This document shows, piece by piece, positions 1 through 64,000 of a stretch of DNA of 64,000 nucleotides; within the stretch, counting starts at the first letter, position 1; each line of letters opens with the position of its first letter. The DNA lies in NCBI GenBank assembly GCA_965202585.1, contig OZ241829.1, forward strand, positions 60,574,001-60,638,000. Reading direction: 5' to 3'. The notes below the pieces were generated by a model. That model was not told where the DNA came from. It ran no database searches and saw only the letters and a list, made by a program, of their open reading frames with translations. Position numbers and translations under genes: made by a program. The DNA comes from Thalia democratica (lineage: Eukaryota).

Positions 1-687
1 GGGGGAGGGGGGGAGAGTAAGCCATGTTTTTTACAAGTTGATCTTATTTTATAGAATTTTTTCTAAGCTTCAAGATGCTTTTTATTGTTTTAAAAAAATC
101 GAATTATTTTTTGAGATATGACCAGTCAAAATCAGGCCGCATAATAGATTCCCTATGGGAAGGGAAAACTAAAACAGTGAAAAAAGACTATTTTATTTAA
201 AACCTATCTCCTCCTACATTTTTCAAGCAATCTTCTTCAAACTTTCACAGTCTATTCTTTATACAATAACAAAAAAAAAAAACGTTACTTTGGGAATTTA
301 AAAAAAAACACTTTTTTTTTAATTTTTGTGATAATTTTTTTTTAATTATTAAAATTCAAAAGTAACATTTTTTTCTTTTAATATAAGGAACATTTCCTGA
401 AAATTTGAAGAAGATTACTTGAGAAATGAAGGAGGAGATAGATTTTTAGTGAATTTTAAAATTTCTGAGAAAATTGACCCGTAAAAATGTGAAAAATTAG
501 AAATGTGGGTCCATGAAAAATGTGAAAAGTGGGTCCATACGCTGCAAACTTTTTACAAAAAATAAAATATCTCAAAACTTAAATGATATTTCTTAATTCT
601 AAAAAACTGGCTTGTAGTTTGTGTTTAAGCTTTCATATAAAAAAGTAAATTTTTGTAAAAAAAAAGTGTTGGACTCCCCCTATGGCC
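1..687. mobile_element. Non-autonomous DNA transposon, Kolobok-like (left end upstream of the window)
   Basis: Ends in CCCCCTATGGCC followed by TTAA (688-691). The window starts with a G-rich run complementary to the C-run of that end. RR termini with a TTAA target fit Kolobok; the left TSD is not visible. Confidence 0.5.
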
Positions 688-2389
688 TTAACCTCAAATA
701 CTTTGAAGTACCAAATTAATAACAAAAGGATTTTTAAAAAGCTAAGCTTAAAGAAAAAATGTTTTAGGTCAAAAAGACTTGCTTGGAAATAGAGTAAAAC
801 ATCTAAATTAGCCTAAGTTTTGAAAGTATTATGAAACAAGCCTAAATTTTTCAAAAAAAAAGTAAGGAATTTAATGACTAATTTAAAAAATTGTGACTAC
901 AAAGAATGTCAGGGTTGACATCCTGAAAAAAAATATCTTACTCATCTAAAACAAAACTTATTATTCATATACATTATCTTGAGCTAGACATAGATAATGG
1001 AGAAAAGTTCACTAATATTAACCATTTAAACCTTTATCTTGCAAAAAGTTACAAAATACCTTACCTTAACTGAGAAAAACAATCTGTATACTTATTTATA
1101 AATAGTTTACATATGGTTAATACTACTAATTTAGTTTTGAACTTTTTTAAACTAAATTAGGTTGTTTTAGCCCAAATTATTCAAATTTTTAGACAGTTTT
1201 CTAGAGATTTTAAAAAGAGATGAATCTATTTTGTAACATTGTTGTGTCTTTCAGAAAGATAAGTAAAAAACATAATTGTAGGATTACGAAATGAGTCAAA
1301 AAAAAATCAATGTTAGAAAACTATTGTAAGGATAAACTTATTGAACTTTACTAGCTAAAGGGCCCTGTTTTCTTAAGATTTATGTTGCTGAATTTATTTT
1401 GACACTTTTCTTGATAGTTTTTAAAACAACTTTTTTTAAATTCAAATAAATACATATAATTTATTGTTAATTTAAAAATTATTGTTCTTCAATTTAAGGG
1501 ATCTTGTTTAATCTAATCCATTTACAGCAAGTTTTTAGCTTATACTTAATATTGTTAATGTACATAGGATGACTTATGGTTTTTAAAGGTTCAAGTTTTG
1601 TTGTTTTATTTAGGAGAGATAAAATTAAAGGTACTTAAAGTTTTTTACAGAGTAAAACTACAGATGAGATACTATATTGCTATTTTAAATATGTTTTATA
1701 AAATATATTACTCTAAATAACTCAAGTTACTATTGTATATAATAGGTATTTCTAGTCTAAACTAAACTTTGTTATTTTGTAAAAAAAATTGTTCAGAATT
1801 CCAGGTTTTGTTTACCTAAATTTAAAAATTCCATGATATCAAGGTTTCAATGAAGAATCTCTACCTTGTTTACAAGGCCTTAAAAATTAAGAACAAAATC
1901 TTAACAAATTAAAAGAAAACTTTTTGTAGGAAGTGTTATTGATGTTGTTTAACTAAGTGACATTTTTATAGACTTAATATTTTTTTATTTTGTTAAAAGG
2001 ATGGTCAATGATTTTTTAGAAATTTTGTAACAGTACATCAAGTTGTATTTGAAATCGTTTTGTAGACATTTGTGTTATTTGTTGTTTATTGTAAAATTCT
2101 TTATAAAAAATTTGATTTCTTATAAGCAGTTTTTTGATTTAAATTCAAAGTAGTTAATTCTTAATTTAATAATACATACTTAATATTATATTCTTGTTAG
2201 ATTTAATTCTTGTGTATTAGTTTTTATGACATTTAAAGTATTTGCTAAAGTATGGTGTTTTTAATATATTTGTTAGTTTTTGCAACTGTTCTTTTATATG
2301 ATATGTTCATTTATTGTCATGCCTAGTTTTATATAGAGTAGCCCTAAGTATTATTTAAGATTAGTATAATTTAAGTCTAAAATTTAGTG

Positions 2390-2968
2390 TAACCCATGGA
2401 TGTAAGTTACTTAAAATTAAACTTGTATGGTTATAGTGTAGTGTACAACCACACTATAAACCATAACTTTTGGTGGTTATATTTTATATCAAAGAGCATA
2501 TCAAAAACTCAAAAATACAGAACATCATAATTTACTTTAGATATTGTCAAAACATTTACACAAAAATTAATTCTAACAGATATATACTTTAAGAATGTAT
2601 AAATAATGTAGGTTAAATTAAGAATTAACTACTTGGAGTTAAAATCAAAAAACTGCTTATGAGAACTAACCTTTTTTAAAAAAGAACTTAACAATAAACA
2701 ACTGATAATACAAATGTATTCATGTTAGCAGCAGCAGCAACGTGGTCTAGAACAATTGTCATTGACAAAATCAGTATACATATAGCTGAATATTTAATCA
2801 GACTCACTTTCTTCTATTCTCAAACTTTGTCCTACATAATTCAGTATTCAACCAACTGGAACAGTAGTATAACTGGTATTCTATTACAATTGTTATGGTT
2901 TATAGTAGTACACTAAACTTTAACCACAAAAGTACAATATTTAAGTAACCTACAACTATGGATTACAT
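2390..2968. repeat. Degenerate inverted-repeat element (MITE-like)
   Basis: aacccatggatgtaagttacttaaa (~2391) is the approximate reverse complement of tttaagtaacctacaactatggatt (~2940-2965). There is an internal hairpin at ~2425-2466. Confidence 0.45.
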
Positions 2969-4289
2969 TTTTTTCAAGGTTTTATTTTTATTTTTTTAAA
3001 TTAAGTACAATTTTCTTTCAGGTATAATATTAAATTTAAGTTTAAAGTATATTCAAATTACTAAAAATACTGTGCTACTTTTATGTTTTTTATAAAAAAT
3101 TAATTTTAAATAATATCTAATTTTATGCATTTTTTGTAACCTAAAGTTCATTATTTTAAATGTAAAATTATTCAAAACTCTGGGTTTTTTTTTTAACTTT
3201 AGTTAAAATTTCCATATTTTTACAAAATATAAATTTTAGGTTTCTCAAAATTTTGTTTTCCAGAATTAAAAATTCAGGTTAACCAAAGACTCTAGGTTTT
3301 ATGGCAACCCTATTTAAATATATATCTTATCCCTAACTCACTCAAGACAAACTTAAAGCACATGGTATAAGTATTGAAGTAAAATTTTAGAATACTTGCA
3401 GCACCTTGAATAACATAAAACAGGTAGGCTTTTAAGTAGCTATTTATTTTTTAATGAAGTACTATTGGAAATAGATCAAGCATAAAGCTAAGCATTTCCT
3501 GTGAAAATAGTTAAAAAAATGAAAATTGTTATCAAAATTACATCTAAATTGTACTCATTCACAAGTAAGATACATATATATATATAAACAAATAGTTCTT
3601 AAATAACTAATTGAATCCAACAACATACTCAGCACAGTATAGAAACCATAAAATAAGGCAAAAACCAACAGAATTCAAAACTCAAGTCTTTATACTTTAT
3701 GAAAATTTAAAAGACTAATTATCACATAAAAGTTTCAGCAAAGTATATACTAAAATCTTTTAAAGCAAGTTTTTTATGTATTTAAAACCATATTTTGTGT
3801 AAATAAAAAAACAAACAAGAATACAACTCCTGTAGTCAACAACAAATTATGTCCAAATATTTGTTAGTTTGCATCAATTTACAAACCAGCAAAAAAAACC
3901 TAATTATGTACAGCATACAAGTTTTAAACAACAACACATATGTTTAAGTAAGATCAGGCACACCACACACATTTCTCAGATATTTTTTAAACATATAAAC
4001 AACATTTAAAAAGCTGAGGGTAAGTTCAAAACTTTTTTTGCAGAAAAATAATATAAAATTTTAAGTGTAAGCTCAAACTATACACTAAAATACTTCTTTA
4101 GAAAATAAAAACATAATTAACTTCTTTTGAGATATAGTCAGATTAAAGACATTTTCAATATCAATCTGGGTAGAAGCTCTCATTGTTAATTCTGTCCAGT
4201 ATTTAAAAGTTAACTAAAAGTCTATTTTATTTCATTTCTAAAGCACTTAACTTCAACTTTTCAGGAAGTAATTGTTGAGTTAAAGTAAA

Positions 4290-5600
4290 CAGGGTAGCCA
4301 CTGGTTTCTCCAACCTTTCTTTAGGTTTTCAAAATTTCTTCCAGGTTTTTCAGAAATTCTTCCACGTTTTTTAAAGTTTATCTTTTTTAACCTTTTTTAG
4401 TAGTAAATTTATCTTATGTTAAAAAAGGTGTTTTTTGATAGGTTTAAACTACTTAAACTATATATTATTACTACTACCTGGTCTTTGTTTTATCATATTA
4501 CAGGCTGTACAATTATTTTGTATCAATTTCTTTAAATTTCTTCTCATTTGATTGTTCAAAAGCCTTTATGATGATATACAAGATAAAAAGCCATGCAATC
4601 AAATTAAAATATGTTGTTAGTTTTAATTTGATAACTATTTATCTATCTATTTATTTAAATAATATTTGCAACAAATAATGTAAAGCTAAATAAAAATGAT
4701 AACAATAACTAAAAGAAAACTTATTAAGTATTAATAATTAAAATTTGATATAGCTTACAATTTGTGTTGTATTTCTAGTTTTTTTACTTTGCTCTAGTAT
4801 TCTACAACAGTTTTTTAGTGCAATTTAAACTTTATCATTACAAAAATTTTACTTATTTTCTGTAAAACACAATGAACTTTAATAAAAAAAGTAAATGATT
4901 TATTGACTTCTAAAATAAACTTTATTAAAATGCATCAGTCAGAAATTGGTTCTTGTTGACTGACTTTACATGACATTCAAAAAATGGAAGAGCCAGTAAA
5001 TAAGTTGTTTCATTAATTAATATAATAATTTTTCAATTACTGTATAAAAACTTGTAGTATTTTTTTTTGAAATTTACGACTTTTACTATATCTAAATTGT
5101 TAAAAAACTAAAATTTGAAAAATTCCAGCTTTTTTCACAATTTTTGTAGAAGATTCCAGACAGGATTGCAATTTTTTTTTGAGAAATTTCTTCCAGGTTT
5201 TTATAAGTACACATTTTTGGGTCTACTTCTAGTTTAAAGCTATGTTTAAGGTTAAAAACTAAGTAGTATAACAACATTGAAAAGATACTGTAAACTTACT
5301 TTAAACGTGTTTTTTAATAAAAAAAGTTTTTGATGATGACAAAAAATTGTATCTATGTAGTAGATTTTTTGTGTCAAATTAAAATTTTACTACTTACATG
5401 TAAAAATTGTTTTTTTTGTGATTTTTGTTCAAAATTCCAGGTTTTTTTAAATTTCTCAAGTTCTGGGTTTTTCCAGGCTTTTAAAGCCTAACTTGTCAAA
5501 TTCCATGTTTTTCCAGCATTCAAGATTTTTTGGCAACACTGGTCTAGGTTTTTCAAAATTTCTCAAATTCCAGGTTTTCCCAGGTTTTGTGGCCACCCTA
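4290..5600. mobile_element. Cluster of nested or fragmented CAGGGTTGCCA-family MITE copies
   Basis: TIR-like ends at 4290 (cagggtagccac), 5161 (caggattgca), 5541 (ggcaacactg) and ~5600 (ggccacccta), plus the family's repeated ttccaggtttt motifs and internal similarity to the copies at 10075 and 36189. Confidence 0.65.
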
Positions 5601-5944
5601 AACAAAAAGTTGTACTATATAAATTTTAGGTAACTTAAAATATAACTTACATTAAAGTTGTTAATAACTAGACTTTTTAATATTTTTTTTTTTTTAATAA
5701 AGGTTTTTCCATGATTTGAATAAAAACTTTCATATTTTTCCCAGTTTCTAGGTTTTGTTACAATTCTGTGCTCAGATATGGATATGAACTATTAAAATAA
5801 ATTGTAATTCACTCTTCAAAGTATCTTTTATAGACAAAATGTAATAATAATAAAAAAAGCAACAAATTAAAAGAATGTGAAAGAAAAATGTGAATGCTTA
5901 CAACTACAGTGTGGAGAAAGACGTTTTGGTTGTAAAGCTATACA

Positions 5945-6718
5945 CAGGGTTCGTGCGCGAAATTCCTTTTCATTTAGCCTGACAGAGACCTATTTAGCCT
6001 GACATTTTTTCAAAGTAGAAAAAATCACTTTCAGTAGGCACTTTGGGTATCGGGGGGTCTTAATTAGCAAATTAACGCAATAAAAGTATTCACGAAACTA
6101 CTTTTAAAGAAAATAAAAATTTGAATGAATTATTTTTCAACATCTATCAATCGCTTACCCAGCAACTTGAATATTTTTAGCTGGTCATTATAATTTCTGC
6201 TTCAATGAATTCATACCTTTATTAAATTTTGGGGCTTAGTTACATCCACCACTTATCACCCATATACAGGGTTCGTGTCAAAACCCTGTATATGGGTTGT
6301 TCTGAAAAACAAAGCTCATGTAAACAAATTCAGACAAACAGTTAAGTTGTTGAACTAAACTGTAATGTTTAAACTGTACTTTTTTATGAATTTTTACAAT
6401 TATGACGTATATAATCTAATAAATACAAAATAATGAAAATTCTTAAAATTATTTTAGAGATTCAACAAAAGGTTTAAAGCACTTATTTTTACAAATACTG
6501 ACTGATTTCGTCTTTAATAACTAAATCTTTATTTAGAAATAGATTCACATCTCAATTTGATCTTAATTAAAAAAATTTCATGCATTTGAACTGACAAAAA
6601 CTGAGATTCTCAAATTTTTAAACATAAAAACTGATTTAGCCTGACGTTTTTCAACTTTTTTCAAAAAAACTGATTTAGCCTGATTTAGCCTGACTTAGCC
6701 TGACGCGCACGAACCCTG
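5945..6718. mobile_element. hAT-like MITE, family 2 (TIR CAGGGTTCGTGCGCG), 6-bp TSD
   Basis: TIRs cagggttcgtgcgcg / cgcgcacgaaccctg; TSD tataca at 5939-5944 and 6719-6724; subterminal tttagcctga repeats near both ends. Confidence 0.85.
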
Positions 6719-9290
6719 TATACACAATTTTTACTTGTTAATGCTGTTTTAAGTAACTTAAAATTTATACCAACAACAACAACAAAAGTATTAAAACATT
6801 TGTCTATAAAAATAACATTAATCTTTGTTTTTTAAGTTTAATTTTGTAATTTTTTTTTTACCTTGTGATAAAGTATAACCTTTATAATTACAACATATAA
6901 TTAAACTTATTCTGAAATAACAGAGGGAAAAAAAATTAAAAGTTGGCCTATAACTAACTTAAAGGTCTGAACCACAGCTTTAAAAACTCTCTGAGTTGAA
7001 CATGCAAGATATAGACCCAGTGGTATGTAGACAAACAAAGAAAACTTGTTAACCACTTGTAATAGTAATTGTATTATTACAAAGTTATGTATCTTACTTC
7101 GTACATGCTGAACTAGGGTAATTCCCTTTTTATACATAATATAACAAAGAGCTTTTTTGAATAAACTTTTTATGAAAAACCTAAAAGAATTTTTCACTTA
7201 AAATTAAGTCTATTACCGAAAAATCTTTTTTTTTATATACTTACTAATAAAAGTAATCTAATTCAAATCATACGTTTTTAAGTAAGTTTTTTTTAACCAA
7301 TGCGAGTTTGACTGCTTCATTGTAATTTAAACTTTGTTGACACAAGAAAAGGATGTAATTCTTCACTTTACTTATTATTCTTTATACTCAAAAACGGTAA
7401 AGCTTTAGTTTTTCACGATTATCTTCTAAACAAGCATTGTATATAGATAGGTTGAACAACAGTTCTCTTTTTTTAAATCATTTTAACTTTCAGTTTAAAT
7501 AAATTCTTATTTACAATGCAATGAAAACTTTTCTATTCTCCTAGAAAACTTTTTGAATAATATAATTTTCCTTCCATGCTTAACTAATTGCAAATGACTT
7601 TAATACTGTACTAGAGGCTATTTCTTCTTGAGTCTATTAATTTATAAACCTTGTTATAAGTTATGACGTGAATACCTAACATTACATAGCTTATTCAAAT
7701 AGCTTATTATTTTAAGTAAACTTTGTTGTCCAAAATTGTGTTTTTAAAATTTATGGCTTTTTATTATACCATAACATTAAGAGAAAAATTGTATATTTTT
7801 TTAAAACGCTTTCGGATTAGTACGTTAGAAATACATTTTTCTTAATATAAACTTTATCAAAACTAGTTTTCATAAATTTAAAATAATGAATATAAAATAT
7901 AGAGGAATACTGTATACAAACTTTTAAAATGTTGTCAAAGATAAATAATAAAGTTTATACTATTTTTACCATGGACTAAACATTAAACTATAAATCACTT
8001 TATTACCCAAAAAACTTAAAGCAGAATTAATCTTATACATCTTACAGAAATTTATTTCTTTAAAAATTTAATTTCATGAATATAAAGAACAAAAGACTTA
8101 TTTAAGATTTAAACATTTTCATATTTAAAAACTACCCTTTCAAAGTCCATAAGACTTTTCTAAATTCTATTTTTAAATTTTAATTACATTCAAAAAGAAA
8201 TCAACAAATACAAAACTTTTGGTTATATGGGTGAAGGTTAAGGCTTAAGGGTATAATATAAATTTTCTAAAATCAAAAAAAAAATTAATACAATCGGCTG
8301 ACTTAGCAAATATGCAAATTAGAGTCATCCTTTTAACAATATTTTTCTGGTTTTATCAAAAAAAAAGTTTTACTCTTCTATCTGTAACTACAAATCTTTT
8401 GAGGTCAAGCATTTAAGTTTTATCATTTCCTATCTAAACTTACCACTTAATAATTAACAAAATTGTTAAAATATGTGGCCTGCAGGCATGGGGTGCTTGT
8501 CATGGCCATACTTGTGAAAAAATTGCTTTAGTCACTAGAGCGTGAAAATAAAACAAACCAGATTATAATACTTTAGTGAGCAATTGGCAACAGCTAAGGG
8601 TAGCTTAAATATGTTTAAATAAAGTAGCAAGTTAATTTGTACATTTACTGAGTCCGCAAAATTTTTTAAAGCTTTTTTATTTTCACCCTTATTCTTACCA
8701 ACACATATAAAAAAAAAATAAGTTTTTATCATTAAAATTTAATGTAACATACAAAAATATTTTTTTCTGATTCAGCAAATATAGCTTTCTGCCTGTATGC
8801 TAATGATTTGCATATTTTCCAAGCTACCCACAGAAACATTACAATTTTGTGTCCTAGCTTTGAAAATTCTCAGGGTTAAATTTTGTAAGATCAAAACATA
8901 GTGGTGCACATTCACAAAACAAAAAACTAAACATATCTAAGACTTTTTTTAGTATTTATTGCTTATAAATAACTATTTAGTTACATATATGTATATATAA
9001 AATAAGGTTAATATTCAAACTTGAACACCTTCTACTTAGCCCACTTGAAGGGCTTTTAAATAACTTATTGAAATGACAATTTTAAAAATACTGGAACATA
9101 TGTTTCATAAAGACAAAAAAGATTGTCTTTAATCTTCAGCCAGTTCAAATTTGAAATAAAAAGCACTTTGGTAAACAAAGATGCAAAAGTTTACAAAAAA
9201 ACAAAAACAATATGATGTAAGAATTGAACATTGTACATTACAAATATTCAATACAAAAATCGATCTACCATCCAACTAATCAAACAACTA

Positions 9291-10858
9291 AAAATTAACG
9301 AAAACAACAGTTAAACTATAGTATTTTATTAAAACTAATTTCAACCCCAAAAATCACATACATTTTTGATCTTTTAACTAAACTGTAATAAAATTACTTA
9401 TACATGTCCTAGACTAATTATTCGTTAATTTATATCTTAAATGAAAGCTTGTAATTATAGACATAAATCAAAGACATTTCAACTGCTTTTGTTGTATTAT
9501 GACGTCATTATTCCACTAAATATGCAAATTTTGTCTGTAAAATTGTACTTTTTTTTCTAATATAAAAAGCAAATTCTTCTGCCGTTTTACTTTTAGTTCT
9601 TTGATTTAGGATATAAAATGTGTCAAGTCAGCTAGGCAGAAAGATATTACTGATGTAATGTTATTTCAATTGCATGTCTATATAGTATATTCATATATAT
9701 ATATATATATAAAATACATTTTAAATCACTTTCCGTTGCTAAAAATTATGATTATTGAGAGCACCTGTCTAAGAGTAAAAGATCTAGACTTAATTATCAT
9801 AGAAAGTGCATGTAAATTTTCTAAAATTAGTGTAATTTTATTCATTAGTTTAAGAATTTTTATTTAACTAAACAATAATGTTTATCTGTATTAATTTTTT
9901 ATTAGCTTTAAGTATGTTATTGTTTTCAAATTACTACTAGTAAAAGTTTATAAAGTCTTGTACATCTAAATAAATTAAAACTTAATTTGTTAGTTTGTTT
10001 AAACTCGTTAATTCTCTAGTTTTTAAGCTTTTTATCAAATGTTTTTTAACTTTAAACTCATTTTTTAATTGTTACAGGGTTGCCACTTTACCTGGAATCC
10101 TGGAATTTAACAAATTTTTAAAAAAACCTTGAAAAACCTAGAATTTTGATAGATAAATGATAAATAAATTTGTCATCACCAAAATTTTTTTATTAAAAAA
10201 CACGATTTAAGTAGCTTTACAGTACCTTTTCAATCTTTTTATACCATTTAACACAGTTTCTTACCTTAAATTTAACTTTAAACTAAAAATAGATCCAAAT
10301 ATGTGTATTTTTAAAAACCTGGAACAAATTTGAAAAACCTGGAAAAATTTTTGAAAAAACAAGTGGCAACCCTGTTGTTATTGTCTTTACTTATATAAAA
10401 TGCTCTCAAAAATCATAATTTCTAAAATAGAATTATATTAGATAAGAAAGTGATTTAAAATGTATTATATATATATATATATATATATATAAACATGCAA
10501 TTGAAATGACATTACATCAGTAATATTTTTCTGCCTAGCTGACTTGACAAATTTTATATTCTAAATCAAAATACAAAAAGTAAAACAGCAGAAGAATTTG
10601 TTTTTAATATTAGAAAGTAATGTACAATTTCCTGACAAAATTTACATATTTGGTGTAATAATGACGTCATAATACAATAAAAGCAGTTGAAATGTTTTTA
10701 ATTTATGCCTATAATTACAAGCTTTCATTTAAGATATAAATTATAAGTCTAGGACATGTATAAGTAATATAATTACTATTTAAGTCAAAAGATCGAAAAC
10801 TGTGTGATTTTTGGGGTTGAAATTAGTTTTTTGCGCAGCAGTTGTTTTTTTTAATTTT
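9291..10858. repeat. Large diverged inverted repeat (arms ~9291-9783 and ~10383-10858)
   Basis: aactaatttcaaccccaaaaatcaca is matched by tgtgatttttggggttgaaattagtt. Both arms carry TGACGTCA and an (AT)n tract. Confidence 0.8.
10075..10374. mobile_element. hAT-like MITE, family 1 (TIR CAGGGTTGCCAC), 6-bp TSD
   Basis: cagggttgccac ... gtggcaaccctg, 300 bp; TSD ttgtta at 10069-10074 and 10375-10380. Confidence 0.9.
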
Positions 10859-12014
10859 TTTTTTCAGATTCTTCTTAATGAAGCAAAAACACTTCCAAAT
10901 CATAATGACTCATAAGTCCAGCAAACATCACCCAAGTACTCCCTAAACCTACAAAGTTAAATTTTATTAAAGTTCTAAATAAAACTATTCAAAGTTATTT
11001 ACAAATATATGTTGTGAGGCTTGATGACCGAAAGGTCTTCTCCACACCAATCCATTGACCATAGATGTGAACGTTCACATTTTTCTTTCTTTCTTTTCAT
11101 GGAAGTGTATTATAAAGCCCATTTTTAGTATGTAATGATGTTTGATAAAAATAATTGTTACCAATACATTATGTTTATAGTATACTAATCAATTAAAAGT
11201 TTTTTATCATTAATACTTTTTTAAACCTTCAAGGTAAGTTATATTTAAGAATTTAAAAATATATAAGCCTTAATATCTACTTAAAATTGCAACAAAGCAA
11301 TGATATAACATAAATATTCTTGCAAGGTCTTAATAACAATTTAATGGCAACTACTTAAAAAATTCTTAGAAAATTCAGTTTGTGTTCGTTTAAAGCCTTA
11401 AAAAAGGTATAGACAAAAGTTTATTGCAGTAGAGAGATGAGTGAGACTATTGGTTTTTTAACCATAAAAAATACTATATTACACATAATAAGTTTTCAGT
11501 AGTCTACACTATAAATAATACTTAACTGCAAAAATAAAACTTTGACAGGAGAAAACTGAATTAGATCTAGTTTTATGCATGAACTATTTTTATAGTAATT
11601 AAAATACTTTGATTGCATTTAGATTGTTGAACTTTTTTTTAATTTAAGTATATTAATTATGTTTTTTAAATAAAAAATTTAATATTGAATAGGTTTGTAC
11701 ATCACACTAATTCAGTAAATAAATAAAATATTATGAATTAAGTAAGATAAATGCTACAATAACGGTTACAAATTAAAAATTTAGTTTTTGTTATCATGAA
11801 AGTTTATTAAGTAAAAACAAAGCATCGAATAGTAAATGTTCTACATACAAATATTACTTATAAGTTACTCTAATTATTTTAACTTAATACTGAATAAAAT
11901 CATAAAAACTAAATGGTGCACACATACCATAATATATATTCGAAACAATTATACTAATTTTACACAGCAGTATTTAAAACTTGTTTAGAAATAAGACCAT
12001 AGTTAAGCAAAATT

Positions 12015-13055
12015 ATGACATCAAATGTCGCAAAGACAATTGCAAAACGCATCTCTGCAATGGGTGCAAACAAATTTGTTTTGTTTGATTGTGACACTGG
12101 AGCTGATGATGCAATTGCCCTTATGATGCTTCTCTCAGAATCAGCAAAGAAAAATGTAAAAACGGTTGCAATAACTTGTGTTGATGGAAACACTGCTTTA
12201 CCAAATGTTGTCATGAACAACTTAAGGCTGCTAAAACTTTATAACATGCTCGATGATGTTCCTGTTTATAGAGGTTGTAGTGAACCGTTGCTTCCACTTT
12301 CCTCTCATGGTGGTACTGGTTCTATCCACGGTTCAGATGGAATGGGTGGTCATCCAGAGTATGAACCCAGATCTGATCCAGAACTTCTGAAGCACGTCCA
12401 GGAGAAACCAGCAGCATGTGCAATAGTAGACTTGGCAAAAAAGTATGAGAATGAACTAACTATTGTTGCGACTGGGCCATTGACAAACTTGGCTGTTGCT
12501 TTAAAACTTGACCCAGATCTTCCTTCTAGAGTTAAAAATCTATACATAATGGGAGGAACTCGCGAAGGAGCTGGCAATGTGACTCCTGCTGCCGAGTTCA
12601 ATTTCTACGTTGATCCTGAATCTGCCCAAATTACTTTAATGAGCTTTTCACCAAAGTGCTTAACTTTTATTACAGATTATGGCTTCTGCAACAAGTTCTC
12701 TGTGCCAATGCAGTGGATTGAAAATGATTGGTTAGGAAATATTGCAACTGAAAAGCAAGGATTTGCCCACATGGCACTACAAACACTTATCAAGTTTTAT
12801 AAAGATAGATATGGAAACGCTTTTGGTTTTTCAATATGTGATGCGTACACTATGTCTACTGTCCTTGATACTACCATTGCCTGGAATCCTGTAGAATTTG
12901 ATGGTTTTGTGGAAACAGGGGGTGTTAAGTCAAGAGGACACCTTATTTTAAACCATACTCGTTCGAAACATGAAGGATTTAATGGTCCACTTGTGTTTTT
13001 TGACAATTTTGATTTAGATAAGTACAAAAAAATGCTTGTAAATTCTGTTGCATAA
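12015..13055 (+). CDS. Inosine-uridine-preferring nucleoside hydrolase family protein (intronless, 346 aa)
   Basis: Ca-binding DxDxxxDD motif (DCDTGADD), plus GN, HGxDG, TGPLTNLA, MGG..GN..PAAEFNF..DPE motifs. Uninterrupted ORF; AATAAA at 13086-13091. Confidence 0.95.
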   Translation: MTSNVAKTIAKRISAMGANKFVLFDCDTGADDAIALMMLLSESAKKNVKTVAITCVDGNTALPNVVMNNLRLLKLYNMLDDVPVYRGCSEPLLPLSSHGGTGSIHGSDGMGGHPEYEPRSDPELLKHVQEKPAACAIVDLAKKYENELTIVATGPLTNLAVALKLDPDLPSRVKNLYIMGGTREGAGNVTPAAEFNFYVDPESAQITLMSFSPKCLTFITDYGFCNKFSVPMQWIENDWLGNIATEKQGFAHMALQTLIKFYKDRYGNAFGFSICDAYTMSTVLDTTIAWNPVEFDGFVETGGVKSRGHLILNHTRSKHEGFNGPLVFFDNFDLDKYKKMLVNSVA

Positions 13056-13860
13056 ATGATAACAATGTAGCTTAAAATTAGTATTAATAAAGCACATTTT
13101 TTATTTAGTCTAAAATTTTAGCATTTTTATATGTTTTAACTAGTTAATTAAAGTTTTTATCACTCTTTGATTTATCTAGTTTTTACTATTTTATGCTTGT
13201 TTACTGGTGATGGTGTGTAAATTTTAATTGAATATGTTAACAGTGGGTACCGTTAATGTTTGTGTTTTTTGATTTTTTTATCCATTTGTTAACTTTTAAT
13301 CATATGTAGTTAATTTATTAGTTTATTTCTAAAGCTTTTATTTGATTATGCTGCATTTACTTATACTTGTTTAATTTAAGTCATTTCTAATTTATAAAAG
13401 CAATGAGTTCAAGTTTTTCAGTTTTAAAAAATTGTATGATAAATCACTTTTAAAAAAATCAAAACTTATCAAATTTTAAATATTTTTTAACCATTAAATA
13501 TACTTTAACGAAAAATTGTATTAAATTTATTTAAATTAAGACCTTTGCATAGCCGGAGGTTGCAAAAGAGCTATACTTCTAAGGTAAAAGGTAACAAATA
13601 TTTTTTAGGATTTTAAATATAAATTTTTTTTTAGACCAAAACTATAAATAACGTTTGGAATATTGTTAATATATTGAACTTTTACTATTATTTGTAAATA
13701 ATTGGTCAAAAAGAATATGATGCAGTATTAAACCTGAGTAACTTGATAATATTTAGTTTAAATTCCAGCTACATAATATAGTTCATGTTAATTAAAGAAC
13801 GTTTTAAATTAAACATTATACTGATATAGATATATATATTTATTTACTTATACAAAAACA

Positions 13861-13922
13861 ATAGATTAGACAGCTGTTTCGTACATGAAATATAAAACTT
13901 GATGTACTCCTCAGTAAGCTAG
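13861..13922 (-). ncRNA. Minimal type I hammerhead ribozyme, apparently intact
   Basis: - strand reads UAGCUUA, CUGAGGA, stem II GUACAU/AUGUAC, GAAA, palindromic stem III ACAGCUGU, GUC cleavage triplet (C at 13869), then UAAUCUA, which pairs 6 of 7 with the 5' strand of stem I. Confidence 0.85.
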
Positions 13923-14400
13923 CGAATTACATATGGAACTTAAAAGATAACAATACAGACTAAAAAATTAAATGGGAAATATTAAACAGGACAAAATTAA
14001 AATTTAATACTAAATTCGGCTGCAAACTTTGTAACTTAGAAAAAATAGAAATCGAAAAATTAGATAAGAACGTAACACTAAACAAGAAAAGCGAAAGACA
14101 AAACATATGCATCCATTATCAAAAATACTTTTTTAACAAAATTAAAACCAACTAAATATTAAAAAATCGACAAACACGAGTATTTTATAACATTTTTCCC
14201 AACAGTCTAAAAAAAAATTTCTAATAGCTCAGAACATTTTTCCAAAATAACCTTTATAAACTTTCCTAAAAAGCATAAAATAACATCACAGCGTATTATT
14301 TCAAATTCAGCTAATCGTACAATAAACACCATTACTACGTCACAATTATTATAAAAATTTTAAAATCGAAATTTCTGTTCACTATTATAATAAACTGTAA

Positions 14401-14454
14401 CTTACTGACGATCACATGAAATTTTACATTTCAATGTGTGAAACAGCTGTTTAA
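14401..14454 (+). ncRNA. Hammerhead ribozyme motif (second arm, slightly degenerate)
   Basis: CTTA, CTGACGA, stem II (T)CACAT/ATGTG(T), GAAA, CAGCTG, TT, TAA. The first pair of stem II is a T-T mismatch and the triplet is GUU. Confidence 0.65.
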
Positions 14455-15007
14455 ATTATAGTTTTTATATAATTAGATAAATATATATATTAACATATAA
14501 ATAATACGTATATAATATAAACGTATAATATACGTATTATTAATTAGTTCACTTTATTAGCTAAAAATAGAAGAAACCAGAACTATAAAACATATATAGT
14601 GAAAAACGTAGAATAAGCATTGTTAATTTTGTTGATTTCTACATATATATTATGTAATTATTAATACGTTAGTGTAGTAAAACATCTATAATAATTTAAA
14701 CACATTGATTAAAACGACTGTGTTCTGATTGTATAGATTGAAGCTGGTTAATTAAATTTTTTTTTTCAAAATAGTTCTTTTTTATCCTTGGTTTAAAAAA
14801 TATTTATAAATTCAACAGAAGCTTGTGTAAGAAAAGTCAATCCTATCATTACTTCATTTTGATAGCTTAAATTTGAAAATTACCTTATTTAATTAACTAA
14901 GAATTATGCTGATGAAGTATGGGAAAAAAATTACTAATTGAAACATATCTTTAAACTTAAGTTTTGGTACAAACTTCTAACCAATCCCTTTAACTATAAG
15001 ACATAAT

Positions 15008-15399
15008 TAGGGTTGCCACAAAGCCACCTGATATTCTGGAAAAGTCTAGAATTTGACAATTTAGGCAAAAAACCTGGAATTTTGATCAAAAATCCCTTAA
15101 AAACTTTAAATTTTAAACAATTTTTACATGTTAAGTAGTAAAGTTCTGATTTGACACGAAAAATCTATTATATAGATACAGTTTTCTAACTTAGGTATCA
15201 TATAAATAAAAAAAAATGTCATCATCAAAATTTGTTTTTATTAAAAAACACATTAATAGTAGTTTTAGAGTATCTTTTCAATGTTGTTATAATATTTAAT
15301 TTTATTTTACATTATACTTAATTTTAAACTAAAAACAGATCTAAAAAAGTGTCTTTTAAAAACCTGGAATAAATTTCTCAAAAACCATTGTCAACCCTG
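15008..15399. mobile_element. hAT-like MITE, family 1
   Basis: tagggttgccac ... tgtcaaccctg; TSD cataat/tataat (6 bp, one mismatch). Confidence 0.8.
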
Positions 15400-16059
15400 T
15401 ATAATATTTGTTTAAATAATGCTTAAATAGCAAACAAAAAAATTAATATTATGCTACGAAGTTTATGTTTAAACAGCTTTGTTAAACACTGATATATAAT
15501 TAATTTGGAATAAACAACCAATGTTTTCTCATACAAAAGGTTATATGACCCGCTTAATACATTAAATTGTCTTTAACATGTTTATAAATTTTAACTAGTT
15601 TAGTTTGAAAAAATTTTACTACTACTGATGGTAGTTTGCCTTTTTTATAAAAGAATCAGAAATATTGTGATAAGCTTAAAATTGGTTAAAGAACCCTTTA
15701 TTTCTTCTTATAAAACAGCTATTGAAATCTTCTAGTTCTATTGATTAAGCAGAATTAAAATGTTTATATAGACGAATGACCTCTTTAAAAGTTCTTTTGT
15801 TTTTAGATTTGAGGCAGTTTTTTTCAATGGTTTTTTATACAATTTTTGTTTTTAAATGTATTAAAATATAAAATTTCATTAGTTTTAAATAATAAGAACT
15901 GTGCCATATTGAAATCGAAATTTTTTTTAAACACTTAAAATATCTGTAGGCGTAAATTTTATTAGTTGTAGAAGTTTTTACTTAAAACTGTTTTTGAAGC
16001 ATATACAGTTATTTCAAGGTATAAAAATCAAAATGCTACTTTTAGTTATATACGTTTTA

Positions 16060-16296
16060 ATATCATATGTTTTGATTTTTAGAAATCAAATAAAGAGATT
16101 TCAACTACTAGAGGATAAATAATGAATTTATTCTTTCAGGACTTTATTTAACAAACTAAGTTTCGGCAAATAACCTCGTCAGTGCTTAAATAAGTCTTAT
16201 TCAAGAAGAATAATTCTATTTGAATAAGATTTATTTAAGCACTGACGAGGTCTTTGACCGAAACTTAGTTTGTAAAAAAAAAGTCTTGAAAGAATA
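16060..16296. mobile_element. Hammerhead-bearing fold-back element, family A (PLE terminal-repeat-derived)
   Basis: Arms of about 76 bp (16129-16204, 16220-16296). Cores: CTGACGA-GGTC-TTT-GACC-GAAA-CTTAG-TT on + (16242-16270) and CTGACGA-GGT-TATTT-GCC-GAAA-CTTAG-TT on -. A tail of ~100 bp is shared with the copies at 35.9 and 61.7 kb. Confidence 0.8.
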
Positions 16297-17964
16297 ACTT
16301 CAAGGTAGAGCAATTAGATCACGACAAGTCTAATTTAACCAGCTTGCCAAAAAATTTTTTAAAGAAGTACGATAACCTTTCAAATGAAATCCCTTTTATT
16401 GCAATGAGTATAGCGAGCATGAGAATAAAACATCAACATGTACTTTTGGTCTAATTACACTTTGGTTACAAAGATTATAACTAACCAACGAATTTTTTAT
16501 TTATGTACAATGAAAATTAATACTGTATATCAAATAAAACTTAAACTAGGATATTTAACTTTAATAACTTAGACTTTATATCAGTCTTTTACGTTGTTTA
16601 TAATAACTTTGCAATTAAGTTAAGCTTATATGGTTATTTTAGAAAACGTTTGAACTAATTGAGTAGGTACTTGAGTAATTCTATTAATTGTTTTTAAATC
16701 ATGTACTTGATAAAAAAAAATTAGTTGTCAAGTAAACCATTGTTATCTGTTTTAACAATTGTATACTCGAACAGATTTACTACTATAGACTACTAGCTTA
16801 TCAAGGTAGTAAACTTTGGACAAACCTACCTATTAAGTTAAATAACAAAAGCCATCTTGGAAGGTTCCAGGTTGAACTAAAGGAAAATTTATCAAATAGT
16901 CAACTAATTCAATAGAGTTTACATAAGATGAACAGAAAATTTTTATTTATTTAATCATTTACTAACATTAGATTAGTATTAATTTTTCATCTGAGTAGGT
17001 ATTTATATTTTTTTGAGTATATTAACTGGGCTCAATAGCATTGGTTCAGTCTAGATTGTAGAAAGTTGTAATGTATATATATATATATATACTTTTTTTT
17101 TCTGTTTGTAGTTTGTTAGTGTATTAGTAAACAATTTCATAGTCTACATTTTATCTGTGTAAATAAAATTATAAGTCTCTAAATATATTTTTGCCAGAAA
17201 ACAAAGAAAGATTAATATTTAAAACATGAGCTGAAATCATAATGAAATTTAAAACTAGTAATAGGTTGACATATTTTAGGGTTATTAGTGTTTTTTATCT
17301 TATTTATTTTATTATCAATGTATATGTTTTTTTTTAAGAAAAACTTATTTGTTATTTAAAGTGTATTTTTGCGGTTATTTCCATGATTCTTTAGGTATAA
17401 TTAAACTTCTATATTTAGACATTTATTCAAAATTGTAAAAACTAGTAGTTTTGATTAAAAGTATATATTTATTTTATACTTTTTATCTAGTTTAAGCAAT
17501 TTTTTTTTAATATTGCAGCTTTATTTTATGTATTTATTGTTTTTTTTTATGTTATAGCTTTAATTTATTTTTGCCTATTTTAAATAGGCTGTAATAAGTT
17601 GATAGTAGAGTCTAAATTCTTAAACATATTTTTTTTTAAATTCAAATGTATTTATTAAGTAACTTTTATTTTTTCTCTTTTAAATCATTTAAAAGGTTAA
17701 ATTATGCGCTAAAATTATTGATAAATTTTAAAATTAATAACACTTCAGATAGAAGCTATACCTTTAGACGTAGAGCTCAATATATATTTTATGTGTATAT
17801 AATGTTAGATACATGTGTGTATATAATTATTATTTTTTTGATTAATTTTTTTTTTAATATTTAATGTTATAAAGTTTAATAGTCTCATTTTAGATAGAGT
17901 TTTTCGTTTAAGAGTTTAAATTTTGACTGTAAAGATTTTTTATTTTTTTTAATTTGTAGCTCAT

Positions 17965-18080
17965 TATAATTTTGATTAAGTTGGGTTTGCAACTCGATGA
18001 CCGAGAGGTTTTTTGCATATCCAGGTCCTTGAACCAAAAAATGTTGAGCAATTTTTCGTTTTTGTTCAATAAACCACATA
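17965..18080 (+). repeat. Short interspersed repeat with a GA(C/T)(A/G)ACC-GAAA-GGT hairpin (LINE 3' end or SINE-like)
   Basis: Similar copies at ~11015-11060, 19065-19135 (opposite strand), 20965-21040 and 56718-56858; the last ends in an (AT)n tail. Confidence 0.6.
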
Positions 18081-19149
18081 ATATAAATAGTTTTAGCTGA
18101 TGTGTTTCGATTAAACTATTTTATTATAAAAATATTTGTTTTAACAAACTGGTTGAAACTTTTCTTATTGTCTGTTATGCTTTAATTTATCACAGCATAA
18201 AAATATACAAAAATATTTTTTACATACAGGAATCAGCAAACTACGGCACGTCAAACAGAAATGTTTGATTCTCGAATTGTTATTAGAGCAAATTTAGCTA
18301 CAAAAAAGTAGTTTTATTTGAAAAAGATTTTATAAAAAAAGCACTTAAATAGTTGTAAACATTCTATTATGCTATTTTGAAATTATTTGGGTATAGTTTG
18401 ATGGTAGAACAGTTTTATTTTATTTTTAAAATCAACTTTGAATAAATCTTAAACTGCGCCACCATCAATCCATGCGACGACTTGCTTTCAACAACAGCCT
18501 GTAATAGACTTTGTGTACTAATCTTAGCCCGTTACTTATTTATAACTCCCGAATCCTATTTTACAATAATAAAATCTTGTTTAAGTCTCAGATTTCTCTA
18601 ATAAACAAATAAATTTAAAATAATTCTAAGCCCTTCGTAATCTACTTCATTTCTAAATTAACTTAAAAATATGCTAAAAGCATATTGATACTAAAGACTT
18701 TGGATTTTTTCAGAAAAGTGATATCGTAACAAATGTTATTATTCTTTACATTATATTGTATAAATATATTAACCATAAACTACTTTAAGTCGATTATTTT
18801 TGTACTTTTGGCTTGTAAGATGTACACTTATAAACTGGTGTTTATTAACAAAACTTGCCATCATCATTTTTTTTTAATTTTTGGTTTAAGAATAAAAACT
18901 AATCAAAAGTTTAATAGATTTTATACGTGTTCGAAGAGTAATAGAATAATCTTAAATAATAAAAATATTAGTGTCTGTATGAAAATAAGGGTGTCAGAAT
19001 AAATTTAAATTATTAGTAACTTAAATATTATTAGTTTATTGAACGAAATAAAAATCGCTAAAAAAATTTGGTCCTAGGATTTGGTATACGAAAAAAACCT
19101 TTCGGTTATCGAGTCGCAAACCACTTGGATACCTTTTAACGTCTTATCC

Positions 19150-19522
19150 AGGACAAATACAATTAGCTGTCAAATTTGCACGAGGACAAAAAATTGCACA
19201 AAGACACTTTTCCACGAGCAGGTAATTTTACACATTTTTGCACGGATTGAATTCTTTTTATTTTACTTTTTTGTTAATTTTTTTTATTAGCTTTTATTTA
19301 TTTTATTTTACTCTCACTGTTACCCACAACCCTTACCCTCTGTCAGTAAATTTTTAATTGTTCTGTTCTTTTTTTTACTCTCGTGCAAAAATGACCCTCC
19401 GTGCAATTTTGTGCCCTCGTGCAAACTTGTCTTCATGCAAAAGTATCTTCGTGCAATTGTGTTTTTGTACAATTTAGTCCCCTCGTGCAGTTTTATCTTC
19501 GTGCATTTTTGACCTGTTCCCG
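19150..19522. mobile_element. MITE with subterminal (t)gcacgag/ctcgtgca repeats of ~20-bp period
   Basis: Repeats face inward from both ends; the right end ttttgacctgttcccg is complementary to the start cgggaacgtgtcaaa of the related copy at 43391. Confidence 0.65.
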
Positions 19523-20642
19523 TTATTTACATTTCAAATGATCGGCTATCATCCGACATAAATTCTTGGTAGACTAACATCCAAGTTTTGTTCTCCTCAA
19601 AACTCGTCAGCCGTAACTTGAGAAAGCGTTAGACGTCAGTCTACAAGTATTTATAATATTCTAACACAAAGCTATCGTTTTCTTTTATGATCAGTGACTT
19701 AATAATTGCCGTTAAACGCAGAATATACTGTCTACTCGAAAAACAGATGAAACGCTCATTTTTGTTAAGTAGAGAAGGGTCTTCTTAATTTAAACTTAAA
19801 AAATAAATAAAACTTTAAAGCTGATAGACCAAATAAAACCATTTAAAAGGTACATTTATTTATAGCCTCACCGAATAAAGAAATGAAAATTTTCCAAAAA
19901 AAAAAGAAATTAATTTTGTAGAAGAATTTATACTTTGCAAAGTCAAAAAAAAGCATTTTTTTTTCTAGAATCGGTTAAACATAGACAATTTTATGGAGAT
20001 AAAAGAAATGTTATTTAAATCTTATCTAAATAAGGTTTACAATTTTTGACAAAGTTAGGCTAAAGCATAAAAAATATATCTACAACGTGAAAAAAAATAG
20101 TTAATAAGCTGCACAAAACTTTCGTTGACAAATTAAGTTCTAACAGATAACTTAAGATTACCATGAAAATTTATTTAAAGGACTTCTTTAAGTACCAAAT
20201 ACATAAATACTATTAATTTAAACTTTTACTCCGAAATATTTTCCTTTTCAATACAAAAAAAAATGCATTTAGCAGATTTTTAAGTTTTAGTATTGCATTG
20301 TACGTCTTGTTAAATATCTAAAATAATCTTTCTGTAACATTGAAATTTGAATAAAAACTTTTTAGTTAAACATATAAAATCTAGAATTTTTTTAAATTCT
20401 CAACCATTTTTTTTAAATAACTTAGTTTAATTTCTACCAATTTAAACATTTAAATTGAAATTAACTCAAAGTTACCAAAAAGTTTTTATTAATTAAATTT
20501 ATTTTAAAATATACTTTAATAGACTTATATAAGAGGACCAAAACTTTTATGTTAACAGCGAATGCGATTAGAATCAATAGACTCAGACCTACTAGCTTTT
20601 CAAAGATTTAAGGTTGTGTTTTATTTCACCTACTACACTTGT

Positions 20643-20890
20643 TTATGACCTTGAAGTAAAATATTTAAGTTTAGTACTGTGGTCTTCACTGTAATTTGAA
20701 TCTGCGCATACTAAGCTGAAAAAAAACTTGAACAACCCGGTCTTAAAACTGCTTTTTTTTACCCCGAACCCAGAAATATATATGCATATTTCGAATTTTT
20801 TGTTTAATGTACTTGGATCTTTTTTTTGATCTTTACTACAAAACCCGCAATATATAGTGTAAGTATCAGAATAAATTTCGTGCACTCAAT
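20643..20890 (-). pseudogene. Possible decayed P-element/THAP9-like transposase C-terminal fragment
   Basis: Two reading-frame pieces, LYIAGFVVKIKKKIQ and IYISGFGVKK, resemble the YIAG(Y/F)VVKK motif of P-type transposases. The match is short. Confidence 0.3.
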
Positions 20891-23096
20891 AGGGAGTTTC
20901 ATGCACACCGTGGAGACCACTGCCTTAAACATTTGTCGTTTGACATGACGTTAAACTGTATCCAAGTCGTGTACGACTCGATAACCGAAGGGTTTTATAG
21001 TACACCATGCCCTACAATTAGTTTTTTTGAGCCCTTCTATTGAATTTTAACAACAAAATTAAGAAGTTTTTATTTGCAATTGCATTCAGATGTGTCATAA
21101 AACTTGTTTAAATTAACCAGCTCAATATTGCATTTTCGTTTTATATTATAGATTTCAAGATATCTTCCGCTTAACATAACTTATTTATTTAAATAAGAAT
21201 ACAGTAACTAAAAACTCACGAAAAGCAGTTAAGATGAAAAATTTTATAACTTAGTACCTTCATAAAATTCATAAAAATACCACAAATGCTATTCAGGTTG
21301 TGACAAAAATTACTAGGCTTGTCAGTAGGATATGTTTTGGATTTTAATCAGTATTAAAAATATTATTACTTAAATATTTTTTGGACGAAATGTTTTTAGT
21401 TTACTGAGTTTTAGAAATAAGTTCTAACAACTTTTTAACAGTAAAATTTACACGAAGATTAAGTAGGGATAAGAAAAGTTTAACTTTTTATTGAATCAAT
21501 TTAAATTAAAATAGTATTTCTAAAAGTTTTTTCCTAAAACAGTAAAAAGTTTTGCATCAAATACTAAAAGCACATTGGTTTCTCAAACTACTCATGTTTT
21601 TTAATACCTTTGGAACTTAGTTTTCATATATTACTTTAGAAAGACTCAAGAACTCATGTATATACAAGGACTGTCAGTAATGATTCCTAAAACATAATTT
21701 GTCAAGTTGTACTAATTAATATTATTGTACTGCAGAAAAAGAATTAGATTAAATATAAAATAAATAATCAAAATAATTTAACACTGACTTTAATCTTCAC
21801 TTTAAGTGTTCAATTAACTTATGAAGTATTTTTATTTAGAATGTTTTTATCCGGAGTTTGAGTACTTCAGTGTTAGATTTTTGTACTTCAATGTAACAAT
21901 TTTTTTTTATTTACTACAAACTTTACTGACAGCGTTTGTTTCAAAAGAACATATATACTTCTATATAAAAAATCTTATATATTTAAAACATTTTCAACTT
22001 GTGGGTTTTTAGTATAATTGAGGAAATGCATCATTTGCCGTCAATGAAATATTCATATCTTTTCCACAAAGCATTTTATAAGGAAAATTAAATTTTAGGA
22101 CAACTTATAATTAAAATTGGTACACATTTTAGAGTTAAACATACCAAAAAGTAGTTCAATTCATTATCATTTTATGGAAAAGAAATTTATTTATATACAT
22201 TTAACAAACCACTAGTGTGATACAAATAGCCATTGAATAAGTATATCTAAAATAAATTCATATGCAGTTTTAAATACTTATTTTTCTTCAAATTAATTCG
22301 AGCGTAACATACTAGCTCAACCTAAGTTTCCAGTAAATTTTATCAAATTCTAACGCATAATTTTAACTTTTCATTTTAAGTTAACTTATCAATATGAAAA
22401 CGGAGATTGGCTTGGTTGTAGCGTAAAATATTACATCCGAACTACAGCTAAAAAACATTTTTATGTACTAGTTTTAGAACTTAAATTCACTGCTTTATCT
22501 TTTACTTTTGTTTTTACAAGTTTAACTATCTGTTTAATGTGGATTGATACATTTTATTTTGAACTTTATATTTTTTAAAAACTGTAATTATTACTATTAT
22601 ATATTTTAGACCTTTTATCAATGTTCAAGTTCTTCTTTTTCAGTAACTTTTTTCTCGTTTTACTTATTTTATTAAGTTTCAACTTGGTGTCTACTTACAA
22701 AAACTAAGACTTAAGGTGTAAAGATTTATTATTTTACGTTGCACGAATTAAAACATAACAACAAAATTATCATTAACAGAGTAGAAAATAAATGAAAAAT
22801 ACGAGTCAGTCAATATTTCTTTACTGATCTAATAACAAAGTTTATTTTGAGGAGTAGGCAGAACAAAGTTTAATTTGTAGAATTGTCATAAAAAATTTAA
22901 CATAATTCATTATTGATTCAAAAACTGAAAACTGATTTTTATTGTTGATATTCATTATCAAACTAAAACATTAATAAGATTTGATTTAACTTTTAAATAG
23001 AAAAACTAATTAAAAAAAGTTTATCAAGCTGTATGAACACCGAAAACAAATATAACTTGAATTTACTAACATAAAATGTTCATTGTACCAAGAGTG

Positions 23097-25204
23097 TTAG
23101 ACTTGGCTAGTTTGAAACTGATGAAGCATGTTAGTTTCAGCTGTCGACTCTTCAACATTAGCAGAAGTCTCATAGAACTGGAAAGGTTGACCAGAAATGT
23201 GCGGTTGGGGCGTAGGTAACTGGTAACCTTGGTAACCGGCTACCTGGTAACTGGGTGGAGCATCATTAAGGGCAGCGTTTGACTCAGACACTGCGACTAG
23301 ACCATTCTCTGTATGTTCTTCACCGTCTACATTCAATTTATTTTTGTTAAGTAACCTAATAAATTTAAGCATATATTCTAATGATTTAAGATTAAGTTGA
23401 AGTTTTTTGATATATTTCATTAACTTTAAAATATTAACTGCTATACTAAAATATTTAAAATTTATCCAACAATAAAGTTTCAATAAAAGAGTTGTTCACA
23501 GGTTTACCTGTTAGTTCGAAGCTTAACTTATTTAAAATTTATTGCTTTTGAAAACTGTGTTACTATCAACCAAAATATATTAGAGTTATCGTATATTGTT
23601 AAGCTAGAAATTTTAAATATTACAGTTTCTAGTATTTTAACGACGCAGTTCAATTGAACAGAAAATGAAGGCTATTTAAAATAAATTTAAAATTTATCTT
23701 ATCAGAAAAAATACTTAAGTATATATTTATAACTAAGACAAGACTGTTATTTAATCACAAAGTTTTTTTAATAAACATGATTGAAGTAAGTTTTTCTTTT
23801 TGACCTATATCTGTCTTTAGCATATAAGTATAATGAACTATAGTTTTGTATTACCCGTTAGTGATTATTTATTTTTTAATAAACCAAAAAAGATTGTAGT
23901 ACTAATAAAATTGTGTTTTTCAACCAATACCACACAGATTTTAAGTTTTTAATTACGTAATAACTATTTAAGCTAATGAAAACCTTTAAAAGTAGTTGAA
24001 TTATAAATATTTCACATATTTAACAAGGTTTTTTACAGTTCTAAATAACAAAATAAAAGACACGAACAAATAACGAGAGATGGAAAAGAAACCTAGCTAA
24101 AAGAAAAAATTGTTTACTCCTTGAGTAATATTTCAAGTTTTTTTCCAGTACGAACTATCTTTTAATCTTAGCTACAATTTTCGTAACCAATAAACATGTT
24201 AACGGCTAACCATGAGCGTACTGAACCATTACAGCGCTAGCGGGATAATGCGGTTGCAGCTGCAACACTTGCGGCTGGTACTGACCGCTCATTGGCTGGA
24301 CATAAGAACCGTTGGACCCGTTGACATGACAATTATTCCAAGCTGACCCCGGCATGGGTTGCATTGATACAACGGATCCTTGTGGCTGAAAAAAAATACT
24401 TTTTAAAATTTTACCCAAATTGTAATTAGACTACCAATTCAAATAATTAACCTGATGGACCATCGAAGCAGCGCTGTTGCCATGGTAGCTGTTCGGAGCT
24501 ACAAAACCAGGACCAGGTCCTATCACTACAGAGTTCGCGTGAGGCACGTAGGCGGTAGGCTGCATTTGGCCACCATTGGTGAGTGCGTAAGTGTACATGG
24601 CTTGCTGACCGATAGCAGGAACGACTTGTAAGGATTGCTGTGGTACGATTTGCGACTGCATTTGGCTGGCCATCATTTGGTGATACTAGAAATATATGTT
24701 CAAAATTCAAGATTGCTAATATGTTTGCTAAGAAGACTTGAATATAAAAAAAATAACGTATAACTAATTTAACACAGAGAAACTTACTGCATTTTTAAAT
24801 AAGCAAGTACTTCGTAAATTGTTGTTATTGTGATATTAAATTCGTGTTTAACAAGTTTCAATTTTTTATTATCAGTGTTAACCTTATTGTTAATTTTCTT
24901 AATCAATAGTTTATTTGTTTACGTATAAAATTGTAAGATATTAACTTTTATTTTAATTATGTGAAATATGTTCAATCTTTAACCTCAACACCAAGATTAT
25001 AAAAATAGCTGGAATCACAGCTTGATGAGGGAATCTCCGGAGAACTTTCGTTGTGATTGTTAGCCGATCTTGCTTCATTGTTGCAAATGTTACTGTTACT
25101 CACACTCGTAGCTTGAATTTCGTCATGTTGATTCCATGCAGGGCAATTCGACGCTTCAAAGCTGTCACCACATTGATCTTCCAAGTTAGAATTAGTAGAA
25201 ACTC
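23097..25204 (-). CDS. OTUD4: OTUD4-like 3' exons (FYNLGV motif and P/Q-rich tail; stop at 23097)
   Basis: Four phase-consistent exons: 25204-24984, 24685-24452, 24385-24211 and 23326-23097. Confidence 0.85.
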
Positions 25205-28200
25205 CTGAACGTATATAAATTAGTCACTTAAAAAATACTTAGCCTTCTCATGCTAAGTTTCTATTTCTAGTTCTTTTTTATTTATTTGTATATATTATTG
25301 TTTTCCTGTTTTTTATTAATTGCAACCTGTATTTTTTTTTTTGATTCGAGTTCTTTTAAGTAACTTTCGTAGACAGTTTTAAAGCCTTAATACTATTTTA
25401 ACACATTTAGTCTTTTAACAAACTATAATGTGATGTTGGTTTTTAAATTATTTTCATTTTTAAATCAATTCATTTTAGTTTTAACTTAATATATATTTAA
25501 AATACAATTTCTAGGTGCCTTGCTCATCTTTATATAACCACGGTCTACAAAAAATAAATAGAAGTTGTTTTTCCATTTATTTAACATATTTAATTCTATA
25601 AAAAAAAGTTACTTATTTTTATTATTAACAAACTTTTGTTAATTTTTTTATAATTTTCTGTGTAAGAATGGTTTAGGGGTAATAAAATATTCTATAGTAG
25701 GTATGTTAAGTATATATTTTTAATGAATTCAACATGATATCTTATATAAAAACTTTAAAAGAATATTACAGCCAGTTTTTTATTAATTAAAAAAATCTAA
25801 TAAAGATTGAGATTTAGTTTTTTTAACAAAATTAAAAAACGTAATGACCGAGAATTTTCATGTTAATTTTTGGAAGTTAGACTGCTCATTTAAAACCTTT
25901 TCTTTCGTTATTTTAGCTATAGACCTCAAATTTTCAGTTAACCTTTATTTTTTAGTTAAAAAAATCTGTTTTTAATACTGATAAAAATTCTTCAAAAGTA
26001 AGGTTAAATTTTTAGTACCAGATTTATTGTTGAAGTTTGGAAAAGATTGGTTTTAAGAATGGAGGAGAAGAAATAATTTTGTGAAATAATCTCTTCTCGA
26101 GTTTTTGATACGCGCCTTTTATTTATTGATCTCACAGACTTTGATTGCTTAGAAATCAAAACCTACTTTGAAATTTGTTAAGCGTTTAATATTCTCCATT
26201 ATTTCCAGACATTTTTGCCTCCATTTTAAATTCAATGTTTTTTACTGGGCTTCAGGTTTAATTTCACACTTTTAATTTGATTATATGACAACTTGATTAC
26301 AAAAATCTGAAATATTATAAAAAAAATTCCATGATCCACATCTCAAAATGTAACTTATAGTTTAAAAAATAGAACCTACCAGAAGGTCTATAATAAAATA
26401 TGACAGAAAAAAAATTTAAAAAGAAATCTTTCAAAATAATTTATTCACATTAACTTAATTTAATTAGAAATTGAAAGGTTTGAAGTTGAATTGTAGTGCA
26501 CATGTCAATTTATTACTATTTACATTATAACCATATCTTTATTAACAGGAAAAATCTTAAATATAATATTAAAAATATATAACAGAACACATTTCATTTT
26601 AAATTTATTTAAGTACTTTCAAATAGGCCTCGTCAGAAATTGTTTCCTATTTAATTTGAATGAATACAAATTGAAATAAAATTATACTGAAGTTTAAAGT
26701 TTTAAGATATAAAATGACGTAATAATCAAAAGTTAAAATTAAGTAAGTGCTAATGTTAAACAAATTTGGTATACTAATAAAACTCGGTAGAACTAAAACA
26801 ATCTAAATAAAAAAGCGAAAAAATTTTTTAAATTAAAACTATGTTTAAAAATAAAGTTAAACAAGAAACTAATTACGTTAAAATTACTAATATAAGGATT
26901 TAAAAAGTCTAGTTTGGTAAACAAACTTTTTCTGCTTGCATAAACTGGGCTTTAAAGATTGAATACATAAAGCTTCCAGAATATGCAATTGGAAAGAGTT
27001 CTCCGCTCCCACTAAGACTGAAAAATTGTCCTTTTTATAATTTTTAACACACTCAGGATTGTCCAACAAATGCTGCCCAATCGCCGAGAAGTATTTTTTA
27101 GTTGGTTTCTCAGAACGGCCATCAAACCACTTTTTCAAAACTTTCGGAAAGTTTTGAGCATTTTTAAGCATAGTTTTAATTTAAAAAATTTTTTCGCTTT
27201 TTTATTTAGATTGTTTTAGTTCTACCGAGTTTTATTAGTATACCAAATTTGTTTAACATTAGCACTTACTTAATTTTAACTTTTGATTATTACGTCATTT
27301 TATATCTTAAAACTTTAAACTTCAGTATAATTTTATTTCAATTTGTATTCATTCAAATTCAATAGGAAACAATTTCTGACGAGGCCTATTTGAAAGTACT
27401 TAAATAAATTTAAAATGAAATGTGTTCTGTTATATATTTTTAGTAAGTTATGCACCGGAAAAAAGCTCTTCAAATATAATATTCTTTGAACATTTACCGT
27501 TTTTCTTTTGCAAATTGTCACGCTTCCTACTAAAACGCTTCGATCGGTCCTTTTGAACATCAGTAGATTCTCGCACAATCGTCTATTTTTAATAAAAAAA
27601 GATTATAAGTGAATCTGAAATATTTTTGTACAAGTAAAATTTACCCTTGGATTTTCAGAGACAAAATACTCATCTTTCGGAAATTTTCTTCGACTAAAAA
27701 TACTGTTCAAAATTTATCTTGTTTTAGTGTACAACTTCATTTAAATTACAACATTATTTTAGAAATATTTAACACTCAGTGTATTTAAGTATATTTTTAC
27801 CTTGGCGAATCATAACTACTCTCATAAAAATCTTCACTGTCAAACACTTCTCTTCTATTTGACCCGGTGCGCCACCTATCACTTTTGGAATGGGCACTCC
27901 ACCACTCCGATCTGCTTTCGTGGTAGTTGTGCTGTCAAAATCAATTTGAAGTTTTTACTTCGAGCTTTTTAATTGGTTAACATCAAGTTTTGCTATATAT
28001 AAATACTTTCAATTTTTAAGTATAACTATTGACAGTAGGAGATAACCTTTTTTTTACTTAGTTTTTATCAAACTTACAACAAATATGAACAAAACTAACT
28101 CTTCTATTACTGGTATCATTGAAGTGATGAAAAACATGATCATCAGAAGATCTATCACTACTCCTATTTCTCAAGCGAGGTGGAACAGAATATTGATTTT

Positions 28201-31200
28201 TCTTATACCCATTAGACTCTCCACTTAAAATCAAAAGTTTAGGATAAAACTCAAAACCAGACTTTTAAGTATTATTCGTTTTATTAAATTTCAAAGTTAA
28301 TTGAGTATGATGAAATTAATAGTAGTTTAATATAAATAAAAAACTGAACATTCTTGTTTTTTGTTCTTGTATCTTTCAGATTATGTAACTAATTATTGTT
28401 TCGTTAATCAGTATATGTATATAACAAAAAATCCTTTTATCTATTAATAATACTCAAATCTTAACTGTTAAAATAAAATCTTATTTTAAATTACTTACTT
28501 AACTTTGTTACTGCTTATATTTTTTTAACTTAACATAATAGGTAGTTGTAATCGCATATATGCTAATACTATTTTATTTTTTTATTTGATACTTAACAAA
28601 AACATTATACCTGAATTTTCTGCTTGGACCGTGTCCATTTCCACTACTTTGGTTGATAGCTGTGATCATTAAACTTTTATCGGTTACTGTTCAAAACATC
28701 AGTTTTAGTTAAAAGCTTCTTAAAAAAAATACACAATACTTTTAGTTTTAATTCTTTAAGTTTAAATTATTTTATTATAATTCAGATATTATGAAATTTT
28801 TTTCCGGATATTCTCTTTCAATACTACTAAAAATTTTTGTAAATTATATTTTATACTTTCTTATTTAATCTGTTTTAGCTTTAATTTAAAAAAAACTTTT
28901 AACTTGCCATTGCTAGTTGTAGATTTACTCTCATTAAGACTCAACTTTTCCTTCATAATTTCCTCAACACTACTAAGTTTAGAATTTTTCTTAGTAACTA
29001 TAAACTCTAATTCTTTTTTAATATATTGTTTTTAGAATCTAACTGTTTTCATTTAGTATAAGTACATATATTAGGCTGTTTTATGTTTTTAATTTATAAA
29101 TAAATCTCTCTCTAAATACCTATAGAAACTTTTTTTTTTAAGTCTAACAATTTTTTGAACTTAAATTTTATTGTGATCTTTTCATTACTTTTCGTTTAAA
29201 AATTGGAGGATTTCATTCAACTTCGGCTTAAAACAATATTTAGTGCTATTTCATAAGTGTGAAAATTAATTTAGAATTTGTCAACTTTTTTCTTTTAAGT
29301 AGTATATACTTACTTAGGTTAGTTAGTTTTTTTAATCTCTTAAGTAATTTTAATTACTGTGTTAATTTACCCAGATGACTTAGATCGACCACTAACTGAG
29401 CTCATCTGATATTTTCTTAAACGATAGTTCTTTTTGTCTTTTGTATAACTCATTTGAGCTCTCGTGGTTTTACGTGTTCGATTTCTCTTCTTACGTGAGT
29501 ATCTATCTGTACGGTTTAAATAATCTATCTCATAATCATAAAACTTAACTGGTGGATTCATTTCTACCTTTTTTGTTGTAATTTTTCAACTTGATTACTA
29601 AAAAAATGACCATTTATTTATATTAAATTTATTTTCTAACTAACATCAACTTGTTTCTAGCTGAGTTTTCAAGTTTTAAGAGTAGTTCATGAAATAAGAA
29701 CTTAATAAGCTTAATTATAGATTAAGAAAATCTAATTAAAACCAAGCTTGTACTAAAATTTACGTAGTAAAGATGTTTATTATATTGTTATTGCTATTAA
29801 TATTATGACTGAAACGTTTTAGTCAACCAGGTATGTATTTACAATAATTGTCTTTTTTTCTTACTTTGTAAACGTTTGTACACTAAATAAAAACTAACAA
29901 AACTCCGGATCGAGGTTAGAAGCATTTACAACGGCTATTGTAAGAACTTGACCGAGATGCTCAATAAAACAAGTTATAGGTCCATTAAAAGGAGTTACTT
30001 CTTGCACATGTCCATACAGAGGCTTGCTAAAAATTTGTTGACTTTAAGACTAAATATTTTATCTGTAATAAGTTAGTTTAGAACATAAGTATATAGCATA
30101 GGTTCTTAAGCTAATTGGAATAAACACGTGATTTATAAGTGCTTAACATTTAAAACTCCAGATTTATTTTCTTGTAAAAGTTTTTTTATAGTCTTTTTTA
30201 CACATTTTCCACAAAAATTAGAAATTAATAACAACTTACCTGAATGTATTCAAATAAATTTTGCAACGGTCTCCTGTAAAAAACTTCATACCTTCAGACA
30301 CTGTGAAATCGATGAAGTGTGGCTCTTAAAAGTTATAATTAATTATCAACTATTTGTTAACTAGTTGTACTATCTATTTTTTTTACATGCTACTCATTTT
30401 TCTCTAACTTTTCTGTACAGAGCAATATATGGTGTTTTCTTTTAAAATAACGAAATAACCATGAACACTTCCGAACAACTTCAAAATTAATGTTTTAGAA
30501 AAAGTAGTTCACTTGCGTGCTAAATAAACTTAATTTAGTTTTAACTAAGAAAATTTGGCTCATTCTGGTATGTTGGCTTGAGTGAGTAGTAATAAAAAAT
30601 AATTCTAAGCTCATTCAAAAAACACAAAAAAAATAGCGAATGCGTATTTGCAAGTTGTTATAAATAGAAATTAGTGTAAAGTACTAAGATGTAAAAATTA
30701 ATCAATGTTCAAAGATACACTGTTTAAATATATAACATTCAAGCTATAGGTGTGTCAAATATTTTTTTTTAAATTAACGTAGGCTTTTATTTTCAACATG
30801 TTCAAATTTCATAGCACTTTATTTAGGTTTTCAAATATACTTAGTTTAATATTAAGGCTATGACCCAAACATTGAGGAAATTTATTTTATGGATAAGTAT
30901 TCATAGAATTTATAAAACTAGTTGAAAATTTTATCTCACCTCCAATGTTTAGTAAATGTACTTCGCATTGTGAAAAAAAAACATTTTGATGATTTGAGAA
31001 ATTAAATACAAGTACTTTATGACTATAAGTAAAATAAAATCCTAATTTCTTGTTTCTTATATAACTACAAAACGTTATCACTACAACTTTAAGAGAAAAT
31101 ATTACATTTATTGACCTTGTTTTTTTTGGCGTTATAAATTTTTCATTACCGCAAGATATATTACACTCTCTAACTTTGTTTGAATTAGAAAAGGTTATAA

Positions 31201-34200
31201 GCATTAAAAAAGTAAGTTAAATTTCTTTATATTGAAAATCTTTTTTATTAATTCCTTATACCCCTGTGGCCGTAAGAAACTTTTCTTGTGCTTCTCTTTT
31301 GTGATTCCCTACTAGCTGAGTATTAATTTATTTAAACATTCAAGTTCGAACTCATTTTATGGTATTGAGTATACAAAACACCAATGACATTTGATTAGTT
31401 TAGTTTATTCTTCAAAAAATATATGGTAACTTACAGTATAATATATAAGCTAGTTTTGAAGAAAGTATCAGTTTTATTGGACTGTTATAAAATAATAAGT
31501 TTTGTAAAAATTTCCTTATGATTAAATTTTTGGGAGAGAAGTTTACATGGTTAATTATATTAGAAATTTTTATTGAACACACATTTTCAGGTGATCTTTG
31601 TTGCATGATTATTGAACGTCGTATTATAGCATCTTTTAAATTTATGAGTATTTAAGTAAGCATTTTACAATGTAATTTAGTTTTCTAACTTAAATTTTAA
31701 ATATTTTAGAAAAATTGTTTAATTATTTAATATTTTTCAAGTCTTACAAAGGATTGTTTATTTTCATTGAGATCAAGTTGACAAGTTTCTAAAGAATTTC
31801 TTACTAAATGTATAATATTAAAATTTTACAATTTAATTCAATTTGAGTTTTGCCGCATATTTAGTTTTTTAAGTCAAGCTAGTATCAAAAAATTTCAACT
31901 TTTAAACACTAAAAATATTTCACCATCATTGTACCATATGCATTGGGTTTTAACTAACTTGCTTCGTACTTTATTTTAAGTATTTTTAGCTAGCAGTGTA
32001 AAATTATAAAAACCTGTTAATAATCAATTTGATGAGTTATACTATAATATACATTATGTTACTACACTAATAATTTCTATAACTTACTCCGCTTAGCAGC
32101 TATCCACAGATCGTAGGGAATATCTCTGTAAACTTCAGGATCAAGTCCCCGAATAAAATTAAGTGAAATAGGAAGCTTATAACCCAATCCCAATTGTGCC
32201 ATAATTGGTTTACTACAAATTTGAAGTGATTTCAAGTAAAAGTCATTATATATAAAAAAATTAAAACACAAACACGTTAAATAACAATCCATTTTTTTTT
32301 TGTCAAATATTTTAGATAACAATTTAAAAATAGACTAACTTTTTAGCTACAGTACCAACGCAGGGTGAAAAAAGAAGTTCTCTCGGAATTAAATCTTGCG
32401 GAGGCAACGTTTCAGCATCTTCATCATTACAATTAGATTTCACAGCAGGCTTAGCTGGAAAACTAGACAGCATTCTGAAAGTGTTTATTAACTTCTCCCG
32501 ATTACTCAACTGATGCCCAAGAACTTTCTCAAAAAGTATTTCAAATACTATTGCTGTTAAAAAAGTTTTATAAGCAAATAACAAATTGTATGAACATTCT
32601 TCTATTTGTTATTGCGTAGAAACAAATGTTTCGCTGAAGTAAGTTATCATATTTAAAATTTAGATAACTCTTTATTATTAAAAAGTCATGATAAAATAAA
32701 AATTTCATTTAAAAAAAGTGTATTGCAGTGATTTAGTCAAACTAACTTTAAATAATAGGATTTTGGCACATACCAATACATATATTTAAAAAAAAATAAA
32801 TAAAACTTATTCAACAACATACATTGACAAACAGCATGTGATTCGAAATAGTCAATGGGAAATACAGAATCGTACTGTTGGAGGCCAGAATTGCAAAGTA
32901 CAACTTTCTTGCCATAGCCCTTACCCGTAATATTTTCCGATGACTGACCAGGGTGCTGGTATATAAAGAAGTCGGCCCTAAAATTTACCGACTGATTTAA
33001 CAACTTCATTATTATTAAAGTTATAATATCAAAATATTAGATTGGATTATAAGAAACTAAAGTTATTTGTTTACTAAGCTTAACTATTGTTGGTCTGTAT
33101 TTCTAGATTATTTATCTTCAACCTTTTTTTGCACAGCTTGTTACTCGTAAATAATTTGAGTTCACTATGTAAAACATTTAAGTTAATCATAAAAAAATAT
33201 ATTCTATTCTTGATTGTCTAATTATTAATTAGCCTGTAAGGAACTGTTAATTTGTGAATTTATTACTATTTTTATGGAAAATGAGAAGATAAACAACATG
33301 GTTTTGTTTTCTTTTAGCACAACAAATCGTTTCCAAACATACTACTGCACTTAAGTGTACACCGTGAAAATCACTGCTCTTGGTTGTCAAGTTGTCATTT
33401 AAATATACTGTTTAAATCTTGCTTACAGAACTAAAAATTAAAAACAAATAACTAAATTACAACTTTCGAAGTATTATTTTAAGTATTTGATGACAGTAAT
33501 TTTAATGTGAATTATTTATTTTTATAGCGAAGCTTGAATACAAACAGTTAGTTCTTCTCTTTTAAAATATGTTTATATTCGAAATACTTATATGCTTAAG
33601 CACACAATTTATTTATATTTCATTTTTGTAATTGATTTAAGGTTTGTTTTACTGAAAAACATATCTAACTTGTTGAGGTTTTTGATATATATAAAAAAAT
33701 CTACTATTTATTATTCGGTTTTTAGTTTTAGATACATAACTTTTTTCTTTTTTATCATTACAAACAACATCAACTTTTTTTTGTTACTTGTGCTCACTTA
33801 AGCAATCAACTATTTACTACATTAGCTGTTTGAAAAGGTTTTCATACATACTATTTTAAGTACTAAAGAAACTTTTCGAGACCTTAACGTGTATAAAGGA
33901 TATATATTTTATTTGAAAAGTTTCAATACGAAACTGAGTACTTGAAAATAGAAAATAAGTAGATATACTTAAGATCTTATTTATTTTAGAATTAAATTTT
34001 GTTATGAACAAAAATAATTTGCTTCTATAACTTATCAATTGCTTGAGTGTAAGCAATACATCATACTTGTCTTGTATATCACATACTTATAGTTTCAAGT
34101 TTGTATTTACAATAATAAATTTAGTTTATTTGTTATACATATATAGCTCATCCTGAACCAAAAAAAATTGAGCTACAAAATTTACCTGTACATCATTGAT

Positions 34201-37200
34201 AAGGCTTTCATTTCGATTCTGTCCACACGCTCTTTTGTATTTGATATTCTCTCCAAATAATCTTCAAACGAACCATCAACGTCCTAAAACGTAAAACTTC
34301 TATTATAAATAGCTGCTTAAGATGACCTTAGAATTAAAATTTTATCAACAAAGCAATTGAAGTGAAAAAATAGAACTTAATGTTATTACCACACTTCAAA
34401 CTTAAAACCTAACCAGAAACTTTTTATGTTAATTAACATATTTAACTTATACATAACTTAACCTTAAGTTTTTAAACTGTAAGAGAGTTTTATTTAATAT
34501 AAAAATAATATTTCACTTCTGAAATAGTAACTTCAAAAAAACTGAAACTTTATCCTTGTTGATTTACAGAAAATTCTAAACCTATTATGTTTGTTTTATT
34601 TACTATTGAACTTGGATACCTTCATTTTAAAAGAAGATTGAAAGGTTTTAAAAGCCTCGAGAAGTTAAAACTTCAATAATATTTTTTTAATAATCTGTTT
34701 CTTTTTTCTTTAATATTTTAGATTAATTTTTTTTGAAGTGAGTTATTCCAACAGGTACTTAACGATTTCTTTTGAATGAAGAAAAATATTTCCAGTGATA
34801 CATTCTAATATGAACATAGTTTCAGTTAATTTATGTTATTTAAGCATATTAAAAAGTTCAAGAGAACTTATTATGTAACAAGTTTACAACTCAGTCATTT
34901 ATTTCTTAAAACTATCTTTAAGTATTAATTTTCCAATAAAATTAACTTTCAAACTGTCTTAACTTACTTCTACAAAATCCTTTTCATTCTTTCTAATAAA
35001 ACCAACACAAGCTTGTCGAATGCTTACATGATGGGATTGAGTTGAAAAAAGCTGAAAGTATATTTTAAATTATCTTAAGTTATTCACAAGCATTTATTGC
35101 TCATTCATAAAAAAAATTTCATTATACTGTTAACTTTAAAATAATTTACTATCATGAAGTACAAAGAAAAATCTATTAACTTAAACTAAATTAGGAACTT
35201 AGGTAACATAAGTTTTGTTTTAATTCGTTGTTTAACTAGGTTACATATTACTTTTTTAAAGAAAAATAATGTGTTATGTTTAAATTTTAAGTTTAAAAAA
35301 ATATTATAATTAATTAATAGCAAGAACGCATAATAGAGTTTTTTTTGAGTACTGTTGTTTTATGCAGTTTCTTAAAATTAACAATTAATTTCAAACAGTT
35401 AATGAAACACTTTATAAAACATAATTTTTAACTGAATTCGTTTTTAAAAACTGTTTTTTGGTAGATTTAGACTTTTTTTTGTAATTGATGCAATTATAAA
35501 TACAATCAAACATTCTTTCTATTTTGTATAGGAAACGTATTAGCTAAATAATCTACTGTGCTCATGTTTCTCAAGTTTAAAGATCACTGGTTTAAGTTAA
35601 TGTTTTATCTTTACTTTTTAAATTGCGGAATTTTTTGTTTATGTTAGTGTACTATCTTAATAAAGTATTTTAGACATATGTTTGATCACCAAGTTAGTTT
35701 TTTGACAGGAGTTAGTGAAAATTTTGAGGCTTTAAGACAAAAGTTCTACTGTAAAATTTATTTAACCTTTAACACTCAACTTTCCTTCTAAAATTTCCTA
35801 CACATGTTTTAAAAAATGAAAGCTTACGAATAATAAAATTATATTAAATATATTTAAATTTTGATGGATCATATTTAAAACATTTAACTCAACTTTATCA
35901 CCATATAAAATTTTTGTTACTAACAAATAGATATTTTATATGTTTAGATTTTTTGAAAACAAATGAAAAGATCTCAACTTCTAGATAAATAATATATTTT
36001 GTTCGTTCGACTTAGACTTAGTTATGGAATTTAATTTTCGGTCAAAGACCTTGTCAGTGCTTATATAAAATATTCATAAGGACTGACAAGGTCTTTGACC
36101 GAACTTTAGTTTTTGTATTTAAGTATACAAATGAATACAATATTACCAATTGTTCCACCACTAATAAAACAAAGTAAAACCCTATATACAGGGTTGCCAC
36201 TCGTTTTCCAATTTTTTTTTCAGGTTTTCCAAATTTTTTCCAGGTTTTAAAAAGTACACATTTTTGGGATTATTTGTAGCTTAAATCTAAGTTTAAGGTA
36301 AAAAACTGTGTTTATAGTAAAAAAACATAAAAAAGATACTGTAAAACTACTTTAAATATGTTTTTTAATAAAAAAAATTTTGATTATGATAAATTTTTTT
36401 TATTTAAATGATAGAATTTTTGAGTCAAATCAAAATTCTACTACTGAACATGTGAAAATTGTTTAAATTCAAGGTTTTTTTTGCCTAAATTGTCAAATTC
36501 AAGATTTTTTTAGGTTTTTCAAGGTTTCCAGGTTAAGTGGCAAGCCTGTATATACAAAAAGATTTCTAAATTTTATTTAGTACTTTTCAATGTACTGTAA
36601 AAACGTGAGTTAAGTAGTATTCAGGTATAGTAAGTCATTATTTTTTCTATTAACTATAAAGTAAGAAATGCTAAAAGAGATTTGGTCAATTTAAAATCAA
36701 CGTTTGCCTATTTTGAAGCTATAGTACAAATTATTTTAGTTTGATCTAAATATTGATTTAAATAAAACTTGTATGGACTTTTTTTTTCATCCTTTGAGTT
36801 TTTGATAAAATTTTTTGCTTATTTATTTTTAAGCATAAATATGCCAAGTTAATCATTTTTTAATTCAAATCAAAATTTTAGTAAAAATTTTAACTTTCTA
36901 GTCTAAACTTGAGTATATCTTAAATATTTCAAAAAAAATAAAAAACTTGTGTAGCAAGTATTTCATTATGTTAACTCATTTTATTATGTATTATATATTG
37001 ATAATTGAGCTAAAAAAATGAAATAAGTGTAATAAATTGCTTAAATGTGGTATAAATTAGTCTCAAAATTAGTCTCAAAATTTGTTATTATTATCATTAG
37101 CTAGTTTTAAATATTACATATTAAAACAAAATTAATATATTAAAAATAAAAGAGTCTTGTTTAAACTAAAGTTTTTGCTAAGGTTGTTCTTCATTTACTA

Positions 37201-37682
37201 TTAAATTGTCAAATTTTATTTAAGTTATACAAAACCTACTCAGGTATATACTATAAGCTTACCAAACTTTCGCGCTGGATTAAATTTTAAGAATTTTCCA
37301 TAGTTCTTAAACCTTAAATTTTAGGTTAATTAATTAAAAACAATTCTTTTACAGCATTTCACTTCAGATTTTTAAAGAACTTTGAAACATGTCTGTTTAT
37401 ACATACTGAATATATTAGTAAAGTGATATAGCAAGTTTTGCATTTATACTTTCTGATTAACTTTAACTAATTTATGTTTACATAACCTAATAATATATTT
37501 TTAACAATAATTAATTCGTATAAATTGCCCAATGGACTTACTTGTTCACCTACTGCTCTAAAAACGCACGAACCATCTTTTGGTAATGGCTTCCGTTTTA
37601 ACCCAATATTTTTCAGATGATCATCCATCAGATCCAACTTACTACGTTTGTAAGCTTCTCTTTGGTCAAAGTGCTTAGGCAT
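23097..37682 (-). CDS. OTUD4: OTUD4/ALG13/Otu-like OTU and Tudor domain protein (multi-exon gene, about 20-21 coding exons)
   Basis: Phase-consistent GT-AG exons 37682-37542, 35051-34968, 34283-34186, 32977-32823, 32553-32340, 32212-32088, 31632-31583, 31315-31262, 30273-30240, 30026-29899, 28686-28611, 28223-28100, 27931-27801, 27693-27645, 27582-27498, 25204-24984, 24685-24452, 24385-24211 and 23326-23097. Links 31262 to 30273 and 29899 to 28686 are unresolved (probable exons near 29371-29560 and 28908-29000). Motifs match OTUD4/ALG13 in order: DGSCVFRAVGEQ, LPISLNFIRGLDPEVYRDIPYDLW, GDRCKI..GHVQEV..NGPITCFIEHLG, PPRL, FYNLGV. Confidence 0.9.
26571..27441 (-). mobile_element. Young 5'-truncated Penelope-like insertion with 282-bp inverted arms, inside an OTUD4-like intron
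   Basis: Arms 26571-26852 and 27160-27441 differ at about 2 positions by eye. The centre encodes SAIGQHLLDNPECVKNY..FSVL..AENSFQLHILEALCIQSLKPSLCKQKKFVY, a GIY-YIG C-terminus of PLEs. Confidence 0.9.
29899..30273 (-). CDS. OTUD4: OTUD4-like Tudor-like exons (30273-30240 and 30026-29899)
   Basis: GDRCKIYLNTF(S)KPLYGHVQEVTPFNGPITCFIEHLGQ resembles the ALG13/Otu Tudor segment; the phase-2 junction AG|C is consistent. Confidence 0.8.
32823..32977 (-). CDS. OTUD4: OTUD4-like exon 4 (His-loop, with H replaced by Q)
   Basis: ADFFIYQHPG...KVVLCNSGLQQYDSVFPIDYFESHAVCQ; aligns to KVLLCFSNGNHYDIVYPIKYKESSAMCQ. Confidence 0.9.
34186..34283 (-). CDS. OTUD4: OTUD4-like exon 3
   Basis: DVDGSFEDYLERISNTKERVDRIEMKALSMMY(R); aligns to GSFEEYLKRLENPQEWVGQVEISALSLMYR. 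Confidence 0.9.
34968..35051 (-). CDS. OTUD4: OTUD4-like exon 2
   Basis: TTTCAG acceptor, LFSTQSHHVSIRQACVGFIRKNEKDFVE, GTAAGT donor; aligns to VLHSQSRHVEVRMACIHYL. Confidence 0.9.
35935..36110. mobile_element. Family A hammerhead fold-back, degenerate, in OTUD4-like intron 1
   Basis: Hairpin tttcggtcaaagaccttgtcagtgcttat / ataaggactgacaaggtctttgaccgaa (36037-36103); core CTGACAA in both arms; family A tail upstream. Confidence 0.7.
36189..36548. mobile_element. hAT-like MITE, family 1
   Basis: cagggttgccac ... gtggcaagcctg; TSD tatata on both sides (6 bp). Confidence 0.88.
37542..37682 (-). CDS. OTUD4: OTUD4-like coding exon 1 (catalytic Cys loop)
   Basis: MPKHFDQREAYKRSKLDLMDDHLKNIGLKRKPLPKDGSCVFRAVGEQ then GTAAGT; 141 nt, phase 0. 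Confidence 0.92.
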
Positions 37683-39076
37683 TTTTGTCAATAAAAAACA
37701 ATTTATAATTGCTACATAAGTTTTAGTGTTAAATATTAATTGTATTACGATGTTTCTAGTTTGAAGTTATTTTTTTTATCATCACTATAAACATTTTAAG
37801 CTTGTTAAGGTTTGTAAATTACAGCAGTGTATAACACTTTTTTTTCTCTTAACTATTTTATTTAATTTTTAATCTTTTATCTTTATTTTTGACTATTGTG
37901 CTATTGGACTCTGGCATCAGAACCAGAGTTACTTCAACAAAAGAAGTAAGAGTATATACAATCTAAAATTTAAGTAAAATAAACCAATAACTAAAAAAAA
38001 TACTAAATATCTAATATATTTCTTTTATTTATTTTTAATTATGTTAAGCTCTTTGAAACACTGCATTTCTTATACAAATTTTTAGAAGCCATATATAAAA
38101 TTATAACTTGAAATTAAATCAATAATAACAATACTAGAAGATCTAGTTGGAAAAGATTGTGATGGTAAAAAAAGAGTTTGTTAATTCTTAGTTGATAATA
38201 GCTATACTTCAACAGGTTTTAAAAACTTTAATAATTTGTTTCAGTCTGTCTGAAATTGTTTTTAATTCGAGACAAAATAAAAATTCAACAGAATGTATAG
38301 TTTAATAAAATTCTGACAGTAATAAAAAAGTTATTTTTAAACTCTTTGAATTATCTACACTTAATATGTTGTTATTTGGTATGTGGTATTTTGATTTGAA
38401 TAAATTAAGCAACAAGTACCCTTCTTAAAATGAAACTTTGCTTTAAATTTAATAGGTAATCATTGTAACATTTAGTACACTTTAATGTTTGATTAAGAAT
38501 TAATAGTTTTGTAATTACTCATTAAATTTAATCTTGAACAAATACTTACTAGTGTTACTAATTTATTATTACAGATTTAAACAACTTCATATTATTTATA
38601 ATTTCAAAGAGAGGTTAATTCCGTTTTAACTGAATTTTCAAAATTTTTAATTTTTACTTTTGTGTGGAGTGAGAGTAATTTAATTGGTTTCTAAAACAAA
38701 CTTAATATAATATGTAAAGGTATGGTACTAGTTATTTAACAAATTAATTTATTTTCAAATGATTTGAAATTGGTCTTATGTGAAAGGCTTACAAAAAAAG
38801 TATGTTCGTACATCTGTAATTGCTTACTGTATTTGATAAAGAATGGCCTTTGCTCACTTATGATTTAAGCTATAAAATTCCAACTAATTAGCTTTTTATT
38901 TTTTTTGTTAAAATTGGTACCAAATTTAGTTTTTCTATTTTATAAATTTTTGTAATGTATAAAGAGCAACAAGATATATCTTAAAGTTTTATATTTGAAA
39001 ATCTAAGTAGGTTATCTAGCTTTATAAATTTTGTTTTAATCGAGCTCATAAAATATAATTAAGATAATAACAATAC

Positions 39077-40005
39077 CTCGACCAATTATTAAGCTACGAT
39101 TTAAGAGTTGTCCCATCATAAGGCTAAAAAAATCAGTCTGATATAATAGTTTACATGAAAATGAAAAAGTATAACTATTAATTAAGCTTAAAAACTTTTT
39201 AATTCTTTTAAATAAAAAATATTTATTATGTAGATATGAATAACAACTCTTTGTAGATTTTGAAGTAAAAAAAAATAGTCTTGAGGTTTAGGACAACATT
39301 TTTTTAGAAACAGTGTTTTGAATAGTCTTTTCAATTGTGATGATAAGTTTCCATCGATATTAGAATACTATGCTTAAGACATAAAATTTCTGTTATTTAA
39401 AAACTAACCATTAAGGTAACTAAAAAAGTTTGAGAAATTGTATGTATTATTATATTTCATTTAAAATCTACTAAGAATTTTTCTTAATTATTAGCAATAA
39501 AACTATTTATTATAATTATATAATTAATAATATAACTTTTTTAAGATGCAAAAGTAAATCTGAAAACAGCTGTACTTTAAAAAGGTTATGGAGTTGGAAT
39601 TCTTACTTTCAACACATTTATTATTACTTTATAATAACAATTCTATAGAAAACCTGAAAATATTTATTTAAATTCAGACTCAGTCTAAAAATTTTTAAAT
39701 AGTCACCATTGTTTTGTGTAGTAGCTATTAATTTCAGTTTTCTACATGTCGAATAACAAACAGTTTTTGTAATTATTATAATAAGTATAGTTGATTTTTC
39801 ATTGGACTAAATCAGACAAAGCCTTTTTACACAAAGAATTCTTTTTAAAACCACTTCAAACTTTGCAGACATGATGTTAAATTTACATGTATAAACCACT
39901 TTTTTTTTGTTTAGACTAATGTTTCAAAAATGTTACATTCGCCTGAACCTCACCTTAAAAACTCCTTTATTTGCTTTTCAAAAGTACAGGCCATAACCCA
40001 AAGCA
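39077..40005 (-). other. Two candidate exons of an unidentified gene (40005-39954 and 39123-39077)
   Basis: Good splice signals (GTGAGG donor; TTTTTTTAG acceptor; GTATTG donor). Phases are compatible and give LWVMACTFEKQIKEFLSLMMGQLLNRSLIIGR. No family recognised. Confidence 0.35.
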
Positions 40006-43000
40006 CTTTAAGATAAACAATTCTTTTATAAAAAAGCTTTTTTTTTTCTTATATTTTTAAATGTACAGTTGTGAACCTGTTTGTTTAAATAACTCACTAA
40101 AAATGCCATGTCTGTCTGAACTTAACCTTAGTAATTAAAAAACACCTACATTTGTCAACGTAAAAACAGATATAATATGTATTATTTTTAAAATATTAAA
40201 GAAATCCATGCATTAAAATTTTAAAATAAATCCATAAACTTAATAAAGCTAGTAAGTAAGGAAACTAATAAGATTTTATAAAATTAAATATTTCAATTCT
40301 TAACAGTCTGAACCAACATTTTTGAAATTGTTTAATAAATTAATCTTTGTTCAATTCTTATATTTCTTAAATAACTTAATTATTCAATTCAATTCAAAAC
40401 ATATTTTATACTATGAATAAACTAACACACGATGTAGTTAACTTATTTTGAACAAATGTGACCTCCTACTCAGCTGTTTGAGATTGCAGCTAAACTGTAC
40501 TTAGTAGATCAGTTTTACAATAACTTTCTCTATACTACATAGCTAATTGTTTTTCTGCTGATAGGTTTTTTAAATTCGCAGTGTTGCAAAACATTTTATA
40601 TAACTAAAATGCGGAATCTTGTTTGTTATTCGTCTAGTATTCAATAAAGTAGATGCAAAATACTTTTGTAGAAAACAAACTAAGATAAAATGTATAGCTT
40701 GTTTCTTTTAGTCTTAAGATTTTCAAATATTTTGAACATTTTTGTCGTAAATGACGTTAAAAACCTACCAAAAATTCAACAATTAAAGCTTTTTAACAAA
40801 ACAAAGCTTTTATGAAAGAGTTCTAATATAAAAAGATAAAACTATTCTAAAACAATGTCATAAACTATTTCATTAAATAAAAGTATTTGAAATTAAGTAG
40901 TTGATTTTTAAATATTCTTTTTTTTTGATGACGTTAGATCAACAATAAAAAAAATCCCTAAAAATATTTTATCGTAAACATTTTTGTTAGGATTTAAAAT
41001 TAAGTTTTGAATACAAATTTTTACTGTTTTTAATATGACGTCTAAATAAAAATTTGTATTTCGTCTAAAGACACTGTTATTGGGAAATTTTCTGTAAAAA
41101 GTAACTTTTATAACTTCGGACAAAAAATTATAAAAGCGTCTTTCTTAACTTCAATAGTTTTGCAAATTAGTTTGATATCGGTTTTTTTTTTAATTTTTTT
41201 AATAGTTTTTTTGCATGGATATTTTACAGAGAAGTTTTTTTATTAGTAGCTAAAGTTTGTTAAAGAAACAAATAAGCGTCTTTTGTAAATCGTTTAGCCC
41301 TGTAAACACAAACTTAACTTATAACGTGTTTTTTTTTCTGAATCAAAAAAACATATTGTAAATCTTTTTTTTAACGTTTAGTGATTATGTGTGATAAATT
41401 CTACTAAATTTATTCCCATGAATTTTGTAGTTTTGCAATCCATTCTTCTTCTGCTTTTGTAAGACTTTTTTGTAACCTTTATAGAATTAACATAACACGA
41501 TCTAAAAACCCTTTGCATATAACTGACAAAAAAAACTTTTTATTTTCTTAGAACTTAAGTCTTAAACATACTTAAAAAGTTAATAAAATTTAAGCATATT
41601 AGATTGTTCAACATTTTCAATATTTTAATAAAACTTAAAGCTTACAAAACTTCTTCTTTATTTACCAGAAAAAAAGTTAAGATTTTTATGGAATCGTTTA
41701 TTTATTACTATTGTTGTTATCATTATATTTTAAACAGTTGTTGTTTTTAAACATTATCAATTTAAAGGATATAAAACACGTATACCATATATAAAGTATA
41801 CTTTAAAAGGTTATATTAAGTTTTTAAACTAACGAATTCTAAGTTTATTTTGTACACGAGTAGTAAAAATGCCTCACAAGCTATTTTTGCTTTTCAAATA
41901 TAGAAGACTTCAATTTAAAGTGTTGGAAATCAATACACGCATTTTTAAACTGACATTTGTTAATTACTTTTTAGTAAATCTGTTACAGTTAGAGTTAGAC
42001 TGTGTGTTAGCGTTAGAGTACGCGTTTAGGTAAAGGGTCAAAAAACGGTAAACTAAAATTAAAATTATGAAATAATAAAAATGAAAATGGAAATAAATAA
42101 ATAAACAAACTCATTTAAGCTTATCGAACTGAGTATATGTGAAGCAGGCCAACAAATTTGTCCATAATTTTGAGCCGCACTAAAACAATTCACGTTCATG
42201 TTAAGGTTTTTGTTTTTTTCACAAAAGAATCACAGGAATTTTGATTCAAAAAACTTACAGCCACTTGTTTTATAACAGAAATTACAAACCAAAAACCGAC
42301 GTCTGTTTACGAGAAAAAAATCTAACGATGGTCAAAAAATACTTTAAATGATAAAGTAATTGTTTATTTTTTTGAAACAATATTGATACTAGACTTATTA
42401 ACACTTGATTAGTTTAACAAATAGCAAGTTTAAAAAAATCTTATCTATTTAACTTTACTTATTTTCTGACCAAATGTTTAGTTTAACATTAAACAAGTTT
42501 TAGTTATTTCTGTTGACTATACATATCAAACCTTGTTAATGTAAATCATGTAGAGTCGTAATTCAAAGCGTATAATATTAGTTATAAGTTATGAAATATA
42601 TAAACTTTAAGGAAATTGTTTTAAAAAGATTACTTTGCTTTCAGCTAAATTGTATTAAAAAAAACAATAGTGTAGACTTTAGAAAGAGATAAGTTAAGAA
42701 TCACACTTTTAAAAAGTATATTTAAATAAGAGCTTTAAAATTCTTCTTTTATTTACTATTGTACACAAATAGTTGTTATTTTGACATTTTTTCAAAGTGT
42801 TCTTCTTCTTAAATTATACAGATTGGCCTAAGAGAGTCTAAGTAATTTTGGTCAAGTTGCTTTAATAACTAAGGAAAAAGCATATAGATGGTATTGTTTG
42901 AATTTAAAAACTACAAAAAAAAGGTAAATAAGAAACAAAAGTTCGCTTTAATGTAAACTTATACTTAAAAGAAACAATAAAGACATGTTTTCACAATAAA

Positions 43001-43390
43001 TTATTTAAAATACAACTCATAACAAATGTTTTTTTTTACCTAATAACCGATTAAAACTATATATAACTTTTGTAAACTTAAAATTGATAAAGTAATCGTT
43101 TGTATTTTTAATTTAATTTTAACAAAAAAACTGTAAAATTTTACTTTCAATATTTTTTTATTCAATTTTAAGATGCTGGTTATGGATAAAACAGATAGTG
43201 AGTATTATACCTATTGTTTTGAGCTTTAAAAATTAGTTATTGTCTACCTCAAACTGCTTAGTACATCTTACAAAAAACACGACACAAAATTAAACTTTCT
43301 TTTTTGTTTTGTGTAATGTATTTTTTTGAACAACCAGATAAAAAGATCTTATTTTGGCAGATAAAAACATCTTATTGCAACCTTTTTTGT

Positions 43391-43900
43391 CGGGAACGTG
43401 TCAAATACGCACGAAGAAACTTTTGCACGAGGAGTCATTTTTGCACGAGGGGTCAATTTTGCACGAGAGTATTAAAAAAAATAGAAATAAAATATTATTA
43501 AAAAAAACAAAATAAACAATAAGTTACCGACCGAGAATAAGGATTAGGGGTAACAGTGATAGTAAAAAAAAAACTAATAATATACAAAAATAAATAAATA
43601 AATAAAGTTATCGACCGAGGGTAAGGGTTAGTGTTAAAAGTGATAGTAAAAATTAAAAACAACAGACGAATAATAACTACGAGAACTTACTAAAAAAATA
43701 AAATACATTAATAAAATTAATGAAAAAAAAGTTACCGAATGAGGGTAAGGGTTAGAAGTAACATTGGTAGTAAAAACAGAATAAATAAAAAATTAAAGTT
43801 AATAAAAAAAAATTAATAAAATAATTAAAGATAATAACAAAAAAAAAATCAACCCGTGCAAAAGTATTTCGTAAAAAACTTATGTAACTCATGTGCATAT
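43391..43900. mobile_element. gcacgag-repeat MITE copy with internal tandem gagggtaagggttag units
   Basis: Starts cgggaacgtgtcaaa; three 85-125 bp internal repeats near 43522, 43605 and 43729; related to 19150-19522. Confidence 0.6.
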
Positions 43901-46200
43901 TAAATAAATTTGTAGAATTTAAAACATTACAATCGACATTAATCAAAAAAAAAACGTATTTTTTAAAAAAGTTAGTAAATAAATAATTTAGACAAGCTGA
44001 AAAAAATATTTTGAAGGATATAACTTAAAATCTAGTTTAATTTTTTTTTAACATATTGGCAAATTTTATTAAAACATTTTTTTATATTTGGAATTTATCT
44101 ATTAAAATTTGAATTAGTTTTATTCAATTTTAAACTATACTTTTAAGAATTAATTGTTTGTTTTAACATAAATACAATAAATACAAGTGAATTCCCTTGA
44201 AACAATACAGTAATAGTCACGTAACTATAGCTGGACTTAACAAAAGAAATCACAAACTTGTTATAATTTTTACAATGACTATTGTTATATAATAAACGTT
44301 GTTGTAAATTTCTCAACTTTTAAACAAGTTTGAAAGCTAAAGAGTTTATTCTAATATTAACTGGTAAGTACTTCATTGATTAAGATAAGTACAACCATTT
44401 TTTCTTGCAAATTAAAAAAGTTATTGCTTGAAAAACATTTCTTTAAGAGCAAGTCCGTCATTTAATACTCATTTAAAAATCACTACTGTGTATTGTAAAC
44501 TGAATTGAGGACACTTCATAAAATATTATAAATCAGATCAGTTTACTTGTTCTGCTTAACTGTTTTCATGCTAAAAAATACCTTAAAATTTCTGTATAGT
44601 CCGCCGGATGGGCTTGCGGGTCATACGTTACCCACCTCTGGGATTAAGACAACAATAAGTTATTCATTAACAACTTTGCAAATAATTGTAAAAATATTTT
44701 ATTTAGTAAATGATTAAATAGACTTTGTTCAAGACTTGATTAAATACTATAGTTTGTTTATTATTAGAGCTAACTTGAACAAACTTAATGCATTGTATTC
44801 TTTTAAAACAAACACTAAGTTTCAAGTATTGCCTTAGCATGGTGACGTAATAATGTAAACCTATACAAACATCAAACAAAAGGTTTTTTATGTAGCAAAA
44901 AAAAATTATGTACAAATCTAAGTCCAGCTTCAAAAAGCTGCTACTAATTTGCATATATCAAAACAAAACTTTTTTTTGTATATTTTAATTTTTCTGAGCT
45001 ATACTCTTACCCTACCCTTAACCCACCTTACCCAAACATATAGCAAATTAATCAAAAAAAGTTTTTATTTAAAATTTTATGAAAATATCTTATTTGGTTA
45101 TACTCAAATTAGTTGCAGATTTTTAAAGCTACCCCAAGTATATACAATTTTAACAAACGCAACTAGTCACAAACATTTTAAAGCTAATAATAATCGTACG
45201 TTTTATCGTAGTTTATTTTTTGTATTAAAGCATCAAACTTAAAAAAAAACAGTTTTTAAGTTTACTATTACAGCTCGTAAAGTTATTGTTGTAACTTTTT
45301 TATTAAATGGTTTGTTTTAAAAATTATATTAACAAAATAAAGTCTTAGCGTATTTAAGTAGAAAATAAGAACATAAAGTTTTTTGCAAAAAGTTTAATAC
45401 AATAATCAAAACAATAAAGAAAAAGAGTGGTTTTCTATGTTTCGTTTAAGTAAAACTTATGGTAAATAAAGAAGTAAATAAAGAAAAAAATTTAAAAGAC
45501 ATTTCAATTTTATTAAAATTTTTTGTTCGTTAATCCATACTTTAGTTATAAACTTTAAACAAAATATTTAATCTATTGTAACAAACTAACTAAGTTAAGA
45601 AATTCTTAATCTAAACAATTTAGGTAAGGTCTGAAACGATTAAAACAGAAAAAAAGTTAATCAATAAAATTACAGGTTATGAATTTGTACTTGTATTTAT
45701 TTAAACATTAAAGTTATAAAGTTTAGGTTTCAAGCCATAATCCTATAAAGAGTTTATATTTATAAAACTGCAAAAACTTGCAAAATTATGAATTTAAGCA
45801 GTATAACTGTCAAAAATAAATTTTACATACACAATTAAATAGTTGTAAAAAACATTACAAAGTTTAAAAATTGTATAAAAACACTGCTTTAGACTTAAAG
45901 TAGATCAAAACTAAATAACAAAAAAAAACATTGAATTTTAAAACATATTAAAAACTAATCTTTAAATAAGAGTTAATAAATGTTTTACATAATATTTTCT
46001 TAACACTTGCGTAAAGTAATTATAATAAAAAATCTAATTGCAAATAATATATTTACTCTTGTACTATTTCTGACGCTTCTAAATTGTAAAATATAAAAAT
46101 TCATTTAGTACCTTAATTCAATAATGAAAAATATAAGAAATAAAGTAACTATTGAACCAAAACAGTTTGTAAATGAAGCGTAGTTACACGGTAGTAAAGT

Positions 46201-46983
46201 TTATTGAACAAAAAAACCCGCAAAATCTTCCAACGTTAGATACTTGTGAACTTGATACGCGCCTAATGCTATCGAAGCCGCGATCAACGCGCAAGAAATC
46301 TTCACCTCCCTCTTTATCCTCGCTCCCAACAGGTCCTTGCTAAAGAACTCGGCGACGTACGTCGAGTTCTTGTTCTTGTGTGGGAACGGACATTCAGGCA
46401 CCGGCACATTCAGAAACCGGCACAGCGGCTCCCACCCTTCCTTCAAATCAAACACGAGCAGTCGATCCTTAGGAGCGTTCTTCAGAACGTTCTGGTTGTG
46501 TCTCCGGTACGCTTTCCTCAGCAGCTGCTCGGGCATGTTGCCATACCCGAACCACGGCTCAACCGCGTACCATCCCTCCGTCACCACGTGAACCAGCCAC
46601 AAAAAGTCCTGCATCGCCCTCAAGGACGGCGACAGCATCTTCATTACTCTCAGCTTGAAGCTCTGCCTGGACATTATCATTTTCTTGCGGCTCGCCCACC
46701 ACTCGTCCTCGTCCCTCTGACAGAAAACGATCTTGGCGTCGGGGAAGGCCCCGAGAATTTCCTCCCAGAAGTGGAAAGATGGGATGTCGGTGACCGAGTC
46801 CACCTCCTTATACATCTGGTAAAAGTCCTCCTTTCCGCCTCCGAGCTTGAATATCTTCAGCCACCTCTCCCTTTCATATTTGTAGTTCTCCTGGACGTCC
46901 CAGTTTTCGTATCCGAGTAACGTGAAGGCCTCCCGCATCGTCTTGGTGCCGCACTTCGAGTAGCCGGCGAATATGACTTTCAT
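46201..46983 (-). CDS. Sulfotransferase, Sulfotransfer_4-type P-loop family, with a C-terminal hydrophobic segment (intronless, 260 aa)
   Basis: 5'-PSB-like AGYSKCGT, DAK..F.QR..DEWWAS (3'-PB-like R/S), YRRHN..V...PKDRLLVFDLKEGWEPLCRFLNVPVPECPFPHKN; tail ISCALIAASIALGAY. Confidence 0.93.
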   Translation of the reverse strand: MKVIFAGYSKCGTKTMREAFTLLGYENWDVQENYKYERERWLKIFKLGGGKEDFYQMYKEVDSVTDIPSFHFWEEILGAFPDAKIVFCQRDEDEWWASRKKMIMSRQSFKLRVMKMLSPSLRAMQDFLWLVHVVTEGWYAVEPWFGYGNMPEQLLRKAYRRHNQNVLKNAPKDRLLVFDLKEGWEPLCRFLNVPVPECPFPHKNKNSTYVAEFFSKDLLGARIKREVKISCALIAASIALGAYQVHKYLTLEDFAGFFVQ

Positions 46984-49697
46984 TTCGAGTTTTTTTAAAT
47001 AGTTTTTCTACAATGATTTTTTTCTTAATATTTATTGTTTAATAGATGGTCAAATAATTTACTTTTTTCGGTAGTTACATTTTTAATGCGGAAATTTGAA
47101 ACTTATGTGTTGTGACGTTATATGGTTACATGAGATCGGTTTTTTGTTAGAGTTGTCCGTTGCCGAGATTAAATAAAAAACAAGACTAGTAAAAAGAAAA
47201 AAAAATCGTCTGGTATATAATTTTTTCAGCATACAGGTAATTATTAGGAAAAACAACTTAGCTACATTTAGTTAATTGAAAAAAAATTAGTTTTAACACA
47301 AAACAACTCAATATTATTAAGTTTTAAGATAAACCAAAAAAAAAACCATTTGCTATTAGTACTTAAATTAAACGATTAAACTTAAATAAGTTTTTTTTTT
47401 TATAAATTGCTTTTTTTAAAGAGGATTATTTTATTTTTATTAGAAATAACTCAACTGGTTATTTTAATCTATTCAATAAAACTAAATAATTATGAATTGC
47501 GTTTACTCTTGTTCATAACAAAAAAATAACTTTAATGTAAAAAACTTTAAAAAATAACTATATGTGTTATTTAAAAAAAAAAACTACTCAATTGTTGATT
47601 ATTGCACTAAAATGTTTCACACAGCGCGATGATTACTTACGAAGAAACATCTAACTGTAAGTGTATCTAATGTAAAGTTTATGAAAAGCATTTTATTTAT
47701 TGTTATTGTGACTTAAAATATTAAAATAATAATTTATAATTTTATTAACACTATGAATGAAATATTAAGTTATAGTTTTATGAGAAGAGTTTTAAATTAA
47801 ATTATCAATAAATGACCAAGTTATTTTAGATTAGTAAAACAGTAAAGAATGCGTGATATCAGAACTGTTTGCTAGACACCGTTACAAAAAATGATTTTTA
47901 ATAAGTTTTAAAATATCAACCATTTGCTTGATATACACTAAAATTAAATTAATTAATTTTGAACTATATTTCATAACAAACTTATCTTTTTGTAGACAAT
48001 GTTATAAGCTTAACTATCTTAAAAATATTTTAAGTTAAAAAGTATTTATTTCGTAAACACATAGGAAAAAATCTTTTTTTGAATAGCTTTTCAAACTAAA
48101 AAGTCAAAAAACTTGTAGAAAATTTGTTGCAATAATTGTAAGCTACTGCGAAATAAAAGTACAGCATAAACTACACTAAATATATATTAAAAAAAATTAT
48201 TACCGTTTTAATATTAGCACAGCTACAACATAGCGATAAAAATGTGTAAAGTCTAAACTCAAATGCATGCAAATTATCTTGTTTACTTGAAATATAAAAA
48301 CAATAGGTGTTTTTTGGGTTTGTGTTATCGTAAACAAAACAAAGAACTAAATATCTAAATAACGTGGCGATAGTTAAAATTTTTTGATATGCGACTAAGT
48401 TGTAGTACAAGTAATTTAGATAATTTAATTCTATGTAAAGTCAATACATTTTTGATTTTAATTAATATTTGTTAAACATAAAAATAAATTTTATGACACT
48501 TTAACAAATTGCAGTTCTACTTAAACAAAGTTTTCAGTTACCTTTACTTAACATAGTTAATAATTAAATAGGTATTATTTTCAGGTAGTGTTTAGTTTTT
48601 ATGCATGTTAATCATGCATTCAACTATTTATTGATAATAAAAAATATAAATTTACCTTATAAAACAAACTCGTTTGGCTTAAAATAAAACTATCTAGTTT
48701 TTTAAAGTTTTACACGTTTTACCTTTTAAGAAACCTAAAGCAAAAATAGATATTATCTTTGAAAAAAAAAAGTAATTTAAAATGTTTAACGAAAAAGAAC
48801 TACAGTACAACTATTTTATACTAACTGTAATATTTGTAAGTGATGTAGTATATAGTTTAAAGAAAGGTAACTAAGAGCCTCTTGTATGTTTAATATTAAA
48901 ACGGAGTGGTTTACTAAAACCATTTAATGGGTTACACAGCAATTTAAATTGTAAAAGTTCAAATTCCTTCAACTCAAACTCTAAGAAAAATGTTGTAGAA
49001 TAAAAATATTAAATATAAAAAGTGATGTGTACTTGAAAAAAGTTAAAAATCTATTGTAAATATAGTTACTTAGATATTGATGGTAAAAAACAATATATTG
49101 TAATTTATTTTCAATCAAACAGTTCAAAGTTCTCGACTTAATAAACTTTAAGGAATCTATTTATTATTTATTTTTACAGTTTATTATTAACAAAACAATG
49201 TTTTACTCCTATATTGGGATATAGGAGATCATCAGTTGTTATAAACAAGTCTGAAAAAAGTTTTTGAACAAAATAAATGGGAGTTATGTAAAAATATTAA
49301 ATAAAACAAAGTGAATTTATTGAGCTTATGGTTTAAAAACTTTTAGTTTAAGAACATTAACATAAAGTTGCAAAACAAAAAAAAATTTAATGGAAAACTT
49401 ATTAACTCCCAGAACGATAAAAATAAGTTGCAAAACTAGCTACAAAATTTAAAGAAAAAACACAAAACCTCTCAGGACGACAAAAAATATTAAAAATTGT
49501 TTAAAAGAACTGTTTTTTGAATTCAGAAAATTTCAGGAAAAGGTTGATAATTGAGAGAATTAACGTTACTAAAGTTTAAAATGTTTTTACATTATAATAA
49601 ATTAGTATATTTGGTTTAACTGTTTAAAAATTTAGGTTGAATCGTTTGCAAACAAACGATCCTAGTGAAATAACTTCGCAGGAATATAAATAAAAAG

Positions 49698-50412
49698 TAG
49701 TCTTCCTTTATTGTACCAACATATGTTTCTGTGTGTTAACGAATCAACACACTTCATTACAGATTTAAACTAAATCTGCTTCCTAATTGTATATAACTTT
49801 GATTTAATCATTACAAGCATTTAATATATAATACACATGTTACATCGAGTTTCTTTGACTTTTATTGTCTTCACCGTTGTTAAGTTTTATTAAATTTTAT
49901 TGATTCACTAACTAATGGTTGATGTTTTATTTTTGTTCAAAATAGATTACAAACATAAAAACTAAATTAACAAACTTTGCAATACAAATTAAATAGTTGA
50001 AATAACCTCATTTACATTGTGACGTAATTATTAGATGTAATGAATGTATTATGTTCATTCATTGACAACAGTAAAATTTTAATCAGTTATTCTTTCCATT
50101 AACGTGAGTGGTTTGTTTATATATGATTTGTTGTTTTGTTGTGTTATTTTAGTTTACTTTACTTATTTTAGATTTAATAGTTACAAATATTATATAGTTT
50201 TATAGCCGTCGGATTTAATTTCAAGTATTTTACCTATTATTAACTATTATCTGTAGAAACTATTTTATATTAATGAAAACATGTATACACCTACTTTATT
50301 CTATGCTTCTATTCTTTCATTACATTAATTATTTATTTACAGAACCCAGTTGAAGTGTGTTGATTTGTTAACACACAGAAACATATGTTGGTACAATAAA
50401 GAAAGATTACTG
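49698..50412. mobile_element. Fold-back element with degenerate hammerhead-like arms
   Basis: Arms of about 65 bp (49698-49762, 50341-50412): stem GTGTGTT/AACACAC, GAAA, palindromic ACATATGT, T, GGT pairing with upstream ACC, then AATAAA. The CUGANGA core is mutated. Confidence 0.55.
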
Positions 50413-50790
50413 TACAATTTGTTTTTATATATTTGTTTTAATAAATTCAAAATGTTTTTTTGAATATTTAAAAAAAAGTTTAAGATACTTTTTTTGAAAA
50501 ATATGGTTGAAATATAGTTCTTCTTATCTAAACTAACAACTTTATAAAATTTTGAATTAAGTTTTGTTATAAAATTAAGACTTAAATACCTTTTTTTTCA
50601 TTATAGCATAAAATAGCAATCAAAGTAAGCCTCAATAAGAATTTATTAGAAAACAGTTTTTAAACATTTAGTAGTCATTTTGAATTTTTTTCATAACTTA
50701 AGTATTTAAATTCTAACAAAAAAGCTATTAACTACCAGCTTACGCTAAACATTTTAAATTTAGGTGAACCTTTTCTCGTTGTCTTTACAG

Positions 50791-53700
50791 CGCCAAACAA
50801 TGGTATATTAAGCATTCCAACCGGAAGCATGGTCTTCAATGAACATAAAGTTATAACAAATTGTTATCGCGGGTTAGATATAACTGGTGAAGGAAAAAAT
50901 AACTTGCAAGAAAAAGAATTTCCCTGTTTTAGAAAAACTAATTGGGTGTGGAAAGAAAGATTTAAAATTGTTTTGTTACGTAGTCGCTCTGATAAATACT
51001 CAAAAGATAATGTGTGCTAAAACCATTGAAGCTTGATCAATTTCTGGTTCTTAAAGTTAACTGCATCAACCTATCTATGGTCTGCCATTATTTTAAGTAT
51101 TATTGGTTTAAAGCAGAGTTTTTCAAAGGGCAAATATTGCTCCTTTTTTCGAGATTGTAGTCGTTCGGGGAAGGGGGTAACTACTAAATACAGAGGGTAA
51201 ATTTTAGTTTTCAAGCAGTCATAGAATTTTCACTTTTTAGCTTGTAATTTTATTAATCTAAGCGGACTTTCCAGTATTTTACCTTGAGGTAAGATTTATA
51301 ACAGGATTTCCAGAAATGAACGATATTAGGGTGAAACAACTGTTAATGTGTGAAAAAGTACATGGGTAACTAAATAAGAAAGGGTGATTAAGAAAATGAG
51401 TTTAGGATTTTTATTTTTTATTTTTCAAAAACAATTGATAAAACTACTATTTTAACCTTTATATCAAAACGTAGGAATGATATTTTATTACTATATACAA
51501 AGAAACAAAACAGTTTTAGATGGTTTAAAGGTATTTCTTTCTTTTACGGTTGATTTTCAGTTTAAAAAGACATCAAAATTTACTCTGTGAATAAACCTTC
51601 AAACCGCTCCGTGCCAACTGGCACAACATGTGTTGCAAAAAAGTTTTAACTTAGTTTTAATCTTTAAATTTTCTAGAACCTCGGCTTTCTGGCTACTAAC
51701 TATAAAGAAAATGAAATCTTTACCACTTGCTGGTCCTTTTAGATACTTTTGGCTGTATTTTTGGTTGTTCACGATTAAAACTTTTGCAAAACTAGTCTCT
51801 TTCATCAAAATAGATATCTTATATGTTATATTACTAGTCAAAATCACAAATTATAATTTTTAGTTTTAAAATATAGTGTTAGCTGACAGTATTGAATGTA
51901 TAAAAGTATAGAATGCATAAAATTAGTTTTAGATCTCAAAAAGATATCACTTGTATAAAGGTGACGCTTTAATAAAAAAACTGGTTCAAGTTTTAACGTT
52001 ACAGAAAAATTGTTTTTTAGCAACTAAACATTGTTGTTGAATTGCTATAATGTTAATTTTTAAATTACCAGTTCAACATTAAATGTGAAAAATCAGTTGC
52101 ACTAAATAACGGGTTTTTAAGTCATGATGGCAAGGTTTTAACTAAAAATGAAAAGGTACAATACAAATGTAATTAAGGATACACATTAAACACACTTCAA
52201 CATTTGTTTGTAACAAAAAAAAACATTCACCAGCGTTCGATGAATTGGGATGTAAAACTAAAGATAAGTAAGGATGTGCAAAATTTATGAAAAACCATCA
52301 TTGTTTCATTTAAGTACTACGTCTGAAATATTTTAAGTTACAAACGTAGTAAAACTGTATTTAAAAATCAACTGAAATTATTTTTCTAAGTAAAAAGAAA
52401 AAGTTTTAACTAGTGGTCTACTAGATCCGGATGATAGTGAAAAAGGCTAATCGATGATTAACATAAAGTTTTTATTAAACTAATAATTTTAGAAATTAAA
52501 AAGTTTTCTCTATTGTGTTTTGAGCAGTTGTTTATTTCAAACAATACCTAATGCTTAAGACAGTGTGTGTTCTAATAAACCCTAAGTGTAATTTTGAACT
52601 TTGTATTTTAATGGATTCTGTTTTTAGAGACTTCTCTGATTATAACTTACGTATTTAAAAAAGTTTCCTGCAAAAGTCTTAGTCGAATAAATTCTGTTAT
52701 GTACAAAATGTTGTCATACCGGGTATATCTACTTCAGAAGCTGCCTTACCTTATAATAGACGATTGAAAAAGTGTAGTAAAACTAACTTATTTTGGAATG
52801 AATAAATCATTAAAATATAAAACTTTACATATAAGAAACTATTAGTTATTATTTAAGGAAGCAAAATTTCTAAGAATTAGTTAATCAACATGCTTTTATT
52901 TGCTAATAAAGAGGAAATAGAAAGTTAACCTTTGTTTTTTTTGTTTAATGGCAACGAGAAAAAAACAAACAAGTATTTCTAAATCTACAATATACATAAA
53001 CTACAATTTTCAAAAGTACTGAACTTGTATACTTGTGAATTTGTGAACTTGTATACGCTCGATAGCTTACTTATATCTTTTTATAGAACGTTTTATTATG
53101 AATTAAGTGTTTTTGCTTTTTATATAAGGAATTTTTTAAACAAAAAAAAACTATTGTTGGTTTTCAATAATTAGATCCCAATATAATTTTGGACAACATA
53201 TTCTAAAACTAATGATCTATTGTGTCAACAAAAATAGTATCCGGCCGGAACTGGATCCTTTTTAAAATAAGGATCTGTCTGGATCCGGATAATGGATCCG
53301 GTAGATCACTACTTTAAACTTAAGTAAAATAAATACTACTAATTTATTGATTATTTCATTTTCTTTTTTAAGTTTATAAATTAACTGTTTCACCTTAATA
53401 AAAAGTTTATAAATCTAAAACAAAATCTTAGAAAAAAATAACCGGTTGGCATATTATTTTAGTTTAATAGATTTTCGTATAAGATTTTTTAACTACTTGC
53501 TAGTAATTAAGTTATCACTAAACTTAAATATGCTTTAAACAATTTAAAATTTCAAAAGGTAATAGATTCGAGGTTGTCTACGAACGTATATATCATGATG
53601 AAGCCAGTCAGTACTGTATGTCGAAGGGTAGTGATCTAATCCAACATGGCCCAAAATCTATACATGGCAAGGGAGGTTGTTATTTGCATACTTGTACATT

Positions 53701-54346
53701 CAAAATGAGTTTTATGAGTTTTTTTTGATAAAGTATAAAAAATAAATATTAAATAAATAATTTTCTCAACGTTTAGAAGTTATTGGTTTTTGTGCATGTT
53801 AAAACTATTAAAAACTTATAAATTTATTAAAATATTTTAATGTTTACTATGAATCCTTTAAGGAGTTTAAAATTTAAATTCACCATACTTAAAAGTAAAA
53901 CTTAAACAATGTTTATACAAATTACTATCAAAGTATTAAGAAAAAATAAACTCTATAAGTATAACAATAAGCGTTTAATTTAAAAAAAAACTTTTTTTTA
54001 AGCTCTATGAAAAAAATTGTATTAAGTTTTAATTCTAAAGGTAAGCTATGAAATCTAAACAATATAAGCAAAAATTAGTTTTTTTGATAGAGAACTCCCT
54101 AAAAATTTAAACATAAAACAACATACTTTCAAACGAGGGTTACAACGAGACGACAACAACAAACGTGCATTCAGAAGGGTGTCAACAACAAGGTTGTCCA
54201 TTATGAAGGTTGGGGACATAATTGCTTTTACCGTCAAGACAACCACGGTGATTATGTGCATTGGTAATTCTATTCTGGTTATTCCATGGAAAAAATTGCC
54301 GTTTACAACACGTCTAAGAGCCCATATTATTTATTTGCGAATATTG
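50791..54346 (+). pseudogene. Probable decayed Sushi(CCP) and C-type lectin gene
   Basis: Frameshifted pieces: PNNG..(C)YRG.DITGEGKITC (~50791-50920); VPTGTTC and NLGF..TTC (~51600-51730); FEVVYERIYHDEASQYCMSKGSDLIQH (~53560-53640); GLQRDDNNKRAFR, VNNKVVHYEGWG, D(Y)VHW, WKKLP(F), FICEY* (~54136-54346). Confidence 0.5.
52411..53311. mobile_element. hAT-like MITE (TIR TAGTGATCTACCGGATCC)
   Basis: tagtggtctactagatccgg ... ggatccggtagatcacta; flanks gttttaac/ctttaaac match at 6 of 8 as an 8-bp TSD. Confidence 0.6.
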
Positions 54347-55635
54347 ACTTATTTGACCCCACATAACTTTTAAACACGAATACACATCTCAAAAACTTGG
54401 CGAACAACCTTCGTAAAATTCTTTTAAATGAGAACGTTCTGATTCAAAATTAAAAAAATAGGTATCAGAAAACTTTAGTTGAAAACTATTTAAACACTAA
54501 CTAAATTTTTTTTTTAACATTTTTGAACCAAATTTTTGAACAAGGTTTTAAGACTCTTGTGGTCAAAGATGTAAGTTGATTTATTAATCTTTTTAGACCA
54601 TTATTAAACGTTAAAAAGATTAGACATTTCATTAAAACCTTAATGAGTTTTGCATCAAGTATTATACATCTAAAATTCATTGTATAAGTTTATGAAACGC
54701 TAATGAAAAGTAGTTTACTTTATATTATACGAACATTTTTTTCAAGCTTTCAAAATCTTTCGTTATAAGATGTCAAGTTTTATTTTGTTTTTTATGTTTG
54801 TTTAAATCACTTTTGTCAGTAAATTATTAAAAATAGTTATGTTATTCAGAGCATAAATAAACAATTCTATTCTTACTTTTTTTCACCAGTTAAACAAAAG
54901 GATTCATCACTTAAACACTTAAGTGTAAAATATCAAAATTAAATAAATTATTTAGCCAAACTTTACTTTTTTTAAGTAATTTGTATTTATTTCAGTATAT
55001 ATTTTAAAGTCTATTGTTATTTTGAGCTTAATACCTGTTATAAAAATGTAAAAACTTTTAACGTATTTAAGCTAAAATAAAATAATGTACTTACATAAAA
55101 TTTAAACTTTAAGGCTACAATTAAATAAAATTGTACAGCAAATTCTCAACAATTAATCTCTATTACTTCAAAGAAGTAAGTTATGGATAAAGCTGCAATT
55201 ATGTTAATAAAATATAAGTTATTTTGGAAAGTTTCAAGATCAACTTAAAATTTATCTTTTATATAATGATTCTCAAGGTCATTAGTGATCATTCCTACTC
55301 GTCTATTTACTTTTGTTTAAGGAGTTAATAGTATTTGTCATTTAATATTTAATTAATTTTTTTTTTTTAATACTTTTGTTTTTTTTTTTGTTCGAAAGGT
55401 TGATTTGTTTGGTTACAGTAACATTGGTTTAGTCTAGGTTTTAGCATTTTCTATTTGGTTATTTTTTAAGATTATTTCTTAGGCTTACTATTTTGAATTA
55501 AATTCAGAATACTTACAAATTTTTTTTTTTATATGCTCACAAACTTTTTTCTTAGAATGCAAACGTAACAAAATAGTTATAGATGTTTTTACTTTAGTAG
55601 AAAATAAAGTATTTTAATAGTAAGCTAAGATACCT

Positions 55636-55763
55636 GTTACTGTAACAAATCCAGCCTGGTTAGAGTTGTTACATTCAGGGGTTATAGCTTTGCTTCTTTT
55701 TTTAGCAATACGTTTTGAGCGTTTAACTCTAAAACTATTTGAATCACTCGTAACAACTTTTAT
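55636..55763 (-). other. Candidate orphan exon
   Basis: AAAAG acceptor, open frame VTSDSNSFRVKRSKRIAKKRSKAITPECNNSNQAGFVTVT, GTATCT donor; locally raised GC. Confidence 0.35.
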
Positions 55764-56806
55764 TACAAATTACTAGTAATTATTACTGCCAAAATTATAT
55801 ACTAATTCTAACAATCTGTGATCATTAAACCAAAAGCAATATATCAACTTATAACAACTGAATACACAAATCAAATCAAACATAAATAATCTTTAGCGCA
55901 AAATTACAAATTAGTGTTGTAAAAATTAAAATCAAAAATAACAAAGGACAATGTGTTACTTTCCAAGCAAACTTAAGTAATATATCTCTTTTTTTTCTTG
56001 AAGAAATCAAAGAAAAAATTCTTCTTTTTTATGTTTGCAAATGTTGCTTGTTTTCTATTATTACAGTTTTAGACTTGGACAAGTATTCAAAATAAAAAGA
56101 AAGTCTGTTTTAAAATAGAAGGAAATTTGTAGTTGTTAATATCATTATTGTTAAAGCTCTTATTGTTTTTTTTTTCTTTTTTTTCTTATTAAAAACATAA
56201 ATTATACAGACTTATCTGCATATTTTCATTTATAAAAGTTAATTTCAGTAATTGTACAAATCACTTCTTTAAAATTCCAAAAAAAAAGAATAGTTTATTT
56301 AACATTTCAAATGTAAAATTTGTTTTTACATACAAGTTAAACTATTAAATTTAAAAAAAAATATTTTTTAAGCTCAATATACTTATAAAAAAAATTCGTA
56401 AAAATATTTTAGCGTATTACATTTTACTTTCTTTAAAGAAGTTGTTACCTATAATTTAAGTACTTACACGTTTGTTATCAGTGTTGTTTATCTTATTTTA
56501 AAAGTTAATTTATAGTTATATATATATTTTTTAATTTATTATGATACTTAAAAAGATTCGTAGTACATTATTAAACACAAAATTTACTTAATTTTCGTTT
56601 AGTTCTATTCTATACCATTTTTCTTTTCGTTTAACTGATAGTTTTATTAGTTTAGATATAAATGTTTAAATAATAAAAAAATCTATGTGTAATAGCTCGT
56701 AAGAAACTTTATAAGCATGTGGTGTACGACTCGATAACCGAAAGGTTCCTTTGTACACCAGGTCCTTAGACTAAACTTTTTGAGCGCTTTTTTTTATCGT
56801 TCCATA

Positions 56807-56810
<4 letters not shown>

Positions 56811-56858
<48 letters not shown>
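56811..56858. repeat. (AT)n microsatellite at the end of the hairpin repeat
   Basis: Pure AT run; shorter runs at ~9693, ~10467 and ~17074. Confidence 0.95.
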
Positions 56859-56860
<2 letters not shown>

Positions 56861-58219
56861 TAGTTATACTTAAGCTTAGACTTATAAAAAATTTAGGTTG
56901 TGTAAAAAAATAAAAACTAAACTTAAACTTAATTTTTCAGTTGTTTTAACAATCTAGTTGAGTACTCTAGCTGTGTGGTAGTTTTCTCGTAAAATTCTGG
57001 TAACTATGCTACACATTTTTTTTGTTTGTTTAAGTAATTTTACTTTTAAAATTTTTCAAAAATGATTTTTAACTTTATAAGCAGCTATAACTTTTTGCGT
57101 TTAAGGATTTTAAATGAGCTTTTACATAATAATTTTAATACTTTGATTTATGCAAACGATTTTCGATTTCATGTTATATTGGAAAAACAAAACATATAAT
57201 TAAATTAATTTTTTCCTCCTCATATTTTTATTAATTTTACTGCCGATTCTTAATAATCAATAAATTAATACTCTTTATCATAAAGAGTATTAACTTATTA
57301 GTTACTAAGAATAAAGAGTCTTTATGTGATGCCAATCTTATTTTGCGGTCTTAGCGTAAAGTACAATAAAACTATCTATGACGTCAAAGACAGCCATTAA
57401 GATTTTTTAGGTGAAAGAAGAGTTTATTTTGCACGAGTCTACTTTTAATACATGTCGTCACTTTTGCTTATAAATGTAGGGTCCTTTTAAAGTGCTTAAT
57501 TTGCATTTTTGGCTAGAAACAACTCTACATCTGGGAAATATCATAAAAACACTCTGTAAAACTTTTAGATGATTTTACAAAACGTAGATCAAGGCAAACA
57601 TTATTTTTTCTGCAGACAAGCCCAAAGAAAACTGTATGGGACTTTTGAAATTTGACCTTCAAGTTTTTGGCTCTAAGATTTTCTACATGTAGCAATTATT
57701 TCAACAAATTATTCTACAGAACTTTCGAAAAATTGAAAAAAACTTTTACAGAGTTTTTTTTTAATCATTTTGAAAATTTATCGTTAGTTTAAGTTTTTTT
57801 AATAAGAAGTGCCTTTATGAGACTTACTCCAAATTGTCTTAACTTCTTAAATCTGCAAAATGTGTTTTTGTGATAACTTTTACATGTAAAATCATATCGA
57901 GCCAAAAACTTTAAATTCGAACTTTATAAGTACCATACTCATACAGTCTATATTGTTTTTTTGAAAAAACTACGCCTTAATCTGCGTTTCTTCAAATCTT
58001 TCAAAATCTTTCACAAAGTGTTTTTGTGATATTTTCCAAATATCACAAGTATTAAATTATTTCCCCTTAGAAATTTTAAAGGTCGCTTTTTTTATAAGCA
58101 CCGTAAGGAGCAGTTACTTTTGCTAAATCAAATTTTATTATAATTTATTAAAAATATTTCATTGACTAAATTTTGTCTTTGTTTCACAAAAGTAAGTCAT
58201 GTAAAAATTACCCAGCGTG

Positions 58220-58505
58220 GAAAATTCACCACTAGTGCAAAATTGAACTCTAATGCAAAACAGTATCAATGCAAAATTTACATAATGCGTGAAAGTGACT
58301 CCGTGCAAAACTGACACCCATGCAAAAGTTATGATTCGTGAAAAAGTAACTACTCATGCAAAACTACTTCCGTACAAAACTGATTCCATTTGTAAAATTA
58401 ATTACTCCGTGAAAAATTGACAACTCATAGAAAGTTGACACTCGTGCAAAAGTGACGCCATGCAAAAGTGATTGTTCGTACAAAAATGACGATTCGTGCA
58501 AAACG
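58220..58505. repeat. Degenerate tandem repeat, period ~19-20 bp (cgtgcaaaa core), subterminal array of the gcacgag MITE family
   Basis: About 14 units of the form tgactc-gtgcaaaa; same core as at 19.4 and 43.4 kb. Confidence 0.7.
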
Positions 58506-60195
58506 TGATAAAAATAGGAAATCGAGATTTGTATTATGCTTAAAATTTTCATAAACCTTTTAGCTTTGGGAATTTTTTTTACAAAACCAAAACTAAAACT
58601 GATTAATTTAAAGAATTATTGACTTGAAAAATTAAAAAATATGTAAAAGCTCATACATTACTGTGGTCATTGAGCTTCTCACTATTAAGAATGTAAACAA
58701 TGTTTTAAGGTTAAATTTATAAAATGAAAACTAAAACATTTATTACAAACAAAAAAAATGTAGTTTTGAGTTTAAAATAGTAAACTTTGTTTTTAAAACC
58801 AGCTGCTGCCAGTTTTGACCATTAACTACACACAAATTCTGGTTAAATTTTTGTCTTAGTTCACCATTTACAATCATAATTTCTGCTGCTGGTTTTACAA
58901 AAACAACCATGAAAAATGCAACAATAATTATTAATAGATAAAATTAAAAAAAAATGGTTAATATTTATATAAGCACTCATAACTCAAGATACTATGAATT
59001 TTTTTTTTAAACTTATGACTCTAAATAGTTTTGTTAAAAAAAAAACTCAAAAAAGTTTTAAGATTTCAATAAATCTTAAGCTAGTTTTTTATAGATTTAA
59101 AAGAAATTTATTTGAATAAAGTTTAAGTTATTGATATCATTTTTTATTAGTATTATTATAATATTTAGTTATGTAGTTAAAACTTTTTCTTCTTACAATC
59201 TGTAGTTAAGTTATTTGTTTAACCTAGGCTAGTTTGAAGGATCTCAGACAGGCTTTTTTCTTCAAAGAGTGGCAACCCTGATTAAAGCAGATTCTCAGAT
59301 ACTTTTTAGTTCTATACTGTCATTTTGATAACCAATTTATTTTTTTCTTTTTCAACATCACTTTTTAATAATTCACTAAAACTGATTATGTCATTTAAAT
59401 AATAAAAGTTGATCACAATATTATTATAGTGCTGTTTCAGCTCTTTTTATACTTTACATTTTAGCTAAAATTAAAGTTGCATTTAAAGATTTATAAAAAA
59501 GGCTGCCACACACTCAGACTGCACAAGTCAGTTTAAAGTTTTCAAGAAACTCAGAAAAAATTTGATTTACATTTGCTTCTATATCTTTCCTATAAAAAAA
59601 TACACTTGTAAAATGTGTAAAACAAAAACAAAAACGTGTAAACTTTGCTGATGATAGCCAGATCTTGTTAATATAGAAGGTTTCCAAAAAACCTTGAAAC
59701 CTGAAATTTAAGAATTAGAAAATCCTTAAAGTTTTTAACAGTTTTTCCTGTGAAATAATGAAACTTTAAATAGATACAAAAATTTATAATTTTGTTTTTG
59801 TATCATTTAGAATTTTATTTGCTATAAATCTTATATAAAGGAGCTTTTCAGTATCTTTTTAATACTTTATTACACTTTAAGAAAGTTTCTCACATTGATT
59901 TCAATTTTTTATTAAAAATGGACAAAAAACTTGTACTTTTGAACGTCTGGATGAAATTCTAAAAACCTTGAAAAAAAAACTTTTGAAGCATAAACTGAAT
60001 AAAATTTTAGCTTGCATTTTTTTAAAACATTTACCTTATAATTCACTACCATTATAAATCAACCTTTCCTGGACTTTTGTTTTCAAATTCTTGACTAAAA
60101 AAATATTAGAAATCCTGAATTTAGAATAATATTTAATTAAATATAATATAAATTATTATTGCTTCATTAATTTGTTTAAAGGTCTTTCAATTTTT

Positions 60196-60582
60196 CAGGG
60201 TTGCTAAAAAACCTGAAAATTCTTGGAATTTGACAATGTAGATTAAAAATGTGGAATTTTAAAGATTTAGAAAAAAACTTTGAACTTTAAACAAAATCCA
60301 CTAAAAATACTAGAAAAACCTTGAATTTTTAAGAAATTTTATATTTAAAGTATTAAAGTTTCAATATAATAACAAAATCTAACACATAAAAAAAATTTTT
60401 TAAACTATAAATAAAGTAGTTTACAGTACTTTTTCAATGTTATTATACTATTTAAGACAGTTTTTTTTAACTTAAAATTTTATTTGATACTAAAAATATA
60501 CTAAAAAGCTTGTTCTTTAATAAACCAAGAAGAAACTTAAAAAACCATGAAAATATTTTCAAAAAAACTTTTGGCAAACCTT
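60196..60582. mobile_element. hAT-like MITE, family 1
   Basis: cagggttgcta ... tggcaaacctt; TSD attttt on both sides (6 bp). Confidence 0.75.
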
Positions 60583-61068
60583 ATTTTTGCATTTAATATT
60601 GTAAATATTATTTGTAAAACATTCAAATAGTTAGTTTAACAATTTTAAAGTAAAATTAAGATAAAGTTTTTCCCAATAATTCAGAATAGTTTAGAGATTA
60701 TTAAATATTTTTTATTAATTTTTAAAATGATAGTCTTGTAATCAATTATCTTTGTATAAAGCTAAATAAATGCTTTTGTTTTTAATATTTAGTTTTATGT
60801 GTTATTTTTACATATTTTGTTGCATAAATATATTGATATAAATTTATAAGCTTTAGTTTTTTTGAACTTGTCACAATGACTTAAGTATTCTTATGAAATA
60901 GTGACTTAGTGAAAGTTGTTAAGTATAATTTCTTGATTTAAAGTCTGTTTCCAAAATATTTATTTTTATAGATTTTTAGTATAACATTTTTTTTACTTAA
61001 CCTTTTTGCAACATAATATTTGATCAAAATATAGCTCAGCTTATAAATTAAGCTCAAGTAAAAACAAA

Positions 61069-61470
61069 ATGAAAAGGCGTAACAGAAATGCAGTTGAATC
61101 AATTTGTAAATACAACTTTGATAAAGTTGTAGAAGGTGCTATTCAAATTAACTTTTTAAAACTCTTAAAAAATAATGAGAAAGTTGCGTATGAATCCTTG
61201 ATGAAAACAATTTACAATAAAGTAGTTACAAAAAAAATGTTTCAAAGTAATTTGAGAGTTCTTAAGCGCTTTTGGGAAGCTAATAATGATTTTTTCATAT
61301 CAAAAATTATGGCATTAAAAGGTGAAAAGTTAGCTGAAGAACCTCAATCTGATAGAAGAAATTTCAAAAGTATGTTTAATGCATCAAAAACTGCAGAAAA
61401 TATTGAAAGTAATTTTGAAAACATTTTGAACAAAAGTCACTCAACATGCTCTAATTACAAGGTAGTATAA
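61069..61470 (+). CDS. Hypothetical protein, 133-aa orphan ORF
   Basis: ATG-initiated 402-bp ORF, long for this AT content, with a charged, helix-like composition. No motif recognised. Confidence 0.4.
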   Translation: MKRRNRNAVESICKYNFDKVVEGAIQINFLKLLKNNEKVAYESLMKTIYNKVVTKKMFQSNLRVLKRFWEANNDFFISKIMALKGEKLAEEPQSDRRNFKSMFNASKTAENIESNFENILNKSHSTCSNYKVV

Positions 61471-61540
61471 ATATTGTTTTATGTTTTGATTTTATAGTTA
61501 TTTTTCTTAACTAAAAAAGGTTGCTTAATTTACTGAAATG

Positions 61541-61660
61541 TTTTATTTTATTTACAACCAGGTTTTGGTAACAAAAAACTGCAACCTCTTGAAGTAAAAT
61601 AACTATTTTATTTTACTTGAAGAGGTGGCAATTTTTTGTCACCTTGTCGTAAATAAAATG
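61541..61660. mobile_element. Mini fold-back made of two degenerate hammerhead units
   Basis: + arm: TTTTAC, TTGAAGA, stem GGTGGCAA/TTGTCACC, GAAA deleted, GTC, GTAAATAAA. - arm: TTTTAC, TTCAAGA, GGTTGCAG/TTGTTACC, AAAA, CCTGG, TT, GTAAATAAA. Confidence 0.6.
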
Positions 61661-61674
61661 TTTAAATTGAACAT

Positions 61675-61805
61675 CTTTATGTTTTGATTTTAGAAAACAA
61701 AAAAAGAGATCTCAACTATTAGAGGAGAAATGATATATTTTATTTTTTTAAGACTTTATTATGCAAACTAAGTTTCAGTCAAAGACCTAGTCAGTGCTTA
61801 TATAA
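61675..61805 (-). ncRNA. Family A hammerhead motif (degenerate) and 3' tail, not folded back
   Basis: - strand: TAAGCA, CTGACTA, GGTC-TTT-GACT, GAAA, CTTAG, TT, TGCATAA; G8 is mutated to T. Confidence 0.6.
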
Positions 61806-62254
61806 AAAATCTAAAAATATATGTAACAGTCTTGGAAATGGTATTTCAACAATTGAACAAAAACTAATTTTTACTTAAACAACAAAAAAAGTCCTAAGGT
61901 TGAATTAATGTTTAAGTTTTAATTTTATTTAAGTTTAAAAAAAAAAGTAATAAGAACCTTGATGCAGGCTTCTCTTTTCTCTTCTAGTGAGTAATCAAAA
62001 TAAACATTGCTTAAATAAAAATGTAGATATAGAAGTAAAAGAGCTTAAAATTAAGGTACATTTTAATGTAGCTAGTTTTAATTGTGACATAACTATCGAA
62101 AATTTAAAGAAATATATGCTTGTAATAACTATGAAAATTTAAAATTTTGCTTGAATGCTTCATATAAAAACTTTTAAATGCAGAAAATAGTAGCTGCATA
62201 AAAAATTTTTTATAAGCATGCATAAAACTAGTATTACGGACAACTTAAGACTTA

Positions 62255-63700
62255 AGTTATGAAGTGAAGTTCTTTGAAGTGGGAGCAGTTCGTTTGTTAA
62301 AGTTATCTCTTCTGTTGGCATTGGCAATTGTTACTTTTTCTAGAATACAAGTACTGCAAATACTTTGTGGGTTTTTGCTTTGCCAATATGGTGGATTATT
62401 TCCCAGTCTATTTTGTAGTCAATGTTGTTATTTTTAAGTTTCCAGATGTATTTTGATATTTCTGTTTAGTTTTCTTTGTAGTTTTTTAAATCACTGATAT
62501 GGTTGTACCATCTTTTTTGAAAGTCCCACCCTTTGAGCCCAAATAGTTTTTTGTCTTCTGATCTGATTGTCGCTTTATATATGACATTTTCAACTAAGCA
62601 TTTTTTATATTGAGGGGACATTTATGTTTTTTTTGACACTTGCAAAGTGTTTTGCTTTCATCATTTTAAGTTTTTCTTTTTAAGCATTTACAAATTATCT
62701 TTTTGTATTAATTTCTTAATATTGCTCATGCAGCTTTATGATATTTTACAATTGTTCTTATTTATTATTTTGTTTAAATTGTAATCTTCTTGAAAATGTT
62801 TATCTGTTAGTAGTAGAAAAGCTTTACTTATACTGGTTCTTACCTACTGGCAGTAGGGTTGGTTGAAGTAGATTGTTTTTCTTGTTTGTGTTGGTTTCTT
62901 TTTGTTTTGATTGCTTTGGTGATTTGAGTATTTAAGTTTCTGTTTGAAATTAGAGTTAGTTGAAGCATTCTGGTATTAGGCTATTGATTCTTTGAAAATT
63001 CCTTTGGTTTTTAATAGTCTGTTGCGTCTTTTTTGATCATTTTTGTGAGGTTCTTTTTGATAATAGATGGATAGTTCAAGTAATTGTTAATAAAATTGAT
63101 GCTGGAGTTTTCTTTTTTGTATGATTTGAATGTGTTGTGAGTAGAATCTAGGGATATATCTAGGAAAGTTAGTTGCGACTACATCAATCATTATTTTAAA
63201 ACCGAGTTCATTAAAAGTTTTAATTGTGTTCTTTTTTAGTCTTTCTAGCTCTTGGTTACTTTTTCTGCCTATTATTGCAAGGCCTACATCCCTACAAAGT
63301 CAGATATCTTTATAGCTATATAAGTGCCTGACTTTCCTTTAGGCATACAGACCTGTCAGATTGCAAAGTTCCGCGCTAAAGAATGAAGCCATTTTTACAT
63401 CAAATTGGCTGTTACTGTCATTTTTAACCCAGGTTCTGTTATCATAAGTGACAATTGCTTTACATGTATGTTCTATTAACTTTATGTCTTTGTTTCTACT
63501 TCTGTGTAGTTTTTTTGTAAATTCTATGGCTTTAGATAGATGTTGATGACTGATGCTAGGATAAAAGTTGATAATATCAAAATTTACAAAACATTTATTA
63601 ATTATATTGTCAGTATTGCTGAACCATTCTAACACTTCATATAAGTTCTTCCATTGGGTTAAGTCCAATTTCCTTCTTATGTTATTAATTTTTTTCTATT
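62255..63700 (-). mobile_element. Decayed Penelope-like retroelement (RT and GIY-YIG), 5'-truncated
   Basis: LTQWKN..VLEWF...FVNFDIINFYPSIS...FDVKMASFFSAELCNLTGLY; the YRDDG motif has decayed to CRDVGLA; downstream FNQPYC, KISYSCMSNI, CPLN..ENVIYKATI and SKYIWKLK..IDWEI, with stops and frameshifts. Confidence 0.9.
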
Positions 63701-64000
63701 GTAAATAGAGTAGTAAAAATTATATAAGGGCTGTGCTTTTTCCAAATTTATCAAGTTAATCAAATTGATAATTTTAAAGTTTTTTGTAGTACTAGACTGC
63801 ACTGCACAACAATAGTTCATGTAACATTTCATCATCATTTGGACTTATCAGGCAGACATTGCCACAGGTTGTGTGTTGCAGTCTAGTGCTTATTGAATGA
63901 TAGTGAATAAAAATCCCAGTTTTTAAGATAGCTAAATTACTACAAGTATTTTATTTTAGATATTTTAAAACAGTTTAAAACAGTTAATATTTTAAAACAA

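Follow-up and report, generated by a model that had tools for sequence, protein, structure and literature searches.

Six loci in the stretch of Thalia democratica DNA analysed here (64,000 nt, hereafter the window) are built as inverted repeats with hammerhead-like strings in their arms, which raises the question of whether each is a ribozyme held together with its own antisense as a unit, or a product of the way in which a retroelement inserts. Our analysis favours the second answer: the loci very probably arose by insertion of Penelope-like elements (PLEs) or of short, non-coding elements with the same insertion signature.

Inverted repeats and the families that form them

All six inverted repeats that an earlier note on this DNA had claimed were recovered, with 78–99% complementarity between arms: 13815–13886/14434–14505 (locus 1, 78%), 16143–16211/16213–16281 (locus 2, 87%), 26567–26852/27160–27445 (locus 3, 286 nt, 99%), 36013–36064/36076–36127 (locus 4, 79%), 49696–49756/50351–50411 (locus 5, 95%) and 61567–61602/61608–61643 (locus 6, 89%). 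The count of about five families was also correct (A, B, C, D and E), and the helix III strings quoted earlier were found at the loci as given. Several elements extend beyond the limits first assigned to them by a one-sided tail, for example at 16060–16127, 49617–49756 and 61495–61545. In each locus, a 5′-truncated copy lies head-to-head with a second, inverted copy of the element 3′ end.

Family A accounts for the 16.1- and 36.0-kb loci and for one single copy at 61.7 kb. In locus 2, the long arm (16060–16211, minus strand; hammerhead at 16154–16182) carries the one-sided tail of about 60 nt, and the short arm (16213–16297, plus strand; hammerhead at 16242–16270) is tail-less. Locus 4 (36013–36127) is an old, decayed family-A-like fold-back. 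Locus 3 consists of a 5′-truncated family C unit with a short end (26571–27166, minus strand), which holds the last part of the endonuclease coding sequence and the 3′ UTR, and of a short arm (27160–27471, plus strand) whose tail of some 30 nt, at about 27442–27471, corresponds to the first codons of the family C ORF. The two arms overlap by 7 nt of microhomology, and the whole is flanked by the target-site duplication AAATATAATATT at 26559–26570 and 27472–27483. In locus 5, the family D short arm (49617–49756, minus strand) is made of 61 nt of common 3′ end and a tail of about 72 nt, and faces a 5′-truncated long unit with a short end (49763–50428, plus strand); a candidate duplication, TATATTTG, lies at 49606–49613 and 50428–50435. 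Locus 6 (61495–61678) is a family E fold-back with decayed cores, whose long arm (minus strand) has the one-sided tail at the left end and whose short arm is on the plus strand. It is bounded by a 12–17-bp duplication (TTTATGTTTTGATTTTA) at 61478–61494 and 61676–61692, and it landed inside the terminal 14 nt of the single family A copy (61679–61800, minus strand; decayed core, CUGACUAGG).

Locus 1 is the exception. Its left arm (13837–13921, minus strand; hammerhead at 13869–13914) is a 5′-truncated 3′ fragment of subfamily B2; it shares 90–97% identity with other B2 copies and only about 80% with the partner arm. The right unit (13919–14484, plus strand; hammerhead at 14405–14451, whose helix II has an unpaired U/U at its base) is a 5′-truncated copy of subfamily B1, 91–94% identical to other B1 copies, which reach further 5′. 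Both ends are short and tail-less, and (AT)n flanks the locus on either side. Judged by these identities, locus 1 is not an inverted duplication but a join of fragments from two subfamilies, and it probably arose differently from the other loci, through two events or from two RNAs. The earlier description of every locus as an inverted duplication of a retroelement 3′ end thus stands for the inversion of PLE or PLE-dependent 3′ ends, from several families as proposed, and fails for the arms of locus 1.

Family C provides the link to PLEs. Its intact 834-aa ORF matches RVT_1 (E = 1.2e-11), and 1,051 homologues share its set of domains. Pfam returned no direct GIY-YIG hit for this ORF. Its last 167 aa share 43% identity (E = 3e-42) with a homologue, P0053, whose aligned residues 575–613 score 27.5 bits with PF01541 (GIY-YIG; cut-off, 22.6), and an ...IIYKFSC..YVGKT..R...QH motif is visible in the C-terminal region. 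By these matches, the family at 26.6–27.4 kb is the 3′ end of an autonomous PLE encoding a reverse transcriptase (RT) with a C-terminal GIY-YIG endonuclease. Tandem units (pseudo-LTRs) were found in L033 and L034, and inverted pairs in L010, L015, L016, L030, L031, L032, L034 and L064; a first look at the genome gave 9,093 RT candidates. An RT ORF was linked to family C and to one further family only, and the longer family A-type copies (L059–L063) had no RT hit. Families A, B, D and E are placed with the PLE machinery provisionally, solely by their tail, duplication and hammerhead signatures.

Hammerhead motifs in the window and genome

Hammerheads were sought with a descriptor consisting of CUGANGA, helix II, GAAA, a short helix III and UH. 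Five complete motifs were detected in the window, at 9095–9139 (minus), 13869–13914 (minus), 14405–14451 (plus), 16154–16182 (minus) and 16242–16270 (plus), against an expectation of 0.22 and a maximum of 2 in 300 composition-matched simulations; each of the five has the catalytic core, helices I and II and a short helix III that is palindromic. Genome-wide, the pattern gave 16,811 matches and its reversed control 1,124, a 15-fold enrichment. Hammerhead motifs exceed chance on both scales. Across the window, the Rfam hammerhead models gave no match at the gathering score or at E ≤ 10; the best scores on a 181-nt slice were 16.1 bits for Hammerhead_3 (gathering score, 48.5) and 14 bits for the RAGATH-1 hammerhead (56.3). 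A relaxed descriptor likewise had to be defined to find minimal PLE hammerheads elsewhere (PMC4209133).

The motif at 9095–9139, which the earlier note had overlooked, is a complete minimal type I hammerhead of a family F, whose helices I and II have 5 and 9 bp and whose helix III reads GAAAC-AUAU-GUU.

Outward-pointing hammerheads on both strands, proposed for all six loci, are present at 13.8–14.5 and 16.1–16.3 kb only; the other four loci have decayed or non-canonical cores and do not satisfy the descriptor. At 26.6/27.4 kb, the CUGACGA and GAAAGUACUU boxes are present (26592–26636 in the long unit), and helix II was absent in all 25 family C copies seen. The core at 36.0 kb has mutated to CUGACAA and GAAC. 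At 49.7/50.4 kb, CUGANGA is replaced by CAGUUGA (UAAUGAA on the left arm), and the family D core was non-canonical in 12 of 12 ends seen. The 61.5-kb locus is a decayed relic. Complete hammerheads thus occur in families A, B and F, none of which has a linked ORF; the core boxes of family C lie some 40 nt 5′ of the start codon, and the second autonomous family has no CUGANGA.

Anatomy and origin of the pairs

As had been proposed, the arrangement is much more frequent than expected by chance, and its orientation is fixed. Same-family inverted pairs had their 3′ ends outward rather than inward at 7:1 in an unbiased listing and 7:0 in a second one, and all inverted pairs among further BLAST returns for families B, C and D faced outward. 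The pair sets came from BLAST queries that held both arms, so that pairing frequencies are biased, and orientation and tail counts should not be. Any hammerheads located in the 3′/pseudo-LTR region face outward as a consequence of this orientation. Target-site duplications of 6–17 bp flank whole pairs, the two arms of a pair are 98.95–100% identical, and junctions have 0–7 nt of microhomology. Inner junctions and truncation points vary from copy to copy. Exactly one tail was present in each of 30 pairs examined (9 of family A, 4 of B, 7 of C, 1 of the second autonomous family, 4 of D and 5 of E); in asymmetric pairs it usually lay on the shorter arm (9 of 12, loci 3 and 5 among them). Since duplications flank whole pairs and the arms are nearly identical, a whole pair normally results from one integration event; since inner junctions and truncation points differ, pairs are made anew at each insertion.

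The most likely mechanism is that the RT-endonuclease nicks the two strands of the target at positions separated by a few to 17 bp, and that both nicks prime reverse transcription, at two neighbouring start sites inside the RNA, which would leave a tail on one end and none on the other. The two cDNAs would then be joined between the arms through microhomology or filler. Some observations fit this reading less well. L030 and L064 are near-perfect symmetric palindromes of 3.7 kb (9-nt loop) and 5.0 kb (12-nt loop), which two independent cDNAs do not obviously predict and which a hairpin-type template switch fits better. Start sites show no strand preference in vitro (PMC11167929), and the one-tail rule therefore requires an additional assumption of coordination. 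The linkage of an RT ORF to only two of the families and the absence of helix II from the family C boxes also count against it.

Fold-back priming, in which the first-strand cDNA folds on itself and RT copies the second arm, had been offered as the cause of the architecture. The palindromes with their small loops, the 99–100% arm identity and the short microhomologies all agree with it, as does the tendency of the arms of tight family A pairs to share the base at core position 7 (about 2 mixed among some 50 pairs listed). If the first arm served as template for the second, however, the second could hold no element sequence absent from the first, and yet the tail is usually on the shorter arm; moreover, copying as far as the end of the first cDNA predicts a tail on both arms or the flank in inverted copy, and one tail with a direct duplication was seen in all 30 pairs. 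Locus 1, with its heterologous arms, also speaks against it. Fold-back priming is not the general mechanism, and we consider it an unlikely account of the loci. Somewhat less probable still is that the pairs are independent insertions beside or inside older copies, made by an endonuclease that favours PLE sequence or (TA)n microsatellites. Such preferences for PLE or AT-rich targets are on record (PMC11167929, PMC8557442), the position of the family E fold-back at the very end of a family A copy fits them, and so does locus 1, with arms from two subfamilies, two tail-less ends and (AT)n on both sides. As a general explanation this reading predicts mixed orientations, separate duplications and unlinked tail states, yet nearly all pairs face outward and share one duplication, and each of the 30 examined has exactly one tail.

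The remaining alternatives treat the fold-back as an inherited unit. The 16.1-, 36.0- and 61.6-kb loci had been read as shrunk to ribozyme plus anti-ribozyme, and selection would then maintain either a cleavage/dsRNA switch, in which the ribozyme carries an antisense lock, or a dedicated minimal non-autonomous class. Short fold-backs are indeed abundant (115 tight family A pairs; 957 first-look candidates in family E), the RNA is predicted to form a very stable hairpin, and contigs from RNA libraries resemble these families; these contigs span repeats only, and DNA carry-over or other copies could explain them. In read-through RNA, the predicted hairpin (−79.7 kcal/mol) would far outcompete the fold of the hammerhead (−6.7 kcal/mol). 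The short loci did not shrink but are short elements paired head-to-head and flanked by a 12–17-bp duplication; two short copies meet 5′ end to 5′ end, and fillers, truncations and junctions differ among the 115 family A pairs. Variation of junctions, fillers and arm lengths by copy also implies that fold-backs are not passed on as units. No sign of selection for the paired form was found: tight pairs contain only about 10% (230/2,162) of family A hammerhead copies, cores have decayed freely at 36.0, 61.5 and 61.7 kb, and PLE insertion in vitro does without hammerhead cleavage (PMC11167929). We regard selected units as very improbable; the paired hammerheads are passengers of insertion and do not form a designed unit of ribozyme and antisense. 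Miniature inverted-repeat DNA transposons or foldback elements, with hammerhead-like strings by chance, would account for terminal inverted repeats, flanking duplications and high copy number, and are scarcely credible in view of the RT-endonuclease encoded by family C, the one-sided tail and the 15-fold excess of the hammerhead pattern. Such elements propagate as a unit with fixed repeats and a fixed-length duplication, and those seen here have variable arm lengths and inner junctions and duplications of 6–17 bp. Insertion of PLEs and PLE-dependent elements thus remains the preferred reading.

Comparison with known systems

In human L1 twin priming, reportedly described by Ostertag and Kazazian in 2001, both target strands are said to prime reverse transcription and so to leave an inverted 5′ segment. 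The pairs described here would resemble that process in priming from both strands and differ from it in that both arms represent the same 3′ region, whereas the segment inverted in L1 is another, contiguous stretch of a single RNA.

Animal non-LTR retrozymes (Cervera and de la Pena 2020; Li et al. 2026 preprint, doi 10.64898/2026.07.22.740005) are, like the short families here, non-coding, PLE-dependent repeats with hammerheads. They are same-strand tandems that can release monomers or circles, whereas the motifs here lie on opposite strands at six of six loci, so that no unit is excised; no same-strand family A pairs within 5 kb occurred among 100 sites listed.

The head-to-head layout itself is already described in the literature (PMC8557442, PMC4209133, PMC11167929) and is common in this genome. 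Minimal hammerhead pairs on opposite strands, 100–700 bp apart, were reported by Cervera and de la Pena (2014, PMC4209133). The motifs here share with them the type I topology, a long helix II with an unpaired base beside it, a helix III of 1–2 bp with a palindromic loop, opposite-strand pairing, massive copy number and covariation of helix II between families. The window motifs, which are predicted from sequence, differ in that several copies have mutated cores.

Published PLEs possess an inverted 5′-truncated copy, a tail and hammerheads in pseudo-LTRs (PMC8557442), and the earlier note had correctly stated that PLEs bear minimal hammerheads and inverted repeats. The elements here resemble them in the order of RT and C-terminal GIY-YIG endonuclease, partial tandems, the inverted 5′-truncated copy at the 5′ end, the one-sided tail, variable-length duplications, AT/microsatellite targets and, probably, the placing of hammerheads in the 3′/pseudo-LTR region. 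They differ in the tails of the short families, about 57–72 nt as against 30–40 nt, and in that both autonomous families examined are without a canonical hammerhead.

The purified protein of a PLE, Anolis Poseidon, cleaves and extends both strands in vitro; the tail is set by a pair of adjacent RT start sites within the RNA, and hammerhead mutants still insert (Frangieh et al. 2024, PMC11167929). Poseidon shows no strand preference for start sites, whereas every inverted pair examined here has one of each end. In extension of both target strands, in a tail that equals the start-site spacing and in a dispensable hammerhead, the pairs in T. democratica would match what Poseidon does in vitro.

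Hammerhead motifs in the window and the genome

An inverted-repeat scan of the window (G+C content, ~25%; genome size, 802 Mb) recovered all six loci of the earlier note. Their arms lie at 13815–13886 and 14434–14505 (locus 1, family B, 78% complementarity), 16143–16211 and 16213–16281 (locus 2, family A, 87%), 26567–26852 and 27160–27445 (locus 3, family C, 99%), 36013–36064 and 36076–36127 (locus 4, family A, 79%), 49696–49756 and 50351–50411 (locus 5, family D, 95%), and 61567–61602 and 61608–61643 (locus 6, family E, 89%). The Rfam hammerhead models, which that note had proposed for verification, gave no match in the whole window at the gathering score or at E ≤ 10, and the top hammerhead score on two short slices reached 16.1 bits, short of the 48.5-bit threshold, so that this particular check failed. 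The palindromes yielded only weak matches to microRNA models, which we judged to be noise. A structural descriptor that called for the core boxes together with UH, helix II (3 bp or more) and a short, closed helix III detected five complete motifs, at 9095–9139 (minus strand), 13869–13914 (minus), 14405–14451 (plus), 16154–16182 (minus) and 16242–16270 (plus), compared with 0.22 expected (300 simulations, maximum 2), so that on this check the motifs did exceed simulated expectation. Because descriptor matches paired up only at loci 1 and 2, complete motifs on both strands are limited to these two, and the claim of hammerheads on both strands at every locus does not extend to loci 3, 4, 5 and 6, which failed the descriptor. 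Locus 3 contains the boxes CUGACGA and GAAAGUACUU with nothing able to form helix II, as in all 25 copies inspected; locus 4 is related to locus 2 but mutated; the core box of locus 5 was non-canonical in 12 of 12 ends seen (CAGUUGA, with UAAUGAA on the left arm in the window); and locus 6 is a decayed relic of family E, better copies of which read (C/U)UGA(A/G)GA ... GAAAC-CUGG-UU.

Genome-wide, the pattern CTGANGA-N6-30-GAAAC-N2-6-GTH was matched 16,811 times, versus 1,124 times for the same pattern read backwards. The matches were spread over many families, with helix II sequences that differed between families and were complementary within each, and the helix III strings were mostly palindromic (for example, ACCGGU, ACUCGAGU, ACAGCUGU and ACAUAUGU). 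Hammerhead motifs in this genome are genuine and very abundant. On contig C1, hammerhead-like strings (CTGATGAGAGTTCAGATGAAACGAGT) also recur every 27 nt in arrays (G000:C1:1631774-1635566 and 1371907-1373258), forming a satellite of a repeated minimal hammerhead-like unit.

Three further features of the window were observed. A seventh inverted repeat of ~1.5 kb (9331–9733 and 10446–10830), absent from the earlier note, carries the complete minimal hammerhead of family F (9095–9139) at the outer end of its left arm; homology of the right arm, which lacks a hammerhead, ends at ~10835. An interspersed repeat at 14974–15428 is abundant in marine metatranscriptome contigs and ~70–80% similar to sequence within several extracted genome loci. 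A weak SNORD57-like match (6619–6686, plus strand; 30.1 bits against a threshold of 47) includes both CUGA-containing boxes.

Repeat families and autonomous elements

First-look candidates numbered, genome-wide, 1,124 for family A, 1,708 and 538 for subfamilies B1 and B2, 1,415 for family C, 3,203 for family D and 957 for family E. B1, C and D are each represented in the window by 5′-truncated copies, and other genome copies reach further 5′; B1 and D were rejected as short discrete elements for this reason. The family C repeat forms the 3′ terminus of an autonomous element; in the tandem copy L033, this element retains an intact ORF of 834 aa that includes an RVT_1 domain. In the canonical domain order of Penelope-like retroelements (PLEs), the reverse transcriptase (RT) is followed by GIY-YIG (PMC8557442). 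A direct Pfam scan of the C-terminus of the family C protein gave no GIY-YIG match; its C-terminal 167 residues share 43% identity with a homologue whose aligned segment lies above the Pfam GIY-YIG threshold. The closest named homologue of the protein is from an octocoral, which, together with the marine and fish-gut runs described below, makes a marine animal the probable host. Among the RT candidates in the genome (at least 9,093), we found a second autonomous family, which shares 47% identity and has intact ~840-aa frames, and no RT ORF was found in the longer family A-type pairs (L059–L063). Family C (L033 and L010–L019) carries core boxes without helix II, the second autonomous family (L064) has no CUGANGA at all, and complete motifs are retained in the short non-coding families A, B and F. 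The youngest, ORF-intact families, the two autonomous ones seen, are without a canonical hammerhead and the short dependants keep one, which bears on the purpose of PLE hammerheads.

Structure and origin of the inverted pairs

Under random juxtaposition, outward pairs, in which the 3′ ends of both arms point away from the pair centre, and inward pairs are expected to be equally common. In an unbiased list covering contig C1 up to 4.5 Mb, inverted hammerhead pairs whose members belong to one family and lie no more than 5 kb apart comprised seven outward and one inward; a family A 29-mer with 2,162 sites genome-wide gave seven outward and no inward pairs among its first 100 sites; and all inverted pairs that BLAST listed for families B, C and D had their 3′ ends outward. 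Inverted pairs are therefore both frequent and directional, which speaks against the refuting case named in the earlier note, in which they would be no commoner than random PLE fragments predict.

The pairs normally arise as single events, each formed afresh. Direct duplications flank whole pairs. At locus 3 the duplication is AAATATAATATT (12 nt, 26559–26570 and 27472–27483); its length is 12–17 nt at locus 6 and in eight fold-backs of family A at other genomic sites, 6–11 nt in other family C pairs, and 13 nt around a 5-kb palindrome (L064). The flanks of locus 1 contained only (AT)n, and no duplication was found at locus 4. The sole candidate at locus 2 is a 9-nt match, TTCAAGGTA, at 16013 and 16299, which lies 38 nt beyond the consensus terminus; the ~38 nt between this match and the terminus of the family A tail (16022–16059) may represent an extended tail or transduced sequence, or the match may be due to chance. 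Arm identity within pairs was 98.95–100%. Family C pairs had arms of 271–2,180 nt and junction microhomology of 0–7 nt, 115 tight family A fold-backs differed in fillers and truncations, and the central loops of family E fold-backs differed between copies. Because the inner junctions vary from copy to copy, the short fold-backs are neither units copied as such nor relics that had shrunk to a ribozyme and its anti-ribozyme, as had been proposed; they are head-to-head dimers of short elements, formed at integration.

At 61679–61800 (minus strand) lies a family A copy that has one arm only and a decayed core, and the family E fold-back of locus 6 sits in its last 14 nt with a 12–17-bp duplication; locus 6 exemplifies PLE-type insertion at the end of a similar element.

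In each family, one class of ends stops at a fixed point and the other runs further, and this extension (the tail) measures ~30 nt in family C, where it corresponds to the first codons of the next ORF, ~57 nt in A, ~62 nt in E, ~65 nt in B and ~72 nt in D. It is mainly because of this one-sided tail that the non-coding families A, B, D and E were assigned to the PLE machinery. Exactly one end was tailed in all 30 inverted pairs examined (nine of family A, four of B, seven of C and one of the second autonomous family, four of D and five of E), an outcome with a probability of at most 0.5^30 if ends were independent. The tail was on the shorter arm in nine of 12 asymmetric pairs, including loci 3 and 5 (9 versus 3; not significant), and a rule placing it always on the shorter arm was rejected on these counts.

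Purified Poseidon protein cuts both strands of the target and extends both, with reverse transcription starting at two neighbouring internal positions that are one tail length apart (PMC11167929). Priming of the RT from both target nicks would produce outward 3′ ends, one duplication per pair and independent truncation points. Outward ends are likewise predicted by fold-back (snap-back) priming, to which the earlier note had tentatively attributed the architecture and in which the second arm is copied from the first; however, an arm copied in this way cannot hold a tail that is absent from its template, and the tailed shorter arm in nine of 12 asymmetric pairs argues against fold-back priming as the general route. 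Two near-perfect palindromes on contig C10 nevertheless favor a hairpin-like step in some of the insertions, one of 3.7 kb with a 9-nt loop (L030, G000:C10:37760500-37766500) and one of 5.0 kb with a 12-nt loop and a 13-bp duplication (L064, G000:C10:34215300-34220900). Both are 99.7% self-complementary, and each consists of two PLE copies truncated within 9–12 nt of each other, with one tail. We infer that two-strand priming ranks first and that snap-back, ranked second, is a minority or partial contributor. A tentative extension of two-strand priming, prompted by the one-tail pattern and considered rather unlikely, is that the two internal start sites are used in vivo in a strictly complementary fashion by a coordinated, probably dimeric RNP that copies one RNA from both nicks at once, with one start site per protomer. 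Such a scheme would offer a concrete, testable model for the long-unexplained inverted and tail structures of PLEs, and the kb-scale near-perfect palindromes with 9–12-nt loops would then mark the meeting point of two polymerases.

Locus 1 departs from this pattern. Identity of the left arm (13837–13921) is 90–97% to other B2 copies and only ~80% to its partner arm, which belongs to B1, and no tail was found at either end. Locus 1, previously regarded as an inverted duplication, is instead a junction of two subfamilies, which may have arisen in one event with two RNAs or in two separate events. Insertion of a B1 unit into an older B2 copy was ruled out, because the flanks have no homology.

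Ribozyme function and comparison with known PLEs

In computed folds, the 139-nt family A palindrome forms a hairpin of −79.7 kcal/mol versus −6.7 kcal/mol for the hammerhead alone, so that a read-through transcript would be trapped in the hairpin form. Tight pairs hold only ~10% of family A hammerhead copies, the pair junctions show no conservation and the cores have decayed freely, and these observations, together with the dominance of the hairpin, lend no support to the cleavage/dsRNA switch proposed earlier. Hammerhead mutants insert in vitro all the same (PMC11167929). Public runs with matches to the window were marine metatranscriptomes and a fish-gut metagenome; the contigs from RNA runs cover only window repeats (13919–14518, 14974–15428 and 16066–16338) and, being contigs, are uninformative on ends, strand, real transcription or cleavage. 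Nothing supports a selected ribozyme switch. In genome annotation, PLE or PLE-dependent repeat is the proper class under which to mask these loci and the thousands that resemble them, and labels such as ribozyme gene, microRNA hairpin or regulatory switch are inappropriate for them.

PLE integration has left a rich natural archive in this genome, where many young families show clean junctions, tails and duplications. What the genome adds to existing knowledge is the strict one-tail rule, the pairing of two subfamilies at locus 1 and the kb-scale palindromes with symmetric arms, each a constraint on models of PLE retrotransposition, together with autonomous families that have no canonical hammerhead. 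The attribution of the loci to PLEs in the earlier note was correct, and the overall architecture is already known: PLEs with an inverted 5′-truncated copy, a tail and hammerheads in pseudo-LTRs have been described (PMC8557442), and the pairs in this genome have the inverted truncated copy and the tail in common with them. Minimal PLE hammerheads on opposite strands 100–700 bp apart, and an unpaired base beside helix II, have likewise been described (PMC4209133).

Follow-up and report, generated by a model that had tools for sequence, protein, structure and literature searches.

A GC-rich island in the AT-rich genome of the salp Thalia democratica is the coding sequence of a vertically inherited, intron-free predicted sulfotransferase gene

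The genome of Thalia democratica (790.7 Mb) contains 25.3% GC, the lowest value among tunicates, and the GC content of its coding sequences is about 17 points higher (PMC13746493). The assembly that we analysed (801.8 Mb) and the window (25.2% GC) are in line with these figures; by the window we mean the whole stretch of 64,000 nucleotides of contig OZ241829.1. In this AT-rich DNA, a single-exon open reading frame (ORF) for a sulfotransferase (46201..46983, minus strand) stands out as an island with a GC content at third codon positions (GC3) of 0.74. The first-pass annotation of the window proposed that the gene was recently acquired by horizontal transfer from a GC-rich donor, that its composition results from translational selection or GC-biased gene conversion in a multigene family, or that the locus is an assembly chimera. 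It also allowed for a vertical origin, and suggested a protein search with a phylogeny and reads across both junctions as checks. The question is whether the island is foreign DNA, an assembly error or a host gene, and what could have made a host gene so rich in GC. The explanation that we prefer, with a probability of about 0.82, is that it is a vertically inherited, retro-derived host sulfotransferase gene with a GC3 bias bound to the coding sequence (CDS), which would be driven by selection and would now be decaying.

The ORF is intact from ATG to TAA and encodes 260 amino acids. Its GC content is 0.525, and GC1/GC2/GC3 are 0.49/0.34/0.74. In bins of 20 codons, GC3 stays at 0.6–0.9 through codon 240 and is 0.35 in the last 20 codons. 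The GC content is 0.17 in the 75 nt located 5' of the ATG, 0.25 in the 130 nt past the stop codon, and 0.19–0.21 farther out. When the window is divided into 1-kb bins, the bin with the sulfotransferase has the highest GC content (0.46, with a window mean of 0.25). The observed/expected ratio of CpG is 1.10 in the ORF versus 0.70 in the whole window. An intronless nucleoside hydrolase ORF (12003..13052, plus strand), which lies 34 kb from the sulfotransferase, has GC1/GC2/GC3 of 0.49/0.39/0.29. These measurements agree with the description in the first-pass annotation: an intact and CpG-rich reading frame, a GC tract that begins at the ATG and fades in the last codons, flanks of host composition, and a contrast in codon ends with the nucleoside hydrolase. 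Our recount of the G/C-ending codons among the first 100 gave exactly 81, as was reported there. An inspection of the flanks by eye only revealed neither terminal repeats nor a target-site duplication or poly(A) remnant, and the same had been noted before us.

The extent of the exon beyond the CDS was taken from a 1007-nt contig (L021, JGI sample 3300019144) of a sister species. This contig is colinear with the window from 46071 to 47056 in a single block of 91.9% identity, and the block takes in the AT-rich sequence that flanks the CDS at either end. Contigs of paralogues from the same sample (L058) and from sister samples (L057 and L059) align with the genome in four blocks and lack the introns. 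This indicates that the assemblies represent mRNA and, thus, that L021 is a transcript. It defines a minimal 5' untranslated region (UTR) at 46984..47056 (minus strand; GC 0.17) and a minimal 3' UTR at 46071..46200 (minus strand; GC 0.25), both in the same exon as the CDS. The GC content of the UTRs is 0.17–0.27, although they share an exon and an mRNA with a GC3-rich CDS, whose GC3 in the sister species is about 0.82–0.83. The metatranscriptomic RNA run X9 covers only 46196–47203 of the window, at an identity of ~93–95%. All of the RNA evidence comes from a relative of the window species that is 5–8% diverged, and transcription of the sulfotransferase is demonstrated in the orthologue of this close relative. 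The GC island is a matter of third codon positions and does not extend past the reading frame. The RNA contig of X9 runs on beyond 47056 to 47203, with one 152-nt indel.

Over nearly the entire profile, the 260-residue protein matches Pfam family PF17784 (Sulfotransfer_4) far above the curated cut-off (E 1.4e-56; 192.2 bits with a cut-off of 22.8; residues 2–208, profile positions 1–214 of 215). Two solved relatives were found by sequence search. Both match near full-length: the bacterial SgdX2 (PDB 8y9p; E 9e-24) and SmSULT-OR, the oxamniquine-activating resistance protein of Schistosoma (PDB 4mua; E 2e-18). The window protein has in common with them the phosphosulfate loop G-x-x-K/R-x-G-T and the R-D..W motif. 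The loop G-Y-S-K-C-G-T-K-T (residues 7–15; 46939..46965, minus strand) aligns with that of SgdX2 and is predicted to bind the 5'-phosphosulfate of PAPS. The second motif, Q-R-D-E-D-E-W (residues 89–95; 46699..46719, minus strand), aligns with V-R-D-P-V-Q-W of SgdX2 and is predicted to bind the 3'-phosphate. The profile match and the motifs imply a sulfotransferase fold of the putatively PAPS-dependent, small-molecule class. The tunicate proteins differ from SgdX2 and SmSULT-OR in that identity is merely ~30% and in an extra hydrophobic segment at the C-terminus. Our literature search found no tunicate member of this sulfotransferase family that has been characterised.

Searching the genome with the window protein, we obtained 114 exon-level matches that form more than 30 multi-exon loci, so the multigene family supposed by the first-pass annotation does exist. 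Nearly all of the paralogue loci consist of four exons, whose boundaries fall close to residues 85, 131 and 167. There is only one further single-ORF copy, on C2 (70871322–70872065), which is 70% identical to the window protein. A cluster of 4-exon genes lies at 33.0–33.25 Mb of C5; the window gene is at 60.6 Mb of the same chromosome, 27 Mb away, and the C2 copy is at 70.9 Mb. In a database search, the best match was P0001, the protein encoded by L021 (90% identity). It was followed by environmental transcripts and ascidian proteins (Clavelina, Styela, Ciona and Phallusia) at 40–51%, and by bacterial and fungal proteins at ~30%. We then built a maximum-likelihood tree from 78 proteins, with SH-aLRT supports, to place the gene. 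The window protein groups with P0001 (99); the sister of this pair is the C2 copy with P0002 (99), followed by P0003 (98). The intron-free group as a whole joins the 4-exon cluster at 33 Mb of C5 (92). All of these proteins belong to a tunicate clade (99), and a branch of 1.5 changes per site lies between this clade and the fungal and bacterial proteins. On this tree, the predicted sulfotransferase is a vertically inherited host gene within a greatly expanded, tunicate-specific Sulfotransfer_4 family. The protein search and phylogeny suggested in the first-pass annotation thus bear out its caveat that vertical origin was plausible: the gene stands among its own paralogues in the tunicate clade, at a long distance from the fungal and bacterial sequences.

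Unlike most of its relatives, the window gene has no introns. Three introns interrupt the P0014 gene of Clavelina, after K84, near residue 132 and after Q168, and the 4-exon paralogues of the salp, as defined by spliced transcripts, have introns at the same three places. Since these positions are common to Clavelina and the salp, the introns are ancestral, and the intron-free state is derived. The first ancestral site lies after codon 84 (FPDAK/IVF; 46731..46732, minus strand), the second near codon 131, and the third after codon 168, directly before NAPKD (46479..46480, minus strand). All three introns are missing in the window gene and in its C2 sister, and the orthologue in the sister species is also unspliced, as its transcript L021 shows. 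The derived nature of the intron-free state had gone unremarked in the first-pass annotation.

We conclude from the joint loss of three introns and from the tree that the window gene most likely arose as a retrogene long ago. It lacks introns at conserved positions, is nested among intron-bearing paralogues and is located away from them. The poly(A) tail and target-site duplication, for which we looked by eye, are weak evidence when absent, since erasure of such scars is expected at a paralogue dS above 2 and in flanks of 20% GC. According to this scenario, a spliced mRNA would have been retroposed once, and a subsequent duplication would have given rise to the window and C2 copies. Both events would precede the split from the sister species. 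It is also conceivable that cDNA-mediated gene conversion or a series of deletions removed the introns in place, and that the rise in GC3 is unrelated to their loss. The lack of retroposition scars fits such a course of events, and so does the location of the window gene on C5, the chromosome of its nearest 4-exon relatives. Furthermore, GC3 is not high in other intronless genes of the vicinity. Loss in place would, however, have to account for the removal of the same three introns in both sister copies, one of which is 27 Mb from the C5 cluster and the other on another chromosome. Moreover, GC3 in the 4-exon sister cluster is 0.30–0.38, so the rise in GC3 and the loss of introns are placed on the same branch. 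We therefore regard intron loss in place as unlikely and retroposition as the probable route.

Among human sequences, GC content is highest in single-exon genes and first exons, and functional retrogenes have more synonymous GC than their parents (Mordstein et al. 2020, PMC7181179). The salp gene resembles such retrogenes: it derives from a spliced family, has lost the introns and lies in AT-rich surroundings, and its synonymous GC is 0.74 versus 0.30–0.38 in the nearest intron-bearing relatives. As in the human pattern, single-exon copies and first exons are the richest in GC. The difference from mammals is that the contrast is much larger and is found in an invertebrate chordate with 25% GC. 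In addition, the pattern is not universal in the salp genome, where intronless genes with GC3 of 0.29 and 0.49 occur, and retroposition scars are lacking.

To what extent is the high GC3 peculiar to this gene? In eleven clean 4-exon paralogues, GC3 of the whole gene varies from 0.29 to 0.60 at an intron GC of 0.21–0.24, and the correlation between intron GC and exon GC3 is not significant (r = -0.48). In the GC3-rich paralogues, GC3 is 0.61–0.74 in exon 1 (~80 codons), 0.22–0.50 in exon 3 (22–34 codons) and 0.34–0.71 in exon 4 (64–94 codons), and in several 4-exon paralogues the first exon reaches 0.71–0.74. Since first exons of the family already have a GC3 of 0.74, the island stands out only through its lack of interruptions. 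The mean GC3 is 0.50 in long outer exons versus 0.38 in short inner ones (Wilcoxon p 0.01, n = 11 related genes, before overlap trimming); as the genes are related, this difference is suggestive. After trimming of the tblastn overlaps, the dip in GC3 beside splice junctions is modest (donor 0.54 vs 0.71, acceptor 0.39 vs ~0.58). Around the former positions of introns 1, 2 and 3 of the window gene, GC3 is 0.88, 0.81 and 0.62 (16 codons each). The intron-free clade as a whole has a GC3 of 0.62–0.82 versus 0.30–0.38 in its nearest 4-exon relatives.

The codon usage of the sulfotransferase is of the host type. Arginine is encoded by AGG in 8 of 15 cases and not mostly by CGN. The RSCU values correlate with those of two host actin-related genes with GC3 of 0.74 and 0.90 (r 0.67–0.76), and the correlation with low-GC3 host genes is about -0.4. 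In Thalia democratica, the distribution of GC3 is broad, and its peak is low and rounded (PMC13746493), and the sulfotransferase is one clear example of the coding GC pattern described there. That paper gives species-level summaries only; our data add, for one family, the restriction to the CDS, the mosaic of exons and the directional decay. We conclude that the sulfotransferase is an ordinary host gene which displays a codon-level GC bias common in the salp genome, and is not foreign DNA. Our own sample of host genes is small (sulfotransferase paralogues, the actin family and the ORFs of the window), and the wider claim leans also on PMC13746493.

The restriction of the bias to third positions within the CDS narrows the choice of causes. 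Regional processes are disfavoured because the GC content of introns and UTRs is not raised. Selection on synonymous sites of the CDS could act through codon optimality and/or through the known need of unspliced mRNAs for GC. As this copy lacks introns, the bias continues unbroken for ~720 nt, which gives it the appearance of a sharp island. We consider synonymous-site selection to be the best candidate cause, as yet unproven. Several simple forms of it can be set aside. Plain translational selection does not fit the actins, since conventional actins (GC3 0.41–0.63) are less biased than actin-related genes (0.74–0.90). A strict rule that intronless genes need GC does not hold for the intronless nucleoside hydrolase (GC3 0.29) or for the intronless LplA-type ORF that adjoins the C2 copy (0.49). 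Avoidance of polyadenylation-like motifs was also rejected. AATAAA and ATTAAA do not occur in the sulfotransferase, which is GC3-rich, or in the nucleoside hydrolase, which is GC3-poor, and the flanks contain 7.8 per kb; since a GC3-poor gene has none, high GC3 is not necessary to avoid these motifs.

GC-biased gene conversion, either among members of the family or at a local recombination hotspot, could raise GC3 with no selection on codons. The family is large and partly clustered, and GC3 varies widely among the paralogues and between the two species. In addition, ENC-GC3 plots of salps track the mutational curve towards high GC3 (PMC13746493). Nevertheless, the enrichment ends at the start and stop codons despite the presence of UTRs in the same exon, the introns of GC3-rich paralogues remain at 0.21–0.24, and second codon positions are not raised. 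The nearest paralogue has a dS above 2, which leaves no recent partner for conversion. We know of no conversion process that is confined to the third positions of codons. Conversion is thus improbable as the source of the bias. The first-pass annotation had named translational selection and GC-biased conversion in the family side by side: in the form of synonymous-site selection the former remains the best candidate, and the latter is a poor fit to AT-rich introns and UTRs.

Apart from this, we tentatively propose, as possible rather than probable, that splicing architecture sets synonymous GC in this most AT-rich tunicate genome known. Coding sequence distant from introns, that is, single-exon genes and long first exons, would be kept GC3-rich, and short internal exons and codons near splice junctions would drift towards AT. 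If this is so, the retrogene is a natural experiment, in which GC3 rose over the former splice junctions after intron loss and is at present falling again in one species. The need of unspliced mRNAs for GC, an idea that comes from mammals, would then apply to an invertebrate chordate as well, where its effect would be far larger.

We compared the window genome with transcripts of the sister species, counting third-position differences between A/T (W) and G/C (S). For the window gene, dS is 0.156 and dN/dS is 0.23; its GC3 is 0.75 here and 0.83 in the relative, and sites with W here and S there outnumber the reverse 21:1. For paralogue L023, dS is 0.162, dN/dS is 0.19, GC3 is 0.34 here and 0.32 in the relative, and the ratio is 9:15. 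For paralogue L024, the corresponding values are 0.216, 0.18, 0.38 in both species, and 13:13. Divergence is, thus, alike in all three genes, and the change is one-directional in the GC3-rich window gene only. The window protein as a whole is under purifying selection. Run X2, which has a different organism label and comes from a different sample and study, contains two alleles over 46237–46372. At two of its four heterozygous sites, the G/C allele is the allele of the relative. It would seem from this that the A/T alleles arose recently and that erosion of the island is under way in the window species. Apparently, the GC3 bias would be decaying there under AT-biased mutation. We also tried to polarise the changes with the C2 paralogue, its relative and P0003 and set the result aside as ambiguous (16 S>W changes in the window species, 24 W>S in the relative). 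Such polarisation cannot be relied on, since synonymous sites have reached saturation (dS >2) and the AT-richer outgroups introduce a bias into parsimony. P0002 (L022) and the C2 copy differ by a dS of 1.2 versus 0.16–0.22 in the other pairs. P0002 was considered as the sister-species orthologue of the C2 copy and was excluded from the rate comparisons, since a more distant species is its probable source.

Several features had made the island a candidate for recent horizontal transfer from a GC-rich bacterium, fungus or protist. The step in GC content falls exactly at the ends of the ORF, introns are absent, and CpG is not depleted. Moreover, Sulfotransfer_4 proteins are present in bacteria and fungi. 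A transferred gene should have its nearest relatives outside the host lineage and be absent from related hosts. It turned out that the nearest relatives are its own paralogues, the orthologue in the sister species and the ascidian proteins, and that the gene is nested among them. The sister species carries this orthologue with the same AT-rich UTRs and at ordinary divergence. A donor would also be expected to leave its composition at all codon positions and its own choice of codons. Here, GC3 alone is raised; GC1, GC2 and the AGG-dominated choice of arginine codons are like those of the host, and RSCU fits the GC3-rich genes of the host. The first exons of intron-bearing paralogues show an equal GC3. 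The tree, the host-type codon usage, the shift of GC3 only and the sister-species orthologue are all contrary to the transfer considered in the first-pass annotation, and we regard it as refuted.

The locus itself is authentic, as demonstrated by contigs of public runs which we aligned to window positions 45700–47500. From run X1, possibly the source sample of the assembly, a single 5348-nt contig spans the whole interval with 1 mismatch. From run X2, two contigs cover 45945–46266 and 46343–47500 with 0 mismatches and bridge both junctions. A chimera or contaminant, with a GC-rich piece misjoined into AT-rich DNA, has nothing in its favour except the abrupt change in composition, and we dismiss it, because independent contigs from two samples and studies, as well as the mRNA contig of the related species, run through both junctions.

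The analysis removes a false candidate for horizontal transfer. GC islands in the salp genome should be read as third-position features of host genes that are bounded by the CDS, and not as foreign DNA. The remaining interest is in the genome-wide cause of the GC3 bias. The sulfotransferase family is a compact test set for the upkeep of GC-ending codons against extreme AT mutation pressure: it offers single-exon and 4-exon members, a GC3 range of 0.30–0.82 with a flat intron GC, and an available sister species. It also suits the question of whether intron loss alters the pressure on codons. Sulfated metabolites are known from tunicates. The large expansion of tunicate sulfotransferases may be related to them, which is a speculation.

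The C-terminus of the window protein has two further features. A moderately hydrophobic segment on the Kyte-Doolittle scale (residues 229–243; 46255..46299, minus strand) may be a tail anchor. Its best 18-residue mean, 1.49 at residues 229–246, is borderline, and the Clavelina counterpart is clearly more hydrophobic. Downstream of this segment, DNA alignment with the orthologue and the paralogue reveals a derived 7-nt deletion right after codon 248, which shifts the last 11 codons (frameshifted tail at 46201..46242, minus strand); the ORF stays open. In the protein alignment, the orthologue and the C2 paralogue have a common HKYGLP frame, from which the window copy differs. The X2 contig across 45945–46266 is identical to the window, the region of the deletion included.

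The intron-free sulfotransferase gene of the window (46201-46983, - strand) and its sister copy on C2, the only other intron-free copy in the genome, differ in CpG content. The observed/expected CpG ratio is 1.10 in the window gene versus 0.55 in the C2 copy (L042:5323-6114, where L042 is a stretch of C2). We determined the same ratio in relatives of the two genes. It is 1.16 in the sister-species orthologue of the window gene and 0.42 in the transcript of P0002, a relative of the C2 copy. Germline methylation may differ between the window gene and the C2 copy. An intronless ORF of 362 codons encodes a lipoyl ligase A/B catalytic domain (L042:3715-4800, corresponding to C2:70869715-70870800, + strand; E-value 1.5e-54) and has a GC3 (G/C share at third codon positions) of 0.49. 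It shares the strand of the C2 copy and is located roughly 500 nt upstream of it. The cluster of four-exon sulfotransferase paralogues at C5:33.24 Mb is directly adjoined by actin-like exons (C5:33236571-33238830, - strand).

We also assessed sequence variation at the window sulfotransferase. In X2, a public run with a different organism label, sample and study, two contigs of equal length cover positions 46237-46372. One of them is the window sequence, and the other carries four differences. The gene is thus heterozygous in the X2 sample. At 47066-47091, some 100 nt before the start codon on the 5' side, 24 nt are replaced by 152 other nucleotides in the sister-species RNA contig. Past the replaced stretch, at 47091-47203, this contig is 98% identical to the window. 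Either the 5' UTR is longer and carries an indel here, or this is a conserved element upstream of the gene.

It turned out that small unplaced contigs of the assembly duplicate chromosome loci with equal or nearly equal scores: C1087:6944-7213 and C8:48114830-48115099, C827 and C5:67.70 Mb, C598 and C1:68.31 Mb, C792 and C5:62.59 Mb, and C981 and C8:13.56 Mb. These contigs are probably uncollapsed haplotigs, which, if so, would inflate gene-family counts.

Expansions of single-exon genes appear to be common in this genome. More than 100 complete protein-kinase domains are each contained in one open frame of 300-470 codons, many of them in tandem arrays. Such domains are found at C8:12.3-17.8 Mb, C8:53.5-53.8 Mb, C6:13.4-13.7 Mb and C6:67.5-68.0 Mb, among other loci. 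The inosine-uridine nucleoside hydrolase of the window is also intronless (12003-13052, + strand; 350 codons from stop to stop; Pfam E-value 3e-72), and its GC3 is just 0.29. Thus, it is a counter-example to any simple rule linking the absence of introns to a high GC3. Gln-, Pro- and Met-rich open frames at 24209-24794 (- strand; GC 0.43-0.50, GC3 0.36-0.54) account for the second bump in base composition along the window; they probably represent one exon of a protein of low complexity.
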